Origin: Sashavirus BDX09P1
Reading direction: 5' to 3' (one strand)
Sequence record: OZ035775.1
Length of the DNA stretch: 58,371 bases
How positions within the stretch are numbered: the first letter of the stretch is position 1; each line of letters starts with the position of its first letter. Made by a program: the position numbers and the translations under genes. Of the stretch, positions 1 through 58,371 are shown piece after piece. The notes beneath the pieces were generated by a model. That model was not told the origin of the DNA. It saw nothing but the letters and a program-made list of their open reading frames with translations, and made no database searches.

Positions 1-29
1 CTAATTTAAAATTTATGGGAGACAAATTT

Positions 30-665
30 ATGAAAATTTCAGACCGGGCTAAAAGAGCTGCTCTGGAGTTAACAACCGATCAACTCCGCTTTGCTAACCT
101 GTGGTTAGATCGTGTCAATAACGGCTTCAGCAATGCTCAGTGCGTCTTACACGCTTATCCTGGGCATAAAGACCCTGACGCAGCTAAAGTCACCGCACAT
201 CGCCTCCTGTCGAACAGGAAGGTGTTGAACTATCTGGACGCGATGGGAAGTCATGCGCTTGAATCTGTCGGGGAATCGTTAACGAGTCGTGTCGAGTGGT
301 GGAAACGAGCGGCAAGCACGGCTGAAGAATTACTGGAACCGTATTGTCAGCGTGTCATCGTCCCTGGTGAAGACGATACAGAAGCGAAACACCTGTGGGT
401 GAACAGTACCGACGATATCCCCAGCCATCTGCAACAGTACGTAGTTTGCTACAAACGTTACATGCTGGGCGGATACATTCTGGTGACGCGTGAACTGTTC
501 GACCCGAAAACTCGTGCAAAAGCGTCTGAACAACTGGATAAAATCACCGGGAACAGTATCGACCGTGTGGAACTGTCTGGTGTGGTTGGTAACGTGGTTC
601 AGAGTGTTCCTGAAGGTGCAACTATCGACGACATCGCGCAACTGTATCAGAAGGCGTTGAAATAG
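30..665 (+). CDS. terminase small subunit-like DNA-binding protein
   Basis: N-terminal region (LTTDQLRFANLWL...NAQCVLHAYPG...AAKVTAHRLLSNRKVLNYLDA) fits the helix-turn-helix pattern of phage TerS proteins; GGGAGA RBS before ATG at 30; terminator follows. Confidence 0.5.
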   Translation: MKISDRAKRAALELTTDQLRFANLWLDRVNNGFSNAQCVLHAYPGHKDPDAAKVTAHRLLSNRKVLNYLDAMGSHALESVGESLTSRVEWWKRAASTAEELLEPYCQRVIVPGEDDTEAKHLWVNSTDDIPSHLQQYVVCYKRYMLGGYILVTRELFDPKTRAKASEQLDKITGNSIDRVELSGVVGNVVQSVPEGATIDDIAQLYQKALK

Positions 666-756
666 GCGGTTGTTCCGGCTTAAATCGTGCCGGAAACCGT
701 TTGCGTTTTCGATAAACAGGGTTGAGTTGTGCGATGGTACAGGGTATGGTGTTAAA

Positions 757-806
757 GCCCCTTACGGGGCGTTTTAGAAAGCCCAGTTAGTTCCGGGCGA
801 TATTTT
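757..806 (+). terminator. intrinsic terminator(s) after 30-665
   Basis: GCCCC-ttac-GGGGC + GTTTT, then a second hairpin GCCCAG-ttagtt-CCGGGC + T-rich. Confidence 0.55.
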
Positions 807-865
807 ACACAACCACTTCAAAAACTGTTTCACCGTTACCCATCGTGTAGCAGCCATCGTCAGTT

Positions 866-988
866 TTACGAACATTCCAGACCCTTGTGATAAACAACCA
901 TGTCGTCAGTATCCAGATCGACAATTGTTCCGATTTTAAAAACACCTAGTGTCAGGTCTTTAGCGCGTTTGATTACTTTCAGTTCCAT
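866..988 (-). CDS. small hypothetical protein (40 aa)
   Basis: Below track threshold; ATG preceded by GTGAGGAACTGAAAA RBS, nearly identical to the RBS of the 1221-1382 gene. Confidence 0.25.
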   Translation of the reverse strand: MELKVIKRAKDLTLGVFKIGTIVDLDTDDMVVYHKGLECS

Positions 989-1220
989 TTTTCAGTTCCT
1001 CACAGTTCGTTTCAATGAGGTCATTATAGGTTATTTTAAATTTAGAACGAATTTGTAAACAGCTTCTGATAACGTTGAACCCGTGGTAGTTCCATAACAA
1101 CCCTGTCTGGCAACCATCCACAGTCGATCGCCTTTTGTCTGTCTGGCAATCATGTCAATCTGAAACTGTTCAATTAAAAACTCAATGTCCGGTGATAAAC
1201 CGGACATGATTATTAGTTGT

Positions 1221-1382
1221 TTAAGCGAGTTCATAAATTGTTTCGGGATATGTCCAGGTTGCTTTACCGATTACACTCTGGTTTTCATTGTAGAAAACGG
1301 AAATTGGAATATCATTAACTGTGTCCATCACATAATTGTCACCAACTGTTTTGAAAAATTCATCTTTGGTTACTTTAGTCAT
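1221..1382 (-). CDS. small hypothetical protein (53 aa)
   Basis: ATG with GTGAGGAACTGGAAA RBS directly downstream of promoter P1; antisense to track ORF 1185-1415. Confidence 0.3.
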   Translation of the reverse strand: MTKVTKDEFFKTVGDNYVMDTVNDIPISVFYNENQSVIGKATWTYPETIYELA

Positions 1383-1417
1383 TTTCCAGTTCCTCACATT
1401 TTGTTGTCTATGTGAGT

Positions 1418-1460
1418 AATTTACAATTCCTTGTGTAAACCGTCAAGAATTATTTTAAAT
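1418..1460 (-). promoter_or_regulatory. sigma70-like promoter P1 (conserved motif copy)
   Basis: Minus strand reads TTTAAAATAATTC-TTGACG-17 bp-TAAATT; AT-rich UP-like element. Confidence 0.6.
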
Positions 1461-1483
1461 AAAAACCCCGGTTAGTTCCGGGG
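1456..1483 (-). terminator. intrinsic terminator after 1493-1828
   Basis: CCCCGG-ttagtt-CCGGGG hairpin followed on minus strand by a T-run; overlaps UP element of P1. Confidence 0.55.
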
Positions 1484-1492
1484 TAATGTTCA

Positions 1493-1828
1493 TTATTCGC
1501 CCAACGCTTCTTTCAGTAACCGATACGTTTCAGGACATTTATCGGATCCGCGTTCACGTTCATAAGCTGCGCTAATAACATCCCAGTTTTCAATCACGCC
1601 TTTAAACGCCGGACACTTTTCAGCAATCAATGGAAAACTGTTTCTGATTTCCGGTACAGCTTCAACCAGGAACCAGCAACGGCGAAAATCGGAAACGTCA
1701 AGGGGTGCTCTAAACTCCCAGTCGTAACCCATTTCATTACCCGTGTGAATACAGACCATCGTTTTAGAACTTAGTCCGGTTTCACCAGAACATAACCACT
1801 GAATAATACGTTCCTGTTCTGTTTTCAT
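1493..1828 (-). CDS. hypothetical protein
   Basis: Track ORF, 111 aa, sits between terminator and next gene. Confidence 0.45.
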   Translation of the reverse strand: MKTEQERIIQWLCSGETGLSSKTMVCIHTGNEMGYDWEFRAPLDVSDFRRCWFLVEAVPEIRNSFPLIAEKCPAFKGVIENWDVISAAYERERGSDKCPETYRLLKEALGE

Positions 1829-1988
1829 TTCGTATCACCTATCATGAGCAAACAATCTGGTGTGTTAATCCAGAAACGATCACCAACATCCGGGGAAGCA
1901 TCCCAGGGCATCTTTTCAGTTACTTCCAGTTCAAGATCACCACGGGTATTTTCAGCGATAATTTTTACAGGTACACCGTCATAGGTAC

Positions 1989-2903
1989 TCATCGTTTTGC
2001 CTCCCCGCCGAGTGCCACCACAAGTTGTTTAATCAGCGCCTGAAGTTCACCTGTCATTAGTACAAAATCAGCGTCAAATCGTGCCAGAACATCTTCAAGG
2101 TCAATATCGTCATTCTGTCCGATCAGTCCATCACAGAACTTCACACGGTTTAATGTCATGCTGTCAGTTAGCGTAAACGTTACCCGCTGCTGCCAGTCCA
2201 GAGCCAGCTTTGTAACGACTTTCCCGGCTTCAATATGCGTGGCTATTTCGTCACTGGTTAAATCCTGTTTTTTAACGCGTGCAACACCGCCATCAGTCAG
2301 GATTGCTTTCAGTTCAGCAGAATCACCCATTGTGAAACCTGTTGGCGCGTTTCCTGAACGTACCCACTCCGTTGTTGTCAGTTCAACAGGGTTTTCAGTT
2401 GTCAGTGGGACTACAGGCAGACTACCCAGACTTTTACGCAGCAGTGCTAATGCATCTTCAGCCCGTTTAGCACTGGACGCATCAACCACGATTAACCCGT
2501 TAGTGATATCAATCCACAACTGTGTACGACTGTTTTTAACGAATGCTCGTGGTAACAGACTGTGCAATACTTCATCTTTCAGGCTGTCTTTCTCTGTTTT
2601 CTTCAGTTTACGCGCCTGTTCAGCTTCCAGTTTGGCGATTCGCGCGTTCAAATGCTGTTTAATGACCGGACCCGGAATAATCTTTTCCTGTTTCTGGATG
2701 GTCAGCAGATATTGCCCGTTAGCCTGGTGAACCAGCGTCTGATGTTGTTCAGTTGCCGGAACCCAACCAGTACGCACCATATCCTGTGAACCGCACGGAT
2801 TGAATTGAAACGCACACAGGCTGTCTTCCAGTGTTGGCAACTGGGCCATTAATGCCATAGGATTAGTCAGACGATAAATAATTGCGTTTTTAAAGAAGTT
2901 CAT
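1989..2903 (-). CDS. rdgC: recombination-associated protein RdgC homologue
   Basis: 304 aa; N-terminus [12 protein letters not shown] and overall length match my recollection of enterobacterial RdgC (MLWFKNLMVYRL...); from memory, not searched. Confidence 0.75.
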
Positions 2904-3097
2904 AGTTCAATGTCCTGTGGTTTGATAGTAACTTTTCCGTCAAGAACAACAGTGTTTACACCACTTAGTTTTTGTTCTTCGTATAAATCAAGTTCAACAT
3001 TAATTCCGACGATTGAGGCTTCGTGTATCGCACAGTTTAACTGTTTAATGAGGTCTGAAATTCTACGCTGATAATCTTGTGCTTCTGATAGTTTCAT
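2900..3097 (-). CDS. hypothetical protein
   Basis: Track ORF, 4-bp start/stop overlap with neighbours (operon packing). Confidence 0.4.
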
Positions 3098-3291
3098 ACA
3101 CCACCTTCATTTTTAACATATTCAGCAACTAAATCTTTGACTTCTACAATTTTAACATCACCATTATGATCAACCTCAATATGACAGTGACCATAACGCG
3201 CCGCTGTTAACCTGGCGTCGTTCAGTATTTTTAAATCTTTCAATACTTGTTCAATTGCTTGTTGTTTAATCACAGATTCGTGTACAGTCAT
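3094..3291 (-). CDS. hypothetical protein
   Basis: Track ORF in tightly packed minus operon. Confidence 0.4.
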   Translation of the reverse strand: MTVHESVIKQQAIEQVLKDLKILNDARLTAARYGHCHIEVDHNGDVKIVEVKDLVAEYVKNEGGV

Positions 3292-3521
3292 TTCCGTCTC
3301 CTTCTTTTCTTCGCCTCGCGTCGGGCTTTTGCAACACCTGTTTTACGATGTGGTTGTTTACGATCAGTAATAATTCCTTGTGGTGGAACACCCCATAAAG
3401 TATTGTTCAGACCATAATCATCTACCGAATAATACAAACCGTTAGCGGTGATAATTACATTTGGGTCGTACCCAGTAATTTTCCGAAAACAGTTGATAAT
3501 TGTTGTTTTTGTACTAATCAT
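3288..3521 (-). CDS. hypothetical protein with poly-basic C-terminus
   Basis: Track ORF; C-terminal KARREAKKRRRRK. Confidence 0.4.
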   Translation of the reverse strand: MISTKTTIINCFRKITGYDPNVIITANGLYYSVDDYGLNNTLWGVPPQGIITDRKQPHRKTGVAKARREAKKRRRRK

Positions 3522-3783
3522 ACGTTCACCACTTTTAAATCAGGTGTCAGGCTACGATGGTCATGATGACCGTTCATAGTAAATGAGAAAGTGTAATCGC
3601 ATTGCTCACCGTCGAACGTGAAGGGGATTTGAAACCCTGTATCGTCAGTGATGCGAACTTTAACCGGGTATTCAGCTTGCGGATCGACTGCTACAACAGT
3701 GCCGAACGGTTGAGATTTGCGACGTGCGAGAATTTCTAACAGTCGTGGACTGGTGATTTCCACGTGTTGACCAGTTTTAAACA
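3518..3783 (-). CDS. hypothetical protein
   Basis: Start moved to ATG (MFKTGQ...) with GGAG RBS, downstream of P2. Confidence 0.4.
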
Positions 3784-3816
3784 TGGTGATAACTCCAGTT
3801 GTTTTACACAAACTGA

Positions 3817-3858
3817 AGTCTATCTGATAATGTGTAAACCGTCAAGAATTATTTTAAA
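3817..3858 (-). promoter_or_regulatory. sigma70-like promoter P2 (conserved motif copy)
   Basis: Minus strand TTTAAAATAATTC-TTGACG-17-TAGACT. Confidence 0.6.
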
Positions 3859-4026
3859 CTGTCCGTCACTATCTGCGGCGTAACAAATACCGTGACTGTA
3901 GATTGTCGCAGTTCGTGTAATGCGTTGATAGTCTGAACATTGGTTACGAATACGCAGGTCGTAACCGGACTGTATGATCAGCAAGGTTGCAATGATGGCG
4001 AGTAACTTTAAAACGTATCTGAACAT
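3820..4026 (-). CDS. hypothetical membrane/secreted protein
   Basis: Hydrophobic N-terminus MFRYVLKLLAIIATLLII. Confidence 0.35.
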   Translation of the reverse strand: MFRYVLKLLAIIATLLIIQSGYDLRIRNQCSDYQRITRTATIYSHGICYAADSDGQFKIILDGLHIIR

Positions 4027-4087
4027 GTTCCACACTCCTGTTTGATAGTTTCAGGGTAGTGTGGAACTGGTGAAGATGGTATAGGAT

Positions 4088-4486
4088 TTACGATAATTTA
4101 ACAGTTAATCCGGCGTTGGTCAGGACGTTACACACGTCGCGAACACCAGCATTATATCCGTCTATAAGTGTTGCAGGTGAGTTAATACAGATACCAACAT
4201 GTTTCGGTAATTCAATTACCAACTGTTCCCGGCTGGCTTTCCACATGTCCCACGCGCGATTCAAACGATCGCCTTCTTCCACGGTGTACTCGTCATCTTT
4301 CCTTAATTTTTCTAAGACGTTTTTTGGTGTTCCGTATTTGTCTGAATAACACGCTTCAAACTGTTCACGACTCTTATCCACTTTTTCAACCCTCCAGCCG
4401 TATTTAGCATGACTCATAGCGGTCCGTTCATCATTCGTGGTGAACATTACGCGTCCGGATTTATGACAAATATTCCAAGTCGTCAT
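4088..4486 (-). CDS. hypothetical protein
   Basis: Track ORF, 132 aa. Confidence 0.45.
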   Translation of the reverse strand: MTTWNICHKSGRVMFTTNDERTAMSHAKYGWRVEKVDKSREQFEACYSDKYGTPKNVLEKLRKDDEYTVEEGDRLNRAWDMWKASREQLVIELPKHVGICINSPATLIDGYNAGVRDVCNVLTNAGLTVKLS

Positions 4487-4538
4487 TTCGTTAATACACC
4501 AATAATGAAAATTAGCATGTAGAATAAAACATTACGGG

Positions 4539-4697
4539 TCATAATTCATAAACCTTAAAACTACCGCCTGAATAGCGATGTTTACCACACAACTTACAAC
4601 GGTGTTCCTGATTGGCATAATTACGTTCATCCCCGTGGATAGTACGATATAAATACCATTCGTGTTTGCAGAATAATCGTTTGAGAAACATCTTCAT
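4539..4697 (-). CDS. small Cys/His-containing protein (52 aa)
   Basis: Below threshold ORF MKMFLKRLFCKHEW...HRCKLCGKH; C-x-H...C-x2-C spacing resembles a zinc ribbon. Confidence 0.3.
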   Translation of the reverse strand: MKMFLKRLFCKHEWYLYRTIHGDERNYANQEHRCKLCGKHRYSGGSFKVYEL

Positions 4698-4704
4698 AGT
4701 TCTA

Positions 4705-5022
4705 TCACCTTTTTAACGCATCACGACAATCACACAATAGACGAACATATGTTAATTTACGTTCATCTAACAACGCCGCCATGTTGTTGGCCTCATTTGC
4801 GAGGAATTCTAGCGCGTCTTTTTCAGAACAAAAACAGTGATAAGAGTTTTTGAGTAATACACGACCTTTATCGCTGTAACGACATTTAACACGCCAACCT
4901 TTTGGTGTTTTATTTATAATCTCATAGTGTTCAATATAATGATGGACATCAAGAGCTTTATATTTATCACTACAAGTAGGTTTGCGGATAAACCACATGT
5001 TTTGATTATCAGATACATTCAT
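4705..5022 (-). CDS. hypothetical Cys-rich protein
   Basis: Track ORF with start moved to MNVSDNQ...; several Cys/His. Confidence 0.4.
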   Translation of the reverse strand: MNVSDNQNMWFIRKPTCSDKYKALDVHHYIEHYEIINKTPKGWRVKCRYSDKGRVLLKNSYHCFCSEKDALEFLANEANNMAALLDERKLTYVRLLCDCRDALKR

Positions 5023-5225
5023 TATTTGACTCCATGACCTGGTGCAAAACAAACTGTATTGTTTTCTTTGAAAACCCAACCAGCTTTTTTAGCCTGTTTC
5101 AGACAATCACGAAAGTTTTTACCACCGAACGAAGTAACATCAGTTGCGAAAAATGGACCTTTAGGTTTTTTACATACGGCGCAATCACAGTAAAGGTCCA
5201 TTGAATAACCACTAACAACCATCAA
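5022..5225 (-). CDS. hypothetical Cys-rich protein
   Basis: Track ORF, CDCAVC...C pattern. Confidence 0.4.
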   Translation of the reverse strand: MMVVSGYSMDLYCDCAVCKKPKGPFFATDVTSFGGKNFRDCLKQAKKAGWVFKENNTVCFAPGHGVK

Positions 5226-5611
5226 TAACCCCTTTTAATCTTCCCCAATGCTTGTTGCACAATCTGCCAGGACGATAACATGAATAATTGCGCGTATTGC
5301 CCCGTGGTCTGGTGATGAAATACTCACATGATTTTCAACCCACCCTTCATCTTTGAACCACGGTAATTGTGAACATTTCATACTCATGATCCTCTTGTTT
5401 TTTGTTTAGTGACAAGATATCTCTTCAACCCGTCGCAACTAATTTCACAATCCCCGCAGGAACCACCATCCAACCAGATGATGCATAGTGTGTGATTTCG
5501 TGGGGTGAGTTACGCTTTACACTCACCGTAGCGCCTGACAATCAGCGGTATTTTCGGCCGGACAATTCCGGGTTACTACATACTTGGTCAGGTATCTTGT
5601 CTATGACAACA

Positions 5612-5653
5612 ACTATACAGATACATAAGCAATCTGTCAAGAATTATTTTAAA
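5612..5653 (-). promoter_or_regulatory. sigma70-like promoter P3 (conserved motif copy)
   Basis: Minus strand TTTAAAATAATTC-TTGACA-17-TATAGT; lies inside the track's 5' extension of the terminase ORF. Confidence 0.65.
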
Positions 5654-5716
5654 CATCTGTCACAACCAATCACCCGTGGTAAACTGTACAGAACAGTTAC
5701 AAACGGGCCGATAACC

Positions 5717-7480
5717 ATGAATAAGTTTACTGGAAATATTCATAATTACCCGCGCTGGCGTGATGCCTACGCAAATGACGAACGTATCTGGCGAAAAGGT
5801 CAGCCACGACCGGATTACAAACAGTGTTACATTGACCGTATTAACCTGTTAAACCGTATGCGCACGGATCGGGCAATTGTCCCGGTACTGAAAAAATATT
5901 ACGAAACAAACCCGGTAGCATTCATTCTCGACTGGGCGTTTACTTATGATCCGCGTAACGTCGGTACTGAATACCCACCAAATATGCCTTTCTGCCTTTT
6001 CGAACGTCAGATCGACATGGTTCAGTTTGTTTATGAAGCGCTTGAAGACAAAGAAAAAGGGCTTTGGGAAAAATCGCGAGATTATGGTGCGACCTGGGTA
6101 GCCTGTGGTTTGTCCGTGTGGGCGTGGCTGTATCGTCCTGGTTCGTCAGTTGGCTGGGGATCACGTAAAGAGCAGCTTGTTGATAAATTGGGCGACCCGG
6201 ATAGTATTTTTGAAAAGATTCGCCAGATTATCCGCGCATTACCGCCGGAATTACGTCCTGTTGGCCTGCGTGAAAAAGACCATCTGGTTTACATGAAATG
6301 CATCAACCCAGAAAACGGTGCAACAATTACTGGTGAAGCTGGCAATAACATCGGTCGTGGTGGTCGTAAATCTGTCTATTTTCTCGACGAGGCAGCACAC
6401 GTAGATCGTCCTGAACTGATCGAAGCGTCGTTGTCAGCTAACACCAACGTTCGTATCGACATCAGTTCAGTTAACGGTGTTGGTAACGTTTTTTATCGTA
6501 ATCGTAAAGCTGGTCTGGAATGGGAACCGGGTAAGAAATTACCTCGTGGTAAATTGCGTGTCATGGTTCTGGACTGGCGTGATCACCCGGCTAAAGACGA
6601 CGAATGGTATAAACGAGAAAAACAATCGTTTGCTGAAAAAGGTTTACAGCATATTTTCGCACAGGAAGTTGACCGCGATTATGCCGCTGCTGTTCAGGGC
6701 GTGTTGATTAAAGCTGAATGGGTACGCGCTGCTTTTGACGCTTTCCGTGACACAGAATGGCGCAAAGCTAACGGACTACTTACACCAACAGGTCAACGTA
6801 TCGCCGGACAGGATGCCGCAGACGGTGGTGAAGACGCAAGCGCACTGGTAATTGCTCACGGTGTATTCCTGACACATTTGCAGCTTGACCACAGAGGCGC
6901 TGAACTGGCTGCACCAGGGATGTTGACGATGGCTAATATGCTGGGTGTTGATGAATACTGGTACGAAGTTAACGGTGTTGGTACAGGTGTTAAAGTAGCG
7001 GCAAATGACCGGAAAGATACTCTACGCTTCCGTGTGCGCCCGTGGTTACCGAATGGAAAAGTTGTGGATCCGGGCGGTGATATTATCGGTGGTACGAAAC
7101 CTGGTGACAAAGACCGTAAATCAAACAAAGATTATTTCTCAAATTATAAAGCACAGGCATCGTGGGCGTTACGCCTGCGTTGTCAGCGAATTTATAAATG
7201 GTATGTGGAAGGTCAACCACAGGATCCAGACGAAATCATTCTGATTGATCCATCACTGGAAAATGCACAACGGTTAGAAGCTGAGTTAAGCCAGCCAACG
7301 TATACAAGTAACGGTGCCGGGAAGATTGTGATCGACAAGAAACCAAACGGAAGTAAGTCACCAAACTTTTTCGATGCTGCGGTTATTGCACTATCACCAA
7401 AACGTACCGAATTCGTTGAAGAACCGTTTACTGGTGGTGTGAATCCTGTTGGTACGCCTGATTACGGTGACATTTTTTAA
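5717..7480 (+). CDS. terminase large subunit
   Basis: Walker A-like KSRDYGATW, Walker B-like VYFLDEAAHV, C-terminal nuclease-sized domain; start set at ATG 5717 because the upstream in-frame part is occupied by promoter P3. Confidence 0.85.
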   Translation: MNKFTGNIHNYPRWRDAYANDERIWRKGQPRPDYKQCYIDRINLLNRMRTDRAIVPVLKKYYETNPVAFILDWAFTYDPRNVGTEYPPNMPFCLFERQIDMVQFVYEALEDKEKGLWEKSRDYGATWVACGLSVWAWLYRPGSSVGWGSRKEQLVDKLGDPDSIFEKIRQIIRALPPELRPVGLREKDHLVYMKCINPENGATITGEAGNNIGRGGRKSVYFLDEAAHVDRPELIEASLSANTNVRIDISSVNGVGNVFYRNRKAGLEWEPGKKLPRGKLRVMVLDWRDHPAKDDEWYKREKQSFAEKGLQHIFAQEVDRDYAAAVQGVLIKAEWVRAAFDAFRDTEWRKANGLLTPTGQRIAGQDAADGGEDASALVIAHGVFLTHLQLDHRGAELAAPGMLTMANMLGVDEYWYEVNGVGTGVKVAANDRKDTLRFRVRPWLPNGKVVDPGGDIIGGTKPGDKDRKSNKDYFSNYKAQASWALRLRCQRIYKWYVEGQPQDPDEIILIDPSLENAQRLEAELSQPTYTSNGAGKIVIDKKPNGSKSPNFFDAAVIALSPKRTEFVEEPFTGGVNPVGTPDYGDIF

Positions 7481-7521
7481 ACAGTGTGGCGGGATTATTC
7501 CCGTCATTTTCTTTTTAATTC

Positions 7522-7553
7522 TTGACAAATTACATTATAAATGTTTGTAAATT
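7522..7553 (+). promoter_or_regulatory. promoter-like variant of conserved motif
   Basis: TTAATTC-TTGACA-AATTAC resembles motif core without full UP element; -10 uncertain (TAAATT about 20 bp downstream). Confidence 0.35.
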
Positions 7554-7640
7554 ATCTGTTAGATTAATGTAACACGTCTATACTCCTGCAGGTAACCAAT
7601 CGGTTACAGTTAATTAACATTCTCTCACAGGAGTTTCAAC

Positions 7641-8339
7641 ATGTCTGACATGACTTTAGTTCCCACTGGCGGTTTCGGCGGTGAAGCTGGCGCGGCTGCA
7701 CTTGGTGGTGGTATCGGCGGTCTTATCGGTTCCTGGTTCGGTAACGGCTGGGGTGGTGCCGGTGGTTGGGGTGGTCGTGGTATTGGTGCTGCTGAAGGTG
7801 TTGTTGTTCAGAACTCTCTGGATACTAACGCTATTCTTCAGGCTATTAATGCGGCGTCACTGGCTAACATTCAGGGTCAGAATAGTACTAACCTGACTGT
7901 TGAACGCTCAGCAGCTTCTACCTATAACGGTCTAACCCAACAAAACACACAAAACCTGCTGGCAAACGTTCAAGGTTTTGCAGGTCTGAACACTCAGATT
8001 CAACAGGGCACTAACACTGTGACCAATGCGATCTGTGCGTCTGAAACTGCGGCACTGACTCGTTCTTTCCAGGCACAGTTAGCGGCTGAGAAGTGTTGCT
8101 GCGAAACCAACCTGAATATCGAACGTCAGGCAGAAGCAACTCGTGCACTGATCCGTGATCAGTTCGCACAGTCTCAGGCTGTTCTGATTTGTGACCTGAA
8201 ATCTCAGATTCAAACCCGTGACTTCCAGTTGTCTCAATTGTCACAAACGTCTCAGTTGGCGTGCAAAATTAACCAGGTCGATCAGCTTATTAACTTCAAG
8301 CTGCCTACTCCGCAAACTCCACCGACTGGCTGCTGCTAA
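7641..8339 (+). CDS. glycine-zipper / Q-N-T-rich protein of unknown function
   Basis: N-terminal 45 aa almost only G/A/W (GGFGGEAGAAALGGGIGGLIGSWFGNGWGGAGGWGG), then Q/N/T-rich region with Cys pairs and C-terminal GCC; good RBS GGAG. Confidence 0.6.
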   Translation: MSDMTLVPTGGFGGEAGAAALGGGIGGLIGSWFGNGWGGAGGWGGRGIGAAEGVVVQNSLDTNAILQAINAASLANIQGQNSTNLTVERSAASTYNGLTQQNTQNLLANVQGFAGLNTQIQQGTNTVTNAICASETAALTRSFQAQLAAEKCCCETNLNIERQAEATRALIRDQFAQSQAVLICDLKSQIQTRDFQLSQLSQTSQLACKINQVDQLINFKLPTPQTPPTGCC

Positions 8340-8351
8340 TTGGTCAACTAA

Positions 8352-8373
8352 GCGCCTCTGTACGGGGCGCTTT
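8352..8373 (+). terminator. putative hairpin/attenuator
   Basis: GCGCCTC-tgtac-GGGGCGC followed by TTT. Confidence 0.4.
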
Positions 8374-8389
8374 AACAGGAGATAAGAGT

Positions 8390-8749
8390 ATGCATTACAA
8401 ACCGTATTACGTTATCAAAAAAGACGATGATGACGATGAAGAGGAAGATATAGAAATTCATCACCATCATCATTATCACCACGGGCATCACCCGGACACG
8501 ATGGGAGTATTTCATCATGATAGCTATGCTGGCGAACATGGTTCAGTTATGGCCCATGTTAAAGCACGTATGGATAACCCTCCTTCGACTTGGGCGTCGT
8601 ACCACGATAAGCCCGGCGGGATGATGTCCATTGTTGAAATGGAATATCGCGAACTGATGGAAGAAAAAACCGAAGGTTCGACGTCTGGTATTAAAAAAGA
8701 GCTAACGGATCTGGCTGCAGCCTGTATCCATGCACTTAAAAAGATGTAA
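8390..8749 (+). CDS. His-rich acidic protein
   Basis: DDDDDEEED followed by HHHHHYHHGHH; RBS GGAGA. Confidence 0.5.
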   Translation: MHYKPYYVIKKDDDDDEEEDIEIHHHHHYHHGHHPDTMGVFHHDSYAGEHGSVMAHVKARMDNPPSTWASYHDKPGGMMSIVEMEYRELMEEKTEGSTSGIKKELTDLAAACIHALKKM

Positions 8750-8765
8750 CTAACAGGAAACCGAC

Positions 8766-9269
8766 ATGCAGAATATTAACGCAGGTATGGGTGTCACCCA
8801 GTTTAACGGTATGAAACCGCGAAGCACTATTAACATTGGTGGTGTGGAGTGGTCATTACGTCGGGATGCCACTGACTCAACAACAATGTTTCCTCACCCG
8901 AAGGTAAGCTGGCTTAACGCTGGTTGTGAACCGATGGGTGATGGTCGTTTTCATTACTGTTGGATTTTGGGTGTAATTCCCCCGACACCGGGGACAATCG
9001 AACGACCTGTTAATGTGATGTATGTTGGTTTCCATCAATTTAAAATTAATATCGCACCTAATTCAATTAGTCAGGCTGATTTAGACAGGATGCATGTTTA
9101 TGTCAGCGATACTTCTCATTTTGCTGGTGAATTTGTCAGTAAGTTTTTAGGTACAGAACCTGAACCTGTGGAAACCCGTGAAAATATCAGCCCGTGGCCC
9201 CCGATGAATGATCCTCGTGAGCAACCAAAAGTAGCCAAAAATAAGGTAAACGAAGATGACGAAGAATGA
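8766..9269 (+). CDS. hypothetical protein
   Basis: Track ORF 167 aa; acidic C-terminus. Confidence 0.45.
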   Translation: MQNINAGMGVTQFNGMKPRSTINIGGVEWSLRRDATDSTTMFPHPKVSWLNAGCEPMGDGRFHYCWILGVIPPTPGTIERPVNVMYVGFHQFKINIAPNSISQADLDRMHVYVSDTSHFAGEFVSKFLGTEPEPVETRENISPWPPMNDPREQPKVAKNKVNEDDEE

Positions 9270-9510
9270 AGGGGTAGACAAAGTAGTCGAAAGTCTGGGG
9301 TTACGCGCACACGTAATCGTAGACGAAGGTCACAGTCAAGAAGCGATCATGAAGTCGGCATTTAACGATTTTAAAGCGTTGGGTTCAATGAGTGGGATCA
9401 TGGCAGTGATGACTACCGGGAAATTGAGCCAGCAACAGTTAGATCTGGCGCAACGTATCGCTGTGAAAGTAATTGCAGTTTTAGGTCTTAAAGAGTCAGA
9501 AAAAGCGTAA
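9256..9510 (+). CDS. hypothetical protein
   Basis: Track ORF 84 aa, overlaps upstream gene by 14 bp. Confidence 0.4.
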   Translation: MTKNEGVDKVVESLGLRAHVIVDEGHSQEAIMKSAFNDFKALGSMSGIMAVMTTGKLSQQQLDLAQRIAVKVIAVLGLKESEKA

Positions 9511-9523
9511 AAAGGGGGTTACT

Positions 9524-9688
9524 ATGTGTTGTAGAACATCGTGTTGTCTGGGAAGTCCTGCTACGCAATTTGGTCTTCTTCAGTCACAGATTGCACATAC
9601 TCAGGCCGTTTTCAGAGGGTTTACCAGTCCGTTCATAGTACCATTACAGTTTTCCGCGTTCACGTTTAGACCTTTTGTATTTTACTGA
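9524..9688 (+). CDS. small Cys-rich peptide (54 aa)
   Basis: Below threshold; AAGGGGG RBS 6 bp before ATG; N-terminus MCCRTSCC. Confidence 0.3.
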   Translation: MCCRTSCCLGSPATQFGLLQSQIAHTQAVFRGFTSPFIVPLQFSAFTFRPFVFY

Positions 9689-9696
9689 TCGACTTT

Positions 9697-9723
9697 GCCC
9701 CGGACAGTTCCGGGGCTTTTTTT
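9697..9723 (+). terminator. intrinsic terminator ending the 7.6-9.7 kb operon
   Basis: GCCCCGG-acagtt-CCGGGGC + TTTTTTT. Confidence 0.65.
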
Positions 9724-10004
9724 CAACGTCTGAAAGATGAAAGAACAGCGAGGCTAACAGAACCTAAACCGAATATGACGGCGTATGTTAGCTGATGTTG
9801 AAGTTTCACAAAACCGTAATAATCGCTTTGTAATTCTACGATGTCAAAAGCAATTGAAAAACTGGTTACCAGCAACATGATTGAAAGAACACGAATCAGA
9901 GCAACTGCTAATCCTATCACCCCTTGTTCTTTTTTCTCAGTTGTAATAACGACAACAATCATTAACAGAAGTGAGAAAACAATATACATGTATTCCATAA
10001 TCAT
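9723..10004 (-). CDS. hypothetical membrane protein
   Basis: Two or three hydrophobic segments. Confidence 0.4.
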   Translation of the reverse strand: MIMEYMYIVFSLLLMIVVVITTEKKEQGVIGLAVALIRVLSIMLLVTSFSIAFDIVELQSDYYGFVKLQHQLTYAVIFGLGSVSLAVLSSFRR

Positions 10005-10158
10005 TAGTCCCGATAAACTTCAGCACACCCATAAATTTTACCAGGGTTGTAAGCCTGTTCAGCTTGTAAAGCACCCTGACACTGTTCGAACGTCATGATA
10101 CGTTCTGTCACAGGTTCAATAGCCACACCATGCAGAACAAGCACTAGTACATAACCAA

Positions 10159-10494
10159 TTAACATTCTCTTAGAGTCTCCGCCCAGTCCAGACCGTGTAG
10201 GTTTACAGTTGCAAGCCTCACTTTTGGGATACCGTAACGACGATTATCCCAAAATTCATCACAGAGTTCTGGTTCACTAAAATACCCGTAAACAACCCCG
10301 TAACTATTCGTGGCTATATAGTTAATATCTTCAGGAACAGTTAAAGACAAACCAAAATAATTGACCGTTTTATACACGTCTGCACTAGCCAGTGTCATTT
10401 TACAATCTGGCGCTTCTTCGTGGATATCCCACGATTTACCACAGTGTGAACACTGATATTCATCGTTACAGCGAATAGCGTTTACATGATTCAT
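10159..10494 (-). CDS. hypothetical protein
   Basis: Track ORF; CxxC pair near N-terminus. Confidence 0.4.
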   Translation of the reverse strand: MNHVNAIRCNDEYQCSHCGKSWDIHEEAPDCKMTLASADVYKTVNYFGLSLTVPEDINYIATNSYGVVYGYFSEPELCDEFWDNRRYGIPKVRLATVNLHGLDWAETLREC

Positions 10495-10496
10495 GA

Positions 10497-10799
10497 TTAT
10501 TCCTCTTTGAGTGATTCACCTAATAAATGTTTCATGCGTGTCAAACGTTTACATTGATTAATAAACGCCTGATTTGACCACGGTTGACTGAATTTACCAG
10601 TTGATACAGGATTCATTAAACCAGGGATAACCACAGATGCATCTGCTAATACTCTTTCACCATCCATTGTTATTTCAATATTCAAACCGTTATTAACGTT
10701 GAACATGTGACAGCCTGTTTCAACACCCGTACCCACATAACGAGCCATACATGACATACCCTGAACAGTCAGAAATTGTTTGTAATTCTCATATGTCAT
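10497..10799 (-). CDS. hypothetical protein
   Basis: Track ORF. Confidence 0.4.
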   Translation of the reverse strand: MTYENYKQFLTVQGMSCMARYVGTGVETGCHMFNVNNGLNIEITMDGERVLADASVVIPGLMNPVSTGKFSQPWSNQAFINQCKRLTRMKHLLGESLKEE

Positions 10800-11092
10800 T
10801 TAACGGTTCCTTCTACAAACCACATGGACGCAAGATACGCACACCCGGCAATTTTATGTTCGTGTTTAGGTTCGAAACTACCCGGGATCACTTTGATATG
10901 CGCGTGAGCATCTTTAAAGTTCACACCTTCAACAGCAATTAAGCGTTTTTCTACTTGGTCATTATAAGTTTTTAAAAGTTCGTCGCGCATTACTCGACAT
11001 GTTTCACACGGGCATTTCATAACAGGTTCAGTACAAGCATTAGGATCTAATGACGCAATACCAAAACCACTACCGTTGCCGTACATACTCAC
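10796..11092 (-). CDS. hypothetical protein with CPCETC cluster
   Basis: Track ORF; first gene after P4. Confidence 0.4.
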   Translation of the reverse strand: MSMYGNGSGFGIASLDPNACTEPVMKCPCETCRVMRDELLKTYNDQVEKRLIAVEGVNFKDAHAHIKVIPGSFEPKHEHKIAGCAYLASMWFVEGTVK

Positions 11093-11116
11093 TACTCCTG
11101 TTCAGTTGATGGTGAA

Positions 11117-11157
11117 AGCATAACTGCGTATCTGTAATCAGTCAAGAATTATTTTAA
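11117..11157 (-). promoter_or_regulatory. sigma70-like promoter P4 (conserved motif copy)
   Basis: Minus strand TTAAAATAATTC-TTGACT-17-TATGCT. Confidence 0.6.
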
Positions 11158-11227
11158 CACCGTGCAAAAAAACCATCACTGATATAACATACGTTAAGAA
11201 CCGTAAACCGTATGGAGCCTGTAGAAC

Positions 11228-12583
11228 ATGGCTGATCAACAATTCGAACAACTAGCCGTTGCCGGGTACAGTCGAACAGGCAACCAGGTAAACGACGATT
11301 TTCTTCCTAAACTGAATGGTAAACAAGGCCGTCGTATTCTTCGTCAGATGGCTGAGAACGACGAAACGATCGGTGGTGTACTGTTTGCTATGAGTAGCGT
11401 TTATCGTTCTGTACAGTGGATTTTTGACCCGTCTGACAAAGATGATCCAGAAGCTATCCGTTATTCAGAATGGTTACAGGATGCTATTGAAAATAAAATG
11501 GGTGATCCGCGTGGTGCACTCCCGGATGATACCTGGTCCGCGTTCGTTCAGACATGGACAGACGTTGATGTATTCGGCTGGGGTTGGTATGACATCTGGG
11601 TCAAAGATCTTGATGACGGTACAGTGGGTATTGCCCGTCTGGTTCCTGTAGCACCTGAAACGCTTGCTGGCTGGGATATTGAAGAACCGACAGGTTATGT
11701 TCGTGGTATTTATCAATGTTCACCTAATCAGGGTACAACGACGTTAATCACACGTGACCGTTCGCTTCATTTGATTTCAAGTCCGAATAAAGGTAACCCG
11801 GAAGGTTTATCACTGCTGCGCACAGCTTATCGCCCGTGGTACTACAAAAAAGTGAATATGGAAATCGAATCCATACTTGCCGAACGTGGTACAGGGTTCC
11901 CGGTAATTACTGTCAACGCAGATATTAAGAAAGCGGCTAATGATCCTAATGTTCCTGAACAACAGCGTCAGGCAGCACAGGCGATGATTGATGACTATGA
12001 AAACATCGTCGCTAATATCAAACGCAATGAACAATCAGGACTGGTGATTTATTCTAAACCGTATATCACGGGTTATGATAACGAAACAGGTGTTACTACG
12101 TACGGTGGTGAACAACAGGTGAAACTGGAATTCGTTACACCTAACCAGACCAGTTCTGTGGATATTGACCGGACGATTAAACGCCTGGATACCAGTATTG
12201 CCCGTGCGTTACTGGCTGATTTTTTATTTTTTGGCAGTTCGGGTAATACAAGTAATGGTGCTAACCTGGGTAATCGTACTGAACTGTGGATCCGCGCAAT
12301 GCAATCACGTATTGACAGCATTGTAGAATGTGTTAATCGTCAGTTGATACCGCAGTTATGGTCATTAAACGCATTTCCTGATGAATACCGCCCGTCGATT
12401 CGCGCCGGGTCGATCAGTAAAGACAGTATCGAGACGTTGACCACTGCACTTGCACGACTTGCACAAGCTGGTGCGCCTGTATTCCCGGATCCAGACCTTC
12501 AGGAATACGTGTATAAAGAGGCTGGTCTACCTATTACGGGGATTGATAAAGCCGGGGACGGATTACCGTCTATTGACGACTGA
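11228..12583 (+). CDS. portal protein
   Basis: 451 aa, size and placement typical of portal; general portal-like composition; family not determined. Confidence 0.65.
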   Translation: MADQQFEQLAVAGYSRTGNQVNDDFLPKLNGKQGRRILRQMAENDETIGGVLFAMSSVYRSVQWIFDPSDKDDPEAIRYSEWLQDAIENKMGDPRGALPDDTWSAFVQTWTDVDVFGWGWYDIWVKDLDDGTVGIARLVPVAPETLAGWDIEEPTGYVRGIYQCSPNQGTTTLITRDRSLHLISSPNKGNPEGLSLLRTAYRPWYYKKVNMEIESILAERGTGFPVITVNADIKKAANDPNVPEQQRQAAQAMIDDYENIVANIKRNEQSGLVIYSKPYITGYDNETGVTTYGGEQQVKLEFVTPNQTSSVDIDRTIKRLDTSIARALLADFLFFGSSGNTSNGANLGNRTELWIRAMQSRIDSIVECVNRQLIPQLWSLNAFPDEYRPSIRAGSISKDSIETLTTALARLAQAGAPVFPDPDLQEYVYKEAGLPITGIDKAGDGLPSIDD

Positions 12584-12591
12584 ATGAAAAA

Positions 12592-12609
12592 GGGACCGTT
12601 ACTGGTCCC
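12592..12609. terminator. bidirectional hairpin between convergent genes
   Basis: GGGACC-gttact-GGTCCC with T-rich flank on the minus side. Confidence 0.5.
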
Positions 12610-12615
12610 TTAATT

Positions 12616-12948
12616 TTACTTAGTTTCAGGCTGCACGATTGACAGTAACTTACTCGCTTCATCAACCGCAGTCTGAATACGAGTCTGTAACGGATAACTG
12701 TTGTTGATCGCACGTTCCAGCGTTTTATCAAGCAGTTGCAGTTTGACTTCATCATCGCCAGTGAACGCGTACATGTCAGCGACAACTTCCTTAAACTGTG
12801 ATGCTTGCTCAACAATAGTCGTGGTTACAATGTATTTCCAGACTTTGTTAAGTAGTTTAAATTTCACTTCGTTGTCAGCAACTGCATCAACCAGAATTTC
12901 AGCAGCAGTCTTGTCATATTTAACAAGCTCAAGAATTTCAAAACGCAT
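12616..12948 (-). CDS. hypothetical protein
   Basis: Track ORF. Confidence 0.4.
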   Translation of the reverse strand: MRFEILELVKYDKTAAEILVDAVADNEVKFKLLNKVWKYIVTTTIVEQASQFKEVVADMYAFTGDDEVKLQLLDKTLERAINNSYPLQTRIQTAVDEASKLLSIVQPETK

Positions 12949-12963
12949 TTAAGTCTTCTCCTG

Positions 12964-13308
12964 TCAGTTAACATACTTCGCGATCAGTTTATCACAATCC
13001 TCGCGACAGGTAGCATACTTAAACAGGTCACTGGCTGCTTCTGCGCGGTAGTCAGTATCAATGGTGTAATGTTCATTAACATAATTATAGGCTGCAAGGT
13101 AATTGCTGAACATCCCCGTGGTTACCACTTTCGGTTGTTCCCTTACGACCTTACCGTTAAACAGATGTGCGATTAGCAGAATCAGACCACCGATCACAGG
13201 ACTTGTGAGAAATGCGATAAAGAACCATACACCAGGGTTACGACCTGTTTGTTTGGCAACACCCGCGACAACCAGAGAGAAAAGAACCCATAAAATAGCG
13301 AATAACAT
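12964..13308 (-). CDS. hypothetical membrane protein
   Basis: Two N-terminal TM-like segments; AAGGAGG RBS; downstream of P5. Confidence 0.45.
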   Translation of the reverse strand: MLFAILWVLFSLVVAGVAKQTGRNPGVWFFIAFLTSPVIGGLILLIAHLFNGKVVREQPKVVTTGMFSNYLAAYNYVNEHYTIDTDYRAEAASDLFKYATCREDCDKLIAKYVN

Positions 13309-13338
13309 GATTGTGTCCTCCTTTGTTTTGATATTTGT

Positions 13339-13380
13339 AGGTTACACGTCCTTGTGTAATCCGTCTAGAATTATTTTAAA
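13339..13380 (-). promoter_or_regulatory. promoter P5 (variant motif, TAGAC in place of TTGAC)
   Basis: Minus strand TTTAAAATAATTC-TAGACG-17-TAACCT; ~50 bp context shared with P9. Confidence 0.45.
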
Positions 13381-13619
13381 TTGTCATAGACAGGCGGTAA
13401 GCCCATTGCGGCCTGTACAGACCGTTTTTCGTATTCCTCCCGAAGTTTCTGAAGCTGTTCAATACCGATGTCACAACCACGTATGATATCAGCGCACAGG
13501 TCGTTGTAGGTCGCTTCAGATTGCTTGCTGTGTGGGTAATCAACACAGGATGGATCTGCAATAATGACTTTCGGTAGATATGCGACAGTATCGCCCATTG
13601 CGTTTTTAAATATCGTCAT
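13371..13619 (-). CDS. hypothetical protein
   Basis: Track ORF. Confidence 0.35.
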   Translation of the reverse strand: MTIFKNAMGDTVAYLPKVIIADPSCVDYPHSKQSEATYNDLCADIIRGCDIGIEQLQKLREEYEKRSVQAAMGLPPVYDNLK

Positions 13620-13945
13620 AAATACGACCCCACAATTGCTGCACAGTTGACGATCGCTAAACGCGTTGCTTTTTCACGGTCTTCTCCGTGGCTAACTGGT
13701 TGCTTATAATTAACGCCAGTGTCAGGGTTATTAACCGTCACTTCGTTGTCACGAACATCCAGATCCATGTACATGTTAACCATCAGACTGAAAGCATCCT
13801 CATTACGTGTAAGAGGGTTCCACAGGCGACCATTACCTATATCAATACCTTCGTTTATGTAACGTTCGTCGTACGCGACGTAATATTTACCATGGATTTC
13901 AGCAGCCCGTGCTGCGTTGACTAATAAATCACGATTGTTCATCAT
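13616..13945 (-). CDS. hypothetical protein
   Basis: Track ORF, 4-bp overlaps with neighbours. Confidence 0.45.
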   Translation of the reverse strand: MMNNRDLLVNAARAAEIHGKYYVAYDERYINEGIDIGNGRLWNPLTRNEDAFSLMVNMYMDLDVRDNEVTVNNPDTGVNYKQPVSHGEDREKATRLAIVNCAAIVGSYL

Positions 13946-14445
13946 ACCCTTCCTGTTGATCCAAACCCGCCATTACGCTGACTATCAACATCTGGTAATT
14001 CTTCCACTTCAACCAGGTTAACAGGTTCGACACGTTCAACCATGATCTGACAAACACGTTCACCGTCTGCGATAGTCTGTAATTTCTGCCCGTGGTTAGT
14101 CAGCGTAACGTAGTATTCTTCTTTGTAATCACGATCACCAATACCCACACAGTTGATCAGTGACAAACCGTGTTTAAGACTCATGCCGGAACGTGGGTAA
14201 ATTTTAATGCAATATCCGCTATCAACTGACATTTTCAGACCAGTGGGAATCATAGCGCGGTCGCCGGGCCATAATGCGATTGTTCCTGCAACAACCGGAC
14301 GTTCCACTTTAGCGCCCGATTCTGTGAATATAGTTACCGATTCTTCCCACAGGCAAGCACGAACGTCTAACCCGGCGCTGTCTGGTGTTGCACGTGTCGG
14401 AAGTTCAGCGTGGGGTGTTAGTTTTTTGATATACAGGTTAGTCAT
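13942..14445 (-). CDS. dut: dUTP diphosphatase
   Basis: dUTPase motifs: AGLDVRA, PRSG, GVIDxDYxxE-like IGDRDYKEEY, C-terminal GGFGSTG. Confidence 0.85.
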   Translation of the reverse strand: MTNLYIKKLTPHAELPTRATPDSAGLDVRACLWEESVTIFTESGAKVERPVVAGTIALWPGDRAMIPTGLKMSVDSGYCIKIYPRSGMSLKHGLSLINCVGIGDRDYKEEYYVTLTNHGQKLQTIADGERVCQIMVERVEPVNLVEVEELPDVDSQRNGGFGSTGRV

Positions 14446-14479
14446 TGTTTGATTCCTCAGTGTGTTTCGTTCGTGACAA

Positions 14480-14521
14480 ATGTTAGTGTTACTGCTTGCA
14501 ATGTGTCAAGAATTATTTTAA
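14480..14521 (-). promoter_or_regulatory. sigma70-like promoter P6 (conserved motif copy)
   Basis: Minus strand TTTAAAATAATTC-TTGACA-17-CTAACA, GAGGAA RBS then dut ATG. Confidence 0.55.
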
Positions 14522-14552
14522 ACTTCTGTCAACGTTAACCAATGAGGAATAA

Positions 14553-14861
14553 ATGATGTTTGAACATCCGTGGAACATACCTGCATATGATGCTGAAAGT
14601 GAAAAACAATCACTTGACTATCAAATGAAAACACAACAAGTAGACTGGAGTGAAGCGCCAGACTGGGCTACATGTGTTGTTCTTAATAAGACAACAAACA
14701 CTTTTGCATGGTCTGACGGTTCAATGTACGCACCAATTTTAAGAAATCCACCACAAATTATGGAGAATGCTGATGACTTTGAAATCTTTGAAAAAACGCC
14801 CTTGTGGTCCAGCAACACCTGTCAAAACAAAACTGTTAATGACACCGAAAGCCCGTGGTAA
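14553..14861 (+). CDS. hypothetical protein
   Basis: Track ORF; GAGGAA RBS. Confidence 0.4.
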   Translation: MMFEHPWNIPAYDAESEKQSLDYQMKTQQVDWSEAPDWATCVVLNKTTNTFAWSDGSMYAPILRNPPQIMENADDFEIFEKTPLWSSNTCQNKTVNDTESPW

Positions 14862-15312
14862 CACTTATGAAGAATTCATCGCAACCGGGTGGAACGACGA
14901 CCAGTTAGTCGAACATGGTTATGCTATTCGTATTACAGACAAACGTTCCTGGTCACCAATGACCGTCGGAACTGAAACAATTACACCACCTTCAAATTGT
15001 CGGTGTACATTCACCCCTGTTCAACAACCATCAACAGCGTCTGACTTACTGAAACAGGCTGAACAGCTACTGACAGAACGTGGTAAGCAGTATGACACGT
15101 ATGGTCAGGAACGTTCGTCAGCTAAAATCGTTGCTGCGTTTAACACAATTACCGGGCGTGACTTAACACCAGGTGAAGGGTGGTTATTCCTGATGCTGTT
15201 AAAAGCGGTTCGTTTCTATTCCAATACTGAAACACCACATCGTGACAGTCTGGAAGACTTGATCAGCTATGCTGCATTACATGCAGAGGAATATCTTAAC
15301 AATGAACGGTGA
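14767..15312 (+). CDS. hypothetical protein carrying a TYEEFIATGWNDDQLVEHGY motif (start uncertain)
   Basis: Track ORF; true start may be the internal ATG near 14842; motif shared with C-terminus of the DUF2815-like protein. Confidence 0.4.
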   Translation: MLMTLKSLKKRPCGPATPVKTKLLMTPKARGNTYEEFIATGWNDDQLVEHGYAIRITDKRSWSPMTVGTETITPPSNCRCTFTPVQQPSTASDLLKQAEQLLTERGKQYDTYGQERSSAKIVAAFNTITGRDLTPGEGWLFLMLLKAVRFYSNTETPHRDSLEDLISYAALHAEEYLNNER

Positions 15313-15484
15313 ACAAGCATTCGACCTTCTGGTTAAATACGACATTATTGTTATTCACTGTGACCGTGAACAAATCGTTTTCACAGATGATCTTCGTTAT
15401 GAAGAACCTTATGACGGTGATAAACGGTCTGCCATGATTCGGTTAATTGAACGTGTGGCACGTGACAGAGGGGAACTATTATAA
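15302..15484 (+). CDS. hypothetical protein
   Basis: Track ORF trimmed to MNGEQAF start overlapping upstream stop. Confidence 0.3.
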   Translation: MNGEQAFDLLVKYDIIVIHCDREQIVFTDDLRYEEPYDGDKRSAMIRLIERVARDRGELL

Positions 15485-15678
15485 TGGTTCAAACTATTTC
15501 TGAATTACTACCCACCGTTTATGGCAACGTGACAGAACTTGCCAGGCGGATTGGGTGTAACAAAGCGACAGTTTATAAATATATGGATGACACCAACGGT
15601 GAATTTCACGCGGTGGTGAATGGTAAGTTAATGGTCAGACCCGGTTTTAAAGGACGTTATACTCGTGACAAAAGATGA
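15484..15678 (+). CDS. small putative helix-turn-helix protein
   Basis: TELARRIGCNKATVYKYM resembles an HTH. Confidence 0.35.
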   Translation: MVQTISELLPTVYGNVTELARRIGCNKATVYKYMDDTNGEFHAVVNGKLMVRPGFKGRYTRDKR

Positions 15679-15823
15679 AAAATTATTACGTGAACTTGAA
15701 ATAGACTACGAACGAGCGCAAAAAGCGTTACAGTTTCTGGAAGAACAGATCCGCGAAGTTAAGAACCGCATTCAGGGAACTGAAAAACGTAATCTTCCAC
15801 GCCCGTAACACGTGATATAATCG

Positions 15824-15851
15824 GCCTCAGTGTGTTAACTGAGGCTTTTTT
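15824..15851 (+). terminator. intrinsic terminator
   Basis: GCCTCAG-tgtgttaa-CTGAGGC + TTTTTT, directly before ATG 15852. Confidence 0.6.
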
Positions 15852-16811
15852 ATGGCTACTAAAGACCCATACCCGGATATTTCAGACAAGTATGACGCTC
15901 GCATTCGCGAAGCACTTAATGTCGTGTGGGAAAACGTGCGTCGTAGTGAGTCGTTAGCTAACCTGGAATACATCATTGAAACTCAGGGTATTGCCGGGCT
16001 AATCCCCATTCTTGAAACACTCCCTGATGAACTTAGTGCACAGTTGCGCCCGGTTATTGAAGACGCGATCGCCGAATCAGGTCGTGTAGTCATTCAGGTT
16101 TTACCGAAAGCGGCTGTGACAGGTCCGGTTGTGTTCAGTCTGGTCACCCCACAGGTCAGCACATATATCAACAACTATGTCGGACAACTGATCCGTGAAG
16201 TCAGTGATGAAACAGTCAAAGCTGTTCAGATTGCAGTTAACCAGGGTGTGGTAACCGGACGAAATCCGCGTCAGATAGCCCGTGATTTTCGATCATCAAT
16301 AGGGTTAACCACACGGCAGGAAATGACGGTTCAACGTCTGCGATCAGCACTGGAAAAAGGTGAAGCAGGTTATGTGAACAGTCTGACAACAGTTACAGAC
16401 AATGCAAAGAACGCTGTAAGTGCCGGGAAACTATCACAGGCGAAGATTGACCAGATAATCGAACAGACACGCTTGCGTTACGTAAAACAGCGTACAGAGA
16501 CAATAGCGCGTACTGAATCACTTCGTGCTGTATCAGTTGGTCAGGATCAGGCAATACGTCAGGGACAGATTACCGGGGCTATTAGTAATGAATTGCTGAA
16601 GCGCTGGTTATATAGAAAGGATGGTCGGACACGTGATGCGCATATTTCCACGGGTGAAACGAACGGTTGGATACCAATGGACAGACCGTTTTCAACGCCG
16701 TTAGGACCACTTATGTTTCCTCGTGATCCTAACGGTAGTGCCGCGAACGTGATTAATTGCCGTTGCAGGGTACAGTACAGCTTGCCGGAAGATATAGGTT
16801 CATTGGGTTAA
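15852..16811 (+). CDS. head morphogenesis protein (SPP1 gp7 / Mu F-like)
   Basis: C-terminal signature ...RTESLRAV...RTRDAHI...NCRCRV typical of this minor capsid family. Confidence 0.7.
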   Translation: MATKDPYPDISDKYDARIREALNVVWENVRRSESLANLEYIIETQGIAGLIPILETLPDELSAQLRPVIEDAIAESGRVVIQVLPKAAVTGPVVFSLVTPQVSTYINNYVGQLIREVSDETVKAVQIAVNQGVVTGRNPRQIARDFRSSIGLTTRQEMTVQRLRSALEKGEAGYVNSLTTVTDNAKNAVSAGKLSQAKIDQIIEQTRLRYVKQRTETIARTESLRAVSVGQDQAIRQGQITGAISNELLKRWLYRKDGRTRDAHISTGETNGWIPMDRPFSTPLGPLMFPRDPNGSAANVINCRCRVQYSLPEDIGSLG

Positions 16812-16817
16812 AAAATA

Positions 16818-16833
16818 CCCCGGTTTACCGGGG
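16818..16833. terminator. bidirectional hairpin
   Basis: CCCCGG-ttta-CCGGGG flanked by A-run (T-run on minus strand). Confidence 0.5.
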
Positions 16834-16851
16834 TTAACTAGAGGGTCATAA

Positions 16852-17070
16852 TCAACATCCTTGATTTACACGATATTTCATTTTCGACCAATTGTCAGCA
16901 GTATTTTTTAGAACAGCTATTCTTCTGTACTGACCTACACCGTACCACTTAAAGTCATTACCGTGACACGGTTCACATTCATAAGCACAAACATCACCGT
17001 TTTTATTAACTGCTATCCAGTTCGCCCATTGAGGGATGAAAGCAGTCATATTATCTATAATTGCTTTCAT
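16852..17070 (-). CDS. hypothetical Cys-containing protein
   Basis: Start moved to MKAIIDN with AAAGGA RBS. Confidence 0.4.
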   Translation of the reverse strand: MKAIIDNMTAFIPQWANWIAVNKNGDVCAYECEPCHGNDFKWYGVGQYRRIAVLKNTADNWSKMKYRVNQGC

Positions 17071-17369
17071 TGTGTTTATCCTTTTGTGTTTGTTCTCGCT
17101 TTGTTTATAGCGGCTAAAGCGATTGTATACGCACTGTTGACATATCTTTGAGCGTACCACCAGATTGAATCAGTGTTACTTCGTTTCACATTTCTGTAAG
17201 CCATTATTACATCAAGATCGTCAGCAGTGAGTTTGAAACTATCGTCATTTCCCATATGCTGGTTCCTTCTGTTACGGATTGACTAACAGGTATAACCCAC
17301 CGAATAAACAAATATTGACAATTATTGCAGCGATAATTGCGAAAATTAATGTTTTCATACTTAAACTTC

Positions 17370-17681
17370 CTATGCTCTAAAATGACTTATGTCAAACACA
17401 GCAAGAATGTGTTGACATTCTACAAAGCTGAAAGTATCTATCCACAATGCCTGAATGATAAGATTGTCACCATCTATGATGTGAGGGTGTTTCATTAACT
17501 CATTAATTGGGTAATAACAACCCTCTGTGAATTCACCACAATCTGGTGCTGTGAACGTACATCTACAACCGTTCATTATTTTACTCATCATAATCAAATC
17601 CTCGTCAATAACAGGAATTTCAACAGGGTCGTCCCGTTCAGCAATTTCTAATTGTTCGATAATTCGATCGTAGCTAATCAT
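17370..17681 (-). CDS. hypothetical protein
   Basis: Track ORF. Confidence 0.4.
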   Translation of the reverse strand: MISYDRIIEQLEIAERDDPVEIPVIDEDLIMMSKIMNGCRCTFTAPDCGEFTEGCYYPINELMKHPHIIDGDNLIIQALWIDTFSFVECQHILAVFDISHFRA

Positions 17682-17875
17682 GATTGTAACCTCATTTATG
17701 CATGTACAGATCTAATCCTAAAATCACAATAACAACTATCCACGCCATGCAAATGAGTTCTAAAGTGTCCATAACTTAGTCCTCGTTATTAAAATCTTCA
17801 GCGGCTTTATCGTATTCTTTTTTAGCGTCCGGATTGTCTGCCGGGTAACCAACAGTGTGTAATTCGTCTGTCACG

Positions 17876-18076
17876 TTATTCAAATCCCATACCATCTGGT
17901 AGTTCCCCCGTGATGATTGCGAAATTATAACTACATGCAACTATTTGACCGTTAACTGTGCTGATATCAACTTGCACAGGTCCACATTCAACTTCATCGT
18001 TTTTAATGCTGTCATGAAGTTTCCGAAGCATATCTAACACTGTTTCTTTGTTTACAGTTTCAGGTACTTTATTCAT
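17876..18076 (-). CDS. hypothetical protein
   Basis: Start moved to MNKVPETV with AAAGGAAAG RBS. Confidence 0.4.
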   Translation of the reverse strand: MNKVPETVNKETVLDMLRKLHDSIKNDEVECGPVQVDISTVNGQIVACSYNFAIITGELPDGMGFE

Positions 18077-18400
18077 GGACACTTTCCTTTTTAACTGGGA
18101 TAAACGGGTAGTGTGCAAGATCAGCTGGAACGAATCTCTTAACAGTTTTCCAACCACATCCACCGAGTACCTGCACACGTCCTAAGTATTGACGATAAAA
18201 GTTAAGGTTTTCCAGGTTTTGGTAATAACGTATCATTTTGATAACCTCTCTAGCCTCAATCTTAATCTTAAAACCTTTCTCCAGTCGGAATCAGTAAATT
18301 CTTCTAATGGTTTAATTAGCAATTCGTTGATGTGAGTGGGTGTATAAGGTTCCGATGGTTCACTAACGATATGCTGTTTCCGTTTCTTTTTACTCATAGG

Positions 18401-18949
18401 TTATAACCCCAGTAAAAGTTTAAGCGCACGTTTACGAACATCATCCTGTTTACGCAAAGTAGTTAATTCCTTTTGCAGATTTTCTTTCTCTTCCCATAAC
18501 TTTTTCATGTCTATCAACAATAAATCATAGGTCTTACGATTGACTTCAATTTCGTTACGTAGTTCGTCATTCTGTTTATGCAATTCTCCGATTTCACACT
18601 GTAACTGTAGTAACGGTTGATGTTGGTGATTATTCAACTTCTTTAATTTGGCTAGTACAGCTTTGCGAACGGCTTTAGATTCACGCATACCCACAAGAAG
18701 CATTTGGTCCATGTTTAGATCGATCACTTCAAACGGTTTTCTATTGCCACCTCTTCCCTGAAGTTTGGGTGTGAAAAGTTTCGTAACCAAAACTTGACCT
18801 TCTAATTCATCCTTAACTCTGGTTAAGAAATCATTATGACGGACCCAGATTTCCTCACCTTCAGCCACACGTGCTGGGTTGATGACATTCTTCAAGAAAT
18901 CCAGGCTGGACATTGTGAATTTGTTATCAACATTCATAACTTCAAACAT
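18401..18949 (-). CDS. Rha-like regulatory protein with coiled-coil C-terminus
   Basis: N-terminal ...KFTMSSLDFLKNV... resembles Rha-family motif; C-terminal heptad-rich region. Confidence 0.4.
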   Translation of the reverse strand: MFEVMNVDNKFTMSSLDFLKNVINPARVAEGEEIWVRHNDFLTRVKDELEGQVLVTKLFTPKLQGRGGNRKPFEVIDLNMDQMLLVGMRESKAVRKAVLAKLKKLNNHQHQPLLQLQCEIGELHKQNDELRNEIEVNRKTYDLLLIDMKKLWEEKENLQKELTTLRKQDDVRKRALKLLLGL

Positions 18950-18962
18950 AACCGTCAACCTC

Positions 18963-19028
18963 TTACTATTCCTACAATTACAGGTACTGCGAAAATCATG
19001 AAAGCCAGTATGTAGTAAATCATCGCGT
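18963..19028 (-). CDS. 22-aa hydrophobic peptide
   Basis: MIYYILAFMIFAVPVIVGIVRG with AAGGAGA RBS directly downstream of P7. Confidence 0.25.
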
Positions 19029-19056
19029 ATCTCCTTTTTTTCTTCCCGTTAACCAC

Positions 19057-19098
19057 AAGATAGTCGTGTTGGTGTAATCCGTCAAGAATTATTTTAAA
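19057..19098 (-). promoter_or_regulatory. sigma70-like promoter P7 (conserved motif copy)
   Basis: Minus strand TTTAAAATAATTC-TTGACG-17-TATCTT. Confidence 0.6.
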
Positions 19099-19103
19099 GA
19101 TAC

Positions 19104-19190
19104 AGCTAATACAGAATGTGTATTAGCTACACATGGTTTTACATAGGTTTCATGATTTTGAGTTGCAGCTAATACAGAACGTGTATTAAT
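19104..19190. promoter_or_regulatory. two palindromic operator-like sites
   Basis: AGCTAATACA-gaatg-TGTATTAGCT (perfect 10-bp arms) and an imperfect second copy ~60 bp away. Confidence 0.4.
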
Positions 19191-19203
19191 AGATCATAAA
19201 TTC

Positions 19204-19335
19204 ATAGATTTCGTCATGTTTATTTTTCAACCAACCACTCTCTATCTTATTCTTTTTATTATCTTTTTATAGAAAACATAATAAACATAGATAAACAGAA
19301 GAGTAGTATAAGTAGTAAAAGTTGCTGCAAGTAGG
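19204..19335. repeat. AT-rich dispersed element, copy A
   Basis: ~130-150 bp clearly alignable with 58021-58175; first ~60 nt roughly 90% identical by eye. Confidence 0.6.
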
Positions 19336-19382
19336 AGAGGTTTAAAAGGTATAGGGAGTCGCATACTTCCCATGAATCTATA

Positions 19383-19424
19383 CGTAAAATAATTCTTGAC
19401 GGATTACATCGACACAACTACCCT
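19383..19424 (+). promoter_or_regulatory. sigma70-like promoter P8 (conserved motif, plus orientation)
   Basis: TAAAATAATTC-TTGACG-17-TACCCT leading the structural operon. Confidence 0.5.
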
Positions 19425-19454
19425 GTGGTCAAGAAAACAAGAAGGGTTGAATGT

Positions 19455-19823
19455 ATGGATCCGAACATTAGAGTTGCCACAGACGAATTCATTCGTCGCG
19501 CCTGTAAAATTCACGGTGATCGTTACGACTACTCATTCAGCATTGTTGAAGATAGTTCCAGCACAGTGGTTATTATTGACCGTGAAACTAACACAGTGTT
19601 TTTCCAGGTTGTCGCTGAACATCTGGACGGTGTTGAACCAGTAACGACTGCTGTTGAACCAGTAACGACTGCTGTTGAACCAGTAACGACTGCTGTTGAA
19701 CCGATCAAGAATCTTTCTGAGATATTCGGTAACGTTGCAAACAGCGTGTATCACCAGTGCAATTATTCATCTGAAATGTTAGAATTTAGTCATGTTGAAA
19801 CAATACGAGGACAATCCCCGTGA
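19455..19823 (+). CDS. hypothetical protein with EPVTTAV repeats
   Basis: N-terminal DEFIRRACKIHGDRYDYSFS motif shared with triple-repeat protein 28318-28959; three in-frame EPVTTAV repeats. Confidence 0.45.
   Translation: MDPNIRVATDEFIRRACKIHGDRYDYSFSIVEDSSSTVVIIDRETNTVFFQVVAEHLDGVEPVTTAVEPVTTAVEPVTTAVEPIKNLSEIFGNVANSVYHQCNYSSEMLEFSHVETIRGQSP
19632..19703 (+). repeat. 21-bp in-frame tandem repeat (about 3.4 copies)
   Basis: GTTGAACCAGTAACGACTGCT repeated head to tail. Confidence 0.8.
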
Positions 19824-20230
19824 TTAACGTAAAAGTTAATAAGGTTGACAACTCACTACGTATGGTATTCGGTTGGGGTAGCATCTGTAAAAAACGTAAT
19901 CAGGAGACAGGCCAGTTAGAAATTTACACAGATACGGACAACGAGCAATTTCCCGAGGATGTCACTCTGAAAGCATGGTTGGACTTCATGAATTCTGATC
20001 AGCGCATCATGGATAATATGCATAATCAACAACCTGTTGGGAAAGTTGTGTTTGCGTTCCCGATGACCGAAGACATTGCAGCAAGTTTTGGACTGGTTGA
20101 TAAACTGGATCAGACAGGCGTCATTGTTGGTACGTTGATAACTGATGACGAAGTTTTGAAAAAGTTTCAGACTGGTGAATATACGGGATATAGTATCGGT
20201 GGAACTGCATATTATGAGGATGTGGAATAA
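19820..20230 (+). CDS. putative prohead serine protease (XkdF-like)
   Basis: Pattern KVDNSLRMVFGW...MHNQQPVGKVV...TGEYTGYSIGG matches my recollection of the XkdF/S78-type family; sits upstream of scaffold and capsid. Confidence 0.55.
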   Translation: MINVKVNKVDNSLRMVFGWGSICKKRNQETGQLEIYTDTDNEQFPEDVTLKAWLDFMNSDQRIMDNMHNQQPVGKVVFAFPMTEDIAASFGLVDKLDQTGVIVGTLITDDEVLKKFQTGEYTGYSIGGTAYYEDVE

Positions 20231-21489
20231 TGCGTACAGATGGTACTAATCATTTACGCCGCGCTAAATCGATGAAGATCGGTTTTCTGTCCGGCGTGAC
20301 AAAACCTGCTCACGAGGGAGCAAATGCTCTTGTTCTTAAATCACATTCAGAACCGCCTGCTGTTGTTCTTTTAAAGTCAACATTCAGCGCGGCACTGGCT
20401 GAAAAAGAACTTGAACAGAAAGTTCGTGATTTCCTCTCTAATTCGTGGATGTTGAACGATGCGCTTTATGAAGCAGCAGAGGATATTGCAAAAGATGATT
20501 CTGTTACCGATAAACAAGCAGCATTGCGTGACGCGGTAAATGAATATATTATAACGTTGCAACAGGCCGCTGGTATTTCGATGAATAAAGCGAAAGGTGG
20601 TAAAACTGAAGACGGTGAAGTTTTCCCGGCATCTGATTATGCATATGTGCCAGATCCAGAAAAACCTTCAACCTGGAAACTTCGTTTAACAGCTACCCCT
20701 GGCGGTGAACCTGATGCGCGTATTGTAGGCGCTGCACTTGCTGCATTAGGTCCGGGTTATCGCGGTAACAAAGTTGAAATCCCTGAAGCCGATTTAGCAG
20801 GTGTGAAAAACAAAGTCCGATCCGCGTGGAAAAAATTACACCCGGACCAGGAAGTACCTCAAGTTTTAAAAACGGCAGAGGAAATCGAAATGTCCGAACT
20901 GGAAAAATACAAAGCCCTGGCTGAGATGAACGACGTCCATAAGGCGTATCATAATTCTCTGCCTGAATCTGATCAGGAAGCATTCCGTAAAATGGATGCG
21001 ACTGCTCGCGATGCCCTCGTGACGATGGCTAAACAGGCTGATGAATCGTTTACCACGATTGCGGGTCAGGTTGTTCAGAAATCTGTAGCTGGTCCGATGT
21101 ATGACGTTCTGAAATCTCAGGACGAACAACTTCGCAAAGCACAGACCGAAGCGGCACTGGCGAAAGCTAAAGAAACCGTGAACGCTGATTTCGCACACAT
21201 TCCGGGTGAAATGGTACAGAAAACCCAGATGGTCATGACTCTTGAGCGTTTGCCGGAAGCGGATCGTAACTTCCTGGTTGAAAAACTCAAACAGGCCGAC
21301 GAACTCTGGAAAGCACGTAAAGAGCCAGCCGCGCCGAACGGCAGTGGTAAAGGTTCCAGTGCACTGGAAGACATGATCAACGAATGGCTGAAAGCAAATC
21401 CGGGTAAAACACGCACCCAGGCTATGCAGGCCATTTCTGCAACTAAAAAAGGTCAGGAAGCAATCGAAGCGATGCGAGGTGACGAATAA
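20230..21489 (+). CDS. putative scaffolding protein
   Basis: 419 aa, charged and helix-prone, between protease and capsid genes. Confidence 0.45.
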   Translation: MRTDGTNHLRRAKSMKIGFLSGVTKPAHEGANALVLKSHSEPPAVVLLKSTFSAALAEKELEQKVRDFLSNSWMLNDALYEAAEDIAKDDSVTDKQAALRDAVNEYIITLQQAAGISMNKAKGGKTEDGEVFPASDYAYVPDPEKPSTWKLRLTATPGGEPDARIVGAALAALGPGYRGNKVEIPEADLAGVKNKVRSAWKKLHPDQEVPQVLKTAEEIEMSELEKYKALAEMNDVHKAYHNSLPESDQEAFRKMDATARDALVTMAKQADESFTTIAGQVVQKSVAGPMYDVLKSQDEQLRKAQTEAALAKAKETVNADFAHIPGEMVQKTQMVMTLERLPEADRNFLVEKLKQADELWKARKEPAAPNGSGKGSSALEDMINEWLKANPGKTRTQAMQAISATKKGQEAIEAMRGDE

Positions 21490-21899
21490 TGGCTAAGAAC
21501 AGCAAAATCTACTGGAACTATGAGCGCCCGACCCGTGCCGTTGCATCCGTGGCCATTTCGGCAGGTGTTGGTCTTGTTCTGGATACCAGTTTAGGTGACA
21601 CTAACCAATGTGTACCTAAATACAAACTCCCAACGGCTGGCGGTCGTATTGACGGTGTGGCGGTTGATGATGTCGCAGCAGGTGTATTCTTTGATCTGGT
21701 GAATGAAAAAGAAAAATTCGTACCAGTAAAAGCCGCTGCAACGTTCGCCACAGGTGTTGAGCTTGCTGTTGGTGCTGACGGACGATTCCAGACCGCTACT
21801 GCTAATCAACTGGTTGTGGCTATTTCTCAAACTGGTGCCACTGCTGAAAACCAGGTAGCTACCGCATTACTTATTGCACCGTATTCTAAAGGAGCATAA
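21489..21899 (+). CDS. putative head decoration protein
   Basis: 136 aa, Ala/Gly/Val-rich, directly before major capsid as in lambda D-E order. Confidence 0.4.
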   Translation: MAKNSKIYWNYERPTRAVASVAISAGVGLVLDTSLGDTNQCVPKYKLPTAGGRIDGVAVDDVAAGVFFDLVNEKEKFVPVKAAATFATGVELAVGADGRFQTATANQLVVAISQTGATAENQVATALLIAPYSKGA

Positions 21900-21902
21900 C
21901 CG

Positions 21903-22922
21903 ATGAGTTACAAACAGAATTTTCGCGACGTTGGCGCACCAGATACATTCCTGTCTAACTTTTCTGTAAGTTACTGGCAGGATACGTCACTGTTTGTCGG
22001 TACTCGTTATTTCCCGGTAGTTCCTGTTAATCAGGCTGCTGGTAAGTTTCTGACTTACCCGAAAGGTTATTTCGGTCGTCCGGTTAACTCCAAACGTGCC
22101 GAAGATGGTGTTGCTAACACTATTGGTTACAAAACCAAAAACCAGGGTTACACCGTTGATGACGATGCGATCCGTATCTTTATTTCTGACAAAAAACGTG
22201 CAAACGTTCAAAACGGTCAGCAACTGGATATGGAAGCGTCAGCAGTAACCACAGATGCGTTGCTGATCAACAAAGAAGTGGATTTTGCTGAAAAATTCCT
22301 GACCGCTGGTAAATGGGGTCTTGATTTCCAGGGTAAAGACTCGTCTCCGTCCACGGGTGAATTCCTGAAATGGTCTAATGCGAATGCCGATCCGATTGGT
22401 GATATCCTGTCACGTCGTGTTGCGTTCTCTCTGGCATCCGGTGGTCGTCGCTGGAACAAAGCACTGATGACGCTGGACGTGTATGACGCACTGACCCGTA
22501 GCCCGGCTGTTATTGACCGTATTAACGGTGGTTCTACCACTCAGAACCCTGGGATCGTGACTAAACAGGCACTGGCTGCACTGCTGGAAGTTGACGAACT
22601 GGAAATCATGCAGTCTGTGGTCAACATGGCTGCTGATGGCGTTGAAGACGGTGACGGCAATCCACTGTCAGACTTCCAGTTTGCTAAAACTGGTGTGCTG
22701 ATGCTCAACTATGTCGAACCGACTGTTGGCAATATGAAACCTGTTGCGGCTGCGGGCTTCGTGTGGAACGAGTTCATCGGTCTGGGCGTTAACAACGGTC
22801 CGTCTATCCGTACCTATCCGGGCGTCGAAGGCCGTCGTGGTAATTTCGTTGAAGCGGAATTTGCCATTGATGTTCAGATGGTTGCACCTGACCTGGGCGT
22901 TCTGTTCTACGACGCGGTTTAA
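21903..22922 (+). CDS. major capsid protein (lambda gpE-like)
   Basis: 339 aa, size and position; lambda E-like by size and gene order; family not confirmed. Confidence 0.7.
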   Translation: MSYKQNFRDVGAPDTFLSNFSVSYWQDTSLFVGTRYFPVVPVNQAAGKFLTYPKGYFGRPVNSKRAEDGVANTIGYKTKNQGYTVDDDAIRIFISDKKRANVQNGQQLDMEASAVTTDALLINKEVDFAEKFLTAGKWGLDFQGKDSSPSTGEFLKWSNANADPIGDILSRRVAFSLASGGRRWNKALMTLDVYDALTRSPAVIDRINGGSTTQNPGIVTKQALAALLEVDELEIMQSVVNMAADGVEDGDGNPLSDFQFAKTGVLMLNYVEPTVGNMKPVAAAGFVWNEFIGLGVNNGPSIRTYPGVEGRRGNFVEAEFAIDVQMVAPDLGVLFYDAV

Positions 22923-22942
22923 TAACAACTGTGGTATCATTA

Positions 22943-22969
22943 AGGGGTGGCTTATGCTGCCCCTTTTTT
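22943..22969 (+). terminator. weak hairpin + T-run after capsid gene
   Basis: GGGG...CCCC short stem followed by TTTTTT. Confidence 0.35.
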
Positions 22970-22984
22970 CATGAGGTTAAAATC

Positions 22985-23338
22985 ATGCGTAATTCATATG
23001 ATCCGTCACTGAAATATGTTTTCACCCGTCCGATGCTGTGGAATGGTAAACAGATGTCCGCTGGCGATAAAGTATCAACATCAAAAGCTATCCCGGCTGT
23101 TTTAAATGCCCTTGTGCGTATGCGCCACATTGAACCAGCTACTGCGACCGTTGAAGAACCAGTGACTGTAGCAACCGAAGAATCGGTATCAACCACAGCT
23201 GCTGAAATCCGACGTGACGCGCCAAAAACCTATAACGTTTATGTTATGGGTATGCCGATGAATTCAGAATCATTCAGCAGTAAAAGTGCCGCTGCTGAAT
23301 GGTGTGAATCTCAAGGCTTGACATATAACTATTCTTGA
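22985..23338 (+). CDS. hypothetical head-associated protein
   Basis: Start moved to MRNSYDPS with GAGG RBS. Confidence 0.4.
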   Translation: MRNSYDPSLKYVFTRPMLWNGKQMSAGDKVSTSKAIPAVLNALVRMRHIEPATATVEEPVTVATEESVSTTAAEIRRDAPKTYNVYVMGMPMNSESFSSKSAAAEWCESQGLTYNYS

Positions 23339-23346
23339 CCTATTGT
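23318..23346 (+). promoter_or_regulatory. promoter-like element at 3' end of gene
   Basis: TTGACA-17 bp-TATTGT overlapping the stop codon, pointing into the non-coding island. Confidence 0.4.
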
Positions 23347-23352
23347 TAGTTG

Positions 23353-24053
23353 TAGATAGTTTTCGTGGCGACTTTGCGGACTTTTTAGAAACTGACCACA
23401 AAGATAAATGCAAACGAAGAACGTTTTCTGATGGCGGCGTAATAGCCTGTAAGTCAGCAAGGTCTTCCGATTCCTTGTAAATAAATTCGGCGCACTGGCC
23501 CGGTGTGATTAATAATGGGCACCCACGAATGAGAGTATTGTGATTGATCGTCGTTCTTGCGCGCAAAGTCTGCTCGAAGACAGTATTCTCATTCGTGGGT
23601 AACAACGGGCGTGTCGCCTTAGTAAATCCCTCAAGGGTGCAGCGAATAATCCGGTAATGTCGTTGCCGTAAGCCGCACGAAACGTGGCACACAACAGGTA
23701 AGAGCATTTGGTCAATGCGAAGTTATTCGCGCAGACGTAAGGCCTAATTGTCGGCAGTGCTCTTATCGTTGTGGTGAATTGCAGTTCTCAGAAACAACCA
23801 GAAGATAAGCGCCTGGCACTGCAACCCAAACACTCGCTGATAAGGAGGTGATCCTTATCTTGCTGGCGGGAAAGCCGCAAATCGTGGGTAAAGCATGTTG
23901 TGAAACATCCTGAACTGCGTGTCGTTTTACATAACTGGTTATTCACGTGTCACGCATAGGGGTATGTTGGGACGTCAGGTGTGGATGACCAGTTATGTAA
24001 AACCCTCATTATCACCCAGAGCCATTTGCCGTCTGTTTAAGACGGCTTTTTTT
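23353..24053 (+). ncRNA. candidate structured non-coding transcript
   Basis: ~700 bp with no credible ORF on either strand, GC-richer than surroundings, long imperfect hairpin (14-bp stem with G-U) at ~23517-23600, ends at strong terminator. Confidence 0.3.
24028..24053 (+). terminator. intrinsic terminator
   Basis: GCCGTCT-gttta-AGACGGC + 7 T. Confidence 0.7.
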
Positions 24054-24092
24054 CGTGCTAATATAACGAAAACATTTCTCACAGGTGATCAC

Positions 24093-24503
24093 ATGGCTAT
24101 TACAGTTGAAGGTATTCGTTATTTGATCAGTGTCCCTGATGTTACTGATGAACAAATTCAGTGGTACATTGACAACGGTTATACAAATCCTCTCAGTATT
24201 TGCGTTGCTCTCTGTGATTATATGGCGTCTATCGCCAGCAACGATACTGATATTAAAGTAGGTCCGATCTCACTCAGCAGTAGTCAGTCAGCAGACGCCT
24301 GGAATAAACTTAAAAAAGATTTTATTTTACGTATTAATACTGGCGCTGATTCAGGTGGTGGTTTGTTAGGTAGTTTTATGGGTGTTGGTGGAGCTACATT
24401 AACTGGCGCTGGTATGCAACCTGCTATTCAACGTGGTCAGTTCGACAACCCACCTGTAACACTTGAAAGCGGTGGTCGTGCACTTAACGAGGGTGAACGG
24501 TGA
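24093..24503 (+). CDS. putative head-tail connector / head completion protein
   Basis: Start at ATG with RBS; position between capsid and tail genes. Confidence 0.4.
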   Translation: MAITVEGIRYLISVPDVTDEQIQWYIDNGYTNPLSICVALCDYMASIASNDTDIKVGPISLSSSQSADAWNKLKKDFILRINTGADSGGGLLGSFMGVGGATLTGAGMQPAIQRGQFDNPPVTLESGGRALNEGER

Positions 24504-24877
24504 TGGCAGACAAACGTCAAAGTGTCCTGAACGGTGTTACTCGTGCACTTGCTGAAGTAGGTGAGGATTTAACAGTTAAACGCACGACAACGGTTCCTAA
24601 TCCGTCTAATCCTACATTACCGGGCACAACCGTTACTGAATCACACACCTGTCGTGGTTATATTTACCCATTAGAAAAATGGGATCCGACTACTATGACC
24701 AGGATAACTACGACGATGGTAATTATGGATAGTCAGAGTTTTGAACCACGATTCGTTCCCGATCGGGGGGATGTTGTGGTTGATGAACGTGGTAAAGAAT
24801 ATCGCCTTCTTGATCGTCAAAACCCACGATTGTTAGGGGATGATATGGCATTTATTCACCCTGTTGGAGCGGCCTGA
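24500..24877 (+). CDS. putative head-tail joining protein
   Basis: Track ORF, 4-bp overlap. Confidence 0.4.
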   Translation: MMADKRQSVLNGVTRALAEVGEDLTVKRTTTVPNPSNPTLPGTTVTESHTCRGYIYPLEKWDPTTMTRITTTMVIMDSQSFEPRFVPDRGDVVVDERGKEYRLLDRQNPRLLGDDMAFIHPVGAA

Positions 24878-24878
24878 T

Positions 24879-25310
24879 ATGGCTAAGGCTAACGTTAATG
24901 ACATAAACCGTATAACAGGTGTCTTTAAAGACATTAAAGCTGACCTGCGAGATTTTACCGATCGTGAAGTCATCCGGTATGTCCTGACGTTACGTAATAT
25001 TCTTGTCAGTGAACCACCTGACGGTACACCTGTGGATACAGGCTGGGCAAGTAACAACTGGTGGTTCGATCAGGGGCAACCCGCTAATAGTCCTGATACA
25101 CCAACAGGTAATGTTGAAGCCAGTAAAGCACGTGTCGAACAGGATACGGTCACTATCAGCAGTATTAAAGTTAATGGTCAGGAACTGCATATTACTAACA
25201 ACGTTCCTTACATTGGGGTTCTCAATGGTGGTAGCAGTACACAGACACCTTCCGGGTTTGTCGAACGTGCTATATTAAAAGCCGGAATAATGGTGAGGTT
25301 TAATCAGTGA
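24879..25310 (+). CDS. putative tail completion protein
   Basis: Start moved to MAKANVN with GGAGCGG RBS. Confidence 0.4.
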   Translation: MAKANVNDINRITGVFKDIKADLRDFTDREVIRYVLTLRNILVSEPPDGTPVDTGWASNNWWFDQGQPANSPDTPTGNVEASKARVEQDTVTISSIKVNGQELHITNNVPYIGVLNGGSSTQTPSGFVERAILKAGIMVRFNQ

Positions 25311-25732
25311 TGACACTCTCAGATGTTTCAGGAATTGTTTATAATCGCGTTCTGGCGAATCTCCCCGTGGAAATTACGCCTGACAGATTTACAATCGCTT
25401 CTGGTCAACTCTCTGATGACACTACAGAAAAACCCGGTCTGATTCTGACACACAATCCCGGTCCGTGGACAATAACCACGTTGGGTGGGGAAGGTGTTTG
25501 TCGTCGTCGTTTAAGAACAGGAAACGTTTTTTTACAGGTACGTACACCTGCTCAGTATGGTATGGACACTTTGAGTATTGATATTGCGGATCGGCTTGCA
25601 AAATTATTTGAAGGTGTCTGGCAGGACCGCCCGTTAATTTACACGAGTGTTGATATTCGTCATCAGGGTCGTGATAACGCGTGGTTTTTAACAAACGTCG
25701 TACTTAGTTACGAATACGAAGAAATATATTAA
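25307..25732 (+). CDS. putative tail terminator protein
   Basis: Track ORF by position. Confidence 0.35.
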   Translation: MMTLSDVSGIVYNRVLANLPVEITPDRFTIASGQLSDDTTEKPGLILTHNPGPWTITTLGGEGVCRRRLRTGNVFLQVRTPAQYGMDTLSIDIADRLAKLFEGVWQDRPLIYTSVDIRHQGRDNAWFLTNVVLSYEYEEIY

Positions 25733-25768
25733 ACTACGAATGATTGCAATCAAACGAGGCTTAGAACA

Positions 25769-27226
25769 ATGGCTGAATCAATTTTTAAATGTTCGCAAAC
25801 ACCTGCGGCTGATGTAAACGCAACACGACTCAGTGTAGCAAAAGTCTGTGAACCTGTTTCTGGTACACCCTGGACGGTTCAACAACCGAATGAAATTAGT
25901 TCTTACAGTGCTGATATTACAAAGACTCAGCGTACACCGATCAGTACGGACCGATCTGCACGTAAAGGCACGGTAACTAACGTTGAAGTTGCACCGGGTT
26001 TTCAGACAGACCTGACACTTGATACATTCCGCTACTGGGGTGACGGATTCCTTTATAGTAAATGGGTCGGTGCTGGTGCAATTGATATTGATGTTACCAG
26101 TGTTGACGCTGACGCTTATAATGTTACTACTCTTGATGCGGCATTACCTGAAGGTGCTCTTGTTTATGCGACAGGTTTTACACTGGCTGCAAACAACGGT
26201 TTGAAAACTGTAGGCGCTGATAGTACCACTACTGCTATCAAAGTGTCAGGGCTTACTGCCGAAGCGTCACCGCCTGCTGAAGCTCGTTTGTATCTCGTGG
26301 GGTATGCTGCAGCGTCTGGTGACATCGCTGTTAACAGTAATGGTCAGTTGACGTCTACCACCCTGGATTTTTCCACACTGGGTTTAGTACCGGGCCAGTA
26401 TATTTATATTGACGGTCTAACACAGTCGGTTACCAGTAAAATGGCCCGTGTGACTATGGTTGGTGATCATGTTCTGACTCTCGCTAACAGTGAATTCACC
26501 ACTGAAGAAGGTACGGGTAAAACTGTACGTTTATTTGTTTCCAGTTTTGTTCGAAACGTTCCTGTTGATTCTGCAGAGTTCGTGAAAACTGAATACACGA
26601 TGGAAGCACGTTACAACACGACACCTGTTATTTATGAATACGCGCGTGCTGTAGCTGCAAACCAGATGACAATCAACGCACCATTGACTGAAAAAATGAC
26701 AATGGATCTGACGTTTGTAGCACAGGATTTATCAGCACCGTCAGAAACAGCGCTACCAGGTTCCGGGTATATTGAATTCGTGGCTAACGAAGCGTACAAC
26801 ACCGTAACGAACCTGAACCGTGTACGACTGACCGGGATTGATGATAGTGGCCTCAGTACGTTCCTGAAAGACGTTACTGTCACCGTGAATAACAATGTGT
26901 CAGGTGAAAACGTGCTGGGCGTGATGGGTGCTGCGTTTACCAATATTGGTAACCTGGAAATCACGATGGAAACTGAAACGGTGATGACGGACGGTGCTGT
27001 ACTGGCTGCGATCCGTAACAACGCAACAGTCAACTTCGAACTTGCCGGGGTAAACGGTGATGGTGCAATTGTGGTTAACATCCCCGCTATGACACTGGGT
27101 GACGGTTCTAAGAACCTTGCAACGGGCGAAAAAGTGAAAGTCACTGTTAGCGGTAACGCCCACGAAGAAGAGTCGATCGGTTTTATGATTGGATTCAGCT
27201 TGTTCCCGTACTTGCCTACAGCATGA
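25769..27226 (+). CDS. putative major tail protein
   Basis: 485 aa, Thr/Val/Ala-rich, directly before chaperone G/GT; terminator follows. Confidence 0.5.
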   Translation: MAESIFKCSQTPAADVNATRLSVAKVCEPVSGTPWTVQQPNEISSYSADITKTQRTPISTDRSARKGTVTNVEVAPGFQTDLTLDTFRYWGDGFLYSKWVGAGAIDIDVTSVDADAYNVTTLDAALPEGALVYATGFTLAANNGLKTVGADSTTTAIKVSGLTAEASPPAEARLYLVGYAAASGDIAVNSNGQLTSTTLDFSTLGLVPGQYIYIDGLTQSVTSKMARVTMVGDHVLTLANSEFTTEEGTGKTVRLFVSSFVRNVPVDSAEFVKTEYTMEARYNTTPVIYEYARAVAANQMTINAPLTEKMTMDLTFVAQDLSAPSETALPGSGYIEFVANEAYNTVTNLNRVRLTGIDDSGLSTFLKDVTVTVNNNVSGENVLGVMGAAFTNIGNLEITMETETVMTDGAVLAAIRNNATVNFELAGVNGDGAIVVNIPAMTLGDGSKNLATGEKVKVTVSGNAHEEESIGFMIGFSLFPYLPTA

Positions 27227-27246
27227 CATGGTAGATGGTAGTGGTT

Positions 27247-27269
27247 GCCCGGTGTTAACCGGGCTTTTT
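27247..27269 (+). terminator. intrinsic terminator
   Basis: GCCCGG-tgttaa-CCGGGC + TTTTT. Confidence 0.6.
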
Positions 27270-27331
27270 GTTGCGTAATTTGTACAGAACTATTACTATC
27301 TAATCGTCTACTACATAAAAGGTAAAAAACC

Positions 27332-27754
27332 ATGTCAAAGTTTGACCATCTGAAAAAAGCACTTTCTCCACTGGTGCTGAAGTCTTCTGCTGAACTGATT
27401 TTAAATGAAAATTTCAGTATCACCGTGTTGAACCTGAACACCGCTAACCAGGTATATAACGTAACAGTTGCGGACTATGTAAAACAGAACGGTGTGTTGT
27501 CTGAAAACTTCTTTGAAAAACTGTGGAATCAGGAATATACACCAGAAGGTGTTAAGTTCGTGGCTAACGTTCTTATGCTGGACTGGAAACTGATTGGTGA
27601 AGATGACAAACCGGAACCATTCAGTGTTGAAGAAGCTATTGAACTGTTAAGTGATGAACGTTTTGGTCAGGTGATCTACAGTCGTGTTATTCAGTTTGCA
27701 ATTAATTCCGCATTTTTCCAGGACGAATGGGAAAAACAGATTGAAAAAAACTGA
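27332..27754 (+). CDS. tail assembly chaperone (G-like)
   Basis: 140 aa acidic protein upstream of tape measure; slippery A_AAA_AAC at its 3' end. Confidence 0.55.
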   Translation: MSKFDHLKKALSPLVLKSSAELILNENFSITVLNLNTANQVYNVTVADYVKQNGVLSENFFEKLWNQEYTPEGVKFVANVLMLDWKLIGEDDKPEPFSVEEAIELLSDERFGQVIYSRVIQFAINSAFFQDEWEKQIEKN

Positions 27755-28050
27755 TCGACTTCCTCTTGTGGAACGATAAGACAGACGGGGACGACCTGGA
27801 CTGGGTTACACAAGGGGCGGCTGCACGTGGTATATCTGTTCCGGTTGTTGTACAGAAACGACCTAGATTGCGACCTGATGCTATATTTTTTTGGAATGCT
27901 TACGTGGATCTGATGGAAGCTGATTGGGTTGCTTGTGAGCGATATGCACGGGTGTATAACGTTGATGTACAATTCCTATGGAAATTATTGGTAGCGTTGC
28001 GGTCTGCACGTGTTGTCGAGATGAAGAAAAATAAACACAAGCCCGGTTAG
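27745..28050 (+). CDS. GT-like C-terminal extension reached by -1 frameshift
   Basis: -1 frame is open from 27745 and spans track ORF 27766-28050; heptamer A_AAA_AAC at 27745-27751 in the G frame. Confidence 0.5.
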   Translation, partial: KKLIDFLLWNDKTDGDDLDWVTQGAAARGISVPVVVQKRPRLRPDAIFFWNAYVDLMEADWVACERYARVYNVDVQFLWKLLVALRSARVVEMKKNKHKPG

Positions 28051-28063
28051 TTCCGGGCTTTTT
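28041..28063. terminator. hairpin terminator
   Basis: GCCCGG-ttagtt-CCGGGC + TTTTT; same hairpin sequence as near 781 and 1466. Confidence 0.55.
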
Positions 28064-28317
28064 CATTTATGTAGTCGAGGATTGCAGGAGAGTATTTAAA
28101 CCACTCTGTAGCACCGTCAAAACCTTTAAGACGCGCGTTAAGTTCGTGATAGACCTTGTGTACCTCTTGTTCCAGTTTATACGCGTCGGCGCCTTGTGGG
28201 AACGGATACGACACGAGTTTAACCACGGGGTGTGGAGTTCGTCGTTGTAGTTGTCGTAGTCGCTGTTTTAAGTCGTTTGTAATACCAACTTTAAGCAGAG
28301 TAGGACACTGTTTATCG

Positions 28318-28959
28318 TCAGAACACGTAGAGCGTTCCGTGTTCTGACGGGTTAAAACCTGTTTCAGCGCACTGGGGGCAACCTTGTTTCATTGAAGTGT
28401 GATTGTTCGGAGTTTGTTCAAACACACCGTGTTCTGAACAAATGATTTTTACAAGGGTGGAATTGTTAACATACTCCACCAACGAATAGTCGTAATGGTC
28501 CCCGTGAACTTCGTGAGCACGAGTAATGAATTCTTCGGCGGATGAACGTCTTTGTTCAGACAATTGTTCCCAAGCACATTGTAGGCAACCTGCTTTTTGC
28601 TGCAAGTGACTATATGGACGTTGTTCAAACACTCCATGTATCGGACAGATGATTTTCACAGGAGTACACCGATTAACATACTCCACCAACGAATAGTCGT
28701 AACGGTCCCCGTGAACTTCACGGGCGCGTGTAATAAACTCTTCTGTGGTTAAACGTTGTTGCTTAACTGCACATTGGGGACAACCTCTCCCGCGAACATG
28801 ATTATTAGGAATCTGTTCAAACACACCATGTTCAGGACAGGTGATCTTCACAGGAGTACACCAATTCACATACACCACTAGCGAGTAATCGTATTTGTGC
28901 CCATGAACTTCACGGGCACGTGTGATAAATTCTTCTGTGGTTAAACGTTTCCTACTCAT
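28318..28959 (-). CDS. triple-repeat Cys-containing protein
   Basis: Three ~68-aa repeats each with EEFITRAREVHGD+YDYSLVEYVN...VKIICPEHGVFEQ...GCPQC; no GIY-YIG, HNH or LAGLIDADG catalytic motif seen. Confidence 0.55.
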   Translation of the reverse strand: MSRKRLTTEEFITRAREVHGHKYDYSLVVYVNWCTPVKITCPEHGVFEQIPNNHVRGRGCPQCAVKQQRLTTEEFITRAREVHGDRYDYSLVEYVNRCTPVKIICPIHGVFEQRPYSHLQQKAGCLQCAWEQLSEQRRSSAEEFITRAHEVHGDHYDYSLVEYVNNSTLVKIICSEHGVFEQTPNNHTSMKQGCPQCAETGFNPSEHGTLYVF

Positions 28960-28960
28960 C

Positions 28961-29140
28961 TTATTTGTCGCTTTTTAACACAGCCCAGATTAACGCACCT
29001 AACCAACCGACGAATGTCCAACCCGCAAAGATGTTAAGTAAAATAATTGCTGTTTGTTGTTTATGTTTAATGTTAATCGCGATGAGTGCTGGGATCAGAT
29101 ATACAGCAGCGATTAAGAAAAGAATGATGAAACTAGCCAT
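28961..29140 (-). CDS. small membrane protein, superinfection-immunity-like (59 aa)
   Basis: MASFIILFLIAAVYLIPALIA...NIFAGWTFVGWLGALIWAV; GGAGGG RBS after P9; preferred over antisense track ORF 28965-29147. Confidence 0.45.
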   Translation of the reverse strand: MASFIILFLIAAVYLIPALIAINIKHKQQTAIILLNIFAGWTFVGWLGALIWAVLKSDK

Positions 29141-29170
29141 TTTGTAACCCTCCGTTGTTTTGTTGATTGT

Positions 29171-29212
29171 AGGTTACACACCATTGTGCAATCCGTCAAG
29201 AATTATTTTAAA
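29171..29212 (-). promoter_or_regulatory. sigma70-like promoter P9 (conserved motif copy)
   Basis: Minus strand TTTAAAATAATTC-TTGACG-17-TAACCT. Confidence 0.6.
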
Positions 29213-29274
29213 CATTTGTCGCTTTTTAGACCCGTGTTAAACTGTGTATATGCTTCGTGAAAAGGTTAACCACA

Positions 29275-31842
29275 ATGGCACAGTATCCGATTGATATAAA
29301 AATAGACACTGGTAATGCTGACAGAAATCTTAACAGTCTTAATAACCAGTTAGACCAAACAGCTAATTCTGCAAAATCTGCTGCACAGGCTGCAAACACT
29401 TTATCAAAAAGTGAACAGCAAGCTGCAAAATCTGCACAAGTAATGGCTTCAAATACTGGTAATGCTACATCATCTTTAAAGACGATGGCATCTGGCGTAA
29501 ATCTTGCAACAAACGCCGTTCGTGGTTTTATGGCAATAGGTGCGGTGTCTTCTGCTATTGAGTTAGGAAAAGCGTTTATTGTTGCGGGTGATGCAGCTAA
29601 TCAACTTGAAGCTCGTATTGCAAGATTGACCGGGAGTACATCATCAGCCGAACAAACATTTCAAACACTCGCGGATATTGCCTCTAAAACAGGTGGTGGT
29701 CTTGCTGATACTGAACGTTTATGGGAAACCTTATCATCATCATTAAAGGATAGCGGCGCAACAAACGACCAGATATTACGATTAACTGAAACACTTCAAA
29801 AAATAGGTCGTGTTGGTGGTTCATCTGCTGAAGAAATGTCTAACGCATTACGTCAGTTTGGTCAGTCAATTTCATCTGGTGTAGTTCGTGCAGAAGAATT
29901 TAACAGCATTGTTGAACAGATGCCAGAACTGGCAAGACAGATGGCTGCTGGTTTAGGTATTTCAATGGGTGAGTTACGTCAGCAAATGCTGAATGGTGAA
30001 CTTACAGCGGAACAAGCATTGAACGCTATCATTCGTCAAACGCAAAATGTTGATGAAGAATTTAGCAAATTGCCACGGTCTTTAGATCAGGCCACAAATT
30101 CGTTATCTGTATCGTTAGCCACGTTTGTTGCAAGCGTGAATGATGTGACTGGAGCATCAAATCTTGCTGTAGACGCTATTGATACACTTACATGTTTCAT
30201 CAATAAATTAGGCGATGATTCAACAACAACTGCTGATAAATTGTGGTCAATAGCTGGCGTAATATCTAAGTTACAACCTGGTGCTATCGGAGCATCCCTT
30301 GCCGATCTGGTCTGGTCAAATGATGATGTAAATAATGCAAAAGCGTACAATGACCAGGTTGACAGATTTGTTAAAGCATCTGCTGCTGGATACGAACAAG
30401 CTAAAAAAAACCGTGATGCTACAAAACCTATTTCTATAAAAGGGACAAATGCATCAGACGCGGAAGCACAAAAACAGATTAAAAACCTGAAAGAGCAGAT
30501 CACCTACACCCAGGCGCTTGCTGACGGTAATTATGAACTGGCAGCAAGTCAGAAACTGGGTAACAAAGCAACAAAGGAACAGATTGCAGACTACGCCGCG
30601 TTGTTGAAGCAACAGGCAGAATATAAAGAAAATCAAAAGAACCAGAAGAAATCAGCGAGTGCTGAAGCATCTGCGGCTAAACGTGCACAGAAAGAACTGG
30701 AACGTAATCAGGCTGCTAACCAGAAATACCTGAAAACGCTTCAGGATAAAATCAATGCTGGTAATTATGATGTTCAGTTAGCACGCGAACAGGTTCAGAT
30801 TGCTTTAACACAGGGGTCGTCTGTTGAACAACTTACAGCAACATATCAGAAAGAATATCAGGTACGTCAACAGTTAACGCTGGCATCACAACAAGCAGAA
30901 GCACAGTCACGATTGAATAAAGACGCGACTGATGCTGAACGTGCCGCTGTTGATGCACATGTGGCTGCATTGCAACGTCAACAGCAGGCGCAACAGTTAG
31001 CTGGTCAGGTTTCACAGGTACAAACCGATGTACAGGGTGAGTTAAACCCGTATCAATCACAGGTTGATCAGGTTAATCAGCAGGAAGCACAACGTCTTAC
31101 TGTCATACAACAAGCCCGTGAACAAGATTTAATCAACGAGCAACAATACCAAGATATGAAAACGCAGATTCAACAGGCTGGGGAACAAGCCCGTACGAAT
31201 CTTGCAAATGCTAACTACAGCTTGTTGCTACAATCCAGTGCTGATTTTTTGGGTCAAATGGCTGCTGGTCTGGCACAATCTAAAGGTGAGCAATCAAACG
31301 CGTATAAAGCGATGTTTGCACTCTCTAAAGCCTTTAGTATTGCACAGGCAAGCATTAACCTGTGGACAGCAGTTAGCCAGGCTATGGCGTTGCCGTTCCC
31401 GGCGAATATTCCGTTCATTGCACAGGCTTTGTCATATGGAACAAGCGTGTTAGGTAACATTCAGTCTGTGGCTGCAACAGGTTTTGCAACGGGTGGTTAT
31501 GTTAAAGGTCCGGGTACAGGTCAGAGTGATAGTATAAACGCACGTTTGAGTAATGGTGAGTTTGTCAGTACCAAACAGGCTACCAGTCGTTATCGTAGCA
31601 CTCTGGAAGCAATGAATCGTGGCACATATACACCAGGATCTGAAGGTGGTTCGTCACCTAATATTCAGGTTCATAACTACGGTGGTGAACGTGTTCAGGT
31701 GAAACAAGGATTAACACGAGATGACGTAGTGCTTATCATAGGTGAAGAATTCCCACGACAATCAGCGGCACAATGGAATGACCCGTACAGTCAGACAAAT
31801 AAAGCGTTCAGGTCTAACTATGATGCGAACAGGAAAATATAA
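29275..31842 (+). CDS. tail tape measure protein
   Basis: ~855 aa, Ala/Gln-rich helical repeats, position after G/GT. Confidence 0.8.
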   Translation: MAQYPIDIKIDTGNADRNLNSLNNQLDQTANSAKSAAQAANTLSKSEQQAAKSAQVMASNTGNATSSLKTMASGVNLATNAVRGFMAIGAVSSAIELGKAFIVAGDAANQLEARIARLTGSTSSAEQTFQTLADIASKTGGGLADTERLWETLSSSLKDSGATNDQILRLTETLQKIGRVGGSSAEEMSNALRQFGQSISSGVVRAEEFNSIVEQMPELARQMAAGLGISMGELRQQMLNGELTAEQALNAIIRQTQNVDEEFSKLPRSLDQATNSLSVSLATFVASVNDVTGASNLAVDAIDTLTCFINKLGDDSTTTADKLWSIAGVISKLQPGAIGASLADLVWSNDDVNNAKAYNDQVDRFVKASAAGYEQAKKNRDATKPISIKGTNASDAEAQKQIKNLKEQITYTQALADGNYELAASQKLGNKATKEQIADYAALLKQQAEYKENQKNQKKSASAEASAAKRAQKELERNQAANQKYLKTLQDKINAGNYDVQLAREQVQIALTQGSSVEQLTATYQKEYQVRQQLTLASQQAEAQSRLNKDATDAERAAVDAHVAALQRQQQAQQLAGQVSQVQTDVQGELNPYQSQVDQVNQQEAQRLTVIQQAREQDLINEQQYQDMKTQIQQAGEQARTNLANANYSLLLQSSADFLGQMAAGLAQSKGEQSNAYKAMFALSKAFSIAQASINLWTAVSQAMALPFPANIPFIAQALSYGTSVLGNIQSVAATGFATGGYVKGPGTGQSDSINARLSNGEFVSTKQATSRYRSTLEAMNRGTYTPGSEGGSSPNIQVHNYGGERVQVKQGLTRDDVVLIIGEEFPRQSAAQWNDPYSQTNKAFRSNYDANRKI

Positions 31843-32345
31843 TGAGCAATACAGATGATTTACCACGGCTTGAGTACGGCGCGAAAATGGTGTTACCTGA
31901 GCGTGATAATTACAGTTACAGTCCGCCGTGGGGTGTAACTAAATCTGATATTTCCGGGACGCTATCACGGTTAGGTCGTAGCGCCTTTGGTGGTCCTGCT
32001 CAGGTATCGTGTACAATTCAGTTATACAGTCCTGCAATGCTTCAGTGGTGGGACGATTTTTATAATCTGGAAATCGCTGAAGGTAGTAAGCGGTTTGTGA
32101 TGCAACTGTTTGTGAACGGTTTGATTCAGGAACACGTTGTTCAGATTGTCAGTAACCCGTCGTCCTCTGTTGTAGGATGGAAAGGATCTGTCGATCTACA
32201 GTTGCAAGCTGTTCCTGTAATCGACCGTTGCGCAATGGCATCACGATTGTTAATCACTAAATGCCAGGGTGATTACGCTGCTTGTTATCTTAAAGAAATT
32301 ATTGATACTGGCCTACTCTTAAATAACGCGTGGACACCAGAATGA
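31842..32345 (+). CDS. minor tail protein (gpM-like position)
   Basis: Gene order after tape measure. Confidence 0.45.
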   Translation: MSNTDDLPRLEYGAKMVLPERDNYSYSPPWGVTKSDISGTLSRLGRSAFGGPAQVSCTIQLYSPAMLQWWDDFYNLEIAEGSKRFVMQLFVNGLIQEHVVQIVSNPSSSVVGWKGSVDLQLQAVPVIDRCAMASRLLITKCQGDYAACYLKEIIDTGLLLNNAWTPE

Positions 32346-32848
32346 AAGACGAACTGCGTGAATTATTAACGGTCGCAACAACTGGTAAAGGTGTTGTTGA
32401 CGGTGTGAAACTGAACCATAGTTCATGGCCCAATCCGCTATACATCACCAGTGTTTATCCGGGATTTATCGCTGTACATGAAGACGGTAAGGAATATGAG
32501 TACGAATACGTCCCTATGTCCGTCAAGAAGGCGAATAAACAAAACGATTTATCACAGGATTATTCATTCACCATTCAGGATCTGAATGAAGTTGTCGGTG
32601 TATATCTGGACTTAATTCCGCTTGACAGTAATGAAAAACCATCTGTTGAGTTACGAACGTTTGTTTATCGTGAAGATGGTTCCATGTCTGATATTCAGGA
32701 TGGGCCATATCTTCTGGAATCTGGTGACATTACTACCGAACCACAGGGTTGTACGTTCACAGCATCACCACCTATTACAAACTTCGCCGGGACAGGTGAA
32801 TTATATACGTTTGAACGTTTTCCCACTCTACTGGCGTATGCAACATGA
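32330..32848 (+). CDS. minor tail protein (gpL-like position)
   Basis: Gene order. Confidence 0.45.
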   Translation: MDTRMKDELRELLTVATTGKGVVDGVKLNHSSWPNPLYITSVYPGFIAVHEDGKEYEYEYVPMSVKKANKQNDLSQDYSFTIQDLNEVVGVYLDLIPLDSNEKPSVELRTFVYREDGSMSDIQDGPYLLESGDITTEPQGCTFTASPPITNFAGTGELYTFERFPTLLAYAT

Positions 32849-33204
32849 TCGGTGACCGCTACGATATTGATAAATGGAATTGTACACACGAGGTTAGTCA
32901 GTGGTATCAGGTCCACAATTACCCACACGTATTGAAAACTGTTTCAGGTGATGAATGGGATATTGCGTTTGTCAGATGGATGCGAAAACGTTTTTCACCA
33001 ATCACCGCACCGGAACAAGGCGCGCTTGTACTGATGAAGAACCGATATTCAGGCGGTTTTCATGTTGGCGTGTGGGATTGTGGAATGGTTCATCATTGTT
33101 ATCAGCCACCGGATGATTCACCAGGACAGACAATCAGATCACCTTTAAGTATAATCAAGACAGCACATAAAGAAATCACGTTCTGGAGAATGAAAAGTGT
33201 CTAA
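32845..33204 (+). CDS. tail protein with NlpC/P60-like Cys-His-His pattern (gpK-like)
   Basis: WNCTHEV ... GGFHVGVW ... HHCY spacing. Confidence 0.45.
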   Translation: MIGDRYDIDKWNCTHEVSQWYQVHNYPHVLKTVSGDEWDIAFVRWMRKRFSPITAPEQGALVLMKNRYSGGFHVGVWDCGMVHHCYQPPDDSPGQTIRSPLSIIKTAHKEITFWRMKSV

Positions 33205-35728
33205 AGTCATCTATCACACTAATCCTGTTGAACACGCGGATAACGTTGACTTTGGTGAATGGATGCTGAAACGCTGGCCCGTGGGCACAGTTCGTCCGCG
33301 TGGGTTACTGATTTATAAAAACGACGAAAACATTACCCAGAAATGGGTCACTGACCCCAGCGTATTAACTGATCCTGATGCTGTTTATCACATTTATGAA
33401 TTACCAAAAGGTGGGGTGATTAGTGCAATAACGAAAGTTATTAGCACAATTCTAAACCCCATTTTAAAATTGTTCATGCCGAATACCAGTGCGTCGGATA
33501 ATCTTAAGAATTCACGTTCAGCGTCATCTAACAACGCGCTTCAGGGGCGTACTAATGCTTCACGACCGGGTGAACGTATTTCTGATATTCGTGGTCGTGT
33601 ACTGGCATATCCTGATTTGTTAATGGACTACCGAATCTTCATTGACCGAACAGAATACGAAGTTCAGTTTCTGTGTCTGGGTGCTGGTGAATACGAAGTC
33701 GAAGACGTTCGTGATGGTATTACACCTGCGGTAAATATCAGTGGTGAAAAATTAGACTTTTATAAAAAAGGTAATGCACCAGGGTATGGTTCTCCATATA
33801 TGAATATCGGTGGTGCAATTGATATTAACACTTTTCCGATCATGGTTGCTAAGTCATCGAACGAAGCAGACGGATCTGAAGTCAAGCCACCAAACTATGC
33901 TGATATCAGTAAAGCAAGTTTTAAAGTTTACAGCACTGGTGAAATTGACACTACGATTACCAGTGATGATAACACTACGATTGACTGGTCGGAACGTGCA
34001 CCAATCAGTAGTAAAATTCGTTTATCACAATTTTACAGTTTTACACCTAATACGTTACCGTTAAACACGTATGTACGTAATGACCTGTCCGGTGAATATG
34101 ATGTTATTTATGCAGGTGAGAATACGTTAATCATTGATACTAATGGTCGTGATGGTTGGGATGCTCTGTCTGAAAGTGGTCAGGCTGCGTATACACAGGC
34201 TTACTTGCGAAACGACGGTTACTGGGAATTTGAACCCACTGAAGGAAGCGGAAATTTTTTATACAAATTTTCACCGTCTCTTGACAGTACCACGCCATAT
34301 GTTGTCGGGCCTTATCTGATTGATAGTGCGGATAAGTTGATGATTAACCTTTATGCACAGAATGGCGTGTATAAAACGGACGGTGATGTTTACCCGTTTA
34401 CCTGTAAATTCCAGGTAGTTTTGTCGGACCCGAACGGTGTGAAAGCAAATGTGACACATTCTATGTCTGTCAGTGGTCGCTATACAGAAGCTGTAGGCAG
34501 TTCGTTAATTGTGGACAACCCTTTTGACGGTCCTGTTAACGTGTCTGTAAGACGACTGTCAAATACAGATAAAGATTTCGAAGGGTCTGTTGTTGATAAC
34601 ATTAAGTGGCGCGATTTATACGCTATCACAAACGTTTCCCCGCGTTCCTATGGTGATGTGACATTGATCCATACAGTGACGAAAGCAACAAATGCGGCAC
34701 TGAAACAAAAAGAACGTAAATTAAACATGATTGCAACCCGTGTATATAACGGTGTTGCAAGTAGTAATTTTGCAGACGTTGTAATGTCAATGCACACAGA
34801 TCCTTTATTTGGTCGTCGCACATTGGACACTATTGATCGCGATGCTTTATATGCTGTTAAGGAACAACTTCTTGAATATTTTGGTGACCAACGAGCAATT
34901 GAAGTTGGTTATACATTTGATAATAACAGTACGACGTACGAAGAAGGATTGGACACTATCTGTAACACGGTGAATGTTAAACCATATCAGATCGGTAGTG
35001 TATTGTATTTCTGGCCTGAATTACCACAGGAGCAGTCCGCAATGCAATTCGGTCACGCGTTTAAGATTCCTGACAGTGATAAGCGCACACGTTCTTTTGC
35101 ACCACCTAAAGAATATACGGGTGTTCAGGTTAAATACTTCGATCACAATGAAAAATCATATTTGTATGTAACTAAAGGTGAAGAAACAAACCTTAATAAG
35201 ATAGATCTTGTTGCATGTCAGTCGCGATATCTTGCAAACATCCGTGCTAATCGTGAGATGAATAAATTACGTTATCAACGTGTTACTCACGAGTGCACAG
35301 CGCTTAGTATCGGGTTACAGGCTACCCCGGGTATGCGTGTGGATATGATTGACAATACCCGTATGAAACAACACGAAGGTATTGTAGTTGACGTTGACGG
35401 TTTAACACTTATTCTTAGTGATCCTGTTACGTTCACCACGGGTAATACATACAGTATAACGTTGACACACCGACTGGGAACACTTGAAAACATTCCTGTA
35501 ACTGCCGGGGATGATGAATTTTCAGTGGTAATGGCTTATCAACCGTCTGAAGAAATTTACACGGGGTGGTTACGTGACCGTACCGCATATGTTATCCGTG
35601 CTGATGACGAACGTAGCAAATTAGCAATGCTTGTTCAGAGTATGGAACCGTCAGGAAGGGATAACAATTATCAGGTAGGTTTAACGTGCATCAATTATGA
35701 TGCACGTTATTATCAGGATGATTTATAA
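33197..35728 (+). CDS. tail tip / central fibre protein (J-like)
   Basis: 843 aa, position after K-like gene. Confidence 0.55.
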   Translation: MSKVIYHTNPVEHADNVDFGEWMLKRWPVGTVRPRGLLIYKNDENITQKWVTDPSVLTDPDAVYHIYELPKGGVISAITKVISTILNPILKLFMPNTSASDNLKNSRSASSNNALQGRTNASRPGERISDIRGRVLAYPDLLMDYRIFIDRTEYEVQFLCLGAGEYEVEDVRDGITPAVNISGEKLDFYKKGNAPGYGSPYMNIGGAIDINTFPIMVAKSSNEADGSEVKPPNYADISKASFKVYSTGEIDTTITSDDNTTIDWSERAPISSKIRLSQFYSFTPNTLPLNTYVRNDLSGEYDVIYAGENTLIIDTNGRDGWDALSESGQAAYTQAYLRNDGYWEFEPTEGSGNFLYKFSPSLDSTTPYVVGPYLIDSADKLMINLYAQNGVYKTDGDVYPFTCKFQVVLSDPNGVKANVTHSMSVSGRYTEAVGSSLIVDNPFDGPVNVSVRRLSNTDKDFEGSVVDNIKWRDLYAITNVSPRSYGDVTLIHTVTKATNAALKQKERKLNMIATRVYNGVASSNFADVVMSMHTDPLFGRRTLDTIDRDALYAVKEQLLEYFGDQRAIEVGYTFDNNSTTYEEGLDTICNTVNVKPYQIGSVLYFWPELPQEQSAMQFGHAFKIPDSDKRTRSFAPPKEYTGVQVKYFDHNEKSYLYVTKGEETNLNKIDLVACQSRYLANIRANREMNKLRYQRVTHECTALSIGLQATPGMRVDMIDNTRMKQHEGIVVDVDGLTLILSDPVTFTTGNTYSITLTHRLGTLENIPVTAGDDEFSVVMAYQPSEEIYTGWLRDRTAYVIRADDERSKLAMLVQSMEPSGRDNNYQVGLTCINYDARYYQDDL

Positions 35729-35749
35729 CAAGTTATCTAAGCCGTTGGC

Positions 35750-36145
35750 TTGTTTTTTGTTACAAAATCTGAGCAGTGGAAAGATAAGCAGACAGGAGAA
35801 AAGAAAGAGCAGACTGAATGGCATCGCGTGGTCATCTTCGGTAAACTTGCTGAAGTTGCAAGAGAATACCTTCGCAAAGGTTCGCAGGTTTATATCGAAG
35901 GCCAGCTACGCACTCGTAAATGGTCTGACAGCAACGGCGTAGACCGATATACCACGGAAATTGTCATTCCACAGATGTGGGGTGTGATGCAGATGCTTGG
36001 CGGCAAGCGTGATGATTCTGGTCAGCAACAACCACGCCAGCAATCAGGCCAACAACCGCAACGACAACAGCAGCCACCAAAACAACAAAGCTAGCAAGGA
36101 GGCAATGAGCCTCCGATGGACTTCGACGATCTAATACCCTTCTGA
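35750..36145 (+). pseudogene. ssb: 5'-truncated, frame-broken ssb remnant
   Basis: Translation ...[48 protein letters not shown]...MQMLGG matches the C-terminal half of enterobacterial SSB; the acidic tail PPMDFDDLIPF is encoded in another frame at ~36103-36145; no N-terminal OB-fold half or start codon. Confidence 0.8.
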
Positions 36146-36157
36146 TGATAAAACTAA

Positions 36158-36177
36158 CCCCGCAGAAGCGGGGTTTT
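36158..36177. terminator. hairpin terminator between convergent units
   Basis: CCCCGC-agaa-GCGGGG + TTTT. Confidence 0.6.
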
Positions 36178-36179
36178 GA

Positions 36180-38285
36180 TTATGCACTATTAGCAGGCCT
36201 GTCTAAGTACCATCCGTAGTTTGTTTTAGTCAATTGTATAAGCTCCCCATTTGTTTTGTACTGAGTAACACCATGCGACGTATTGTACATTATTCTGTCA
36301 TTAACAGAAACGCCGGGTGCCTGTTTTACAAGGGTAACTTCTGTAAGTGATGAAAGTGGCAGTATACGTATTGTTTTACCTATATATCCACCGGTTATAT
36401 TAGTGATTAGTGAGCCAGAAGTCGCTGAGTCGAGATAAAATAAATCCACCACATCGGCATTAATGGTTGAAACAACTGAATTTACGGTAGAAGTTGTTGC
36501 AGCGTTTTCCCTTACGAAAGACGATCCGTTCCAGCGGTACATTAACCCATCTGAAAGCCCAATAACCTTCTCATTAACCCTAATATCATGCGCGTAAGTT
36601 TTAGACGTGTCCACTATTTTAAAAGTACCGCAAAATGGAACGGGAATAATAGTCGAGCTAGTTAAACGGTTAACAGTATAAATGGCGTTGTTCACTGTCC
36701 ACTGCCGCCCGTTCCATACACTCATGAAAGCCCCTGACGACAAAAGAACAGTAGAGCTATATCCGGTTTCAACATGCACAGACTCAGACAATAACCCTTT
36801 ATCTTGTGGGTTACTGAAATCGTTAGTGCAATCAAATAGTCTTAAGTTAGCGCGTCCCTCGAATTGGCCTGTAGGACCAATAGGGGCCACAACGAAAAGA
36901 TAATCCTTATCAAAACCATAATCAGGGCCAACGCGTAAGAACGACGCCATACAGTTAGTGGTAGGGAACTGTCCTTTTACAACCCACTTTCCACTAGAAT
37001 CTTGCATTAATAGCTTTTGAATGGCTATTTTGTACGGCTTAGTGGTCGTATCTACTGCGCGCTCAATGGCGAACGGTGTTCCGTCATAGAAGTTTCCAAA
37101 GCCAATTTCGCCGCCAGATGTGCCGAGAGTATCGGTATCAGTGTCTTTTCTAACATCCTCACCGTAGGCGTAGTTACCGCTATCATCAATTGTGATATAC
37201 CCCTCAACTATTCCGGTAGATAGTTGAGTTAAATAATAATAAGGAATTGCAGGCTTGCCGTTTATGTACCCGACTTGTGTAGGTGCAATTGATGAGAAGT
37301 AAGCACCAGATGGTTTAACCAATGGCGTAATATCAACAGGGGTGCTCCATGTATTGCCACCATCCTTTGATACGACATATTCAATAGTTGATGTTGTGTC
37401 AGGGTTAGTTCCTTGTTGTGCATGCCCCCACCCAGTAATCCCCTTCATTGATGTAAAGAAACAATACAAATATCCATCAAGATTATTTAGAAATAGTACC
37501 GTTTCAGAAGTGGCATATCCTGGCCCTTTGTTAACAACAGTTCCAGTGGTCCAGTTCACACCGTTATCATCAGATATTAGGTAATCAATGTGCATAGGTG
37601 TGCCGTCCTGTCCTGGGTCAATATTGGCACCATCCTTCACTGTATATATACATACCACCCGCCCACTTGGAAGTGACACCGCTTTTGGTGCAAAGTTAAA
37701 TACATTCTCTACATAAGTTTGCAACTGTAAGCGCAAATTATTGTTAAAGCTTCTTGAGTATTTATTCCCAAAAGTGAAATTAAATCTATTTTTTGCAAAT
37801 GATTGCCTTTTGTAAAGCTCAAAATCTTTATCCTTGACTGCTCCGTTAACTAAATCAACTCCGTCATCATCAGCCAAGTCACTTCTTAAACTTGCATCAC
37901 CAACACTAACCCACGCGCCAAGACCAACGCCACCAGCAGTTTCAGGTGTTGAACCAGAAGAAACGGTTTTAGGAAATTCACCGTCCCATCGGTAATATTC
38001 TCCTGTCGACTTATATCGCAACACCTGGTTAGGTAATGTTAATGTCGCACCATCTTCAAAGCTATCCATTGTAATATAACCGACCTGAGATATAGCCAGA
38101 TTATACAGATTTTCTAAACCATCCAGTGTTTTGTTAGTAACTGATTCGCCACGGATTGTATCGGTTGCTTCCAGTGCAGGTTTACCGGTAGCGTCACGAC
38201 TTTTCGCAACGTGTTCAATATGTAAAATCGCTTGTTTGCCTGTTTTCAAATCATCAGCACTGATATAATCGTTACAGTTAGCCAT
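36180..38285 (-). CDS. tail fibre / tailspike with sialidase-like Asp-box (BNR) motifs
   Basis: Two S-x-D-x-G-x-x-W motifs (SDDNGVNWT, SKDGGNTWS); ~700 aa; GGAGA RBS at ATG 38285. Confidence 0.6.
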   Translation of the reverse strand: MANCNDYISADDLKTGKQAILHIEHVAKSRDATGKPALEATDTIRGESVTNKTLDGLENLYNLAISQVGYITMDSFEDGATLTLPNQVLRYKSTGEYYRWDGEFPKTVSSGSTPETAGGVGLGAWVSVGDASLRSDLADDDGVDLVNGAVKDKDFELYKRQSFAKNRFNFTFGNKYSRSFNNNLRLQLQTYVENVFNFAPKAVSLPSGRVVCIYTVKDGANIDPGQDGTPMHIDYLISDDNGVNWTTGTVVNKGPGYATSETVLFLNNLDGYLYCFFTSMKGITGWGHAQQGTNPDTTSTIEYVVSKDGGNTWSTPVDITPLVKPSGAYFSSIAPTQVGYINGKPAIPYYYLTQLSTGIVEGYITIDDSGNYAYGEDVRKDTDTDTLGTSGGEIGFGNFYDGTPFAIERAVDTTTKPYKIAIQKLLMQDSSGKWVVKGQFPTTNCMASFLRVGPDYGFDKDYLFVVAPIGPTGQFEGRANLRLFDCTNDFSNPQDKGLLSESVHVETGYSSTVLLSSGAFMSVWNGRQWTVNNAIYTVNRLTSSTIIPVPFCGTFKIVDTSKTYAHDIRVNEKVIGLSDGLMYRWNGSSFVRENAATTSTVNSVVSTINADVVDLFYLDSATSGSLITNITGGYIGKTIRILPLSSLTEVTLVKQAPGVSVNDRIMYNTSHGVTQYKTNGELIQLTKTNYGWYLDRPANSA

Positions 38286-38311
38286 CTTTAAGTCTCCAGG
38301 AGTGTAGAACA

Positions 38312-38635
38312 ATGTCTGATAACCCAGTGTTGAGGTATTGGCCTATAATAGCATTTGTTGCCACGGGGTTGGTAGGTTACGGGGTAACTCAAAACCAAAT
38401 CAATTCTAATGAAAAAGATATTGCAGATGCAAAAACCTATGCGCACGAGGCGCTCAATCTGGCAAAACGAGTGGAATCCCGTGTGGATGTCCATGATATC
38501 AAAATTGAATATCAGGCAACACAGAACGCTGAAATCCTCACTAGTGTTAAAGAGCTAACACAGTCAACAAATGACCTGAAAGTTGTTATTGAAGGTTTGA
38601 AAGCGGAACAACGTAAAACCGGGAGTAAGCAATGA
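38312..38635 (+). CDS. membrane protein (single N-terminal TM, coiled coil)
   Basis: YWPIIAFVATGLVGYGV hydrophobic segment; first gene of lysis cluster. Confidence 0.4.
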   Translation: MSDNPVLRYWPIIAFVATGLVGYGVTQNQINSNEKDIADAKTYAHEALNLAKRVESRVDVHDIKIEYQATQNAEILTSVKELTQSTNDLKVVIEGLKAEQRKTGSKQ

Positions 38636-39021
38636 GTAACTTTAAATTCAGTCAGAGAAGTGAAAATAATCTGAAAGGGGTTAATTCAGATCTTGTGAAA
38701 ATAGTGCGTCGTGCACTTCAATTATCACCCGTTGATTTTGGTATCACAGAAGGTTTACGAACTGTTGAAAGACAACGACAACTGGTTGCGGCAGGTAAGA
38801 GTCAGACGATGAACAGTCGCCATATCACGGGTCATGCTGTTGATGTGTTTGCCTACCCTACATCAGCCGGGTCATGGGAATGGAAATACTACGAACAGAT
38901 CGCCACTGCTTTTAAACAGGCTGCTAAAGAACTGAACATTCCTGTCGAATGGGGCGGTGACTGGAAAACACTGAAAGATGGTCCACACTTCCAGTTACCA
39001 CATGCGAAATATCCCGCGTGA
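38632..39021 (+). CDS. endolysin, L-alanyl-D-glutamate peptidase (M15-like)
   Basis: SRHITGHAVDV ... DGPHFQL metal-binding pattern typical of VanY/M15 endolysins. Confidence 0.75.
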   Translation: MSNFKFSQRSENNLKGVNSDLVKIVRRALQLSPVDFGITEGLRTVERQRQLVAAGKSQTMNSRHITGHAVDVFAYPTSAGSWEWKYYEQIATAFKQAAKELNIPVEWGGDWKTLKDGPHFQLPHAKYPA

Positions 39022-39031
39022 GATAACAATC

Positions 39032-39262
39032 ATGGATAAATTCAGCATATTACGTAACACAACCGGGGGGATCTCTTTAAGCCGCGCACAAGCGGCTTTA
39101 GGCTTCCTCGTGGTAACAGGTATTCTGATTTACCAGGCCGTGGACCGTACACTTGATGATACAGTGCTGTTAACCTATTTCGGTTTCTGTATCGGTCAGT
39201 ATGTTGGTGCTAAAAAAATCGCTGTAGATAAACAACGAGGTACGCCAAATGACAACCCGTAG
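39032..39262 (+). CDS. putative holin
   Basis: Two TM-like segments (AALGFLVVTGILIYQAV, LLTYFGFCIGQYVGA), charged C-terminus. Confidence 0.45.
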   Translation: MDKFSILRNTTGGISLSRAQAALGFLVVTGILIYQAVDRTLDDTVLLTYFGFCIGQYVGAKKIAVDKQRGTPNDNP

Positions 39263-39647
39263 TGTGTTAATCACCGTTGTTGCAACTGTTCTGGTATTAG
39301 GCGCTGGTGCGTATACGTGTTACCACGCGGGATATAAAGCACGGGTAAATGAAGAACGTCAGGAACGTTTAGACGATGCACAACGGGAACAACAACGGTT
39401 AAAGGCACAACAGGAACTGGCAGATGATGTACTTCGTGGTTTAGCTGACTGGTCGCAGAATACTAAAATCGTGGAAATACGACATGAAAAGACTAATACT
39501 GTTTTTCGTAACGAGTGTCTTACTTCTGAATATCAACGCTTGTACAACGAACGAGTTACCGAAGCAGAAGCCCGTTTATCAGGCCGCATTAGTTCAGAAG
39601 TGTCAGACCGAAAACCTTCCACGGCTGAACGGTCTGACAGGAAGTGA
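39249..39647 (+). CDS. i-spanin (Rz-like)
   Basis: N-terminal TM then charged coiled-coil region. Confidence 0.55.
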   Translation: MTTRSVLITVVATVLVLGAGAYTCYHAGYKARVNEERQERLDDAQREQQRLKAQQELADDVLRGLADWSQNTKIVEIRHEKTNTVFRNECLTSEYQRLYNERVTEAEARLSGRISSEVSDRKPSTAERSDRK

Positions 39648-39732
39648 TTCAACAGATGTTAATGATCAGTGGTTAGATATTTATTTCAAATGTGCAACTA
39701 TTCACAACGCATTAGTAGACAGTCTTCAGTAA
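39484..39732 (+). CDS. o-spanin (Rz1-like lipoprotein), embedded in i-spanin gene
   Basis: Signal peptide with lipobox-like LNINAC, starts inside 39249-39647 in another frame and extends past its stop. Confidence 0.55.
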   Translation: MKRLILFFVTSVLLLNINACTTNELPKQKPVYQAALVQKCQTENLPRLNGLTGSDSTDVNDQWLDIYFKCATIHNALVDSLQ

Positions 39733-39945
39733 ATCTTCAACCGACACCTCAATCCACGATGCGGGAACCGGATATTCAGTCCGGTACATGAACAAGGATG
39801 TTCCTATCAACCCGTGTGGATCTGTTTTAATCCCTCGCATGTTCAACAATGGAAAAAACTGTTCGCGTGTTTGTGGCAATCTTGCAAAGCGTCCTGTCGG
39901 GCGTTTAGCAGGATCCATAGGGTTGAATTCAACGATTGTGGACAT
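39712..39945 (-). CDS. hypothetical protein
   Basis: Track ORF. Confidence 0.4.
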   Translation of the reverse strand: MSTIVEFNPMDPAKRPTGRFARLPQTREQFFPLLNMRGIKTDPHGLIGTSLFMYRTEYPVPASWIEVSVEDLLKTVY

Positions 39946-39951
39946 AGTGAG

Positions 39952-40392
39952 TTACTCCAGTGAATAGATTGTAATTTCGCAATCAATGTTGTTCAATTTT
40001 TCATAAATCAAAGGTCTGACTACTGACCATGATAAACCACCATTTGAACAACCTAATCGTGGTAATGAAACTGAACGTATTTTAAAGTGTCTGATGACTT
40101 TTATAAGATCGTCCAAACCATATTCAATCCATTGTAATTGTGAAGGATTACACCAATGTTCTTTAGTTGGAAAATTAATAATTATCTGATTGTTTTCAGA
40201 TGTGACAAACATTTTTCCAACTTTTACACGGTGTTGTTCACAGGCTTTTCGGTACTGTTTAAAATTGTCAGGAAAGGTTCTTTTAAACGCTAATGCAATA
40301 CCTTTACCCATTACACCAACGCAATTCACGGTGTTTACTAGAGCATGTGAATTGCTTTTAAGAAGGTCCCCCGTGACTTCTATTACTGACAT
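39952..40392 (-). CDS. macro domain protein
   Basis: VNTVNCVGVMGKGIALAFK ... LPRLGCSNGGL matches macrodomain ADP-ribose-binding signature; AGGAG RBS. Confidence 0.65.
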   Translation of the reverse strand: MSVIEVTGDLLKSNSHALVNTVNCVGVMGKGIALAFKRTFPDNFKQYRKACEQHRVKVGKMFVTSENNQIIINFPTKEHWCNPSQLQWIEYGLDDLIKVIRHFKIRSVSLPRLGCSNGGLSWSVVRPLIYEKLNNIDCEITIYSLE

Positions 40393-40897
40393 AACAATAA
40401 CTCCTGTACGCTTGTCTTTTTATTTTCTGATAGTCGGAAACTTTTACAGATCTTGTTTTACATTCACCAATACGATGTGGGTCGAAAATAAACATCACCT
40501 GTGAACGGTCATTTCCTCCTGCTGGTAACCCGGTGTCAGGGTCTACAAATGCTATACGGCCTTTAAACACCCATAGTTCCGAACAATGTGTCAGTGCTTT
40601 GTGAAACCAGTCTGCAGACGTCATAGCGTTCACAAGTAATAACGAACCAGTTCCCTGATAAACAGTGGTTATTATTTTATTAACCCAGGGGGACGGATCG
40701 CTGTATGGTGGGTTACACCAGACGAATCCACCACCATTACTTTGAACAATCGAATGCCAGTCTTTATTCAGACTATCAGTGATGAACAACGAACATTTAG
40801 CGTTAGAACCATCGGTACACACATCAAGAACAAGTGGGAATTCACGAGAAACGTTATCAATAAAATCCCACGGTGTTTCCCAGTTGTCTTTAGCCAT
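40358..40897 (-). CDS. DNA N6-adenine methyltransferase (phage Dam family)
   Basis: WETPWDF ... DVCTD ... WCNPPYS motif; start at MAKDNWETP with GGAGAG RBS. Confidence 0.8.
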   Translation of the reverse strand: MAKDNWETPWDFIDNVSREFPLVLDVCTDGSNAKCSLFITDSLNKDWHSIVQSNGGGFVWCNPPYSDPSPWVNKIITTVYQGTGSLLLVNAMTSADWFHKALTHCSELWVFKGRIAFVDPDTGLPAGGNDRSQVMFIFDPHRIGECKTRSVKVSDYQKIKRQAYRSYCYVSNRSHGGPS

Positions 40898-41243
40898 GTT
40901 CCGGTACACTCTCCACGCTGTAATAAACAGGAATACCCAGACGTTCAGCTTCTGCAATTTCTGCCAGCGTACCAGACGAACGACGATAATCAGGAAGCAC
41001 CAGAACAGCGTCACAGCGGCGCATAATTTCTAACGTACCTGATAGGTAGTATTCAGGTTGTATATTGCGTAAACCGCCGTCAAAGTCCCACAATTCGGTG
41101 TTCTTGTGAGGGATAACCGGGAACCACCCCGGACGTTGTAAAGCAAGTCGTTTACCTGTCTGTTCAGCGCGCGACACGTTACGGGATGTTTTAAGCGCAC
41201 AATCAGCACGATAAGGCCCGGCAATGTAACAGAGTTTAATCAT
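40890..41243 (-). CDS. nucleoside 2-deoxyribosyltransferase-like protein
   Basis: MIKLCYIAGPY...AVLVLPDY...SSGTLAEIAEAERLGIPV pattern; 8-bp overlap with Dam. Confidence 0.45.
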   Translation of the reverse strand: MIKLCYIAGPYRADCALKTSRNVSRAEQTGKRLALQRPGWFPVIPHKNTELWDFDGGLRNIQPEYYLSGTLEIMRRCDAVLVLPDYRRSSGTLAEIAEAERLGIPVYYSVESVPEHG

Positions 41244-41583
41244 GGTTGTTTTCCTGCATCTGTAAGAACACAATCATTGCGGCACGGAGTGGGTTAGCGT
41301 GAATAACACATGAGTCATCCGCATAAATCATTTCTGTCGCATCACCAGTAATTCCATCAATATCAGCATTTTCAGGTAAAGCGATCCACGATGAATCTGT
41401 TGAAACAATACTAATTTTATTTTCAATAATAATCGGCATTGCATCAGTCGGATTAGTGGTATATTTGAAACCACCCCGTGACCAACAACCTTGGATATCT
41501 TTATCGTCAGTATGAACACCGTAAATAACTTTCAAAACAAGGCGGTCAATATCTCTATCATTCATCTTATTGTAATCAGTCAT
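41236..41583 (-). CDS. hypothetical protein
   Basis: Track ORF. Confidence 0.4.
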   Translation of the reverse strand: MTDYNKMNDRDIDRLVLKVIYGVHTDDKDIQGCWSRGGFKYTTNPTDAMPIIIENKISIVSTDSSWIALPENADIDGITGDATEMIYADDSCVIHANPLRAAMIVFLQMQENNHD

Positions 41584-42112
41584 GACGATTCATCCCTTCT
41601 AACATGTCCCAGATAAGCGCAACACGACGCGGGTCAGTGCTGATAGTGTGTAAAGTTTCACATCCGTAATGCCATCCCCAACGAACGGATAATTCTGACA
41701 ATAGATAACCACGGGAATTAGCCAGTTCAGCCAGTTCACCGGGTTTAAACGTCGTTGTATTAGGTTCTGTAAGAACACGAGTACCACAGATAGCGTCACT
41801 GATGCGCCACGGTTTCATCAGGTCATCAACTTTGTACCAGTTACTGATACTGATTTCAGACGTTCCCCAGCGTGCAGCCAGTTTAAGACGTTCCTGACGG
41901 GCCGGGAACATTGGCATCTGTGGTAAACGCAGTTGGATCTGTTCTGCAGGTTCAAACATGTCATCGTCTGTTAAACGAAATTCACCACGGTCATCAATAT
42001 AAAAACCACGGGAACGACCATCACGGGTGAACCCGTCAACACGGTTATAAATTTTACCGGGAGTAAAGACACCAATCGGTGAACCAGTTACGAATTTGTG
42101 TGAAGTATGCAT
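41576..42112 (-). CDS. hypothetical protein
   Basis: Track ORF. Confidence 0.4.
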   Translation of the reverse strand: MHTSHKFVTGSPIGVFTPGKIYNRVDGFTRDGRSRGFYIDDRGEFRLTDDDMFEPAEQIQLRLPQMPMFPARQERLKLAARWGTSEISISNWYKVDDLMKPWRISDAICGTRVLTEPNTTTFKPGELAELANSRGYLLSELSVRWGWHYGCETLHTISTDPRRVALIWDMLEGMNRHD

Positions 42113-42151
42113 TGTTATCGCCTCAATAAGTTTTAAATAATTCTATACGGT

Positions 42152-44008
42152 TTACCGAAGTGGTGCAACGAGTTTTTCAGCTTCTTTGATGTAAAAATCA
42201 TAATTGAGTGTTGCCCGGTTAAAACGTTTCATGTCGTTGCACTCAGTGGTCAACCAACCTTTACACACTGACATACGGCGTTCAGGCGCATCAGGGTTCA
42301 GTTTCAGTGATTTTGCCAGCGGTGGCATGACTTTTGTTAATGGTGCACCATCTGTGCTGACATAATAACGGGTAATGTTCTGAACCTGTTTGTCACCCCA
42401 TAACAACTTGCTGTTACGCGGCACTTTCGTCACCAACATAAAATCGTGAATATCGTCGTGTGATGTTATAAAATCACGAATATCTTTATTATGTACCAGT
42501 GCTGCTTCAGCCGCTTTTGCGACAACCTGCATACTGTGGTTTTGATGCCAACCAAGGTCAACGCTGTGACAATAAGCGCCTTTACGTTTAACTTTCTTAC
42601 CACCTTCGTAAACAGCGATGTAGTTGTTTACGTCGCGAATAAACATCACGTCATAAATCGCTTCTTCAAGCTGGAGTCTGGTTAATTTTTCCCACGCGTG
42701 ACGAACCTGTTCTACTTGTCCGGTAAACACTCGTGGTACGTAAACCGTAAGACCATCTGTGTTAGCCTGGATCATGGACAAACCAGGGATTTTCAGAAGT
42801 TCTTCAGCCAACATGCACAAAAGTAACTGTCCATTAATCGTAATAGCCATTGTATAAGCAGGATCGTAGAATGGACTGTATACGTTATTACTGTCACCAT
42901 ACACACCGTTTAACGCCAGTTTTAACATTGCATTTTCTGGTGTACCTTTCGGGTAACTGGAACGCATGTCGTAAACATTTTTATAAATGGTGCAAAATTG
43001 TTTTCCCAGATGTGCCGGATAAAGTTCATTACTGATCGCAAGGTTCGGGTAAAAACTGGCAACGTCCAGATCGATGATCACATAATTTTCACTGGACCTG
43101 ATAGTTTGAGACTCAATAGACCCGTGGATACCACCCGTACCAAAATCAAACGAGAACCCGTTAATGTCTGCACTTAAATCTGTAAATACACCTTTTGTTT
43201 CAGTGATGACCTGTTGACGTAACCAGTTAAGAACACGATTAAATTCAGGCTGTTCAAAACGGACATAAGGGAAAATCACGCTGTTTAATGCGATTGATAG
43301 TCTGTGCGTCTGTCGTGGTTTTCTACTACCCGGTTCGAAACATTGAATACCTGATTTTTCAAGTTCCATGATGAAATAGTCTTTACCGATTTTCGTGTCG
43401 TTATGGTTCATGAAATTACGACCGTATTTAGCAGAAAGTTCACGACGAAAATCTATCAGCTTTTTACTGTGTTTATAAAACATCAAAGTCGCTTTCAAAT
43501 CGTGCATCAGATATTGACGAAGCGTATCAATTTGAGAATCGGTTAAATAAGTCCCTGGTGTAAACGGAAGGTCTTCAATGTTTTCCATTCTCATATTGAA
43601 TTCAAGTGTTTTCAGACTTGTTCGTTTTGCCTGATTGTCGAAATGATGAATTTTGTACAAATCAAGCTGGGGAACTATCCAGTCTTTTTCCCACACCATA
43701 TGAGCAAAACGATTTTCATCACCGGCGTTAATTATCGAATCGCCTTTTTTGTAAATGTCTGCGTTGGTGATATACATGATGTTGTTCAAAATAGAATGCT
43801 GAACAGGATAGTCGTAACCCAGATTGTTATAACCAACTTCTTCAGCACGATGTTCACGCAAATATTCCGTGAAGAAGTAAAAAGCCTGACGATCATCGCG
43901 ACGATTTGAAATCTCAAAAATATAAGGCGTTTCAGTTAACGCGTGAATAGCACCGAACAGGAAAACATTAGGATAGTTTTCAATATCGTGAACGTAAGTA
44001 TCTGACAT
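42152..44008 (-). CDS. DNA polymerase, compact exonuclease-less type
   Basis: Motif-like strings DLDVASFYPNL, KLALNGVYGDSNN, QANTDGLTV in polymerase A/B/C order; family A versus B not resolved. Confidence 0.6.
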   Translation of the reverse strand: MSDTYVHDIENYPNVFLFGAIHALTETPYIFEISNRRDDRQAFYFFTEYLREHRAEEVGYNNLGYDYPVQHSILNNIMYITNADIYKKGDSIINAGDENRFAHMVWEKDWIVPQLDLYKIHHFDNQAKRTSLKTLEFNMRMENIEDLPFTPGTYLTDSQIDTLRQYLMHDLKATLMFYKHSKKLIDFRRELSAKYGRNFMNHNDTKIGKDYFIMELEKSGIQCFEPGSRKPRQTHRLSIALNSVIFPYVRFEQPEFNRVLNWLRQQVITETKGVFTDLSADINGFSFDFGTGGIHGSIESQTIRSSENYVIIDLDVASFYPNLAISNELYPAHLGKQFCTIYKNVYDMRSSYPKGTPENAMLKLALNGVYGDSNNVYSPFYDPAYTMAITINGQLLLCMLAEELLKIPGLSMIQANTDGLTVYVPRVFTGQVEQVRHAWEKLTRLQLEEAIYDVMFIRDVNNYIAVYEGGKKVKRKGAYCHSVDLGWHQNHSMQVVAKAAEAALVHNKDIRDFITSHDDIHDFMLVTKVPRNSKLLWGDKQVQNITRYYVSTDGAPLTKVMPPLAKSLKLNPDAPERRMSVCKGWLTTECNDMKRFNRATLNYDFYIKEAEKLVAPLR

Positions 44009-44088
44009 AATAAAACCCTGATAAGTAAATGGGGCACCATGGCCCCATGTCTGTTTAAAGCGGTATGTCGTCCCAGTTCCAGTAACTA

Positions 44089-44898
44089 TCAGTAACCGTT
44101 ACCGTTGAGAAAATTCGGGGCCGGGGTGGTCATTACCATATAACCGTTAGCGATCAGTTGTTCATCGTTCCAACCTTGCGCAATAAACTGTTCGTAAGTT
44201 GCACCACCTGCTTTTTCAGTCATCACCTTCACAGGTGCTGCCGCTGGTGTAGGCGCTGCTACAGGTGCTGCCGCTGGTGTAGGCGCTGCTACAGGTGTTA
44301 CGCCGATCGGACGTGCACCTTCAGGCATTGCAGGAGCAGCACCGAACACTGAGGCAGGAGCCGGACCAGAAATGATTTCTTCACCTGCATAAAGCAATTG
44401 CGCCATTTCCATGTTGATATACACACCAGCCTGATTACCTGTACGACCGTTTGCAACAGATGATCCGCTGATACGGTAGTAATAACCTTTTTTCGCCAGA
44501 TTTTTATCAATAACTGGTTGGTACGCTGCGTTATAAACAGGACACGCGTCAATAGCCACGTTGCGTGAGAAACCAATTACCCAGTGACCAGCATAACCAG
44601 TTTTACTCGCATGTTTCGGATCGTCACCGTTAATAATTTTCCATGCGAAAGTGGGTTGTTGTGGTTCGCCGTTCACATAGTGTGAGTTAGCTGCTCGCAT
44701 GATGGCCTGGAACACCGCACCAAGTTCACCTTGTTCTTCCCACCAGTTCGCAGCTGTTTTAGGAAATGCCAGACCAACCCACCAGTTATGTTTTTCAGGT
44801 GCTAACGGTTTATTTTCGTGGTCATGAGTGTTGATATCGAAAAAAGAACCGCCAACCAGACGACCAACCGGAGTTACAAAAGATTCTTTCTGTGCCAT
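44089..44898 (-). CDS. DUF2815-like phage protein (SSB-like partner of DUF2800)
   Basis: N-terminus MAQKESFVTPVGRLVGGSFF...; Pro/Ala repeat linker and conserved C-terminal peptide. Confidence 0.55.
   Translation of the reverse strand: MAQKESFVTPVGRLVGGSFFDINTHDHENKPLAPEKHNWWVGLAFPKTAANWWEEQGELGAVFQAIMRAANSHYVNGEPQQPTFAWKIINGDDPKHASKTGYAGHWVIGFSRNVAIDACPVYNAAYQPVIDKNLAKKGYYYRISGSSVANGRTGNQAGVYINMEMAQLLYAGEEIISGPAPASVFGAAPAMPEGARPIGVTPVAAPTPAAAPVAAPTPAAAPVKVMTEKAGGATYEQFIAQGWNDEQLIANGYMVMTTPAPNFLNGNGY
44231..44298 (-). repeat. 30-bp in-frame tandem repeat (about 2.3 copies)
   Basis: ACAGGTGCTGCCGCTGGTGTAGGCGCTGCT x2 encoding APTPAAAPVA. Confidence 0.8.
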
Positions 44899-44913
44899 GT
44901 TATTAACCTTCTT

Positions 44914-46059
44914 TTAAAGTGGACGTGCGCCAGTCGGCATCGTCACGGGTTTATTGAAAACAGATTCTGCCAGTGTGCTGTGACCTTTACGCGGGTCACT
45001 GTCAGGTACTAAAACTGGCCGACCTTCTGGTTTTGTTGTACACATGTCAACAAGTGCCGGAGGCAGTGATTTTTCCAGTGTTGACAACGGTTTTAATTTA
45101 CGTTCGTACAATGTTTCAGGGTTTACACCAAACATGGATGCAGCACCGATCAGTTTTCCTTCGTCCGTAAGCTGACGTCGGGTTTGCTTTGTTGCAAGTT
45201 TAAAACCCGGTAAAATCTTACCCATGCGAACAAAATGTAACCCCTGAGTATGTAACGCTGTTTTTGCTTCAGAAGAACGCGTATACAGTTCTTCAAGAAG
45301 TGCCAGACGACGCGCCACTTCTTCTGGCGTAAGTGATGGTGGTGCATCAAGAACAGTAGCCAATTCTAAAACCCTCTCATACATTGCCGGACACATACCA
45401 CGCGCCGGACAGTAATGACAATGACTACCAACATTTAACGGTGCGTCTGGTTTATGTGCTTCGTTAAACCCGTGTTTAAATCGTTCAGCCCATTCCATCA
45501 ATGTTACCCGGTTAAACTCCCACCGTCTTACAGGTCCGAGTGGGTGATAAGCCCGTGGCTGAACAATTGTGAACACAACGCGCTTAACTGTGTCGATGCA
45601 ACGTTGGTCCAGTGCATAATAGACCCCCTGTGAGTTATCAACTGCGTCAACTGCAACATGACCGTATTTATAATCCCATACATAAAGCGTATCAGTATTA
45701 AAGTCATACCAGCGATAATCACAGGTTCCGTACTGACCGGGTAACAACCAGTCAATGTGAATGCGAACTTCTGAAAACAGCGGATCAAGTTTCGCACCAA
45801 CTGAAAGAACATCTGCTATAAAGTCATCCGCGTAAATGTGCATGTCTTCAGTAACCTGAACACCGTTAGGAGCAAGACACGGCATTAATGGCGGTTTACC
45901 TTTAATCTTCTGTTCTAATACCCAGTGCCCGGCTGTACCTTCTTCAGCACTGGGTGACGATGGTTCTACATAGTCAATCCGCTGTGACAGTTGAACGCTA
46001 CCCGGACAAGCTAACCAACGTTTTGATCCACTGGCACTAAAGGTAGCGTGACTGGTCAT
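44914..46059 (-). CDS. DUF2800-like PD-(D/E)xK nuclease with C-terminal Cys cluster
   Basis: N-terminus MTSHATFSASGSKRWLACPGS; CHYCPARGMCP cluster (Cas4-like arrangement). Confidence 0.6.
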   Translation of the reverse strand: MTSHATFSASGSKRWLACPGSVQLSQRIDYVEPSSPSAEEGTAGHWVLEQKIKGKPPLMPCLAPNGVQVTEDMHIYADDFIADVLSVGAKLDPLFSEVRIHIDWLLPGQYGTCDYRWYDFNTDTLYVWDYKYGHVAVDAVDNSQGVYYALDQRCIDTVKRVVFTIVQPRAYHPLGPVRRWEFNRVTLMEWAERFKHGFNEAHKPDAPLNVGSHCHYCPARGMCPAMYERVLELATVLDAPPSLTPEEVARRLALLEELYTRSSEAKTALHTQGLHFVRMGKILPGFKLATKQTRRQLTDEGKLIGAASMFGVNPETLYERKLKPLSTLEKSLPPALVDMCTTKPEGRPVLVPDSDPRKGHSTLAESVFNKPVTMPTGARPL

Positions 46060-46820
46060 CAGAATGCCCCACCCATTTGTTTAACAGATTCAGCCTGACC
46101 AACAATGTTTTCAGCATCAGCAGGGGCAGCGTTAATACGTTCAATCAGTTCGATGATAGATTTCAGTTTTACTGGGTCGTCAATCTGCATCACGTTTTGA
46201 GTTTCATACAGTCCCATGATTCGCTGACTTAATGGCGCAGCACGGTCACCCATAATTTGTCCAAACATCTGCATCAGTGCTGACTGAAGAACCTGGGTGT
46301 TATAAACTTTAGCCGGATCCGTGGTTACAGGTTGCTCGACTGGTGCAGCCGGTACTGCTGGTACAACTGGAGCTACCGGAGCGGCAGGAACCGCTGGAGC
46401 AGGATCAACAGGTGCTACATAACCAGGTGCGAGTTCTGCAGGTCCGGTATAACGCCCTGCTTCAACTGCTTCAGCGATAAGTTCACGTTTAACACCGTCA
46501 ACAAACGCTTCATCCAGTTTTTTCTTTTGACGCCACAGACCATCACCTTTGTTCAGGGATTTACTGTCGGTGTGGATACGCGGATCATGACGCAAACCCC
46601 ATTTGTCGAACTCTTCAGTGCTGGTTTCGTTATCGTCAACATCTTCAGTTGGTGCAGATACAACAGGCAGTGATTCAGCAACGACAGTCACAGTTTCTTT
46701 AGTGATACCATCACCAGGAGCAGTCATAAGCGGTGCAGCACCAGTCGCAATCGCTGCTGCCAGATTGTTGATCGCAGTTTCCAGACCCGGAGCAGTTACA
46801 AGTAATTTAACTTCGAACAT
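46059..46820 (-). CDS. hypothetical protein with Pro/Ala/Val-rich linker
   Basis: PAPAVPAAPVAPVVPAVPAAPV low-complexity segment; first gene after P10/P11. Confidence 0.45.
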   Translation of the reverse strand: MFEVKLLVTAPGLETAINNLAAAIATGAAPLMTAPGDGITKETVTVVAESLPVVSAPTEDVDDNETSTEEFDKWGLRHDPRIHTDSKSLNKGDGLWRQKKKLDEAFVDGVKRELIAEAVEAGRYTGPAELAPGYVAPVDPAPAVPAAPVAPVVPAVPAAPVEQPVTTDPAKVYNTQVLQSALMQMFGQIMGDRAAPLSQRIMGLYETQNVMQIDDPVKLKSIIELIERINAAPADAENIVGQAESVKQMGGAF

Positions 46821-46852
46821 TACGTTTTCCTCTTGTTGTTTGGTTGTCGCTA

Positions 46853-46893
46853 ACTTTAAAAGGTGTTGTGTAATCTGTCAAGAATTATTTTAC
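46853..46893 (-). promoter_or_regulatory. sigma70-like promoter P10 (conserved motif copy)
   Basis: Minus strand TGTAAAATAATTC-TTGACA-17-TAAAGT. Confidence 0.6.
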
Positions 46894-46915
46894 ACTCGCC
46901 TTTCGTTGATGCAGA

Positions 46916-46956
46916 TGTTAGAGGAATAAGTTGCAATGCGTCAAGAACTATTTTAA
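46916..46956 (-). promoter_or_regulatory. sigma70-like promoter P11 (tandem second copy)
   Basis: Minus strand TTTAAAATAGTTC-TTGACG-17-CTAACA. Confidence 0.5.
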
Positions 46957-46990
46957 ACTTTTTTCACGATTCGATATTACAGGGTAGAAA

Positions 46991-48652
46991 ATGAAAGCTC
47001 GTTATTATCAGACTGAAGCTATCAATAACGTATGTCAGGCATGGTCAAGCGGTGCTGACGACGTAATTCTTGTGCTTCCCACGGGGGCAGGAAAAACGTT
47101 CTGTATGTCTGAACTGGTAAAAACAAGAGACGGTGTAAAAGTCATTCAGGCACACCGTAAAGAACTGGTTAGTCAAATCGCAATGGCTGTTGCTCGCCAG
47201 GGATTACCACACAGATTTATAGCGCAAAAAGATACTGTTAAGTTTGCAACTAATCAGCAGATGAAAACGCTTGGTTACAGTACCTATTCCCCCGGTGCTG
47301 ACATCGTTATTACCAGTTCACAAACGTTAAGAACAAAACAGTACGAACGATGGTACAACGACGTGTCTCTTGTATTCAGCGACGAAGCGCATCACCTGGT
47401 GCGTGGCACACAGTGGGGAGACTGCCGGGAAAAATTCCCTAACGCTAAAGGTCTGGGTGTTACAGCTACACCGATCCGTGCTGACGGTAAAGGTCTGGGT
47501 CGTCATGCGTCAGGTTACGCAGATCAGATGATCATTGGTCCGTCAATGCGTGAGTTAATCAGTCAACAACATCTGGCTGATTATCGTCTGATTATGGCTG
47601 AAACAGACCTGGAATTAACCGCAGAAATGATTTCCCATACCACGGGTGATTACAAACCTTCCGCATTAAAAAAAGCGATGGAAGATTCAAACATCGTTGG
47701 TGATACCGTCAGTACGTGGAAAACGTACGCAGACGGTTTGCTCACTGTTGTGTTTACGTGTGATGTGGATTCTGCTGAAGCACTTGCAAAAGAATTTCGC
47801 GATGCTGGCATTCCTGCAGAGGCGATCAGTTCACGAAACAGCAATCAGGAACGAGCGGACATTCTAGAACGTTTTGAACGACGTAAGACGCTTGTACTGT
47901 GTAACAACGATTTATTCGGTGAAGGATACGACTGTCCGGCAATGGAATGTGCAGTAATGGATCGTCCCACAGAATCTTACTCTTTGTTTGTACAACAGAT
48001 GGGTCGTCCGTTGCGTTTCAAACCGGGTAAAAAAGCACTGATTATTGATAAAGTCGGTAATGTTCGTCGATTTCTGGCCCGTGGTTTTCCACTTCCCGAT
48101 CAGCATTACAACTGGTCTTTAGATGACCGCGACCGTCGTTCGTCAAACAGCAGTGGGAACAGTAATACAACATGTACAAATAAGGGTGACCCTGATAACG
48201 GTATTCCACCGTGTCTGAAGCCTTATCCGTCTGGTCTGCCGTGCTGCCCATATTGTGGTCATATTCCTGAAAAAGCCGAACGCTCAGGCCCGGATCGTGT
48301 AGAAGGTAATTTACGTGAACTGACACCTGAAGAACTAGAAGAATTACGCCGGGCAGTTGTGATAATCGACCGTGACCCTGTTGCAGTAAAAGAACAAATG
48401 TTAAACGCTGGTGCACCCCCTGTTGCAGCTTACAGTGCAATGAAAAACATTCAGGCAATGAACGATGCACAGCGTAAGTTACGCGGCATGATTACCACAT
48501 GGGCAGGTATTCAACGTGATAAAGGTATACCCGTTGATGACGCTTACAAGATGTTTTACAGGGTGTTTGGTGTTGATGTACTTAGCGCTCAGGGGTTGCG
48601 TACTCGTGAAGCTAATGAACTCGCCGCAAGGGTTGCAAGTTCATTAATCTGA
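46991..48652 (+). CDS. superfamily 2 DEAD/DEAH-box helicase
   Basis: Walker A LPTGAGKT, motif II SDEAHH. Confidence 0.8.
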   Translation: MKARYYQTEAINNVCQAWSSGADDVILVLPTGAGKTFCMSELVKTRDGVKVIQAHRKELVSQIAMAVARQGLPHRFIAQKDTVKFATNQQMKTLGYSTYSPGADIVITSSQTLRTKQYERWYNDVSLVFSDEAHHLVRGTQWGDCREKFPNAKGLGVTATPIRADGKGLGRHASGYADQMIIGPSMRELISQQHLADYRLIMAETDLELTAEMISHTTGDYKPSALKKAMEDSNIVGDTVSTWKTYADGLLTVVFTCDVDSAEALAKEFRDAGIPAEAISSRNSNQERADILERFERRKTLVLCNNDLFGEGYDCPAMECAVMDRPTESYSLFVQQMGRPLRFKPGKKALIIDKVGNVRRFLARGFPLPDQHYNWSLDDRDRRSSNSSGNSNTTCTNKGDPDNGIPPCLKPYPSGLPCCPYCGHIPEKAERSGPDRVEGNLRELTPEELEELRRAVVIIDRDPVAVKEQMLNAGAPPVAAYSAMKNIQAMNDAQRKLRGMITTWAGIQRDKGIPVDDAYKMFYRVFGVDVLSAQGLRTREANELAARVASSLI

Positions 48653-48693
48653 TGGTAATCTGCATAGAAATATTTTAAACGTAAGGAACTGTA

Positions 48694-49185
48694 ATGACAA
48701 CGCTTGAACAATGGGCGATTCGTCACGGTATTAGTCAGATGGCGTTGTACGAGTTATACGCTCTTTATCAGCCTGACGGAACACCACACGAAGACGGTGT
48801 AAGTGAAAGCGCTACCAGTAAAGAGTGTGAACTGATTGCGGCACGTGCAGGGCAACGTATCTGGCGTAATAACTCAGGTGCTCTGAAAAACGAAAAAGGA
48901 ATGATGGTTCGTTATGGTCTTGGTAACACCAGTGCGAAAATCAACGCTGTTATGAAGTCAAGCGACTATATCGGAATTAAAACCAAAATCATTACACCGG
49001 ATATGATCGGTTCAAAAGTGGGTGTCTTTATTGCTGCCGAAATGAAACGCCCTGACTGGCACATGATCCCCAGTGATAAACGTGCACAAGCACAGGCCAC
49101 TTTCGGTGCGATTGTTGAGAACGCAGGTGGTGAATTTCGTTTCATCACTCATCCTTCACAATTTGAAAAATGGATTAAACAATGA
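48694..49185 (+). CDS. VRR-NUC-like nuclease
   Basis: RNNSGA ... SDYIGI ... AAEMK spacing consistent with PD-(D/E)xK VRR-NUC. Confidence 0.5.
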   Translation: MTTLEQWAIRHGISQMALYELYALYQPDGTPHEDGVSESATSKECELIAARAGQRIWRNNSGALKNEKGMMVRYGLGNTSAKINAVMKSSDYIGIKTKIITPDMIGSKVGVFIAAEMKRPDWHMIPSDKRAQAQATFGAIVENAGGEFRFITHPSQFEKWIKQ

Positions 49186-49355
49186 ATACTGAACGCATTG
49201 AACGTCTGCAAAAACTGATTGAAAACCACGGTATTGAGGCTGTTGCTAAACGTCTGAACGTTACTGAAATTCATGTTAAACGTAATCTGCTTACCGGGCG
49301 ATCTGCTATCAACCTGGTCAAACTGATGGCTGCTGAACGTCAGTTCGGAGCGTAA
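49182..49355 (+). CDS. small putative DNA-binding protein (57 aa)
   Basis: Below threshold; start overlaps upstream stop (ATGA); VAKRLNVTEIHVKRNL HTH-like. Confidence 0.3.
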   Translation: MNTERIERLQKLIENHGIEAVAKRLNVTEIHVKRNLLTGRSAINLVKLMAAERQFGA

Positions 49356-49358
49356 ATT

Positions 49359-51713
49359 ATGAAAGGGTTACTGAACCGTAAACAGTGGGTCATGTGGCGG
49401 CTTGAGACAGTCGCCGATCGTCCAAAACCAACGAAAGTACCATACAGCCCGGTACACGGTTATAAAGCCAGTACCACTAACCCTAACGACTGGTCTGACT
49501 ATCACACCGCGTTGGGTATGGCGCAAATGTACGGTATGTCTGGTGTTGGTTTCGTATTCACAGAAAATGATCCTTATTTCTTTATTGATGTTGATAACTG
49601 TCTGGTAGATCAGGCAACAGCTACGTGGTCACCACTAGCGCATGAATTCGTAAACCGTTTTCCAAATGCTTACACTGAAGTCAGTCAGTCAGGAACAGGT
49701 TTGCATATTATCTGTGCTTATACCAGCATACCGGAAGGTTTTAACAGTCTGAACGACCAGAAAACCGGGCTGGAAATGTACTGGCGTGATCGTTTCGTCG
49801 CGATGACGCTCACGGGTAATGGTGATGTTGATATTGATTATACCCAGGGCATTCATGATTCTATTGCCCGGTATGGTCGCATCCGTTCAGACCGTTCCGC
49901 ACGCTGGACAACAGCACCCTGTGATGACTGGTCAGGCCCGGCAGACGATGATGAACTGATTAAAATGGCGTTAAATTCGTCCAGTGCTGCTTCAGTATTT
50001 GGTAATAAAGCGTCATTTGCAGATCTGTGGAATGCAAACGTTGAACGCCTGTCTGTGTCATATCCCAGCGACCAGGGAAAAGACTACAATGCATCTGCCG
50101 CTGATGCTGCCCTGTGCTCACACCTTGCGTTCTGGACCGGGAAAGATTGCGAACGTATTGAACGTCTATTTAACCGTTCCGGACTGGTTCGTGGTAAATG
50201 GACAGATCGTCAGGATTACCGTGAAAACACGATTCTGGGCGCTGTGGAACGTTGTGATACGGTTTATCGTAGTCAACCGACGCTGACACCAGAACTGATG
50301 AAAGCAGTCACACCAGCGCCTACCGTCGTTCCTAATGGTGGAACACCTGCGTACATGAGTGTGAAACCCGGTGAAGGTGCATATGGTTCAAACCACACGG
50401 TTAACGCATCCACGTTCGTTAATAACTATTATCCGAACAACACTTTGATTTTCGTCCAGCAACAGCCGTACCGGTTCAACGGTCGCGTGTGGGAACGTGT
50501 GAGTGAAGATGAACTGAAACATCAGATATCTATGGCAATGCTCGCCAGCGAACCAAAAGCTGACGTGATCAATGGTACGTACAAGGTTTTGTCGTATTTA
50601 TTCACACGCGCTGATCGTGAGCTTGGAACATGGCCCGGCGTTGATGTATCACACTATATTGTTTGTCAGAATGGGATACTGGATGTACATACGGGTAAAT
50701 GTGATGCACATAACCCGGACTTCTTTACGACCAGTATTTTACCGTATAGCTACGATCCGTTTGCCCGTGCGCCAGCATTTGAACAGTTTCTTAATACAAC
50801 TCTGGAAGGTGATCAGGAACGTATTGCACTGTTGCAGGAATGGCTGGGTTACATGCTTGTCAACTCGTATGACTATCAGAAAGCGATGCTGTTGATTGGT
50901 GCGCCACGTTCCGGTAAAGGTACGATTGGTCGAATCATTCAGGCACTAGTAGGTGATGAAGCGTATGCAGGGATCACACTGGAGGGTTTAGCCAGTGATG
51001 CGGTACTTGAAACTGTGCTGGATAAATCTGTACTGTTTATTGGTGATGCTCACAGTGTGTCCGGGCCTGATCGCAACCGAATTCTGGACCGTTTCAAATC
51101 TATTACAGGTTGTGATGCGATTCCGGTTAATCGTAAGTATAAAGGTGCATGGAACGGTCGTTTACCGGGACGTATGACACTGGCTGCTAACAACATCCCG
51201 GCATTTGCTGATGATTCAGGTGCAATGGCTAACCGTTTGCTGATCCTACCATTCAACATTTCGTTCCTGGGTCGTGAAGATACCACTCTGGAAGCACGAC
51301 TGATGAAAGAACTACCGGGGATCTGTAACTGGGCGATTGAAGGTTTGCAACGGTTACGTGCAAACGGACGGTTTACTGAACCAAAAGCAAGTCTGGAAGA
51401 ACGTCAGGAAATTATGGATCAACAATCACCACTTAGAAGTTTTATCAGAGATTGTTGCGAATTGGTATCTGATGGTGAGGTGCATACTGAAGAACTCTAT
51501 GGTCGTTATCGTCTCTGGAAAACACAGGAAGGTGGTCCAGCAATGACTAAAACTGCATTTAGTCGGGCATTTAAATCCACCCTTCGTGGTAAAGTGAAAA
51601 AAGACGTTGTTAATATAAATAACGTACGATTAAACGGTTTCAGGGGTATTCGTCTTCTCCCTTTTCAGTCAACAGCTAATGTAGTGCCTTTCCCACCTGC
51701 GAGTAACGGTTAG
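49359..51713 (+). CDS. primase / D5-like replicative NTPase
   Basis: 784 aa; Walker A GAPRSGKGT in C-terminal half, N-terminal primase-polymerase-sized domain. Confidence 0.75.
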   Translation: MKGLLNRKQWVMWRLETVADRPKPTKVPYSPVHGYKASTTNPNDWSDYHTALGMAQMYGMSGVGFVFTENDPYFFIDVDNCLVDQATATWSPLAHEFVNRFPNAYTEVSQSGTGLHIICAYTSIPEGFNSLNDQKTGLEMYWRDRFVAMTLTGNGDVDIDYTQGIHDSIARYGRIRSDRSARWTTAPCDDWSGPADDDELIKMALNSSSAASVFGNKASFADLWNANVERLSVSYPSDQGKDYNASAADAALCSHLAFWTGKDCERIERLFNRSGLVRGKWTDRQDYRENTILGAVERCDTVYRSQPTLTPELMKAVTPAPTVVPNGGTPAYMSVKPGEGAYGSNHTVNASTFVNNYYPNNTLIFVQQQPYRFNGRVWERVSEDELKHQISMAMLASEPKADVINGTYKVLSYLFTRADRELGTWPGVDVSHYIVCQNGILDVHTGKCDAHNPDFFTTSILPYSYDPFARAPAFEQFLNTTLEGDQERIALLQEWLGYMLVNSYDYQKAMLLIGAPRSGKGTIGRIIQALVGDEAYAGITLEGLASDAVLETVLDKSVLFIGDAHSVSGPDRNRILDRFKSITGCDAIPVNRKYKGAWNGRLPGRMTLAANNIPAFADDSGAMANRLLILPFNISFLGREDTTLEARLMKELPGICNWAIEGLQRLRANGRFTEPKASLEERQEIMDQQSPLRSFIRDCCELVSDGEVHTEELYGRYRLWKTQEGGPAMTKTAFSRAFKSTLRGKVKKDVVNINNVRLNGFRGIRLLPFQSTANVVPFPPASNG

Positions 51714-51730
51714 TCATTGCACAAGGATGT

Positions 51731-51772
51731 GTAAAATAATTCTTGACGAATTACAGATGTGTGCGCTATAGT
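51731..51772 (+). promoter_or_regulatory. sigma70-like promoter P12 (conserved motif, plus orientation)
   Basis: TAAAATAATTC-TTGACG-18-TATAGT. Confidence 0.65.
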
Positions 51773-51803
51773 CTGTACATCAAGTGAACAAGGAGTGATT
51801 GTT

Positions 51804-52016
51804 ATGAAACCACGCTACCGGTTAATGAGACTTTCACAGTGTCCTAACGGAACACGGTTTTATTTTTATCGTCTGAAGCAACTATTACCTTTCACGTTAA
51901 TTGCTAACAGCTTCAAGAAACACGAAAGTATTTATCATGAAGGTCACGATTTTAACATAACCGCGCGAAAATACAGAACGTCTATTCATAAATTTGTATG
52001 GGCTAAGGTGAACTAA
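51804..52016 (+). CDS. hypothetical protein
   Basis: AGGAG RBS 8 bp before ATG. Confidence 0.4.
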   Translation: MKPRYRLMRLSQCPNGTRFYFYRLKQLLPFTLIANSFKKHESIYHEGHDFNITARKYRTSIHKFVWAKVN

Positions 52017-52017
52017 A

Positions 52018-52293
52018 ATGAAAATTGTCGATGCAGAATTTAGTTACATTGGTGATTTTAAAAATGGTTGTGAAATTAAGTCACCGTGTGAAGTTGTGTA
52101 TTATAACCGTAATCATTATAAATGGTGTGGTGATTTCCCAAAAATAGTCCCTGCTGGTTCAAGTCCTATTGTAACTGGTGGTATTGGTAAAAACGGATGG
52201 GTACCAATTACAACAAACAACGATGTGCGTAACGTCTGGTTACCACAGGTTATTTTAATTGGTATTTGTTTGCTTGTTTTATTTTTATGGTGA
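52018..52293 (+). CDS. hypothetical protein with C-terminal TM
   Basis: Track ORF; C-terminal VILIGICLLVLFLW. Confidence 0.4.
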   Translation: MKIVDAEFSYIGDFKNGCEIKSPCEVVYYNRNHYKWCGDFPKIVPAGSSPIVTGGIGKNGWVPITTNNDVRNVWLPQVILIGICLLVLFLW

Positions 52294-52354
52294 ACTAATT
52301 CTGGGTATGGTCTATGTCAAAATTCTATCCTGAATACAGGAAAGGTAAAAAACC

Positions 52355-52552
52355 ATGAAAAACATATTTGACCGTTTAATTACTGTTATTGTTTTCCTTG
52401 TATCAGTAACGCTCGCGTCTTGCATTGTCGGACTAATGACCCGTGGTAATCATGCGGAAACACCGTGGTGGTTTCTGGCTGGTCTTGGATTATTAGCGGC
52501 TGCTGCATCAATTGGCGCTTGCATGTGGGGAGTGAAAAATGATCATGACTGA
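52355..52552 (+). CDS. small membrane protein
   Basis: Two hydrophobic segments. Confidence 0.4.
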   Translation: MKNIFDRLITVIVFLVSVTLASCIVGLMTRGNHAETPWWFLAGLGLLAAAASIGACMWGVKNDHD

Positions 52553-52760
52553 GTTCGGTGCTGTAATCAAAAAAGAAGACCGTTATGCACATATTAATAC
52601 CCGGATTACCTGGGTTGATATCAGTGAAGCTACTCTGTTCAGTTCAACTTACATGGCTGGTGTTGCACTTAAAGCACTTCGTGATCAAGGTTTCAATTGC
52701 AGAAAAGTAACAATTGCGCCTGTTAAAATCACGCGGATCGTCGAGGAGACAGAAGGATGA
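52539..52760 (+). CDS. hypothetical protein
   Basis: Track ORF. Confidence 0.35.
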   Translation: MIMTEFGAVIKKEDRYAHINTRITWVDISEATLFSSTYMAGVALKALRDQGFNCRKVTIAPVKITRIVEETEG

Positions 52761-53437
52761 AAATTGTCTGGTCATTATTCGACGGTTCCGGGATTATGGG
52801 CTTACCGTGGGCGATACATGGATATCAGGTTTATTGTTTTAATGCTGATTCTGCTAATCACGGGGAATACTTTATTAAAGCTGATCACCCCAATCTTCAT
52901 TACGTTAATCAATGGATTGATCCACAGTTTGCAATTAAGCAGGAAATACTGGGAACACCTTTACCGTCAATTATTTTCGGCTTCCCGGATTGCACCCTGT
53001 TTGCTCAAAGCGGTTCGCAACATGACCGGGATGACGCTGAACTACAGTATGCACTGGCAAACGCAAAACTGATCCGTGAACTCGGAGAACGTTATAACGT
53101 ACCCTGGATGATCGAAAACCCTGTCGGTGCTTTATCACGTCCTGAAATGATGGGGACACCTGACGCTTATTTTCATCCGTGGGAATATGGCGGTTATATG
53201 ACAACAGATGATAAACCTTTTCACCCTAAAATGCCGATGTTTGACGGATACACGAAGAAAACATGTCTGTGGTTCGGTAACGGTTTCAGAATGCCTGAAA
53301 AACGTCCCGGACCGATTAATATTGGTTTCTTCTGGGGCTGGAAATATCTGGGTGGTAAATCTGAAACAACTAAACAGTTACGTTCATTAACCCCGCGTGG
53401 CTTTGCTCGCGCTGTATTTGAGGCTAATAAACAATGA
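52757..53437 (+). CDS. compact C5-cytosine methyltransferase-like protein
   Basis: Motif I-like LFDGSGIMG, motif IV-like GFPDCTLFAQSG (Cys retained, PCQ replaced by DCT), motif VI-like IENPVG, motif IX-like RSLTPRGFARAV; only 226 aa so little or no target-recognition domain. Confidence 0.5.
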   Translation: MKIVWSLFDGSGIMGLPWAIHGYQVYCFNADSANHGEYFIKADHPNLHYVNQWIDPQFAIKQEILGTPLPSIIFGFPDCTLFAQSGSQHDRDDAELQYALANAKLIRELGERYNVPWMIENPVGALSRPEMMGTPDAYFHPWEYGGYMTTDDKPFHPKMPMFDGYTKKTCLWFGNGFRMPEKRPGPINIGFFWGWKYLGGKSETTKQLRSLTPRGFARAVFEANKQ

Positions 53438-53829
53438 TAATAGTCGTTACAGGCGGTCGTGACTTCAACGACAGAACAGCGGTATTTTCAGCATTAGGGT
53501 TACTTCACAAACAATTCCCGGTTACCGAACTGATTGAAGGCGGTGCATCAGGTGTTGATAACCTGTGTAAGCAATGGGCGCAATTACACGGTATTCCTGT
53601 CCGCAGTTGTCCAGCAGCGTGGAACGATCTGACAGTGCCGGGTGCAGTAGTCAAACAAGGTAAGAACGGGCCTTATAACGCTGTTGCAGGTCATCAACGT
53701 AATCAGGCGATGTTAGAGGGTGAGCCACGTCCTACATATGGTGTTGTGTTCCCCGGTGGTCGTGGTACTGCTGATATGCACCGTCGCATGTTGAAAGCTG
53801 GTTTAACTGTGTGGGTTCCATATGGTTGA
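53434..53829 (+). CDS. SLOG/DUF2493-like protein
   Basis: N-terminal IIVVTGGRDF and GGASGVD pattern. Confidence 0.45.
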   Translation: MIIVVTGGRDFNDRTAVFSALGLLHKQFPVTELIEGGASGVDNLCKQWAQLHGIPVRSCPAAWNDLTVPGAVVKQGKNGPYNAVAGHQRNQAMLEGEPRPTYGVVFPGGRGTADMHRRMLKAGLTVWVPYG

Positions 53830-54184
53830 TGCGTATCATATTACTAAAGTGGAAAACCGTGAAAGTATCCTGATGAAAGGTATCGTACCGGGGATAAAAC
53901 TTCTTCGTGGTGATCTTGATTTTCAACGTGGGTTAGGTGTTCCCATCCGTTCCTGTGGTTATGATAAGTTATACGGTTTTCACCCCGTGTTCATTACCTT
54001 TAATCCTGTTGAGGCTATATCAATAATGGGTTATCGTGGTTCTGCTGATGAATGGTGTGTTGCTGTTATAAACGCTACTAATTTACAACATAAACCCGGT
54101 CGTTTTTCGTGGGAGTCAATCACTGATTATGTACCTGCTGATTGTATAAAACGTTTCGAACCGCTGACCAACTTCTTAAAATAA
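53822..54184 (+). CDS. hypothetical protein
   Basis: Track ORF. Confidence 0.4.
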   Translation: MVDAYHITKVENRESILMKGIVPGIKLLRGDLDFQRGLGVPIRSCGYDKLYGFHPVFITFNPVEAISIMGYRGSADEWCVAVINATNLQHKPGRFSWESITDYVPADCIKRFEPLTNFLK

Positions 54185-54217
54185 TTCTTGACAGATTACC
54201 AACCTTCTCCGATAATT
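54176..54217 (+). promoter_or_regulatory. sigma70-like promoter P13 (conserved motif, plus orientation)
   Basis: TAAAATAATTC-TTGACA-17/18-GATAAT. Confidence 0.6.
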
Positions 54218-54250
54218 AGCCTCAGTTAACACACATGGGGCTAAACACAA

Positions 54251-55018
54251 ATGGCTAACATTAACTCCCTTCGCAAGCTATCTGATACCGATAAAACCAA
54301 CGTAAAACGTGGTAACGCGTATCGTATTGATCCGCGTATCATCAAGATTCGCCCAGGACATAACCCACGCGGTGTATTTACCGACAACTACTGGGAAACC
54401 GAAGCAGCACTGGCACACATTGAAAACTTTCGTCAGGCTTATACTAACGGTGATTTCGTTCCACCGATCGTGGTACAGGTTGTTGACGGTGTTCCGTATG
54501 TCCAGGATGGTGAGCATCGTTTACGTGGCGTGTTAGCAGCTATTGAAGCCGGGACGCCGATTCTGACAGTAGACGTTGTTGAATCGTCCGGTGACGAACT
54601 ACAACAGACCCTGACACTATTAAAAGGTAATGAGGGTAAACCGTGGTCACCCGTTGAACGTGCTGTTATTTACGGTCGTTTCCGTTCATACGGCATGAGT
54701 GTTGAGCAGATCGCTACACAGGTCGGTAAAACCGTCCAACACGTTTACGAACAACTGAATATTCTTGATATGCCACTGGAACTTAAACGTCGTATTCAGA
54801 ACGGTGAAATCAGCGCATCAGCAGCCATTCGCCAGTTTAAAGCAGGTGATAAAGAACCAGTAGTAACGCGTCGTCCGCCTGCTAAACTGGTACGGTCCGC
54901 AGTGGAAGCAATCCGTGGTGAATGGTCTGTAACCCGTTCGGAAGGTGGTAAAGTCCTGGTTGAACTTACCGCTGAACAGTTTGAAGCGTTAAAAGCACTG
55001 AAGGAGCACCAGTTATGA
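54251..55018 (+). CDS. ParB-like nuclease-domain protein
   Basis: ParB N-terminal signature VQDGEHRLRGVLAA (GERRxRA-like). Confidence 0.65.
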   Translation: MANINSLRKLSDTDKTNVKRGNAYRIDPRIIKIRPGHNPRGVFTDNYWETEAALAHIENFRQAYTNGDFVPPIVVQVVDGVPYVQDGEHRLRGVLAAIEAGTPILTVDVVESSGDELQQTLTLLKGNEGKPWSPVERAVIYGRFRSYGMSVEQIATQVGKTVQHVYEQLNILDMPLELKRRIQNGEISASAAIRQFKAGDKEPVVTRRPPAKLVRSAVEAIRGEWSVTRSEGGKVLVELTAEQFEALKALKEHQL

Positions 55019-55203
55019 AAAACCGTAAAGCAAAGATTCTGTTAGTTCGTAGAAACGGTCCCGGCGTCTGGCAGTGGGTGAGACTCAGCAATCGACGAAT
55101 GGGGTTAATGAAATATTACGGGATGATGGTTGGTGGTTTTTGCAAAAAGCCCAGCGCGGCGCAAAACCGCTGGAAAAACCACCTGCGTACTAAAGGAGAC
55201 TAG
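55015..55203 (+). CDS. hypothetical basic protein
   Basis: Track ORF. Confidence 0.35.
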   Translation: MKNRKAKILLVRRNGPGVWQWVRLSNRRMGLMKYYGMMVGGFCKKPSAAQNRWKNHLRTKGD

Positions 55204-55364
55204 TTTATGTCAGACAACTTAACATCAATTTACGGTACGTTGACCTGTCGTTCTAAATTTAAACCGTTGACAAAAGAAGAAGAACGTCAGTGTAAGTTCA
55301 ATAACAGTTTTCCCAGCGTTAATGAAAATCGTTGGATTGCCAAACTAACCGGGAGTAAGAAGAA

Positions 55365-55589
55365 ATGACTATCCGACTGATGAATCCAACCGTTGCCCGT
55401 GATATTAAACCAGGTGACAAGATTGAAGTATTTAACGAATGGTACTGGGTACGCTATATCAATTACCACGGGTCACAGATTACGCTTCGTTTACAACCGG
55501 AAGACGAACCGCTATCACCATTTTGCGAAAACGACCGCGTTGTGGTTACAGTACCAGAAGATCTAATGATTGATGTCGAATGTAACTAA
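55365..55589 (+). CDS. hypothetical protein
   Basis: Track ORF. Confidence 0.4.
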   Translation: MTIRLMNPTVARDIKPGDKIEVFNEWYWVRYINYHGSQITLRLQPEDEPLSPFCENDRVVVTVPEDLMIDVECN

Positions 55590-55833
55590 CAGGTTCCCTC
55601 GTAACGGTTTAAAATGGTCCGCACGAGATCTGGCGTTATTAAAAATTAATGCAGGAAAGATCAGTGCGGATGAAATAGCGTATTACCTTCGCCGGGACGT
55701 TGAAGCGGTGCACATTAAAGCGTCACGTCTCGGTATATCACTGGTAACCAATAAATGTAAACGTGGTCATGCGCGAGTTTACCAAAAAGGTAGATGGCGC
55801 TGTCCTGAGTGTAGAAAATTAAAAGGGTATTGA
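55570..55833 (+). CDS. hypothetical protein with C-terminal CxxC pair
   Basis: Track ORF; RWRCPECRK. Confidence 0.4.
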   Translation: MMSNVTNRFPRNGLKWSARDLALLKINAGKISADEIAYYLRRDVEAVHIKASRLGISLVTNKCKRGHARVYQKGRWRCPECRKLKGY

Positions 55834-55835
55834 AT

Positions 55836-56407
55836 ATGACACCTGAACAATTCGCAACAGCAGCACACGGTGATCAACTTCGTAAGTACACCAATGACCC
55901 ATATGTTAACCACTGCCGGAACGTTGCTGAACTGGTTAAACGCTATGGTGGTACGCCGGATATGGTTACCGCTGCCTGGCTGTGCATGACGTCGTTGAAG
56001 ATACTCCCGTGACTGTGGGTGATGTGTGTTCGCAATTCGGTGAAACTGTGGCACGTTATGTTGATCAGCTTACTGATGTGAGTCGTCCACACCACGGCAA
56101 CCGCGTTAAGCGTAAAGCACGGGACATCGACCATTTATCACGGGCTGAACCTGTGGTAAAAACCATAAAACTGTGTGATCTGCTGGATAACACCTCTTCA
56201 ATTGTCCGACACGATCCGAAGTTTGCTGTAACATACCTGGCTGAAAAACAAATCATGCTTGTTCACCTGTCAGACGCCAGTAATCAGGAGTTATACGCGC
56301 TTGTTGAGCGTGAATTGTTTAAAGCCAAATACAAACTAACGAACGTCCAGTTAACCGCGTTTGACAAACACTACGACGCACTGGTTAAAGCGATGGGGGA
56401 GTTGTGA
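55836..56407 (+). pseudogene. HD-domain (p)ppGpp-hydrolase-like gene interrupted by a frameshift
   Basis: Frame 1 gives ...AAHGDQ...PDMVTAAWL then stops; HD signature HDVVEDT continues in another frame from ~55985; two extra nt (TG) at ~55983-55984 split the conserved AAWL-HDVVEDT. Confidence 0.6.
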
Positions 56408-56664
56408 TCATGAATAAAGCATCACCTGTAGAAATACGTAAATGTCTTGAAATGGCAAATAGTCTTGCACATGCCGGGATTAGATTTGTTCCTGTACCAG
56501 AAACCAGTGATGATGAATTTAATTCGCTGGTTTCTCATTCTTACGGGATACTGGACAAAATAGCAGACGATTGTGATACGACTAACCGCCAGTTCGAAAG
56601 CCTCAGCAACCACAAACATCACTTCATCAACGGCACTTGCGTAGAGTGCCTGAAAAGTGAATAA
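56404..56664 (+). CDS. hypothetical protein
   Basis: Track ORF. Confidence 0.4.
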   Translation: MIMNKASPVEIRKCLEMANSLAHAGIRFVPVPETSDDEFNSLVSHSYGILDKIADDCDTTNRQFESLSNHKHHFINGTCVECLKSE

Positions 56665-56727
56665 CTACCTGTTCATACTATTCATCAGTGCGCTCTATGT
56701 GGCGCACGTTTTCTATGAGGTGTACCG

Positions 56728-57066
56728 ATGAGTTTGTTTCAATGTGAAAACTGTGGGTGTGTTGAAAATACAGCTCTGTCTTCTCAGGGGTTTAACGGTT
56801 TCTTTGAAAAATTATACGACTGGTCATATGCACCTGAAAGGAAAGGTAAACGATTATGTTCAGCGTGTGGACCTGTTAAATACAGTGATGGTAATAATAC
56901 TGAATATGGTAAGTGGCATAACGTTTTTCCGCGTCAGTATTTACCATTGGGTAAGTTTAAAACGAATCGTCAGGGTAATCTGGAACATGTTGAAACGGGT
57001 GAAACAGATTATCAACCTTACATACTTAAACAGGATGGTGACTGGAAAAACGAACCCTTCTGTTAA
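56728..57066 (+). CDS. hypothetical zinc-ribbon-like protein
   Basis: CENCGC ... CSACG Cys pairs. Confidence 0.4.
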   Translation: MSLFQCENCGCVENTALSSQGFNGFFEKLYDWSYAPERKGKRLCSACGPVKYSDGNNTEYGKWHNVFPRQYLPLGKFKTNRQGNLEHVETGETDYQPYILKQDGDWKNEPFC

Positions 57067-57073
57067 CAAAAAA

Positions 57074-57092
57074 GCGGGGCTAACTACCCCGC
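57074..57092. terminator. bidirectional hairpin terminator
   Basis: GCGGGG-ctaacta-CCCCGC flanked by A-run and T-rich sequence. Confidence 0.55.
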
Positions 57093-57097
57093 TATCT

Positions 57098-57823
57098 TTA
57101 TTGACCCATCATATCTTTATACATCATCAAAACAACATCATCCGGCATATTATCTACATCGCAATGCGGGTTGTGTGACAACGCATACAGTCTGATTTTC
57201 TCCTTCAAATCGCTGACATCGACTACAGGTGGTTCCACTCGTGCTACAGGTGGTTCCACTCGTGCTACAGGTGGTTCACAAACCATCACGTTAAACGGTG
57301 TCCCGGTGCCTTCGTATTTTTCAAGCAAATCAACCATTACATTTACACATTCTGGGGTCCATCCCCGGCGCAAACCATTCTGAATCCAACTATCAGTAAT
57401 TGTGTGTTCGTTTAAATTCCTGCGTAGCACATATCTTGCACATTCAAAATTACCGCACATCGCCTCAAACCGTATCCACACGTCGTGACCGTGAACAGCT
57501 TCCAGGATCTGTGAATCAACGTATCTGACACGTTGCCAGTAGTTATTAGCAAAACGCCTGTGTGGTAATTTCTGACGCAGTTCGGTAACCGGTATTGTGC
57601 GTTTAAGAACAACTTCACCAACATCAATCACCGGATCCAGATTCGGCAACCCAAGTTTTTTCATGATGATGTTAAGCGTGGTAGCCAGTGGGTACTGCTT
57701 ACCCGCCATCCATTCGTTATAACGACCAACTGAAATTTTAACGTCGTGTTCAGCAAGATAATCAACAGCCTCGCGTAAACCACCCATCGCATCAGCAAAT
57801 TCTTTAAAAATATTCTTTTTCAT
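57098..57823 (-). CDS. putative HTH regulatory protein with EPPVARV repeats
   Basis: N-terminal region resembles a small HTH (CII/Cro-like pattern); in-frame EPPVARV x2.5; next to iteron-rich AT region. Confidence 0.4.
   Translation of the reverse strand: MKKNIFKEFADAMGGLREAVDYLAEHDVKISVGRYNEWMAGKQYPLATTLNIIMKKLGLPNLDPVIDVGEVVLKRTIPVTELRQKLPHRRFANNYWQRVRYVDSQILEAVHGHDVWIRFEAMCGNFECARYVLRRNLNEHTITDSWIQNGLRRGWTPECVNVMVDLLEKYEGTGTPFNVMVCEPPVARVEPPVARVEPPVVDVSDLKEKIRLYALSHNPHCDVDNMPDDVVLMMYKDMMGQ
57223..57280 (-). repeat. 21-bp in-frame tandem repeat (about 2.7 copies)
   Basis: CTACAGGTGGTTCCACTCGTG repeated. Confidence 0.8.
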
Positions 57824-57872
57824 ATCACCCTCCTTTTTCTTTTATTTTACCACGGGGTGAGAATTATGCAAG

Positions 57873-58001
57873 TAATCCTGTCATAGTGTTACAGCTAATC
57901 CTATGGTAGAACGACTGACTATCATAGGATTGATCGCAAACTGTTAATACTAAGATAGAACACTATGATAGTATTAGTGTTACGGTTAATCCTGTCATAG
58001 T
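57873..58001. promoter_or_regulatory. iteron / operator-like cluster
   Basis: TAATCCTGTCATAGT direct repeat at ~57873 and ~57987; palindrome AATCCTATG...CATAGGATT between; multiple CATAG/CTATG units. Confidence 0.4.
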
Positions 58002-58020
58002 ATCAAAATCATAGATTGGT

Positions 58021-58175
58021 ATAGATTTCGTCATGTTTATTTTTTAACCAACCCCTCTTTATTTTATTCTTTTTATTATTTTTTTCATAGATAACATAGA
58101 AAACATAGATATAAAGAAGAAGTAGTATAGAAAGATAGAGATAATACTAGAGTAGTGTAAGCTGCAAATAAAGGT
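58021..58175. repeat. AT-rich dispersed element, copy B
   Basis: Alignable with 19204-19335 (ATAGATTTCGTCATGTTTATTTTT-AACCAAC...ATTCTTTTTATTAT...AGTAGTATA...GCTGCAA). Confidence 0.6.
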
Positions 58176-58371
58176 AAAATAAAAGTCTGGGAGATACCTA
58201 TTGTAATCTATGTTTTCATGCAAGTATTTGAAATTGTTGTGGTTATGGGTTACGTATTTATGTATGTGATCGAAAATTAGTGCACGTTGTGTATTATCTG
58301 TAAACTTAATACTAACATTGTATTAGCTGTAAAACAGGGCGTGTGGACAACCCGTGGGTATCTGTGGGAAA

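What the first reader, a model, noticed from the sequence alone, without database searches (positions are those of the whole stretch)
1418..54217. One ~25-bp promoter motif reused at least 13 times with strict strand logic
TAAAATAATTC-TTGAC-rGATTAC(A) followed 17-18 bp later by a -10-like hexamer occurs at P1-P13 (1418, 3817, 5612, 11117, 13339, 14480, 19057, 19383, 29171, 46853, 46916, 51731, 54176). Its orientation always matches the downstream gene strand. Conservation extends well beyond what sigma70 needs (UP-like AT tract and the GATTAC just after -35), hinting at a phage or host factor co-recognising these promoters. Several copies directly abut terminator hairpins, giving terminator-promoter tandems.
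Basis: seen in the sequence. Interest (0 to 1): 0.55.

Follow-up and report, generated by a model that had tools for sequence, protein, structure and literature searches.

The report
Repeated early promoter of 9NA-like phage
A 27-base promoter sequence is reused 13 times around this 9NA-like E. coli phage genome to switch on its non-structural gene clusters with the host's RNA polymerase; this is an ordinary kind of phage element, but a 6-base box next to the -35 site is kept unchanged for no known reason.

Summary
All 13 copies sit at the stated coordinates. Eleven share an exact 16-mer, TAAAATAATTCTTGAC, and no shuffle comes close. The window is a complete 9NA-like (Nonanavirus/Sashavirus) E. 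coli siphophage genome.

Each copy has:
- an A-rich tract at -46..-36;
- TTGACr at -35;
- an ATTrCA box at -28..-23;
- a 17-18 bp spacer;
- a variable TAnnnT -10;
- in 10 of 13 copies, a 24-29 nt leader to a ribosome-binding site and start codon on the same strand.

The same block occurs in Salmonella, E. coli and Klebsiella relatives. Orthologous copies differ at 8.6% of block positions, against 47-56% in the DNA touching the block. A Proteus relative keeps the A-tract, TTGAC and AGATTACA, so the extended conservation is selected.

The best reading is a family of host sigma70 promoters for early, non-structural genes. Late genes carry a different promoter type with an extended -10. This is a new member of a known kind, comparable to T4 early promoters.

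The terminator-promoter tandem claim holds for only one of the 13 copies. What reads the ATTrCA box is unknown, and no phage transcription factor was found. The copies also mark mosaic module borders, and a Yersinia CRISPR spacer targets the motif.

The parts
1418..1460 (-). P1. Block plus TTGACG-17-TAAATT. Drives small genes starting at 1382. Abuts the upstream terminator at 1465-1484.
1465..1484 (-). Intrinsic terminator hairpin (ACCCCGGAACTAACCGGGGT followed by a T run). It ends the P2 transcription unit. Its T-tail runs into the P1 A-tract.
3817..3859 (-). P2. TTGACG-17-TAGACT. Lies inside the 3' end of ORF 3820-4026. Drives 3784 down to 1493, including the RdgC-like gene.
5612..5654 (-). 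P3. TTGACA-17-TATAGT. Has a ~224-nt leader. Back-to-back with the terL late promoter.
5673..5685 (+). Late-type promoter of terL with an extended -10 (CCCGTGGTAAACT). Its -10 lies 25 bp from the end of the P3 block.
7509..7534 (+). Partial 14th copy. It has AATTC-TTGACA-AATTACA, but the A-tract is replaced by the T-tail of the terL terminator (7486-7507). No good -10 at 17-18 bp.
11117..11159 (-). P4. TTGACT-17-TATGCT. Divergent from the portal gene.
11177..11188 (+). Late-type promoter of the portal gene with an extended -10 (CACTGATATAAC). Its -10 lies 24 bp from the P4 block.
13339..13381 (-). P5. TAGACG-17-TAACCT. The TAA inside the motif is the stop codon of the upstream ORF. The spacer carries the palindrome TTACAC-N6-GTGTAA.
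14480..14523 (-). P6. TTGACA-18-TAACAT. Drives the dUTPase cluster.
19057..19099 (-). P7. TTGACG-17-TATCTT. It is one arm of a 48-nt inverted duplication with P8.
19382..19424 (+). P8. TTGACG-17-TACCCT. Drives the orphan gene 19455-19823 and then the head genes. This copy is absent from 9NA and Carvaje.
29171..29213 (-). P9. TTGACG-17-TAACCT. Drives a superinfection-immunity-like gene and an HNH/T5orf172-like endonuclease gene. Back-to-back with the tape-measure late promoter.
29231..29243 (+). Late-type promoter of the tape-measure gene with an extended -10 (CCCGTGTTAAACT). Its -10 lies 24 bp from the P9 block.
46853..46895 (-). P10. TTGACA-17-TAAAGT. Drives the replication and recombination genes 46820 down to about 39712.
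46915..46958 (-). P11. TAAAATAGTTC-TTGACG-18-TAACAT. In tandem 63 bp upstream of P10.
51729..51772 (+). P12. TTGACG-18-TATAGT. Lies directly after the primase gene. Drives 51804-54184.
54174..54216 (+). P13. TTGACA-17-GATAAT. The motif's TAA is the stop codon of the upstream ORF. Drives the ParB-like gene 54251-55018 and onward.
42133..42156 (+). Degenerate copy TTAAATAATTCTATAC-GGTTTACC. The -35 is destroyed (TTGAC to TATAC). Antisense to the flanking minus-strand genes. Identical in 9NA and Carvaje.
48654..48677 (-). Degenerate copy TAAAATATTTCTATGC-AGATTACC between the helicase gene and the next plus-strand gene. Antisense to both. Conserved in 9NA and Carvaje as ...TTCTAAAC.

Best explanation
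The 13 copies are a phage-specific family of promoters used by the host sigma70 RNA polymerase. They express the non-structural, presumably early, gene clusters of a 9NA-like virulent siphophage.

**Proposed mechanism (inferred from anatomy).**
- Sigma region 4 binds the near-consensus TTGACr at -35.
- An alpha C-terminal domain binds the A-tract TAAAATAAT at -46..-38. This resembles a proximal UP-element subsite.
- The -10 hexamers are deliberately non-consensus and differ from copy to copy (TAACCT, TATAGT, TACCCT and others). Recruitment would therefore be driven from upstream, and each unit's strength tuned at the -10.
- Transcription starts about 7 nt after the -10. A short CA-rich leader of 24-29 nt then leads to a ribosome-binding site.

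**Shown here.**
- The block is present and far beyond chance.
- Its geometry and orientation fit a promoter.
- It is under strong purifying selection across host genera.
- It is restricted to this phage group.

**Inferred, not shown.**
- That the A-tract acts as an UP element.
- That these genes are expressed early.

**Two additional roles are likely.**
- At terL, portal and the tape-measure gene, the same AT tract lies at about -38..-51 of a divergent late promoter with an extended -10. It may serve both promoters of a back-to-back pair.
- The invariant block marks borders between conserved and exchangeable gene modules.

The ATTrCA box at -28..-23 is selected as strongly as the -35. It lies where I know of no base-specific sigma70-RNAP contact, so its reader is unknown.
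For: **Statistics.** Exact or near-exact copies far exceed chance.

**Geometry.**
- The -10 sits at 17-18 bp in 13 of 13 copies, against about 1 of 141 other TTGAC sites.
- The predicted start is 24-29 nt from a Shine-Dalgarno sequence plus start codon in 10 of 13 copies.
- Every copy points into a same-strand gene run, most of which end at a strong terminator.

**Polymerase.** No RNA polymerase-sized unassigned ORF or recognisable sigma factor was found. The large ORFs match terminase, portal, tape measure, tail, polymerase, helicase and primase.

**Selection.**
- 47 unique copies in five genomes keep TAAAATAATTCTTGAC and ATTrCA, while the -10 and spacer vary.
- Orthologous copies differ at 8.6% in the block, against 46.5% and 55.8% in the flanks.
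- The Proteus phage Isfahan has gTTTAAAATATnGC-TTGAC-AGATTACA.

**Gene classes.**
- Downstream genes are small unknowns, RdgC-like, dUTPase, recombination and replication genes, a methyltransferase, a ParB-like gene, and superinfection-immunity plus endonuclease genes.
- Structural and lysis genes carry conserved TGnTAwAMT-type promoters instead.

**Specificity.**
- The 21-specified-base pattern occurs in only 3 loci among 185,579 species genomes, and one of those is a CRISPR spacer.
- In IMG/VR it occurs in multi-copy contigs of up to about 61 kb. One is 52,869 bp, the length of the 9NA genome.
Against: - There is no experimental start-site or expression-timing data for any 9NA-like phage in the searchable literature.
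- The A-tract matches only the proximal UP subsite, and imperfectly.
- The -10 hexamers are weak for supposedly strong promoters.
- P8 precedes the head genes, so the family is not purely 'early'.
- P3 has an unexplained 224-nt leader.
- The invariant ATTrCA box is not accounted for by sigma70 contacts. Host RNAP alone may therefore not be the whole story.
Confidence: 0.8

Rival explanations
1. The block is a composite of promoter and operator. A phage-encoded or virion-injected protein binds the ATTrCA box, and perhaps the A-tract, at every copy. This would let it shut off, or boost, all early units together. It is compatible with the copies being sigma70 promoters.
For: - ATTrCA at -28..-23 is as invariant as the -35 in 47 copies. 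It is retained in the Proteus clade, where the bases between the A-tract and the -35 have changed.
- In P1, P2 and P5, and imperfectly in P9, the box is the left arm of an inverted repeat (TTACAC-N6-GTGTAA). Its right arm overlaps the -10, as an operator would.
- Two degenerate copies keep the flanks but lack a -35.
Against: - No recognisable DNA-binding regulator was found among about 50 proteins. The only leads are a ParB-like HTH that has no match in the loaded parts of the relatives' genomes (their ends were not fetched) and a weak anti-repressor-like N-terminus.
- The apparent dyad TAATTC-N5-GGATTA is not kept in the Proteus variant.
- The inverted repeat is exact in only 3 of 13 copies against 5% background. 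Those copies look paralogous.
Confidence: 0.3
2. The uniformity is maintained mainly by recombination, as with the PeSL cassettes of T4-like phages. The block would be a portable homology patch at which gene modules are swapped and copies homogenised. Promoter activity would be secondary.
For: - Homology to relatives breaks in 10 of 11 motif-bearing intergenic intervals, against 32 of 90 other gene junctions (Fisher p = 6e-4). Several breaks fall inside or within 6 bp of the block.
- P7 and P8 are an inverted duplication.
- P5 and P9 share spacer and leader sequence.
- P8 and P9 accompany inserted orphan or endonuclease genes.
Against: - Gene conversion within one genome cannot explain identity of the block across Salmonella, E. 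coli and Klebsiella phages while the adjoining 10-bp spacer differs at 56% of positions.
- It also cannot explain retention of separate sub-elements in the Proteus clade.
- The junction enrichment is confounded. Motif-bearing intervals are longer and lie at borders between late and early modules.
- Only one copy has the stem-loop that defines a PeSL.
Confidence: 0.12
3. The motif is not a promoter. It would be a signal for something else, such as replication, packaging or a nucleoid-protein site.
For: - Two conserved degenerate copies lack a -35 and lie antisense to their neighbours.
- There are no experimental start-site data.
Against: - The copies obey a strict orientation rule and have a -10 at the right spacing.
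- They keep a fixed 24-29 nt distance to ribosome-binding sites and include a consensus -35.
- They are spread through the non-structural gene clusters, not clustered as origin or pac sites usually are.
Confidence: 0.03

Closest known systems
Bacteriophage T4 early promoters, the 'uber' UP/-35/TGn/-10 promoters (Hinton 2010, PMC2988021)
   Same: - Many near-identical promoters for host sigma70 RNAP are dispersed over a virulent phage genome.
- They have an excellent -35 plus an UP-like A-tract.
- They show extra regions of consensus beyond the known RNAP recognition elements, and the purpose of those regions is unknown.
- They drive non-structural genes.
   Different: - There is no TGn extended -10 here, and the -10 hexamers are weak and variable.
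- The extra conserved element is a discrete ATTrCA box just downstream of the -35.
- No Alt, ModA, AsiA or MotA homologue was recognised.
- The phage is a 58-kb siphovirus unrelated to T4.
PeSL (promoter-early stem-loop) cassettes of T4-like phages (Arbiol 2010, PMC2839356; Comeau 2014, PMC4122927)
   Same: A conserved early-promoter sequence recurs at the borders of variable small-gene modules and coincides with insertion, deletion and replacement junctions between related phages.
   Different: The defining terminator stem-loop fused to the promoter is present at only 1 of the 13 copies, plus the partial 14th. A recombination role is suggested here by junction statistics only.
UP-element-dependent sigma70 promoters such as rrnB P1, and the strong early promoters of T5 and T7 (A1-A3) (from my own knowledge)
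   Same: An A/T-rich tract directly upstream of a consensus-like -35 would recruit alpha-CTD. Promoter strength would come from upstream contacts.
   Different: Only the proximal subsite region (-46..-38) is conserved here. The sequence is fixed almost base for base across about 50 copies and several host genera, which is much tighter than UP elements require.
Phage-specific repeated regulatory elements found by repeat-based scans such as PHIRE (from my own knowledge)
   Same: It was found the same way, as the only highly repeated 11-20-mer in the genome. It lies in or next to intergenic DNA and is oriented with the genes.
   Different: None in kind. This is another instance.

Membership tests
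sigma70 -35/-10 promoter | -35 hexamer close to TTGACA | tested here: met
   TTGACr in 12 of 13 copies and TAGACG in P5.
sigma70 -35/-10 promoter | -10 hexamer with A at position 2 and T at position 6, 17 +/- 1 bp after the -35 | tested here: met
   All 13 copies have a -10-like hexamer with A at position 2 and T at position 6, at 17 bp (10 copies) or 18 bp (3 copies). It is TAnnnT in 12 and GATAAT in P13. About 1 of 141 other TTGAC sites has TAnnnT there.
sigma70 -35/-10 promoter | Oriented toward a gene, at a plausible distance from its start | tested here: met
   13 of 13 are co-oriented with the downstream gene. The leader is 24-29 nt in 10 of 13.
sigma70 -35/-10 promoter | Transcription start mapped experimentally, or holoenzyme binding shown | not testable with these tools
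   No transcript data were found for 9NA-like phages.
UP-element promoter | A/T-rich alpha-CTD site between -38 and -59 | tested here: inconclusive
   TAAAATAAT at -46..-38 is invariant, but nothing is conserved at -59..-50. It fits the proximal subsite consensus, which I recalled from memory, only partly. Binding was not tested.
T4-type early promoter (UP/-35/TGn/-10) | TGn extended -10 together with a consensus -10 | tested here: not met
   The alignment shows no conserved TG at -15/-14, and the -10 hexamers are non-consensus.
PeSL cassette | Terminator stem-loop fused directly upstream of the early promoter | tested here: not met
   This holds only for P1 (1465-1484) and the partial copy at 7509-7534. 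The other 12 copies have no terminator-like hairpin abutting them.
PeSL cassette | Located at insertion, deletion or replacement junctions between related phages | tested here: met
   10 of 11 motif-bearing intervals carry a homology break, against 32 of 90 others, p = 6e-4. The comparison is confounded by interval length and module borders.
Dimeric repressor operator | Conserved dyad symmetry within the block | tested here: not met
   TAATTC-N5-GGATTA is symmetric at 5 of 6 positions in the enterobacterial clade. It is symmetric at only 2 of 6 in the Proteus variant. Spacer palindromes occur in only 3-4 copies.

The most novel reading that the evidence does not exclude
The ATTrCA box at -28..-23 is invariant in about 50 copies. 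It is retained from E. coli, Salmonella and Klebsiella phages through to Proteus phages. It lies where I know of no base-specific sigma70-holoenzyme contact. It could be read by an unrecognised phage protein, encoded or injected, that acts on RNA polymerase bound at the adjacent -35. Alternatively it could reveal an undescribed RNAP-spacer contact. Either way, this phage group would have a private promoter class, switchable as a set.
Probability: 0.25. Interest if true: 0.6.

Novelty: new member of a known kind. Interest (0 to 1): 0.35.

Why it matters
**What it gives the field.** It provides a transcription map for an understudied phage group (9NA, Sasha, Bas82 KarinMuster, Klebsiella Carvaje-like phages). 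One invariant promoter class drives the non-structural gene clusters that interrupt the structural genes. A second class, with an extended -10, drives late genes.

**Practical uses.**
- The block is a compact, portable promoter-leader cassette likely to work in E. coli, Salmonella and Klebsiella.
- It is a diagnostic marker for this phage group in metagenomes.
- It is a conserved multi-copy target, and at least one natural CRISPR spacer already uses it.

**Open question.** If the ATTrCA box turns out to bind a factor, it would give a simple handle on how a small siphophage coordinates early gene shut-off.

Tried and rejected
**Scans that gave nothing.**
- A generic sigma70 consensus scan is not enriched over shuffles (47 vs 43, 32 vs 37, 29 vs 37). 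Only the extended motif stands out.
- CGTGATATAAT, tried as a general late motif, is not enriched genome-wide (17 matches vs 21 expected). CCCGTGNTAAAMT is enriched (32 vs 10), but many of its hits are in coding sequence.
- Rfam at gathering thresholds and tRNA scans returned nothing, so the long P3 leader matches no known RNA family.
- Pfam and PHROGs on about 50 proteins found no sigma, anti-sigma, ADP-ribosyltransferase or clear repressor.
- The first IMG/VR scan, with the 16-mer alone, returned mostly single chance hits in unrelated contigs. It was replaced by the 21-specified-base pattern.

**Comparisons made by eye against consensus sequences I recalled from memory.** These were not tool tests.
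- Alternative sigma factors: sigma32, sigma54, sigma28, sigmaE.
- Host factors: Fis, IHF, CRP/FNR, Lrp, MarA-type, DnaA, CytR and LacI-family, TyrR.
- The lambda cII direct-repeat pattern and GANTC/GATC methylation sites.
- None fitted.

**Readings considered and dropped.**
- Reading TAAAAT inside the motif as a -10, or the reverse complement as a promoter, fails on spacing.
- A dyad-operator reading of the block is not conserved in the Proteus variant.

**Relatives.**
- The Vibrio relative (portal 42% identical) has no copy of the motif.
- The 12-copy repeat AAAGTGAAACA in Proteus phage Isfahan is clustered, not dispersed, so it is a different element.

**Literature.**
- The key paper, Zeng et al. 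2019 (J Virol 93:e00848-19, PMC6819911), is not held. I could not check whether it already describes this motif.
- No held paper contains the 16-mer.

Full report
**What the window is.** The 58,371-bp window is a complete genome of a 9NA-like siphophage (Nonanavirus/Sashavirus).
- It is 97% identical over about 77% of its first 25 kb to Escherichia phage vB_EcoS_PJ16.
- It is similarly close to AVIO78A, Bas82 KarinMuster and PDP46, and about 85% identical to Salmonella phage 9NA over the first 25 kb compared.
- It is about 79% identical to Klebsiella phages such as Carvaje.
- As described for 9NA (PMC4153490), the structural genes are in canonical order on the plus strand. They are interrupted by blocks of small genes, mostly on the minus strand.

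Eleven carry the exact 16-mer TAAAATAATTCTTGAC and two have one mismatch.
- 0 of 100 shuffles reach the observed counts.
- A weight matrix built from the 13 copies scores them 38-46 bits, against 11.9 or less in shuffled genomes.
- This is the only 11-mer family with 5 or more copies in the genome.
- Aligned, the conserved block is gTT-TAAAATAATTC-TTGAC-rG-ATTrCA, spanning -49..-23 if TTGACr is the -35.

**Promoter geometry.**
- A -10-like hexamer follows at 17 bp in 10 copies and at 18 bp in 3. It is TAnnnT in 12 copies and GATAAT in P13.
- Only about 1 of the 141 other TTGAC sites in the genome has TAnnnT at that spacing.
- All 13 copies point into a run of same-strand genes.
- In 10 of 13, a Shine-Dalgarno sequence and start codon lie 24-29 nt after the predicted start. 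The exceptions are P3 (224-nt leader), P7 (92 nt) and P11 (in tandem 63 bp upstream of P10).
- Most of the units end at strong intrinsic terminators.
- Generic sigma70-like matches are no more frequent than in shuffles, so it is the extended motif that is special.

- Only P1 abuts a terminator (1465-1484).
- The other terminator-promoter tandem is a partial 14th copy at 7509-7534(+), after the terL terminator. There the terminator's T-tail replaces the A-tract, and no good -10 follows at 17-18 bp.
- Two further degenerate copies score 21-26 bits: 42133-42156(+) and 48654-48677(-). They keep both flanks but have TATAC or TATGC in place of TTGAC. They lie antisense to their neighbouring genes and are conserved in 9NA and Carvaje.

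**The extended conservation is selected, not a relic of recent duplication.**
- The same block occurs 9-13 times in each genome examined: the window (complete), the first 50 kb of PJ16, 9NA and Carvaje, and the first 30 kb of AVIO78A.
- Across 47 unique copies, chosen only by the 16-mer, ATTnCA at -28..-23 is as invariant as the -35. The -10 hexamers vary and are non-consensus: TAACCT, TATAGT, TACCCT, TAACAT, TATCTT, TATGCT.
- For seven groups of orthologous promoters, pairwise differences are 8.6% in the block. They are 46.5% in the 26 bp upstream and 55.8% in the 10 bp of spacer directly adjoining.
- Proteus phage Isfahan (portal 60% identical) has a variant, gTTTAAAATATnGC-TTGAC-AGATTACA. 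It keeps the A-tract, TTGAC and the ATTACA box but changes the bases between them.
- A Vibrio relative (portal 42% identical) has none.
- The 21-specified-base pattern occurs in only 3 loci among 185,579 species genomes.
- In IMG/VR it occurs in multi-copy contigs of up to about 61 kb. One is 52,869 bp, the length of the 9NA genome. It is a signature of this phage group, not a host promoter type.

**What the copies drive.**
- Downstream genes include small unknowns, an RdgC-like protein, dUTPase, the recombination and DNA-polymerase cluster, a methyltransferase and a ParB-like protein.
- They also include a superinfection-immunity-like gene paired with an HNH/T5orf172-like endonuclease gene.
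- Structural and lysis genes are preceded by a different conserved sequence, an extended -10 without a -35:
  - terL CCCGTGGTAAACT (5673);
  - tape measure CCCGTGTTAAACT (29231);
  - gene 57823(-) CCCGTGGTAAAAT;
  - portal CACTGATATAAC (11177);
  - head morphogenesis CGTGATATAAT (15811);
  - holin ACTGATATAAT (38259).
- Most of these are kept in PJ16, AVIO78A, 9NA and Carvaje; the tape-measure CCCGTG context is lost in 9NA and Carvaje.
- I therefore infer two classes: the 13-copy motif for early, non-structural genes, and the TGn type for late genes.
- P8, which precedes the head genes, is an exception with a history. It is a 48-nt inverted duplicate of P7. It comes with an orphan gene and is absent from 9NA and Carvaje.

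**Back-to-back architecture.**
- At terL, portal and the tape-measure gene, the late -10 lies 24-25 bp beyond the ...TTTTAAAC end of the reverse-complemented block. The motif's AT tract then sits at about -38..-51 of the divergent late promoter.
- The same spacing recurs at four Isfahan promoters.
- One AT tract may thus act as an UP-like element in both directions. That would explain part of the constraint at those copies, though not at the ten without a partner.

**What remains unexplained.**
- The ATTrCA box lies where I know of no base-specific sigma70-RNAP contact.
- An apparent dyad across the -35 is not conserved in Proteus.
- In P1, P2 and P5, and imperfectly in P9, the box begins an inverted repeat (TTACAC-N6-GTGTAA) that reaches the -10. 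This looks operator-like, but it is rare and probably paralogous.
- About 50 phage proteins gave no recognisable transcription factor.
- A co-recognising factor is therefore possible, at roughly 0.25-0.3, but unsupported.

**Module borders.**
- Homology to relatives breaks in 10 of 11 motif-bearing intergenic intervals, against 32 of 90 other junctions (p = 6e-4). Several breaks lie within the block.
- This resembles PeSL-mediated shuffling in T4-like phages (PMC2839356, PMC4122927).
- The test is confounded by interval length and position. The defining stem-loop is present at only one copy.

**Comparison and verdict.**
- The closest analogue is the T4 early promoter family. Those are many strong sigma70 promoters with UP-like tracts and 'additional regions of consensus' of unknown purpose (PMC2988021).
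- The present family differs in lacking TGn, in its weak -10s and in its discrete ATTrCA box.
- It is a new member of a known kind.
- I could not read Zeng et al. 2019, the main genomics paper on these phages, so prior description cannot be excluded. No held paper contains the 16-mer.

Noticed in passing
L128:1152-1175(-) (Yersinia pekkanenii NZ_CQAZ01000023.1): One 32-nt spacer of a CRISPR array reads TTAAAATAATTCTTGACGTATTGCACTGATGT. The array has at least 27 repeats of GTTCACTGCCGTACAGGCAGCTTAGAAA, which look type I-F-like. The first 24-25 nt of the spacer match the promoter block. The spacer matches copies in the window, 9NA and Carvaje with 4-5 mismatches. A host has therefore taken a spacer from this multi-copy conserved element.
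   Followed up: partly
window 5673-5685(+), 11177-11188(+), 15811-15821(+), 27273-27290(+), 29231-29243(+), 38257-38269(+), 57844-57856(-): A second conserved promoter class lies in front of the structural and lysis genes. It has an extended -10 (TGnTAwAMT), often preceded by CCCG, and no -35. terL and the tail chaperone share GTACAGAAC just after the -10. Most are conserved in PJ16, AVIO78A, 9NA and Carvaje; the tape-measure one keeps only GTTAAACT in 9NA and Carvaje. The Vibrio relative has a comparable CGTGATATACT family.
   Followed up: partly
window 42133-42156(+), 48654-48677(-); also 9NA (L122) 38218+, 45064-, 22617-; Carvaje (L123) 37907+, 44717-; Isfahan (L124) 22791-, 36697-: Every degenerate copy carries the same change, T to A at -34 (TTGAC becomes TAnnC). 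In the enterobacterial clade this creates TAGAAT on the opposite strand, in the sense direction of the flanking genes. These copies may be 'flipped' weak internal promoters or factor sites without initiation. The pattern is not random decay.
   Followed up: partly
window 1418-1446, 3790-3845, 13339-13367, 29171-29199: In P1, P2, P5 and (imperfectly) P9, the ATTACA box is the left arm of an inverted repeat whose right arm overlaps the -10. The forms are TTTACA-N8-TGTAAA, TTACAC-N6-GTGTAA and TTTACACA-N20-TGTGTAAA. This is operator-like. It is exact in 3 of 13 copies, against 5% background.
   Followed up: partly
window 19049-19432: P7 and P8 form a 48-nt inverted repeat (88% complementary) with 288 bp between the arms. 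That AT-rich stretch has no ORF. It holds two copies of the palindrome CAGCTAATACAGAAyGTGTATTA (19104-19128 and 19164-19188). Related TATTAGCTGTA words recur upstream of terS near the window ends. This may be a regulatory or pac-related region.
   Followed up: no
window 5382-5611(-): P3 is followed by about 224 nt before the next minus-strand gene. The start of this leader (CATAGACAAGATACC...) is conserved in 9NA. No Rfam family matches, and no ORF of 38 aa or more was called there.
   Followed up: partly
window 13371-13378 and 54182-54184: The TAA inside the motif (TAAAATAATTC) serves as the stop codon of the upstream ORF at P5 and P13. P2 lies wholly inside the 3' end of ORF 3820-4026.
   Followed up: yes
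L124 (Proteus phage Isfahan) 13429-13974 and 39808-40075: Twelve copies of AAAGTGAAACA are clustered in two intergenic regions, in both orientations. They look like iterons or operators and are unrelated to the promoter motif.
   Followed up: no
window 14553-15312(+): The gene that is a single 219-aa ORF in PJ16 (14086-14745) appears here as two overlapping ORFs, 14553-14861 and 14767-15312. This could be a frameshift, a pseudogene or a sequencing error.
   Followed up: no

What the first reader, a model, noticed from the sequence alone, without database searches (positions are those of the whole stretch)
1989..2903. Host-like rdgC carried in the phage early region
A full-length RdgC homologue is encoded among early genes. 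RdgC modulates RecA-dependent recombination, so a phage copy could tune recombination or replication restart during infection, and its apparent closeness to host sequence suggests recent acquisition.
Basis: partly seen in the sequence, partly recalled or inferred. Interest (0 to 1): 0.4.

Follow-up and report, generated by a model that had tools for sequence, protein, structure and literature searches.

The report
Phage-lineage rdgC gene, already known
The phage does carry an intact, selected copy of the bacterial RecA-modulating DNA-binding protein RdgC, but it is an old, dispensable gene of this phage group that is already annotated in its relatives, not a recent capture from the host.

Summary
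Window 1989..2903 (- strand) is a 304-aa ORF that matches RdgC end to end: Pfam PF04381 E=1.8e-114, E. coli RdgC structure 2OWL E=3e-127. All 10 residues mutated in E. coli RdgC are conserved.

"Recent acquisition from the host" is not supported:
- The protein is 66% identical to E. coli RdgC, and synonymous sites are saturated (pS about 0.76).
- GC3 is 0.44, like the phage, against 0.59 for E. coli rdgC.
- Chromosomal Enterobacteriaceae RdgCs are 85-93% identical to E. coli's. The phage copies form their own clade (100% bootstrap) outside them, nearest P1 HrdC.
- The clade spans Escherichia, Salmonella and Klebsiella 9NA/Sasha-like phages in conserved synteny, with dN/dS 0.10-0.15.

"Early gene" is plausible but indirect. 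rdgC lies in a leftward small-gene block between terS and terL. It sits behind a repeated sigma-70-type promoter motif (14 copies against 0.11 expected) that also heads the replication operons.

The gene is accessory. It is absent from the terS-terL interval of 9NA and Sasha, and the Sasha/Sergei difference has its junction inside the promoter repeat.

The likely function is inferred: a DNA-encircling dimer that restrains host RecA. Phage RdgC is already catalogued (PHROG 724, P1 HrdC, 509 phage records). Low novelty.

The parts
1989..2903 (-). rdgC coding sequence (304 aa), a phage-lineage RdgC
   Evidence: ORF; PF04381 full length; NF001462 above cut-off; PHROG 724; 2OWL E=3e-127; 10/10 functionally tested residues conserved; dN/dS 0.10-0.15 against phage orthologues
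3817..3858 (-). Promoter-like site nearest upstream of the rdgC gene chain: motif TTTAAAATAATTCTTGAC (3858..3841), -35 TTGACG, 17-nt spacer, -10 TAGACT
   Evidence: Consensus scan; exact copy of a motif present 14 times against 0.11 expected; the first ORF downstream is 3811..3518; conserved at the syntenic place in PJ16, AVIO78A, Sergei and KP13-27. Function is inferred, not shown.
2900..3811 (-). Four small genes upstream of rdgC in the same chain (3518..3811 97 aa; 3288..3521 77 aa; 3094..3291 65 aa; 2900..3097 65 aa), each overlapping the next by ATGA
   Evidence: ORF coordinates; the ATGA overlap with the rdgC start was read directly, with AGGA 9 nt upstream of the ATG; no Pfam hits and no informative PHROG hits
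1493..1992 (-). Two genes downstream of rdgC in the same chain (1825..1992 55 aa; 1493..1828 111 aa, PHROG 1229, unknown function), both joined by ATGA overlaps
1465..1484 (-). Intrinsic-terminator-like hairpin (ACCCCGG-loop-CCGGGGT followed by TTTTTATTT) that ends the rdgC transcription unit
   Evidence: terminators are annotated at the same place in AVIO78A and Sergei
5612..5653 (-). First leftward promoter of the terS-terL block (same motif; TTGACA-17-TATAGT, 11 of 12 matches), divergent from terL; it may read through into the rdgC unit
1418..1459 (-). Third copy of the promoter motif, just after the terminator, heading the last small genes of the block. It is one of the repeat copies that bound the cassette. 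Its counterpart in Sergei and Sasha is where those two genomes differ.
42152..46957 (-). Context only: the phage's own leftward replication and recombination operon (253-aa unknown, exonuclease 44914..46059, Gp2.5-like ssDNA-binding/annealing protein 44089..44898, DNA polymerase 42152..44008), headed by two copies of the same promoter motif (46957, 46894)
   Evidence: PHROG hits; promoter motif copies

Best explanation
The gene encodes a functional RdgC of a lineage long resident in phages. By homology with E. coli RdgC it should form a ring-shaped dimer. That dimer loads onto DNA through its basic finger domain and clamps non-specifically around double- and single-stranded DNA. This competes with host RecA for DNA, damping RecA strand exchange and RecA-stimulated LexA cleavage. 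In this phage it is probably made with the other non-structural genes, from sigma-70-type phage promoters of the same class that drive the replication operons. It would keep host RecA/RecFOR off phage replication and recombination intermediates. Recombination would then run through the phage's own RecA-independent exonuclease plus Gp2.5-like annealing protein, and SOS signalling would be limited. It is an accessory fitness gene, carried in a cassette bounded by promoter repeats that can be lost or swapped. Shown here: identity, intactness, conserved functional residues, purifying selection, age, synteny, dispensability and promoter-motif sharing. Inferred: dimer formation, DNA binding, RecA antagonism, timing of expression and the benefit to the phage.
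For: Family identity and full-length matches. The ten residues shown by mutagenesis to matter in E. coli RdgC are all conserved in the window protein and its clade (residues from PMC2965237): fingertip R97/K98/K100/K101, gate R118/F120, horseshoe Q212/E218/H222/K227. dN/dS is 0.10-0.15 among the window, PJ16, AVIO78A, Sergei and KP13-27 copies. ATGA-coupled gene chain, promoter and terminator. The promoter motif occurs 14 times against 0.11 expected. It heads the replication operons and the leftward islands, though two copies are less clear: the weakest (42131+, 3 mismatches) lies at the DNA polymerase gene, and 19383+ was not assigned to a gene class. The phage has its own exonuclease, annealing protein, polymerase, helicase and primase. 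rdgC is absent from the terS-terL interval of 9NA and Sasha, and P1 hrdC is non-essential by CRISPRi (PMC10695390). P1 hrdC lies in a C1-repressed (lytic early) operon. The biochemistry of RdgC as a RecA inhibitor is summarised in PMC2965237 and PMC11077077.
Against: No experiment on any phage RdgC was found in the searchable literature. Timing of expression is inferred from promoter motifs only. The N-terminal 76 residues are only 45% identical to E. coli RdgC, so partner interactions could differ. The AlphaFold model was too poor to confirm the fold independently (pLDDT 52). In BASEL phenotyping the relative Bas82 was not notably robust against the defence systems tested (PMC11990801), so no obvious phenotype is attached to the extra genes.
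Confidence: 0.55

Rival explanations
1. One reading: the gene was recently captured from the host chromosome, and that is why it looks host-like.
For: 66% protein identity to E. coli RdgC is high for a phage-host pair. The finger and gate region (E. coli residues 77-120) is 91% identical.
Against: Synonymous sites are saturated against E. coli (pS 0.76, third-position identity 43%, longest exact run 18 nt). GC3 is ameliorated to the phage value. No place in 5,426 complete E. coli genomes covers 80% or more of the gene, and chromosomal rdgC matches at about 70%. Enterobacteriaceae RdgCs are 85-93% identical to E. coli's and form a 100%-supported clade that excludes the phage clade. The 120 closest database proteins (80-95%) all sit on contigs of at most about 61 kb, i.e. 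phage-sized. Synteny is conserved across phages of three host genera. Even in the finger region, DNA identity is only 78%.
Confidence: 0.03
2. The main benefit is counter-defence or SOS control. The phage RdgC would block RecA activation to prevent SOS-dependent induction of competing prophages, or to blunt RecA/DNA-damage-linked immunity. The mechanism is the same as in the best explanation, but the selective target differs.
For: E. coli RdgC reduces RecA-dependent LexA cleavage (cited in PMC11077077). The gene lies in variable, promoter-bounded islands of small accessory genes, the typical location of anti-defence genes. In a preprint, overexpressed host rdgC was among the triggers of a retron toxin/antitoxin system, so RdgC-type proteins do touch defence systems. 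Host RdgC co-purified with the ShosA antitoxin (PMC11961720).
Against: No direct data. Bas82 remained sensitive to the restriction-modification and Old systems tested. The neighbouring genes have no recognisable anti-defence domains.
Confidence: 0.2
3. Replication-fork helper. As in E. coli, where RdgC counters toxic RecFOR/RecA loading when restart is compromised, the phage copy would protect stalled phage forks and support restart of phage replication.
For: E. coli genetics link rdgC to priA/priB and RecFOR (summarised). rdgC shares its promoter class with the replication genes.
Against: The phage brings its own polymerase, helicase and primase. rdgC is far from that module and is missing in close relatives that replicate well.
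Confidence: 0.15
4. RexA-like role. RdgC and lambda RexA share a fold, so the phage protein could act in exclusion of other phages or as a regulatory DNA-binding switch rather than on RecA.
For: The structural similarity of RexA and RdgC is published (PMC11077077). The idea was raised for RdgC homologues of lambdoid phages (PMC12315714).
Against: This protein is a close, full-length RdgC with all RdgC-specific interface and finger residues, not a RexA-like divergent relative. No RexB-like partner is evident among the neighbours. No integrase is annotated in the part of relative Bas82 that was examined. That 9NA-like phages are virulent is my own recollection and was not checked here.
Confidence: 0.04
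5. It is an exonuclease, as annotated in several relatives ('RdgC exonuclease', 'exonuclease').
For: The Pfam and PHROG family names and GenBank product names say so.
Against: The label is historical. The papers read here describe E. coli RdgC as a non-specific DNA-binding ring dimer and do not attribute a nuclease activity to it (PMC2965237; PMC11077077). That no nuclease activity has been found for RdgC is my own recollection of the literature. No nuclease-type catalytic motif was tested for or seen here.
Confidence: 0.02

Closest known systems
E. coli RdgC (PDB 2OWL; recombination-associated protein, PF04381)
   Same: Same length (304 vs 303 aa) and collinear over the whole protein, with 66% identity. 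All ten mutationally tested residues are identical, and the finger/gate region is 91% identical.
   Different: Encoded on a phage, in a small-gene operon between the terminase genes, rather than next to mak on the chromosome. It scores below the cut-off of the E. coli-type NCBIfam equivalog NF001460 (471 against a cut-off of 501; E. coli scores 664). The N-terminal 76 residues are only 45% identical. Net charge is less acidic (K+R 35, D+E 37, against 39 and 47). Codon composition is phage-like.
Orthologues in 9NA/Sasha-like phages (PJ16 PJ16_006, AVIO78A_005, Sergei gp07, SP069/FSL SP-062 'RdgC exonuclease', Klebsiella phage KP13-27 rdgC, VLCpiS10a, Bas82)
   Same: 81-97% protein identity, the same position and orientation between terS and terL, and the same promoter motif upstream. 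These genes are already annotated as RdgC.
   Different: Only allelic differences. The small genes flanking rdgC vary between phages.
Phage P1/P7 HrdC (homologue of RdgC)
   Same: A phage-borne full-length RdgC, 58.6% identical by tblastn (58.5% in the multiple alignment), with all ten key residues conserved. It is the nearest outgroup in the tree (77.5% bootstrap). It lies in a repressor-controlled lytic operon and is non-essential.
   Different: P1 is a temperate phage-plasmid. There hrdC is paired with the dmt methyltransferase, which is not the case here.
Lambda RexA
   Same: Shares the fold of the RdgC centre and base domains and binds DNA non-specifically (PMC11077077).
   Different: No detectable sequence similarity and a different closed dimer; it works with RexB in exclusion. 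The window protein is a bona fide RdgC, not a RexA.

Membership tests
RdgC family (PF04381 / NCBIfam PRK00321 group) | Full-length match to the family profile above the curated threshold | tested here: met
   PF04381: 382.5 bits against a cut-off of 25, profile positions 2-298 of 298. NF001462 equivalog: 413.5 bits against 330.
RdgC family (PF04381 / NCBIfam PRK00321 group) | Dimer-interface residues needed for function in E. coli (gate R118, F120; horseshoe Q212, E218, H222, K227) | tested here: met
   All are identical in the window protein (R119, F121, Q213, E219, H223, K228) and in 13 further clade members. Residues taken from PMC2965237.
RdgC family (PF04381 / NCBIfam PRK00321 group) | Basic fingertip needed for loading on circular DNA (R97, K98, K100, K101) | tested here: met
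   R98, K99, K101 and K102 are present. The finger region is 90% identical to E. coli's.
RdgC family (PF04381 / NCBIfam PRK00321 group) | Toroidal homodimer fold | tested here: inconclusive
   The AlphaFold2 model from a 24-sequence alignment was poor (mean pLDDT 51.7) and was not searched against structures. The fold is inferred from 66% identity over the full length of 2OWL.
RdgC family (PF04381 / NCBIfam PRK00321 group) | Non-specific DNA binding and inhibition of RecA strand exchange and LexA cleavage | not testable with these tools
   Needs purified protein (gel-shift assays and RecA assays).
Host-type (E. coli / Enterobacteriaceae) RdgC orthologue, i.e. a recent host copy | Scores above the cut-off of the E. 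coli-type equivalog NF001460 | tested here: not met
   Window 471 bits against a cut-off of 501. E. coli scores 664, Providencia 494, P1 HrdC 420 and KP13-27 477.
Host-type (E. coli / Enterobacteriaceae) RdgC orthologue, i.e. a recent host copy | Falls inside the chromosomal Enterobacteriaceae clade, with unsaturated synonymous divergence | tested here: not met
   It lies outside a 100%-supported Enterobacteriaceae clade. It is 65-68% identical to them, against 85-93% identity of those family members to E. coli RdgC. pS is 0.76.
Phage RdgC group (PHROG 724; P1 HrdC-like) | Full-length match to the phage family profile, located on a phage genome | tested here: met
   PHROG 724 E=1.4e-126, profile positions 3-301 of 312. 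509 phage records carry a homologue, 408 of them covering at least 80% of the query.
Early gene class of this phage | Transcription early in infection | not testable with these tools
   Only indirect evidence: rdgC shares a sigma-70-type promoter motif with the replication operons. The paper on 9NA-like phage genomics (PMC6819911) is not held.

The most novel reading that the evidence does not exclude
The 9NA/Sasha-like phage RdgC clade, and perhaps P1 HrdC, is a dedicated viral antagonist of host RecA. Its real job would be to silence SOS and RecA-linked immunity, or conversely it would be what some defence systems sense. It would travel in cassettes bounded by copies of a conserved promoter, and those copies would double as recombination junctions for gain and loss of accessory genes.
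Probability: 0.2. Interest if true: 0.45.

Novelty: already known. Interest (0 to 1): 0.14.

Why it matters
It matters only modestly. RdgC homologues are frequent in phages: about 1% of GenBank phage records here, including P1 and ICP1. No experimental study of one turned up in the searched literature. This gene therefore belongs to a widespread phage function that is annotated but not understood. An easy test system exists, because the relative Bas82 is in the public BASEL collection. The analysis corrects the appealing but wrong idea of a recent host capture. It also shows that the common 'exonuclease' label on these genes is unsupported.

Tried and rejected
(1) The genome-contig scan with the phage protein was limited by its peptide patterns. 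It returned only Morganellaceae-type chromosomal RdgCs (57-61%) and one distant hit, so it could not name a donor. I used a second protein search with E. coli RdgC to get Enterobacteriaceae sequences instead.

(2) Structure prediction gave a low-confidence model (pLDDT 51.7), so I ran no fold search.

(3) I tested whether the 90%-identical finger domain is a recent recombination patch from the host. DNA identity there is only 78% and the longest exact run is 18 nt. The somewhat higher third-position identity (0.57-0.70) sits in a Lys/Glu/Leu-rich stretch with few codon choices. The idea was rejected.

(4) Pfam and PHROG scans of ten neighbouring small genes gave no informative function. The 'radical SAM' PHROG label on a 65-aa protein is not credible.

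(5) The key paper on 9NA-like phages (Zeng et al. 2019, PMC6819911) is not held.

(6) Several literature hits concerned only host rdgC: as a CRISPR target, in a ShosA pull-down and as a transcript raised in lambda infection. The AVIO78A paper does not discuss the gene.

(8) The record 'Salmonella phage S.Kent 1-2-1', which looked like a 65%-identical phage homologue, turned out to be a host chromosomal fragment.

Full report
**1. Observation**

The ORF listing gives an ATG-started ORF at exactly 1989..2903 on the minus strand, 304 aa.
- It matches Pfam RdgC (PF04381) from end to end: E=1.8e-114, 382 bits against a gathering score of 25.
- It passes the NCBIfam RdgC equivalog NF001462 (413 bits, cut-off 330).
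- It matches PHROG 724, 'exonuclease recombination-associated' (E=1.4e-126).
- It aligns over its whole length with the crystallised E. coli RdgC, 2OWL (E=3e-127), and with P. aeruginosa RdgC, 2OWY (E=6e-66).

The window is essentially a complete genome of a 9NA/Sasha-like siphovirus. The closest records are Escherichia phages PJ16 (96%), AVIO78A (94%), PDP46 and Bas82. In those records the orthologous gene is already annotated as 'recombination-associated protein', 'exonuclease' or 'RdgC exonuclease'.

**2. Is it intact and under selection?**

Briggs et al. 2010 (PMC2965237) defined the residues that matter in E. coli RdgC:
- the basic fingertip, R97/K98/K100/K101, needed to load on circular DNA;
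- the gate interface, R118/F120;
- the horseshoe interface, Q212/E218/H222/K227.

All ten are identical in the window protein (numbering +1) and in its phage relatives. Nei-Gojobori dN/dS between the window gene and its orthologues in PJ16, AVIO78A, Sergei and Klebsiella phage KP13-27 is 0.10-0.15, with dS reaching 1.3. The protein has therefore been kept functional over a long period inside phages.

An AlphaFold model built from a shallow alignment was poor (pLDDT 52) and was not used. The fold is inferred from 66% identity to 2OWL.

**3. Is it a recent capture from the host? No.**

- Divergence from E. coli K-12-type RdgC (locus): protein identity is 66% (200/302), codon-aligned DNA identity 63% and third-position identity 43%. 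The proportion of synonymous differences is 0.76, which is saturation.
- Across 5,426 complete E. coli genomes, chromosomal rdgC matches at about 70% over part of the gene. No place covers 80% or more of it.
- Composition: the phage gene has GC3 0.436, like the phage (genome GC 0.435). E. coli rdgC has 0.586.
- Chromosomal RdgC is very conserved in Enterobacteriaceae. Identity to E. coli is 93% for Salmonella, 91% for Citrobacter and Klebsiella, and 85-86% for Cronobacter.
- The phage protein is 65-68% identical to all of these and 58-60% to Morganellaceae RdgCs. E. coli RdgC is itself 59-65% identical to the Morganellaceae RdgCs.
- In a bootstrapped neighbour-joining tree the phage clade (100%) lies outside the Enterobacteriaceae clade (100%). 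It tends to join P1 HrdC (77.5%). The group of phage clade, P1 and Enterobacteriaceae has 88.5% support.
- The same picture comes from NCBIfam. On the E. coli-type equivalog NF001460 (cut-off 501), E. coli scores 664, the window protein 471, Providencia 494 and P1 HrdC 420.
- The 120 closest proteins in a 5.8-billion-protein database (80-95% identity) all sit on contigs of at most about 61 kb, i.e. phage-sized. Some are labelled Salmonella or Klebsiella phage. One that I examined has the same terL/terS synteny.

The finger/gate region is 91% identical to E. coli's, which probably gave the 'host-like' impression. Its DNA identity is only 78%, and the longest exact run shared by the two genes is 18 nt. 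That is constraint, not a recent patch.

One limitation remains. Several Enterobacterales families were not sampled, so the donor lineage stays open.

**4. Genomic setting and the 'early gene' claim**

rdgC is not in a classical early region. It lies between the small (15..665, +) and large (about 5717..7480, +) terminase genes, on the opposite strand, in a block of about 16 small genes.

The annotated relative Bas82 shows that this whole phage group has its virion genes interrupted by such leftward islands of small genes.

rdgC is the fifth gene of a chain of seven linked by ATGA stop/start overlaps (3811 down to 1493). An AGGA lies 9 nt before its ATG. The chain ends at a good intrinsic-terminator-like hairpin (1484..1465), which is also annotated in AVIO78A and Sergei.

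Upstream I found a repeated motif, TTTAAAATAATTCTTGAC. It continues as rGATTACA and is followed by a TAnnnT -10 element.
- There are 14 copies in the window with at most 3 mismatches, against 0.11 expected.
- Three copies lie in this block, at 5653, 3858 and 1459, all leftward. The 3858 copy heads the rdgC chain. The 5653 copy is a near-consensus sigma-70 promoter (TTGACA-17-TATAGT).
- Most of the other copies head the other leftward islands and the replication operons: 46957 and 46894 before the exonuclease / Gp2.5-like annealing protein / DNA polymerase operon, and 51730 and 54175 rightward. Two are less clear: the weakest copy (42131+, 3 mismatches) lies at the DNA polymerase gene, and the 19383+ copy was not assigned to a gene class. 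None was seen to head the virion-gene runs.
- The motif is conserved at syntenic places in PJ16, AVIO78A, Sergei, KP13-27, 9NA, Sasha and Bas82.

rdgC therefore probably belongs to the same host-RNA-polymerase-read, non-late class as the replication genes. This makes 'early' plausible, but it is an inference. No transcript data were available, and the main paper on these phages is not held.

**5. Dispensability and mobility**

- 9NA has different genes between terS and terL, and tblastn finds no RdgC there.
- Sasha has only three small genes in that interval, whereas its close relative Sergei has sixteen, including rdgC.
- Sasha 1-1741 equals Sergei 1-1741 (99.9%), and Sasha 1717-2385 equals Sergei 6249-6917 (93%). 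The two genomes thus differ by 4,532 bp (13 genes), and the junction lies inside a 25-bp copy of the promoter motif.
- The promoter repeats therefore bound exchangeable cassettes, and rdgC is an accessory gene.
- The P1 homologue hrdC sits in a C1-repressor-controlled operon and was scored non-essential by CRISPRi (PMC10695390).

**6. Mechanism**

Established knowledge of E. coli RdgC comes from Briggs 2010 (PMC2965237) and the summary in PMC11077077. RdgC is a toroidal dimer that binds DNA non-specifically. [quoted passage not shown] It also interacts genetically with priA/priB and RecFOR.

The interface and finger residues are fully conserved here. The most likely activity is therefore the same: a DNA clamp that denies DNA to RecA.

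The phage encodes its own exonuclease and Gp2.5-like annealing protein as well as a polymerase, helicase and primase. I infer that the benefit is to keep host RecA/RecFOR off phage intermediates and to limit SOS signalling. The rivals are ranked in the report sections: counter-defence or SOS control as the primary target, fork protection, a RexA-like role (suggested for lambdoid RdgC homologues in PMC12315714), and nuclease activity as annotated.

No experimental study of a phage RdgC turned up.

**7. Novelty**

Phage-borne RdgC is well catalogued.
- 509 of 50,697 phage records carry a homologue. These include P1/P7 HrdC, Vibrio phage ICP1, Pseudomonas F116-like phages and many vibriophages.
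- There is a dedicated PHROG family.
- The direct orthologues of this gene are annotated in GenBank.

The finding is real but ordinary. The one interpretive element that would have made it interesting, recent host capture, is contradicted by the evidence.

Noticed in passing
window, motif start positions 1459(-), 3858(-), 5653(-), 11158(-), 13380(-), 14522(-), 19098(-), 19383(+), 29212(-), 42131(+, weak), 46894(-), 46957(-), 51730(+), 54175(+): A conserved promoter-like motif, TTTAAAATAATTCTTGAC+rGATTACA, followed by a TAnnnT -10 element. There are 14 copies against 0.11 expected. It heads the leftward small-gene islands and the replication operons, and was not seen before the virion-gene runs. 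The conservation beyond the -35 element suggests a regulator-binding site or an UP element. It is conserved in 9NA, Sasha, Sergei, PJ16, AVIO78A, KP13-27 and Bas82.
   Followed up: partly
L018 (Sasha) 1717-1741 vs L019 (Sergei) 1717-1741 and 6249-6273: Sasha and Sergei differ by a 4,532-bp, 13-gene segment that includes rdgC. The junction lies inside a 25-bp copy of the promoter motif, so the promoter repeats appear to act as recombination junctions for cassette loss or exchange. The right flank is only 93% identical against 99.9% on the left, which suggests a mosaic boundary rather than a simple deletion.
   Followed up: yes
window 5492..7480 (+): The mechanical ORF for the large terminase (662 aa, GTG at 5492) is over-extended. 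Relatives have a 587-588-aa TerL (1764 nt), which places the real start near 5717 and leaves about 330 bp of divergent promoter region (5388-5716).
   Followed up: partly
L016 (OR851377.1, 'Salmonella phage S.Kent 1-2-1', 1,994 bp): This 'phage' record carries a chromosomal-type Salmonella rdgC (93% identical to E. coli RdgC, the same N-terminus as Salmonella enterica RdgC). It is almost certainly host DNA contamination; the record is flagged UNVERIFIED_ORG.
   Followed up: partly
L002 (DXHP01000099.1, 'Candidatus Ignatzschineria merdigallinarum' MAG contig): Its RdgC is 93% identical to that of Proteus cibi and groups with Morganellaceae in the tree. The 9.6-kb contig is probably a misbinned Proteus-like contig.
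   Followed up: no
E. coli plasmids in the E. coli genome collection (e.g. NZ_CP196173.1, NZ_CP077509.1): 546 matching places lie on E. coli plasmids, and the two listed (92 and 102 kb) are annotated rdgC. These are most likely P1-like phage-plasmids carrying hrdC, so many E. coli strains hold two RdgC paralogues.
   Followed up: no
window 2900..3097 (-) and 4088..4486 (-): The 65-aa gene just upstream of rdgC hits a PHROG labelled 'radical SAM domain-containing protein' (E=1e-8), which cannot be right for a 65-aa protein. A 129-aa gene at the corresponding place in a metagenomic relative, probably the counterpart of the window's 132-aa gene, carries Pfam PF26207 (Phage_phiTE_015). The window copy itself had no Pfam hit at E<=0.01.
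   Followed up: no
L012 (Bas82) whole genome; window equivalents: Virion assembly genes (terL, portal, head morphogenesis, capsid, tail) are repeatedly interrupted by leftward islands of small unknown genes. A ParB-like gene and an RDF-like gene are annotated, but no integrase appears in the 50 kb of the record examined.
   Followed up: no

What the first reader, a model, noticed from the sequence alone, without database searches (positions are those of the whole stretch)
7522..9723. Self-contained accessory operon led by a glycine-zipper / Q-N-rich protein
Between terminase and portal sits a plus-strand unit with its own promoter-like motif, a perfect palindrome GTAACC-aatc-GGTTAC just before the RBS (~7590-7605), and a strong terminator. 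Its first gene (7641-8339) has an N-terminal 45 aa made almost only of G/A/W arranged like a glycine-zipper membrane segment, then a Q/N/T-rich region with Cys pairs and a C-terminal GCC. This looks more like a membrane-active or bacteriocin-like effector than a virion protein, and I recognise no family.
Basis: partly seen in the sequence, partly recalled or inferred. Interest (0 to 1): 0.7.

Follow-up and report, generated by a model that had tools for sequence, protein, structure and literature searches.

The report
Mobile phage operon, abundant glycine-zipper protein
A self-contained set of four to five genes that moves between unrelated virulent enterobacterial phages is built to produce capsid-protein-like amounts of a glycine-rich, cysteine-marked rod-shaped protein that matches no characterised family, so it marks a common but unstudied phage function.

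Summary
Window 7522-9723 is one plus-strand transcription unit with five real genes (g1-g5) in a 9NA/Sasha-like coliphage, 99% identical to vB_EcoS_PJ16.

- **Module:** The order g1-g2-g3-g4 recurs in Nonanavirus, Seuratvirus/Nonagvirus, T1-like, Segzyvirus and PY100-like phages, and in much more distant metagenomic phages. It sits at different genome positions, often right after a lateral tail-fibre gene.
- **Regulation:** Every lineage keeps a -10-like hexamer, a 5' stem-loop with compensatory changes, and a GC hairpin directly after g1.
- **Expression:** g1 has the second-highest codon optimisation of 72 ORFs, just below the major capsid protein. g2-g5 are average or lower.
- **g1 protein:** It has a conserved GxxxG head that is too weakly hydrophobic for a classical transmembrane helix. 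A polar predicted helix follows, carrying a near-invariant Cys-Cys-Cys, then a Pro/Thr tail.
- **Homology:** No characterised family or fold matches g1 or g3. g2 resembles MazG/HisE only weakly.
- **Dispensability:** g1 is deleted, fused or frameshifted in several cultured phages.
- **Annotation:** The "lateral tail fiber chaperone" label is an annotation artefact.

Function is unproven. My best guess, at about 0.35, is an abundant self-associating protein acting on the host membrane or envelope. A virion fibre and a cytoplasmic polymer or decoy remain possible.

The parts
7486..7507 (+). Terminator-like hairpin ending the terminase transcription unit, just upstream of the module
   Evidence: 9-pair stem followed by a T-rich tail. 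A terminator sits at the same place in the AVIO78A annotation and upstream of the module in other lineages.
7522..7527 (+).
   Evidence: Read from the sequence. The consensus scan finds no matching -10 at 16-18 nt. The AVIO78A record annotates a promoter here. CTTGACA/CTTTACA recurs in the alignment of other lineages.
7579..7584 (+). -10-like hexamer TATACT of the conserved module promoter, with a weak -35-like CTGTTA at 7556-7561
   Evidence: each lineage has TATACT, TATGCT, CATACT, TAGAAT or a similar hexamer 5-9 nt before the stem-loop. L023 and L032 show a full TTGTCA-N16/17-TAGAAT promoter.
7592..7607 (+). 5' stem-loop GTAACC-aatc-GGTTAC, predicted to sit at or near the 5' end of the g1 mRNA
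   Evidence: There are 15 different stem sequences at the same position in 26 distinct upstream regions. Pair counts: 86.5% paired, 11 changes on both sides, G-U wobbles present, 0 of 500 shuffles reach the score.
7629..7633 (+). Shine-Dalgarno AGGAG, 7 nt before the g1 ATG
   Evidence: Read from the sequence.
7641..8339 (+). g1, 232 aa: glycine-zipper head (aa 10-47), polar predicted helix (aa 59-218), Pro/Thr tail ending in GCC; the abundant product of the module
   Evidence: Codon score Fop is 0.722, second of 72 ORFs (major capsid protein 0.730). It matches PHROG 9288, function unknown.
7668..7781 (+). Codons for the glycine-zipper head of g1 (aa 10-47)
   Evidence: GxxxG at G22, G26, G30, G34, G38, G42. 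G26 and G30 are invariant and G22 and G34 nearly invariant in 73 sequences. AlphaFold2 pLDDT is below 50. Hydrophobicity is weak.
8094..8102 (+). Codons for the Cys-Cys-Cys motif (aa 152-154), the hallmark of the g1 family
   Evidence: Invariant or nearly invariant in close relatives. At least 90% conserved in 41 representatives sharing only 21-61% identity. Duplicated in distant members.
8350..8374 (+). GC-rich hairpin with a short U run directly after the g1 stop codon; a likely partial terminator or 3' stabiliser
   Evidence: -17 kcal/mol, z = -2.8. An equivalent hairpin follows g1 in all 10 lineages folded, including the distant L060 and L061. The AVIO78A record annotates it as a terminator.
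8390..8749 (+). g2, 119 aa: acidic and His-rich N-terminus followed by a conserved helical core (PPxTW...EMEYxEL...KELTDLAAA)
   Evidence: Similarity to MazG/HisE-type all-alpha NTP pyrophosphohydrolases is weak and inconclusive.
8766..9269 (+). g3, 167 aa: globular alpha/beta domain with invariant D34, D37, H44, W49, N51, C65, W66, H90, D105, R108, H110, Y112 and a disordered acidic tail
9256..9510 (+). g4, 84 aa: small soluble protein with a conserved TGKL motif; its start overlaps the end of g3 by 14 nt
9524..9688 (+). g5, 54 aa: optional small protein with a conserved N-terminal MCxxTxxCCLGSPATQ motif
   Evidence: It occurs only in Nonanavirus, Seuratvirus and phage yong3. It shows no similarity to g1.
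9697..9723 (+). Strong intrinsic terminator closing the module (stem 9697-9716, then seven T)
   Evidence: It lies at a convergent junction with the minus-strand gene ending at 9723.

Best explanation
This is a horizontally mobile accessory operon of phages that is organised as one major product plus a few minor partners.

**How it is expressed.** It is transcribed from its own sigma-70-type promoter (-10 TATACT, 7579-7584). The mRNA begins with a conserved stem-loop (7592-7607). A GC hairpin directly after g1 (8350-8374) probably stops or stabilises most transcripts there. As a result g1 should be made in capsid-protein-like amounts and g2-g5 in small amounts.

**What g1 is.** g1 is a non-enzymatic, low-charge protein. 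It has a conserved glycine-zipper head, a long polar predicted helix marked by a near-invariant Cys-Cys-Cys, and a Pro/Thr tail.

**What I think it does.** Most likely g1 self-associates through the head and the cysteine-marked rod. It would then act in bulk on the membrane or envelope of the infected cell. It could, for example, help or time envelope breakdown, or close the cell to other phages. The soluble g2-g4 proteins would be low-copy assembly or control partners.

**Shown:** the operon, its mobility, the conserved regulatory design, the codon bias, dispensability, and the absence of characterised relatives.
**Inferred:** the transcription start, attenuation at the g1 hairpin, self-association, the membrane target and the physiological effect.
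For: **Mobility**
- The order g1-g2-g3-g4 is kept in about 40 loci from at least five unrelated phage groups, at different genome positions.
- Far-diverged versions also keep g1 with g2, and in L059, L061 and L062 with g3 as well.
- The module is absent from 5,426 complete E. coli genomes.

**Abundance design**
- g1 Fop is 0.722 against 0.730 for the major capsid protein; the median is 0.526 and g2-g5 score 0.36-0.53.
- g1 has an AGGAG ribosome-binding site.
- The 5' stem-loop is conserved with covariation.
- A GC hairpin follows g1 in all 10 lineages folded.

**Partner not specific to one virion or host**
- The head is the best conserved part of g1, across phages with unrelated virions (siphoviruses and the myovirus-type PY100/L060) and different hosts.

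**Membrane lead**
- GxxxG repeats are conserved.
- About 7 of 41 family representatives have a clearly more hydrophobic stretch at the same position (Kyte-Doolittle score at least 1.54). Examples are WLALLVIAMICGYGGF, LIGILLIAALF and WWVLIILFALIF.
- L046 has MMVLLFLILIL there.

**Not an essential virion part**
- 9NA lacks g1 and g2.
- SHIN8 and KurtStettler carry tail-fibre::g1 deletion fusions.
- AVIO78A, SeppeHuegi and VogelGryff have split or frameshifted g1.
- T5-like phages keep only pseudogenes.
Against: - In this phage, and in most of the family, the head is too weakly hydrophobic for a classical transmembrane helix (median about +4.9 kcal/mol on a simple Hessa sum). AlphaFold2 predicts it disordered.
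- g1 has no signal peptide. g2-g5 have no hydrophobic segment, so any complex forms in the cytoplasm.
- The predicted rod shows no clean 3.5-residue hydrophobic periodicity. Confidence is only moderate: pLDDT 56-68 for residues 59-130 and 72-89 for 130-210, with pTM 0.25.
- Its low-charge, Q/N/S/T-rich composition resembles phage fibres (own knowledge).
- In many lineages the module directly follows a lateral tail-fibre gene; 8 of 10 large upstream ORFs match tail-fibre PHROGs.
- The phage already has holin, endolysin and spanin genes elsewhere.
- No expression, localisation or toxicity data exist in the papers I could search.
Confidence: 0.35

Rival explanations
1. g1 is a non-essential virion appendage, such as a head or tail decoration fibre or whisker. 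It would be assembled in the cytoplasm with help from g2-g4 and carried on released particles. Its cysteines would oxidise to lock the oligomer after lysis.
For: - Codon bias equals that of the major capsid protein, as expected for a high-copy virion part.
- A major gene followed by a hairpin and then minor genes is the layout of fibre and pilus operons (the comparison is from own knowledge).
- The composition is low-charge and Q/N/S/T-rich, and distant members carry variable numbers of QGFxGxN units.
- The module directly follows lateral tail-fibre genes in Seuratvirus, T1-like, T5-like and other lineages.
- It is lost in laboratory isolates, as side tail fibres and decoration proteins often are (the comparison is from own knowledge).
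- g2-g5 are soluble.
Against: - The module and the g1 head stay conserved across phages with unrelated capsids and tails, including myovirus-type genomes. That is hard to reconcile with a specific attachment site.
- Several family members have a membrane-like hydrophobic head.
- In PY100-type and 9NA-type genomes the module lies outside the structural gene block.
- The PY100 record, whose paper title reports a virion proteome, still calls ORF29-32 hypothetical. This is weak evidence, because I could not read the paper.
Confidence: 0.2
2. g1 forms an abundant cytoplasmic polymer or condensate, or acts as a stoichiometric decoy or sponge. It might organise infection or neutralise a host defence that laboratory strains lack. 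g2-g4 would be cofactors, with g2 possibly a nucleotide pyrophosphohydrolase.
For: - g1 has no export signal and its partners are soluble.
- Gly-rich plus Q/N-rich low-complexity sequence is typical of self-associating domains (own knowledge).
- High abundance suits stoichiometric action.
- Loss on E. coli K-12 hosts fits a function needed only against natural hosts.
- g2 has weak MazG/PRA-PH similarity, and E85, E88 and E104 are at least 90% conserved.
Against: - No PADLOC or other family match exists.
- KarinMuster is reported as markedly sensitive to restriction-modification systems and to the Old defence system.
- The conserved cysteine clusters and the hydrophobic heads of some members are not explained.
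- The g2 similarity weakens with a deeper profile: E rises to 0.17 for AF_0060.
- D107 of the ExxD motif is not among the positions at least 90% conserved in 40 sequences and appears replaced in distant members.
Confidence: 0.15
3. g1 is a bacteriocin-like or otherwise membrane-permeabilising effector. It would be released in bulk at lysis and act from outside on neighbouring cells.
For: - The Gly/Trp-rich head resembles, in composition only, glycine-rich microcins and colicin translocation domains (own knowledge).
- g1 is abundant and would be released by lysis.
Against: - No Pfam, NCBIfam or PADLOC family matches any of the five products.
- The start MSDMTLVPTGG does not fit the double-glycine leader consensus (own knowledge).
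- No exporter, immunity or toxin domain accompanies g1.
- The family also occurs in a Firmicutes-type prophage with a different cell envelope.
Confidence: 0.07
4. g1 is a lateral tail-fibre chaperone, as the PJ16 record annotates it.
For: - The PJ16_015 product name says so.
- The module is adjacent to lateral tail-fibre genes in many lineages.
Against: - The only source record found that carries this name among the cluster members read is KurtStettler QXV82366 (510 aa). Its first ~290 residues are the C-terminal part of the tail fibre, with an SDRDLK motif I recognise (own knowledge) as the self-cleaving intramolecular chaperone. That part is fused by a deletion to g1 from about residue 15.
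- Those fibres therefore carry their own chaperone.
- Nonanavirus, Segzyvirus and PY100-type phages have the module with no adjacent lateral fibre gene.
- A chaperone would not need capsid-level expression.
Confidence: 0.03

Closest known systems
phiX174 H (DNA pilot) protein (described from own knowledge)
   Same: Same overall layout: a Gly/Ala-rich GxxxG N-terminus followed by a long Q/N-rich helix. In H, that helix oligomerises into a tube across the cell envelope.
   Different: No sequence similarity was detected; the profile search of solved structures found only a chance-level Psb31 match. g1 belongs to tailed phages, is dispensable and appears to be made in bulk. It has a Cys-Cys-Cys motif and shows no heptad periodicity.
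Glycine-zipper membrane segments (VacA, MscS type; Pfam Gly-zipper families PF13488, PF13441, PF05433) (own knowledge)
   Same: Tandem GxxxG repeats, here six in a row, four of them conserved.
   Different: Too weakly hydrophobic to span a membrane by simple scales. No Pfam hit at E up to 0.1.
i-spanins (lambda Rz type) and class III holins (T4 T) (own knowledge)
   Same: An N-terminal membrane-seeking segment plus a long helical domain with conserved cysteines, in a phage late-function context. One distant homologue sits three genes upstream of a holin and endolysin.
   Different: No true transmembrane helix and no partner lipoprotein. The module is not next to the lysis genes in this phage, which has its own holin, endolysin and spanin. 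No homology was found.
T4 fibritin, phi29 head fibre and similar dispensable virion fibres (own knowledge)
   Same: A non-essential, elongated helical protein that is often next to tail-fibre genes and is readily lost in laboratory stocks.
   Different: No homology. The most conserved part of g1 is a glycine-rich head shared by phages with unrelated virions. Virion presence has not been tested.
Pilus operons of the pap/fim type, as a regulatory analogy (own knowledge)
   Same: A major-subunit gene followed by a hairpin that limits expression of downstream minor or assembly genes, together with a stable major-subunit mRNA.
   Different: This is a regulatory analogy only. There is no usher, chaperone or secretion signal, and no sequence relationship.
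MazG/HisE all-alpha NTP pyrophosphohydrolases (for g2)
   Same: An ExxE...ExxD-like motif (E85, E88, E104, D107). Sub-threshold Pfam hits: PRA-PH in 3 of 6 members, MazG in 2 of 6. A match to PDB 2p06 (AF_0060).
   Different: All scores are below the curated cut-offs. Part of the 2p06 score comes from its His tag. The deeper profile weakens the match to E = 0.17. D107 is not among the positions at least 90% conserved. The conserved core is only about 70 residues.

Membership tests
Glycine-zipper transmembrane segment | Tandem (G/A/S)xxxGxxxG repeats | tested here: met
   G22, G26, G30, G34, G38 and G42. G26 and G30 are invariant and G22 and G34 nearly invariant in 73 sequences.
Glycine-zipper transmembrane segment | A segment hydrophobic enough to span the bilayer | tested here: not met
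   Best 19-residue Kyte-Doolittle score 1.14; simple Hessa sum +4.9 kcal/mol. The control membrane ORF 9723-10004 scores 2.56 and -1.0. About 7 of 41 relatives are clearly more hydrophobic (Kyte-Doolittle at least 1.54).
Glycine-zipper transmembrane segment | Match to the Pfam Gly-zipper models | tested here: not met
   No Pfam family at E up to 0.1.
Class II bacteriocin / microcin | Double-glycine leader, and a dedicated exporter and immunity gene in the locus | tested here: not met
   The start MSDMTLVPTGG does not fit the leader consensus (own knowledge). g2-g5 have no transporter or membrane features. No Pfam, NCBIfam or PADLOC hits.
Holin / spanin lysis proteins | At least one true transmembrane domain or a lipoprotein signal, and linkage to an endolysin | tested here: not met
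   No transmembrane domain or lipobox. The lysis cassette lies elsewhere in the closely related PJ16 genome (PJ16_063-066). Linkage is seen only in one distant Firmicutes-type prophage.
Tail-fibre chaperone (intramolecular Peptidase_S74 type, or Tfa/gp38 type) | Presence of the chaperone domain in the protein | tested here: not met
   g1 has no Pfam hit. The label comes from a fusion protein whose N-terminal ~290 residues are tail-fibre sequence.
Canonical coiled coil | A 3.5-residue hydrophobic periodicity along the helix | tested here: not met
   Spectral peaks fall at 4.2 residues (aa 59-134) and 5.75 residues (aa 135-218), not at 3.5. AlphaFold2 still predicts one helix spanning 59-218.
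Virion structural protein | Detected in purified virions | not testable with these tools
   No proteome data could be read; the 9NA-like and PY100 papers are not held. The only hit to a PHROG annotated as a virion structural protein is weak (E = 2e-4) and found for 1 of 41 members.
Virion structural protein | Required for plaque formation | tested here: not met
   Viable isolates carry deleted, fused or frameshifted g1.
MazG/HisE all-alpha NTP pyrophosphohydrolase (g2) | Significant profile match and a conserved ExxE(12-28)ExxD metal-binding motif | tested here: inconclusive
   Best Pfam E-values are 0.0018 (MazG) and 0.0066 (PRA-PH), below the curated cut-offs. PDB 2p06 scores E = 0.001 and then 0.17 with a deeper profile. 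E85, E88 and E104 are at least 90% conserved; D107 is not.
Known anti-phage defence or counter-defence proteins (PADLOC models) | Profile match | tested here: not met
   Only a chance-level GajA hit for g4, E = 0.015.

The most novel reading that the evidence does not exclude
g1 founds a new class of phage proteins. In this reading they are bulk-produced, glycine-zipper-headed, cysteine-stapled rods that assemble with three dedicated partner proteins. The product would be a membrane-remodelling or pore/fusion-type structure, or alternatively an intermediate-filament-like polymer, in the infected cell. That would add an envelope-handling or cell-organising function beyond the holin-endolysin-spanin set. 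The function would be shared by T1-like, Seurat-like, 9NA-like and PY100-like phages and by more distant ones.
Probability: 0.15. Interest if true: 0.8.

Novelty: categorically new. Interest (0 to 1): 0.55.

Why it matters
The module is common. It appears in 178 GenBank phage records and about 130 protein clusters at 50% identity. It is carried by phage groups used as models and in therapy, including BASEL collection phages. Its lead gene appears tuned for expression at the level of the major capsid protein. Even so, none of its products has a characterised relative, and its only functional label in databases is an annotation error.

A dispensable protein made at that level implies a strong cost that must be repaid under natural conditions. 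Finding what it does would fill a real gap in how virulent enterobacterial phages handle their host. Candidate roles are envelope breakdown, exclusion, particle decoration or host takeover.

The conserved layout of promoter, 5' stem-loop, gene and 3' hairpin is also a compact, portable high-expression cassette.

Tried and rejected
**Family and structure searches**
- Pfam, NCBIfam and PADLOC scans of all five proteins gave nothing usable.
- PHROGs returned only unknown-function families.
- Profile searches of solved structures gave chance-level hits for g1, g3 and g4.
- The AlphaFold2 model of g1 is one long helix with low pTM. Searching the viral structure library with it returned only a homologue.

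**Leads tested and downgraded or dropped**
- The g2-MazG lead stayed sub-threshold and weakened with a deeper profile.
- The idea that g5 is a paralogue of a g1 segment was rejected: no alignment.
- The 'tail fiber chaperone' label was traced to a fusion protein and rejected.
- A canonical coiled coil is not supported by hydrophobic periodicity.
- A classical transmembrane anchor is not supported by hydropathy.
- A shared phage-specific promoter motif (GTAACACGT before the -10) occurs next to a -10 only twice and is not enriched overall, so I dropped it.
- Rfam found only terminator-like sub-threshold hits, and there are no tRNAs.
- Tandem DNA repeats that might explain frameshifts amount to one weak 9-nt array.

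**Literature**
- Nine searches found no study of these genes.
- The 9NA-like genomics paper and the PY100 virion-proteome paper are not held.


Full report
**What the window is.** The region is 99.2% identical to Escherichia phage vB_EcoS_PJ16 and 98.2% to KarinMuster (Bas82). It is 86% identical to the Salmonella phages Sasha and Sergei. These are virulent 9NA-like siphoviruses of the Nonanavirus/Sashavirus group. The large terminase ends at 7480 and the portal gene is 11228-12583.

**Checking the observation.** Five plus-strand ORFs fill 7641-9688: g1 (7641-8339, 232 aa), g2 (8390-8749, 119 aa), g3 (8766-9269, 167 aa), g4 (9256-9510, 84 aa) and g5 (9524-9688, 54 aa). All have homologues in other phages and match PHROG families of unknown function.

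- The terminator is clear: stem 9697-9716 with 7 G-C pairs of 8, followed by seven T.
- The palindrome GTAACC-aatc-GGTTAC is at 7592-7607 and occurs once in the window. With one mismatch allowed, 0.11 matches are expected by chance, so it is not significant alone.
- TTGACA at 7522-7527 is real, but it has no acceptable -10 at 16-18 nt.
- g1 residues 10-47 hold 20 Gly, 5 Ala and 3 Trp, with GxxxG spacing at G22 through G42.
- Residues 59-218 are 42% Q/N/S/T and only 12.5% charged.
- The cysteines are a triplet at 152-154, a pair at 231-232 and three singles.

**The unit is a mobile module.**
- The same gene order g1-g2-g3-g4 occurs in Seuratvirus and Nonagvirus, after the lateral tail-fibre gene and before the DNA polymerase block.
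- It occurs in Hanrivervirus and other T1-like phages, after a tail-fibre gene that sits among replication genes.
- It occurs in Segzyvirus after the coat gene.
- It occurs in PY100-type Yersinia phages among early and DNA-metabolism genes.
- A tblastn search finds g1 in 178 phage records.
- Among 42 further viral contigs, all with a close g1 (at least about 54% identity) carry g2 and g4 in order, and all but L027 carry g3.
- Local profile searches also find g2, and sometimes g3, next to far-diverged g1 genes: L045, L050, L052, L059, L061 and L062.
- In L060 a g1 relative is followed by ORFs of 83, 131 and 74 aa just upstream of the terminase of a sheath-bearing phage.
- g5 is optional and is present only in Nonanavirus, Seuratvirus and yong3.
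- No copy exists in 5,426 complete E. coli genomes.
- A full HMM scan of 1.8 billion representatives finds about 130 clusters at 50% identity. Most are 200-290 aa and cover the whole profile.
- One distant member lies in a Firmicutes-type prophage, between the tail genes and the holin and endolysin.

**The regulatory architecture is conserved.**
- Upstream regions from unrelated lineages share the same order: a terminator for the preceding gene, a -10-like hexamer (TATACT, TATGCT, CATACT or TAGAAT), and 5-9 nt later a 5-8 bp stem-loop. The ribosome-binding site follows.
- Some lineages show a full sigma-70-type promoter, TTGTCA-N16/17-TAGAAT.
- Fifteen different stem sequences occupy this position.
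- On a 16-lineage alignment 86.5% of cells pair, against 23-44% for slid controls. Eleven cells show changes on both sides, G-U pairs occur, and no shuffle out of 500 reaches the observed score.
- In this window the conserved -10 is TATACT (7579-7584), so the stem-loop would lie at the very 5' end of the mRNA. From general knowledge, that placement is known to stabilise E. coli transcripts.
- Directly after the g1 stop codon, every one of the 10 lineages folded has a stable GC-rich hairpin with a short U run. These include the most distant ones. In the window it lies at 8350-8374 (-17 kcal/mol, z = -2.8).
- g1 scores 0.722 on an optimal-codon index. That is second of 72 ORFs, just below the major capsid protein (0.730) and well above the median (0.526). 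g2-g5 score 0.36-0.53.

Taken together, the design should deliver very large amounts of g1 and small amounts of its partners. Transcription itself was not measured.

**The g1 protein.**
- AlphaFold2, run with 73 sequences, gives a disordered head (residues 1-58, pLDDT below 50). It then predicts one continuous helix from 59 to 218, with pLDDT 56-68 up to about residue 130 and 72-89 from 130 to 210. A Pro-rich tail follows. The pTM is only 0.25.
- There is no clean heptad periodicity, so a canonical coiled coil is not established.
- Across 41 representatives sharing 21-61% identity, the conserved marks are the head (GSWFGNGxGGWG), QGFxGLN and a Cys-Cys-Cys at least 90% conserved. EGxATRxLI, LCDxK and a Thr/Pro-rich tail, sometimes ending in cysteines, are also conserved.
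- Distant members have two Cys-Cys-Cys motifs and repeated QGFxGxN units.
- The head is only weakly hydrophobic in most members. The family median is about +4.9 kcal/mol on a simple Hessa sum and the Kyte-Doolittle score here is 1.14. The neighbouring true membrane ORF scores -1.0 and 2.56.
- About 7 of 41 members have a distinctly more hydrophobic stretch at the same position.

**The other genes.**
- g2 has an acidic, histidine-rich start (16 His in 119 residues) and a conserved helical core. Three of six members hit Pfam PRA-PH and two hit MazG, all below threshold. A small profile hits PDB 2p06 (AF_0060), partly through its His tag.
- With a 40-sequence profile the 2p06 match falls to E = 0.17, and the last acidic residue of the motif is not among the positions at least 90% conserved. 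I treat this as an unproven lead.
- g4 and g5 have no informative matches.
- None of g2-g5 has a hydrophobic segment or a signal peptide.

**Dispensability and the misleading label.**
- Phage 9NA lacks g1, g2 and the start of g3.
- SHIN8 has a deletion that fuses the start of the lateral tail fibre to g1 residues 161-232.
- AVIO78A has a frameshift in the glycine-rich codons.
- SeppeHuegi and VogelGryff have split or truncated g1.
- T5-like Epseptimavirus genomes retain only a decayed g1 with in-frame stop codons.
- Among the cluster members read, the only source of the PJ16 name 'lateral tail fiber chaperone' is KurtStettler QXV82366. That is a 510-aa fusion of the fibre's C-terminal part to g1 from about residue 15. 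I recognise that C-terminal part as the self-cleaving chaperone domain. The name therefore says nothing about g1.
- Eight of ten large ORFs directly upstream of the module in other lineages match tail-fibre PHROGs. The association with that fibre family is real but unexplained, and a terminator and a promoter separate the module from the fibre gene.

**Interpretation.** The following is established:
- the operon exists and is mobile;
- its regulatory design is conserved;
- g1 codon bias matches that of the major capsid protein;
- the module is dispensable in culture;
- it has no characterised relatives.

For function I weigh three readings.

- **Membrane or envelope action** is favoured. The head is the most conserved part across phages with unrelated virions and hosts, which points to a universal partner. 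Some relatives carry a truly hydrophobic head. Against it are the weak hydrophobicity here, the absence of an export signal, the soluble partners, and the complete lysis cassette elsewhere in the genome.
- **A dispensable virion fibre** fits the abundance, the composition, the tail-fibre neighbourhood and the loss in laboratory stocks. It fits poorly with a conserved head in phages whose virions differ.
- **A cytoplasmic polymer or decoy** fits the lack of export signals and the loss on K-12 hosts. It does not explain the cysteines or the hydrophobic variants.

I put these at about 0.35, 0.20 and 0.15. A bacteriocin-like effector gets about 0.07 and a fibre chaperone about 0.03. The rest is unassigned.

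**Comparison with what is known.** By layout, g1 most resembles the phiX174 H pilot protein, glycine-zipper channel segments, i-spanins and dispensable virion fibres. It failed each membership feature I could test: hydrophobic span, Pfam match, lysis linkage, chaperone domain and heptad periodicity. The expression logic resembles pilus operons with a major subunit and attenuated minor genes. These comparisons come from my own knowledge and are analogies, not homology.

**Verdict.** This is a real, widespread and uncharacterised phage module. It is interesting mainly because a dispensable gene is tuned for capsid-level expression and carries a unique conserved Cys-Cys-Cys and glycine-zipper signature. 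Its mechanism remains open, so I set interest at about 0.55.

Noticed in passing
L001 4163-4861 (PJ16_015); protein P0365 (KurtStettler QXV82366): The database name 'lateral tail fiber chaperone' for g1 is the same as that of a 510-aa KurtStettler protein. In that protein a deletion fused the tail fibre's C-terminal part to g1. A g1 fragment in JakobBernoulli is labelled 'putative sugar-binding protein'. Both labels are misleading.
   Followed up: yes
L013 1-22 (IMGVR_UViG_3300018478_000021): This public viral contig begins with Illumina TruSeq adapter sequence (CAGACGTGTGCTCTTCCGATCT) joined directly to the g1 promoter region. The contig end is untrimmed adapter.
   Followed up: no
window 9723-10004, minus strand: A 93-aa ORF convergent with the module is a clear multi-pass membrane protein (Kyte-Doolittle score 2.56). 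It ends at the module's terminator. It heads a block of six small minus-strand genes (9723-11092) that interrupt the terminase-portal interval.
   Followed up: partly
L008 4794-5390 (Salmonella phage vaffelhjerte, T5-like): T5-like Epseptimavirus genomes keep only a decayed g1 with in-frame stop codons, right after their lateral tail-fibre gene, and have no g2-g4. It looks like the remnant of a former fibre-plus-module block.
   Followed up: partly
L010 4614-5222 (SHIN8); L003 4125-4690 (9NA): Independent deletions remove g1. SHIN8 fuses the tail-fibre N-terminus to g1 residues 161-232. 9NA lacks g1, g2 and the first 28 residues of g3 but keeps g4 and g5.
   Followed up: yes
window 15805-15850: GTAACACGT followed by TATAAT, a 7-bp hairpin (CCTCAGT/ACTGAGG) and a T run lies just before an ATG. 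The same 9-mer precedes the g1 -10 (7569-7577). Only these two copies sit next to a -10, and the 9-mer is not enriched in the window overall.
   Followed up: partly
window 8390-8500 (g2 N-terminus): A run DDDDDEEED is followed by HHHHHYHHGHH. A His/Asp/Glu-rich N-terminus recurs in all enterobacterial g2 versions but not in distant ones. It may bind metal or simply be disordered.
   Followed up: partly
L027 6001-7277: One viral contig carries g1, g2 and g4 but no detectable g3, so g3 is not strictly required wherever the module occurs.
   Followed up: no
L058 8001-10811: A distant g1 relative with a hydrophobic head and an ECCC motif sits in a Firmicutes-type prophage. Three unrelated genes follow it, one with an HEMGH zinc-protease motif, and then a holin and an endolysin.
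   Followed up: partly
L046 3760-5079: A reverse-transcriptase-like ORF (YMDD motif) lies just upstream of a distant 310-aa g1 relative that has two CCC motifs. It could belong to a diversity-generating element or a group II intron. I did not examine it.
   Followed up: no

What the first reader, a model, noticed from the sequence alone, without database searches (positions are those of the whole stretch)
8390..8749. His-rich acidic protein inside the accessory operon
The protein opens with DDDDDEEED followed by HHHHHYHHGHH, a composition suggestive of metal binding or chaperoning. It is co-transcribed with the glycine-rich protein, so it may be its partner, immunity or maturation factor.
Basis: seen in the sequence. 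Interest (0 to 1): 0.4.

Follow-up and report, generated by a model that had tools for sequence, protein, structure and literature searches.

The report
His-tailed MazG-like phage accessory protein
This small phage gene encodes a metal-site-bearing, MazG/AF0060-type nucleotide-pyrophosphatase-like domain preceded by a conserved acidic-then-polyhistidine tail; it is the second gene of a four-gene accessory cassette that moves between enterobacterial siphophages, and it is real and conserved but a fairly ordinary kind of phage protein whose substrate is unknown.

Summary
The ORF at 8390-8749 (+) is real. It encodes 119 aa with an acidic run (D12-D20) and a His tract (H24-H34, 9 His in 11 residues). 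The window is a Nonanavirus/Sashavirus siphophage genome, 99.3% identical to E. coli phage PJ16.

The disordered acid/His tail is under strong purifying selection: 18 synonymous versus 7 non-synonymous codon changes against phage Segz_1.

The gene is always second in a cassette: Gly-rich protein, hairpin, this gene, a 167-aa protein, an 84-aa protein. The cassette occurs in at least six phage genera at different genome positions. It is partly deleted in 9NA.

The likely function is a metal-dependent nucleotide pyrophosphatase of unknown substrate. The partner idea has only synteny support, and immunity is disfavoured. Interest is modest.

The parts
7486..7507 (+). Terminator-like hairpin plus T run after the large terminase gene. 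It marks the upstream boundary of the cassette.
   Evidence: Annotated as a terminator in phage AVIO78A.
7522..7585 (+). Promoter-like region: TTGACA at 7522-7527 and a -10-like TATACT at 7580-7585. Unverified.
   Evidence: Read from the sequence. AVIO78A annotators placed a promoter here. The scan tool found no + strand promoter at its thresholds.
7592..7607 (+). Palindrome GTAACC-AATC-GGTTAC in the 5' leader of the cassette. Possible operator or 5' RNA hairpin.
   Evidence: One copy per cassette in 7 loci from 4 genera.
7641..8339 (+). Cassette gene 1: a 232-aa protein with a Gly-rich N-terminus and a Q/N/Cys-rich remainder (phrog_9288, unknown function).
   Evidence: Lies upstream of the MazG-like gene in 19 of 20 viral loci.
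8348..8372 (+). Conserved intercistronic GC-rich hairpin followed by TTT. Probably a leaky terminator or attenuator.
   Evidence: dG -17 kcal/mol, z -2.2. Present with covarying stems in all 10 cassettes examined. Annotated as a terminator in AVIO78A and Sasha.
8377..8381 (+). Shine-Dalgarno sequence AGGAG for the His-rich gene.
   Evidence: Read from the sequence. A ribosome-binding site is annotated at the same place in Solent and Sasha.
8390..8749 (+). The finding: a 119-aa protein (phrog_9157), cassette gene 2.
8390..8515 (+). N-terminal tail, residues 1-42, predicted disordered. Short hydrophobic/basic start (YYVIKK), acidic run (8423-8449), His tract (8459-8491).
   Evidence: pLDDT about 46-53. 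18 synonymous versus 7 non-synonymous codon differences against Segz_1. The same three-part layout occurs in many clusters below 50% identity.
8516..8746 (+). C-terminal three-helix AF0060/MazG-like domain, residues 43-119. P65-x-T-W68 loop; motif E85 (8642-8644), E88 (8651-8653), E104 (8699-8701), D107 (8708-8710).
8766..9269 (+). Cassette gene 3: a 167-aa beta-rich protein (phrog_8329, unknown function).
9256..9510 (+). Cassette gene 4: an 84-aa protein (phrog_7239, unknown function). Overlaps gene 3 by 14 nt.
9524..9688 (+). Small Cys-rich ORF of 54 aa, present in only some cassettes.
9697..9716 (+). Strong terminator-like hairpin (7 of 8 pairs GC) plus T7 run. It marks the downstream boundary of the cassette.

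Best explanation
**What it is.** The gene encodes a small two-part protein.
- Residues 43-119 form a helical domain of the all-alpha NTP pyrophosphohydrolase superfamily (MazG/HisE/dimeric dUTPase). Its closest relative is the AF0060-like family.
- Four acidic side chains, E85 and E88 on helix 2 and E104 and D107 on helix 3, face each other across the helical hairpin. They would hold one or more divalent metal ions that activate hydrolysis of a nucleoside triphosphate (or related polyphosphate nucleotide) to the monophosphate and pyrophosphate.
- By analogy with the superfamily, the conserved P-x-T-W...Y loop probably forms the base pocket, and the protein probably works as a homo-oligomer.
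- Residues 1-42 are a disordered but sequence-conserved tail: a short hydrophobic/basic stretch, an acidic run, then a polyhistidine tract. The most likely role is capturing or buffering divalent metal for the active site, or tethering the enzyme to a partner.

**How it is expressed.** It is the second gene of a mobile four-gene accessory cassette. It is expressed by read-through of a conserved hairpin, so at a lower level than the upstream Gly-rich protein.

**Shown versus inferred.**
- Shown: the ORF, its conservation, the motif, superfamily-level homology and fold, selection on the tail, and the synteny.
- Inferred: catalysis, substrate, oligomeric state, metal binding by the tail, and read-through.
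For: **Motif and sequence conservation**
- E85, E88 and E104 are invariant and D107 is nearly invariant among 38 homologues.
- In 140 representatives of about 200 clusters, E85 occurs in 138/140 and E88 in 133/140. Position 104 is E or N in 127/140. Position 107 is always H, D or E, all metal ligands. P65 (137/140) and W68 (138/140) are almost universal.

**Homology to AF_0060 (2p06)**
- The family profile hits PDB 2p06 at E 3.9e-5, aligning the P-x-W loop and both motif halves.
- hhalign gives 90% probability, E 1.6e-6.
- SCOP places AF0060 in the all-alpha NTP pyrophosphohydrolase superfamily, sharing the metal-binding motif (PMC2238974).

**Fold**
- The AF2 model has three helices at pLDDT 81-96.
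- The first 8 Foldseek hits are all MazG, AF_0060, MazG-related or PRA-PH chains, with probability up to 0.91.
- Weak Pfam hits among relatives go only to MazG and PRA-PH.
- BASEL annotators independently labelled the Seuratvirus homologues 'putative pyrophosphatase'.

**Tail**
- 18 synonymous versus 7 non-synonymous codon changes against Segz_1, while the core shows 13 versus 36.
- The acid-then-His layout recurs in many clusters below 50% identity.

**Cassette and hairpin**
-.
Against: - No Pfam, NCBIfam or named PHROG family reaches threshold for this protein.
- Foldseek E-values are all above 0.1, and the domain-only profile reaches only E 0.12 against 2p06. The assignment therefore holds at superfamily level and needs the broad profile.
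- AF_0060 itself has no known activity. SCOP notes that it has a different subunit fold and active-site architecture from MazG.
- Most of the wider family has His rather than Asp at position 107, and some members have Asn at 104. This departs from the canonical EXXE...EXXD motif and could indicate a non-hydrolytic metal site.
- The domain has only three helices. An active site would need oligomerisation, which was not modelled.
- Nothing indicates the substrate.
- Type B and type C relatives lack the His tract, so the tail is not needed for the core function.
Confidence: 0.55

Rival explanations
1. Non-catalytic metal-binding protein or metallochaperone. It would work with the neighbouring Gly/Cys-rich protein and the small Cys-rich ORF, for example by delivering Zn, Ni or Fe to them. 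This is essentially the first reader's idea.
For: - The His tract and acidic run are conserved.
- Most family members have His at core position 107.
- Pairing with a Gly-rich protein is invariant, even where that protein has no BLAST-detectable similarity.
- Gly232 has a CCC cluster and a C-terminal GCC, and ORF 9524-9688 starts MCCRTSCC.
Against: - The fold and motif are those of an enzyme superfamily.
- The Gly-rich analogue in L009 has only one Cys.
- Type B and C relatives lack the His tract but keep the pairing.
- The MazG-like gene stays intact where the Gly-rich gene carries a nonsense mutation or is deleted.
- No chaperone-type domain (GTPase or PPIase) is present.
Confidence: 0.2
2. 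Counter-defence or host-takeover nucleotide hydrolase. This is a special case of the best explanation. Like Atd1 it would degrade (p)ppGpp, or it would degrade another immune or stress nucleotide, to keep the infected cell productive.
For: - Phage MazG-like Atd1 depletes (p)ppGpp and blunts TIR-based abortive infection (bioRxiv 10.1101/2022.06.09.495361).
- The cassette is accessory and mobile. It has its own boundary signals, like many anti-defence morons.
Against: - No sequence comparison with Atd1 was possible.
- The cassette sits in late or structural regions, not early ones.
- KarinMuster (Bas82), which carries the gene, is reported as no more robust to the tested defence systems than other small siphoviruses.
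- Cyanophage MazG does not cleave magic-spot nucleotides (title of PMC6850273).
Confidence: 0.15
3. Virion-assembly or tail-fibre accessory factor. The cassette would help build or arm the tail, as suggested by the PJ16 annotation 'lateral tail fiber chaperone' for gene 1.
For: - The cassette directly follows the lateral tail-fibre or tail gene in Seuratvirus, Tlsvirus and Eiauvirus.
- A Gly232 fragment follows tail genes in a T5-like phage.
- Gly232 has weak PHROG hits to virion or tape-measure proteins.
Against: - In Nonanavirus the cassette lies between terminase and portal, and in Segzyvirus after the coat gene.
- 9NA, SeppeHuegi and GottfriedDienst lack intact Gly232 yet are viable isolates.
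- An NTPase-type fold is not expected for a fibre chaperone.
Confidence: 0.08
4. The acid/His stretch is meaningless low-complexity sequence produced by slippage, or the ORF is not a gene.
For: - The region is predicted disordered.
- There is indel variation in the tract (P0004 lacks HHGH, yong3 lacks two His).
Against: - A ribosome-binding site is present.
- There are 114 phage records and about 200 clusters of homologues.
- Synonymous changes exceed non-synonymous changes in the tail.
- The codons are mixed CAT/CAC rather than a pure repeat.
Confidence: 0.02

Closest known systems
AF_0060 of Archaeoglobus fulgidus (PDB 2p06; SCOP all-alpha NTP pyrophosphohydrolase superfamily, AF0060-like family)
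   Different: Identity is about 20-25%. AF_0060 is archaeal and has no acid/His tail. Its own activity is unknown, so the match gives a fold and a metal site but not a function.
MazG-type NTP pyrophosphohydrolases (Pfam PF03819): E. coli and M. tuberculosis MazG, cyanophage MazG, phage Atd1, cyanophage S-2L MazZ
   Different: The Pfam model does not reach threshold. This protein has three helices rather than four or five. It has the P-x-T-W loop signature and, in most of its family, His at the last motif position. No substrate can be transferred from these enzymes.
HisE / phosphoribosyl-ATP pyrophosphatase (Pfam PF01503)
   Different: E-values are only 0.004-0.014. There is no histidine-biosynthesis context in a phage.
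His-rich tails of metallochaperones such as UreE, HypB and SlyD (from general knowledge)
   Same: Disordered His-rich segments attached to a folded domain, thought to store or hand over Ni or Zn.
   Different: The resemblance is compositional only. None of their folded domains is present here. In this protein the tract is N-terminal and preceded by a conserved acidic run. Not tested.

Membership tests
All-alpha NTP pyrophosphohydrolase superfamily (MazG/HisE/dimeric dUTPase/AF0060; SCOP a.204.1) | Statistically supported sequence or profile relationship to a member | tested here: met
   The A3 family profile hits 2p06 at E 3.9e-5. hhalign gives 90%, E 1.6e-6. Narrower profiles are weaker: E 0.009 and 0.12.
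All-alpha NTP pyrophosphohydrolase superfamily | All-alpha helical-bundle fold | tested here: met
   [not shown]
All-alpha NTP pyrophosphohydrolase superfamily | EXXE ... EXXD divalent-metal-binding motif on two adjacent helices | tested here: met
   E85-x-x-E88 and E104-x-x-D107. Three are invariant and one nearly invariant in close relatives. In the wider family the last position is H in 106, D in 31 and E in 3 of 140.
All-alpha NTP pyrophosphohydrolase superfamily | Metal-dependent hydrolysis of (d)NTP to (d)NMP plus pyrophosphate | not testable with these tools
   Needs an enzyme assay.
All-alpha NTP pyrophosphohydrolase superfamily | Homo-oligomer (dimer or tetramer) that completes the active site | not tested
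   Only a monomer could be modelled.
Pfam MazG (PF03819) | Score at or above the curated gathering threshold | tested here: not met
   No hit for the window protein at E up to 1. Best among 38 close relatives is E 0.011 (5 members). Best among 140 representatives is E 3.4e-4 (4 members).
Pfam PRA-PH / HisE (PF01503) | Score at or above the curated gathering threshold | tested here: not met
   Best E 0.014 (9 of 38) and 0.0042 (3 of 140).
AF0060-like family | Closest relative by both sequence profile and structure, with a shared P-x-W loop before the EXXE helix | tested here: met
   The tetrameric assembly and active-site architecture described by SCOP could not be checked.
Atd1-like phage (p)ppGpp pyrophosphatases | Twin catalytic motifs plus ppGpp hydrolysis and protection from TIR effectors | not testable with these tools
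   The motif is present.
His-rich metallochaperones (UreE, HypB, SlyD type) | A chaperone, GTPase or PPIase domain joined to the His-rich segment | tested here: not met
   No such domain was found by Pfam or NCBIfam. The folded domain is MazG-like.

The most novel reading that the evidence does not exclude
The four-gene cassette may be an unrecognised, horizontally mobile functional system of enterobacterial siphophages. Its parts are a leader palindrome, a Gly-rich and possibly membrane-active protein, a conserved leaky hairpin, the AF0060-like metalloprotein with its acid/His module, and two proteins of unknown function, one of which has no structural neighbour in the PDB. In this reading the MazG-like protein is the catalytic or metal-handling subunit. 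Candidate roles are counter-defence, superinfection exclusion or late host manipulation. The acid/His tail would be a dedicated metal-loading or partner-docking module that stands in for the core His107 found in the rest of the family.
Probability: 0.2. Interest if true: 0.6.

Novelty: new variant of a known kind. Interest (0 to 1): 0.3.

Why it matters
The cassette is present in many widely used model phages. These include the BASEL phages Bas08, Bas21, Bas24 and Bas82, CAjan, JenK1, Tls-like phages and Sasha-like phages. All four of its proteins are annotated as hypothetical.

Assigning the second gene to the MazG/AF0060 superfamily, with a defined four-residue site, gives a concrete and cheap experiment: a nucleotide panel plus point mutants. 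The natural His tract even allows purification without a tag. The result would also give the first activity for the AF0060-like family.

The finding also corrects annotations. The label 'lateral tail fiber chaperone' for gene 1 is unsupported, and the hairpin between genes 1 and 2 means the genes are probably not expressed equally.

If the tail proves to be a metal-loading module, it would be a tidy example of a functional natural polyhistidine segment kept by selection in a virus.

Tried and rejected
- **Pfam, NCBIfam and PHROGs on the protein and its neighbours.** They returned only unnamed PHROG families.
- **PDB profile search with the full-length alignment.** The top hit, 7abk, matched only its His-tag and was discarded as an artefact.
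- **Homologue search for the Gly-rich protein.** It found 219 proteins; the 120 listed all lack a Pfam domain and an informative name.
- **The search for related loci.** The narrower one returned only fairly close relatives.
- **RNAalifold on the cassette leaders.** MAFFT did not bring the shifted hairpins into register, so no consensus structure was returned.
- **Literature searches.** They covered Nonanavirus, phage 9g proteomics and histidine-rich phage pyrophosphohydrolases. Nothing on this protein or cassette was found.
- **Spanin, bacteriocin-leader and immunity-pair readings of genes 1 and 2.** Considered and dropped because no lysis genes are adjacent, there is no double-glycine leader consensus, and the Gly-rich gene often occurs without gene 2.
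- **Link between the His tail and Asp107.** The association is strong (Fisher p 7e-10), but the Asp107 class is mostly one clade. It is therefore not independent evidence.

Full report
**What the window is.** The 2.2 kb around the finding is 99.3% identical to Escherichia phage vB_EcoS_PJ16 and 98% identical to BASEL phage KarinMuster (Bas82). It is 86% identical to the Salmonella phages Sasha, Sergei and Solent. The window is therefore essentially a complete Nonanavirus/Sashavirus siphophage genome. The large terminase lies at 5492-7480 and a Mu-type portal at 11228-12583. The BASEL authors state that no function is known for the extra genome content of this group.

**The observation.**
- ORF 8390-8749 (+) exists and has an AGGAG 8 nt upstream of the ATG.
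- It encodes MHYKPYYVIKKDDDDDEEEDIEIHHHHHYHHGHHPDTMGVFHHDSYAGEHGSVMAHVKARMDNPPSTWASYHDKPGGMMSIVEMEYRELMEEKTEGSTSGIKKELTDLAAACIHALKKM.
- The acidic run is residues 12-20 and the His tract is residues 24-34.
- It is the only stretch this His-rich in all six reading frames. On a simple binomial model it is far beyond chance.

Homologues fall into two parts.
- Residues 43-119 are conserved in 114 phage records and in about 200 clusters at 50% identity among 1.8 billion representatives.
- Residues 1-42 are variable between lineages and come in three forms:
  - type A has an acidic run followed by a His tract, as here;
  - type B, in most Seuratvirus phages, starts MSHIKIATMGMPRVKLPKVALPRISVG and has a shorter His/Glu-rich stretch;
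  - type C is short and has no His tract.
- In the core, close relatives keep P65, W68, I81, V82, M84, E85, E88, L89, E104, L105, L108, A109, A111 and A115 invariant, and D107 nearly so.
- E85-x-x-E88 ... E104-x-x-D107 is the divalent-metal motif of the all-alpha NTP pyrophosphohydrolases.

**Testing that assignment.**
- Pfam, NCBIfam and PHROGs give no named family for the protein.
- Scanning the relatives one by one gives only weak hits, but they go to the two relevant Pfam families, PRA-PH and MazG.
- A profile of the 140 diverse representatives hits PDB 2p06 (AF_0060) at E 3.9e-5. The alignment matches the P-x-W loop and both motif halves. hhalign gives 90% probability.
- AlphaFold2 predicts a disordered tail and three confident helices at 44-62, 77-95 and 98-118.
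- The first eight Foldseek hits are all MazG, AF_0060, MazG-related or PRA-PH chains, though at E 0.2-1.3.
- SCOP's curators placed AF0060 in this superfamily on the strength of the same metal-binding motif. They noted that it differs from MazG proper in subunit fold, tetramer and active-site layout.
- BASEL annotators independently called the Seuratvirus homologues 'putative pyrophosphatase'.
- I therefore file the protein in the superfamily, nearest the AF0060-like family. I do not file it in Pfam MazG, whose threshold it fails.

**A caveat from the wider family.** Across the 140 representatives the last motif position is His in 106, Asp in 31 and Glu in 3. Position 104 is Glu in 101 and Asn in 26. 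All are metal ligands, but E-x-x-H is not the canonical MazG pattern. The chemistry of the family as a whole is therefore open. The window's protein has the canonical Asp.

**The tail is functional, not filler.**
- Against Segz_1 (Segzyvirus), the 42-codon tail shows 18 synonymous and 7 non-synonymous codon differences. The 77-codon core shows 13 and 36.
- The tail is thus as old as the core but more strongly constrained at the protein level. The His codons drift between CAT and CAC.
- The same layout recurs in many clusters below 50% identity: a short hydrophobic/basic stretch, an acidic run, then (V/I)x(I/V)HHHxHHHH.
- His-rich tails are concentrated in the Asp107 class: 18 of 31, against 6 of 109 elsewhere (Fisher p 7e-10). 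That class is largely one clade, so this may be shared ancestry rather than compensation.
- Metal capture or hand-over to the active site is the simplest reading, but it is inference.

**Context.** The gene is always second in the order: Gly-rich protein, this gene, a protein of about 165 aa, a protein of about 85 aa.
- This holds in:
  - Nonanavirus/Sashavirus, between terminase and portal;
  - Seuratvirus, including Hafnia phage yong3, after the tail fibre gene;
  - Tlsvirus (Drexlerviridae), after the lateral tail fibre gene;
  - Eiauvirus, after a tail gene;
  - Segzyvirus, after the coat gene;
  - a Yersinia phage;
  - several metagenomic contigs.
- In 20 IMG/VR loci the Gly-rich gene is upstream in 19, and the third and fourth genes are downstream in 18 and 19.
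- In a quite different phage with a Terminase_3 enzyme, the upstream protein has no BLAST-detectable similarity. It is nevertheless of the same type, MDTMNLLPVGGDGGALGGAGGG....
- The cassette has terminator-like hairpins at both ends in the window.
- It is accessory:
  - phage 9NA lacks genes 1 and 2 and the 5' end of gene 3;
  - SeppeHuegi has an in-frame stop in gene 1;
  - GottfriedDienst has lost most of gene 1.
- Record counts in the phage collection are 178 for gene 1, 114 for gene 2, 139 for gene 3 and 178 for gene 4. Gene 2 is therefore a frequent but not obligate member, partly because divergent copies escape tblastn.

**Co-transcription.**
- A GC-rich hairpin with a short T run lies between genes 1 and 2 (8348-8372; dG -17 kcal/mol).
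- An equivalent hairpin is present in all ten cassettes examined. The stem sequences differ but still pair. Other groups annotated it as a terminator.
- Only about 17 nt separate it from the start codon, leaving no room for a promoter. Gene 2 is most likely expressed by read-through, at a lower level than gene 1. That would suit an enzyme placed beside an abundant protein.
- Genes 3 and 4 overlap by 14 nt.

**Function.** The best-supported mechanism is metal-dependent hydrolysis of a nucleoside triphosphate or related nucleotide by an oligomer of the helical domain, with the tail supplying or buffering metal. I give this 0.55.
- Known phage members of the superfamily do varied things:
  - Atd1 degrades (p)ppGpp;
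  - cyanophage MazG is a pyrophosphohydrolase that cannot hydrolyse magic-spot nucleotides (PMC6850273);
  - the MazG-like enzyme MazZ of cyanophage S-2L has been crystallised bound to dGDP.
- No substrate can therefore be inferred.
- The rival readings are listed separately with their odds. They are a non-catalytic metallochaperone for the Cys-rich neighbours, a tail-assembly helper, and a counter-defence enzyme.
- The 'immunity factor' idea is disfavoured because gene 1 often occurs without gene 2.

**Verdict.** This is a real, conserved gene. It is a new variant within a known superfamily rather than a new kind of thing. Its points of interest are a selected natural polyhistidine/acidic tail and membership of a widespread, mobile and wholly uncharacterised four-gene cassette. 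Interest is 0.3.

Noticed in passing
window 7580-7607: A -10-like TATACT is followed by the palindrome GTAACC-AATC-GGTTAC, about 35 nt upstream of the Gly-rich gene. Exactly one copy occurs per cassette in Nonanavirus, Seuratvirus, Tlsvirus and Eiauvirus loci. More divergent cassettes appear, by eye, to have a different-sequence hairpin at the same place. It could be an operator or a 5' RNA hairpin.
   Followed up: partly
window 7641-8339; L004 6078-6785; L005 5291-5838; L039 2752-3342: The Gly-rich cassette protein has a glycine-zipper-like N-terminus, a CCC cluster and a C-terminal GCC. It carries an in-frame stop at codon 83 in BASEL phage SeppeHuegi, is mostly deleted in GottfriedDienst, and occurs as split fragments alone after tail genes in T5-like Salmonella phage polluks. 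The PJ16 label 'lateral tail fiber chaperone' and the BASEL label 'putative sugar-binding protein' have no support here.
   Followed up: partly
window 9524-9688: A small Cys-rich ORF (MCCRTSCCLGSPATQ..., 54 aa) lies between cassette gene 4 and the terminator. It is conserved in 9NA (gp15) and, more distantly, in Seuratvirus. It is absent from the Tlsvirus and Eiauvirus loci examined and from most of the viral-contig cassettes.
   Followed up: partly
[not shown]
   Followed up: partly
window 9723-10004 (minus strand): A 93-aa predicted membrane protein converges on the cassette terminator. It travels with the cassette in Nonanavirus, 9NA, Seuratvirus and Eiauvirus, at 44-98% identity.
   Followed up: no
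phage records MG065636, MG065637, MG065669 ('Campylobacter phage' A16a, A15b, A123): These records carry this enterobacterial cassette, matching at the same identity as the E. coli phages listed beside them (herni, EC147). The host label looks doubtful.
   Followed up: no
window 8423-8491: The acidic run and His tract are built almost entirely from Asp, His and Tyr, plus Glu. Asp, His and Tyr use NAY codons, which are read by queuosine-modified tRNAs. The cassette is common in Queuovirinae, which make 7-deazaguanines. This may be coincidence and was not tested.
   Followed up: no
window 52229-52243: A second match to GTAAC-N5-GTTAC lies inside ORF 52018-52293. It is probably chance: 0.5 matches are expected and 9 of 100 shuffles give two or more.
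   Followed up: yes
PDB search output, entry 7abk: A natural His tract in a query profile pulls out His-tagged PDB constructs as false top hits. The domain-only profile removed this artefact.
   Followed up: yes
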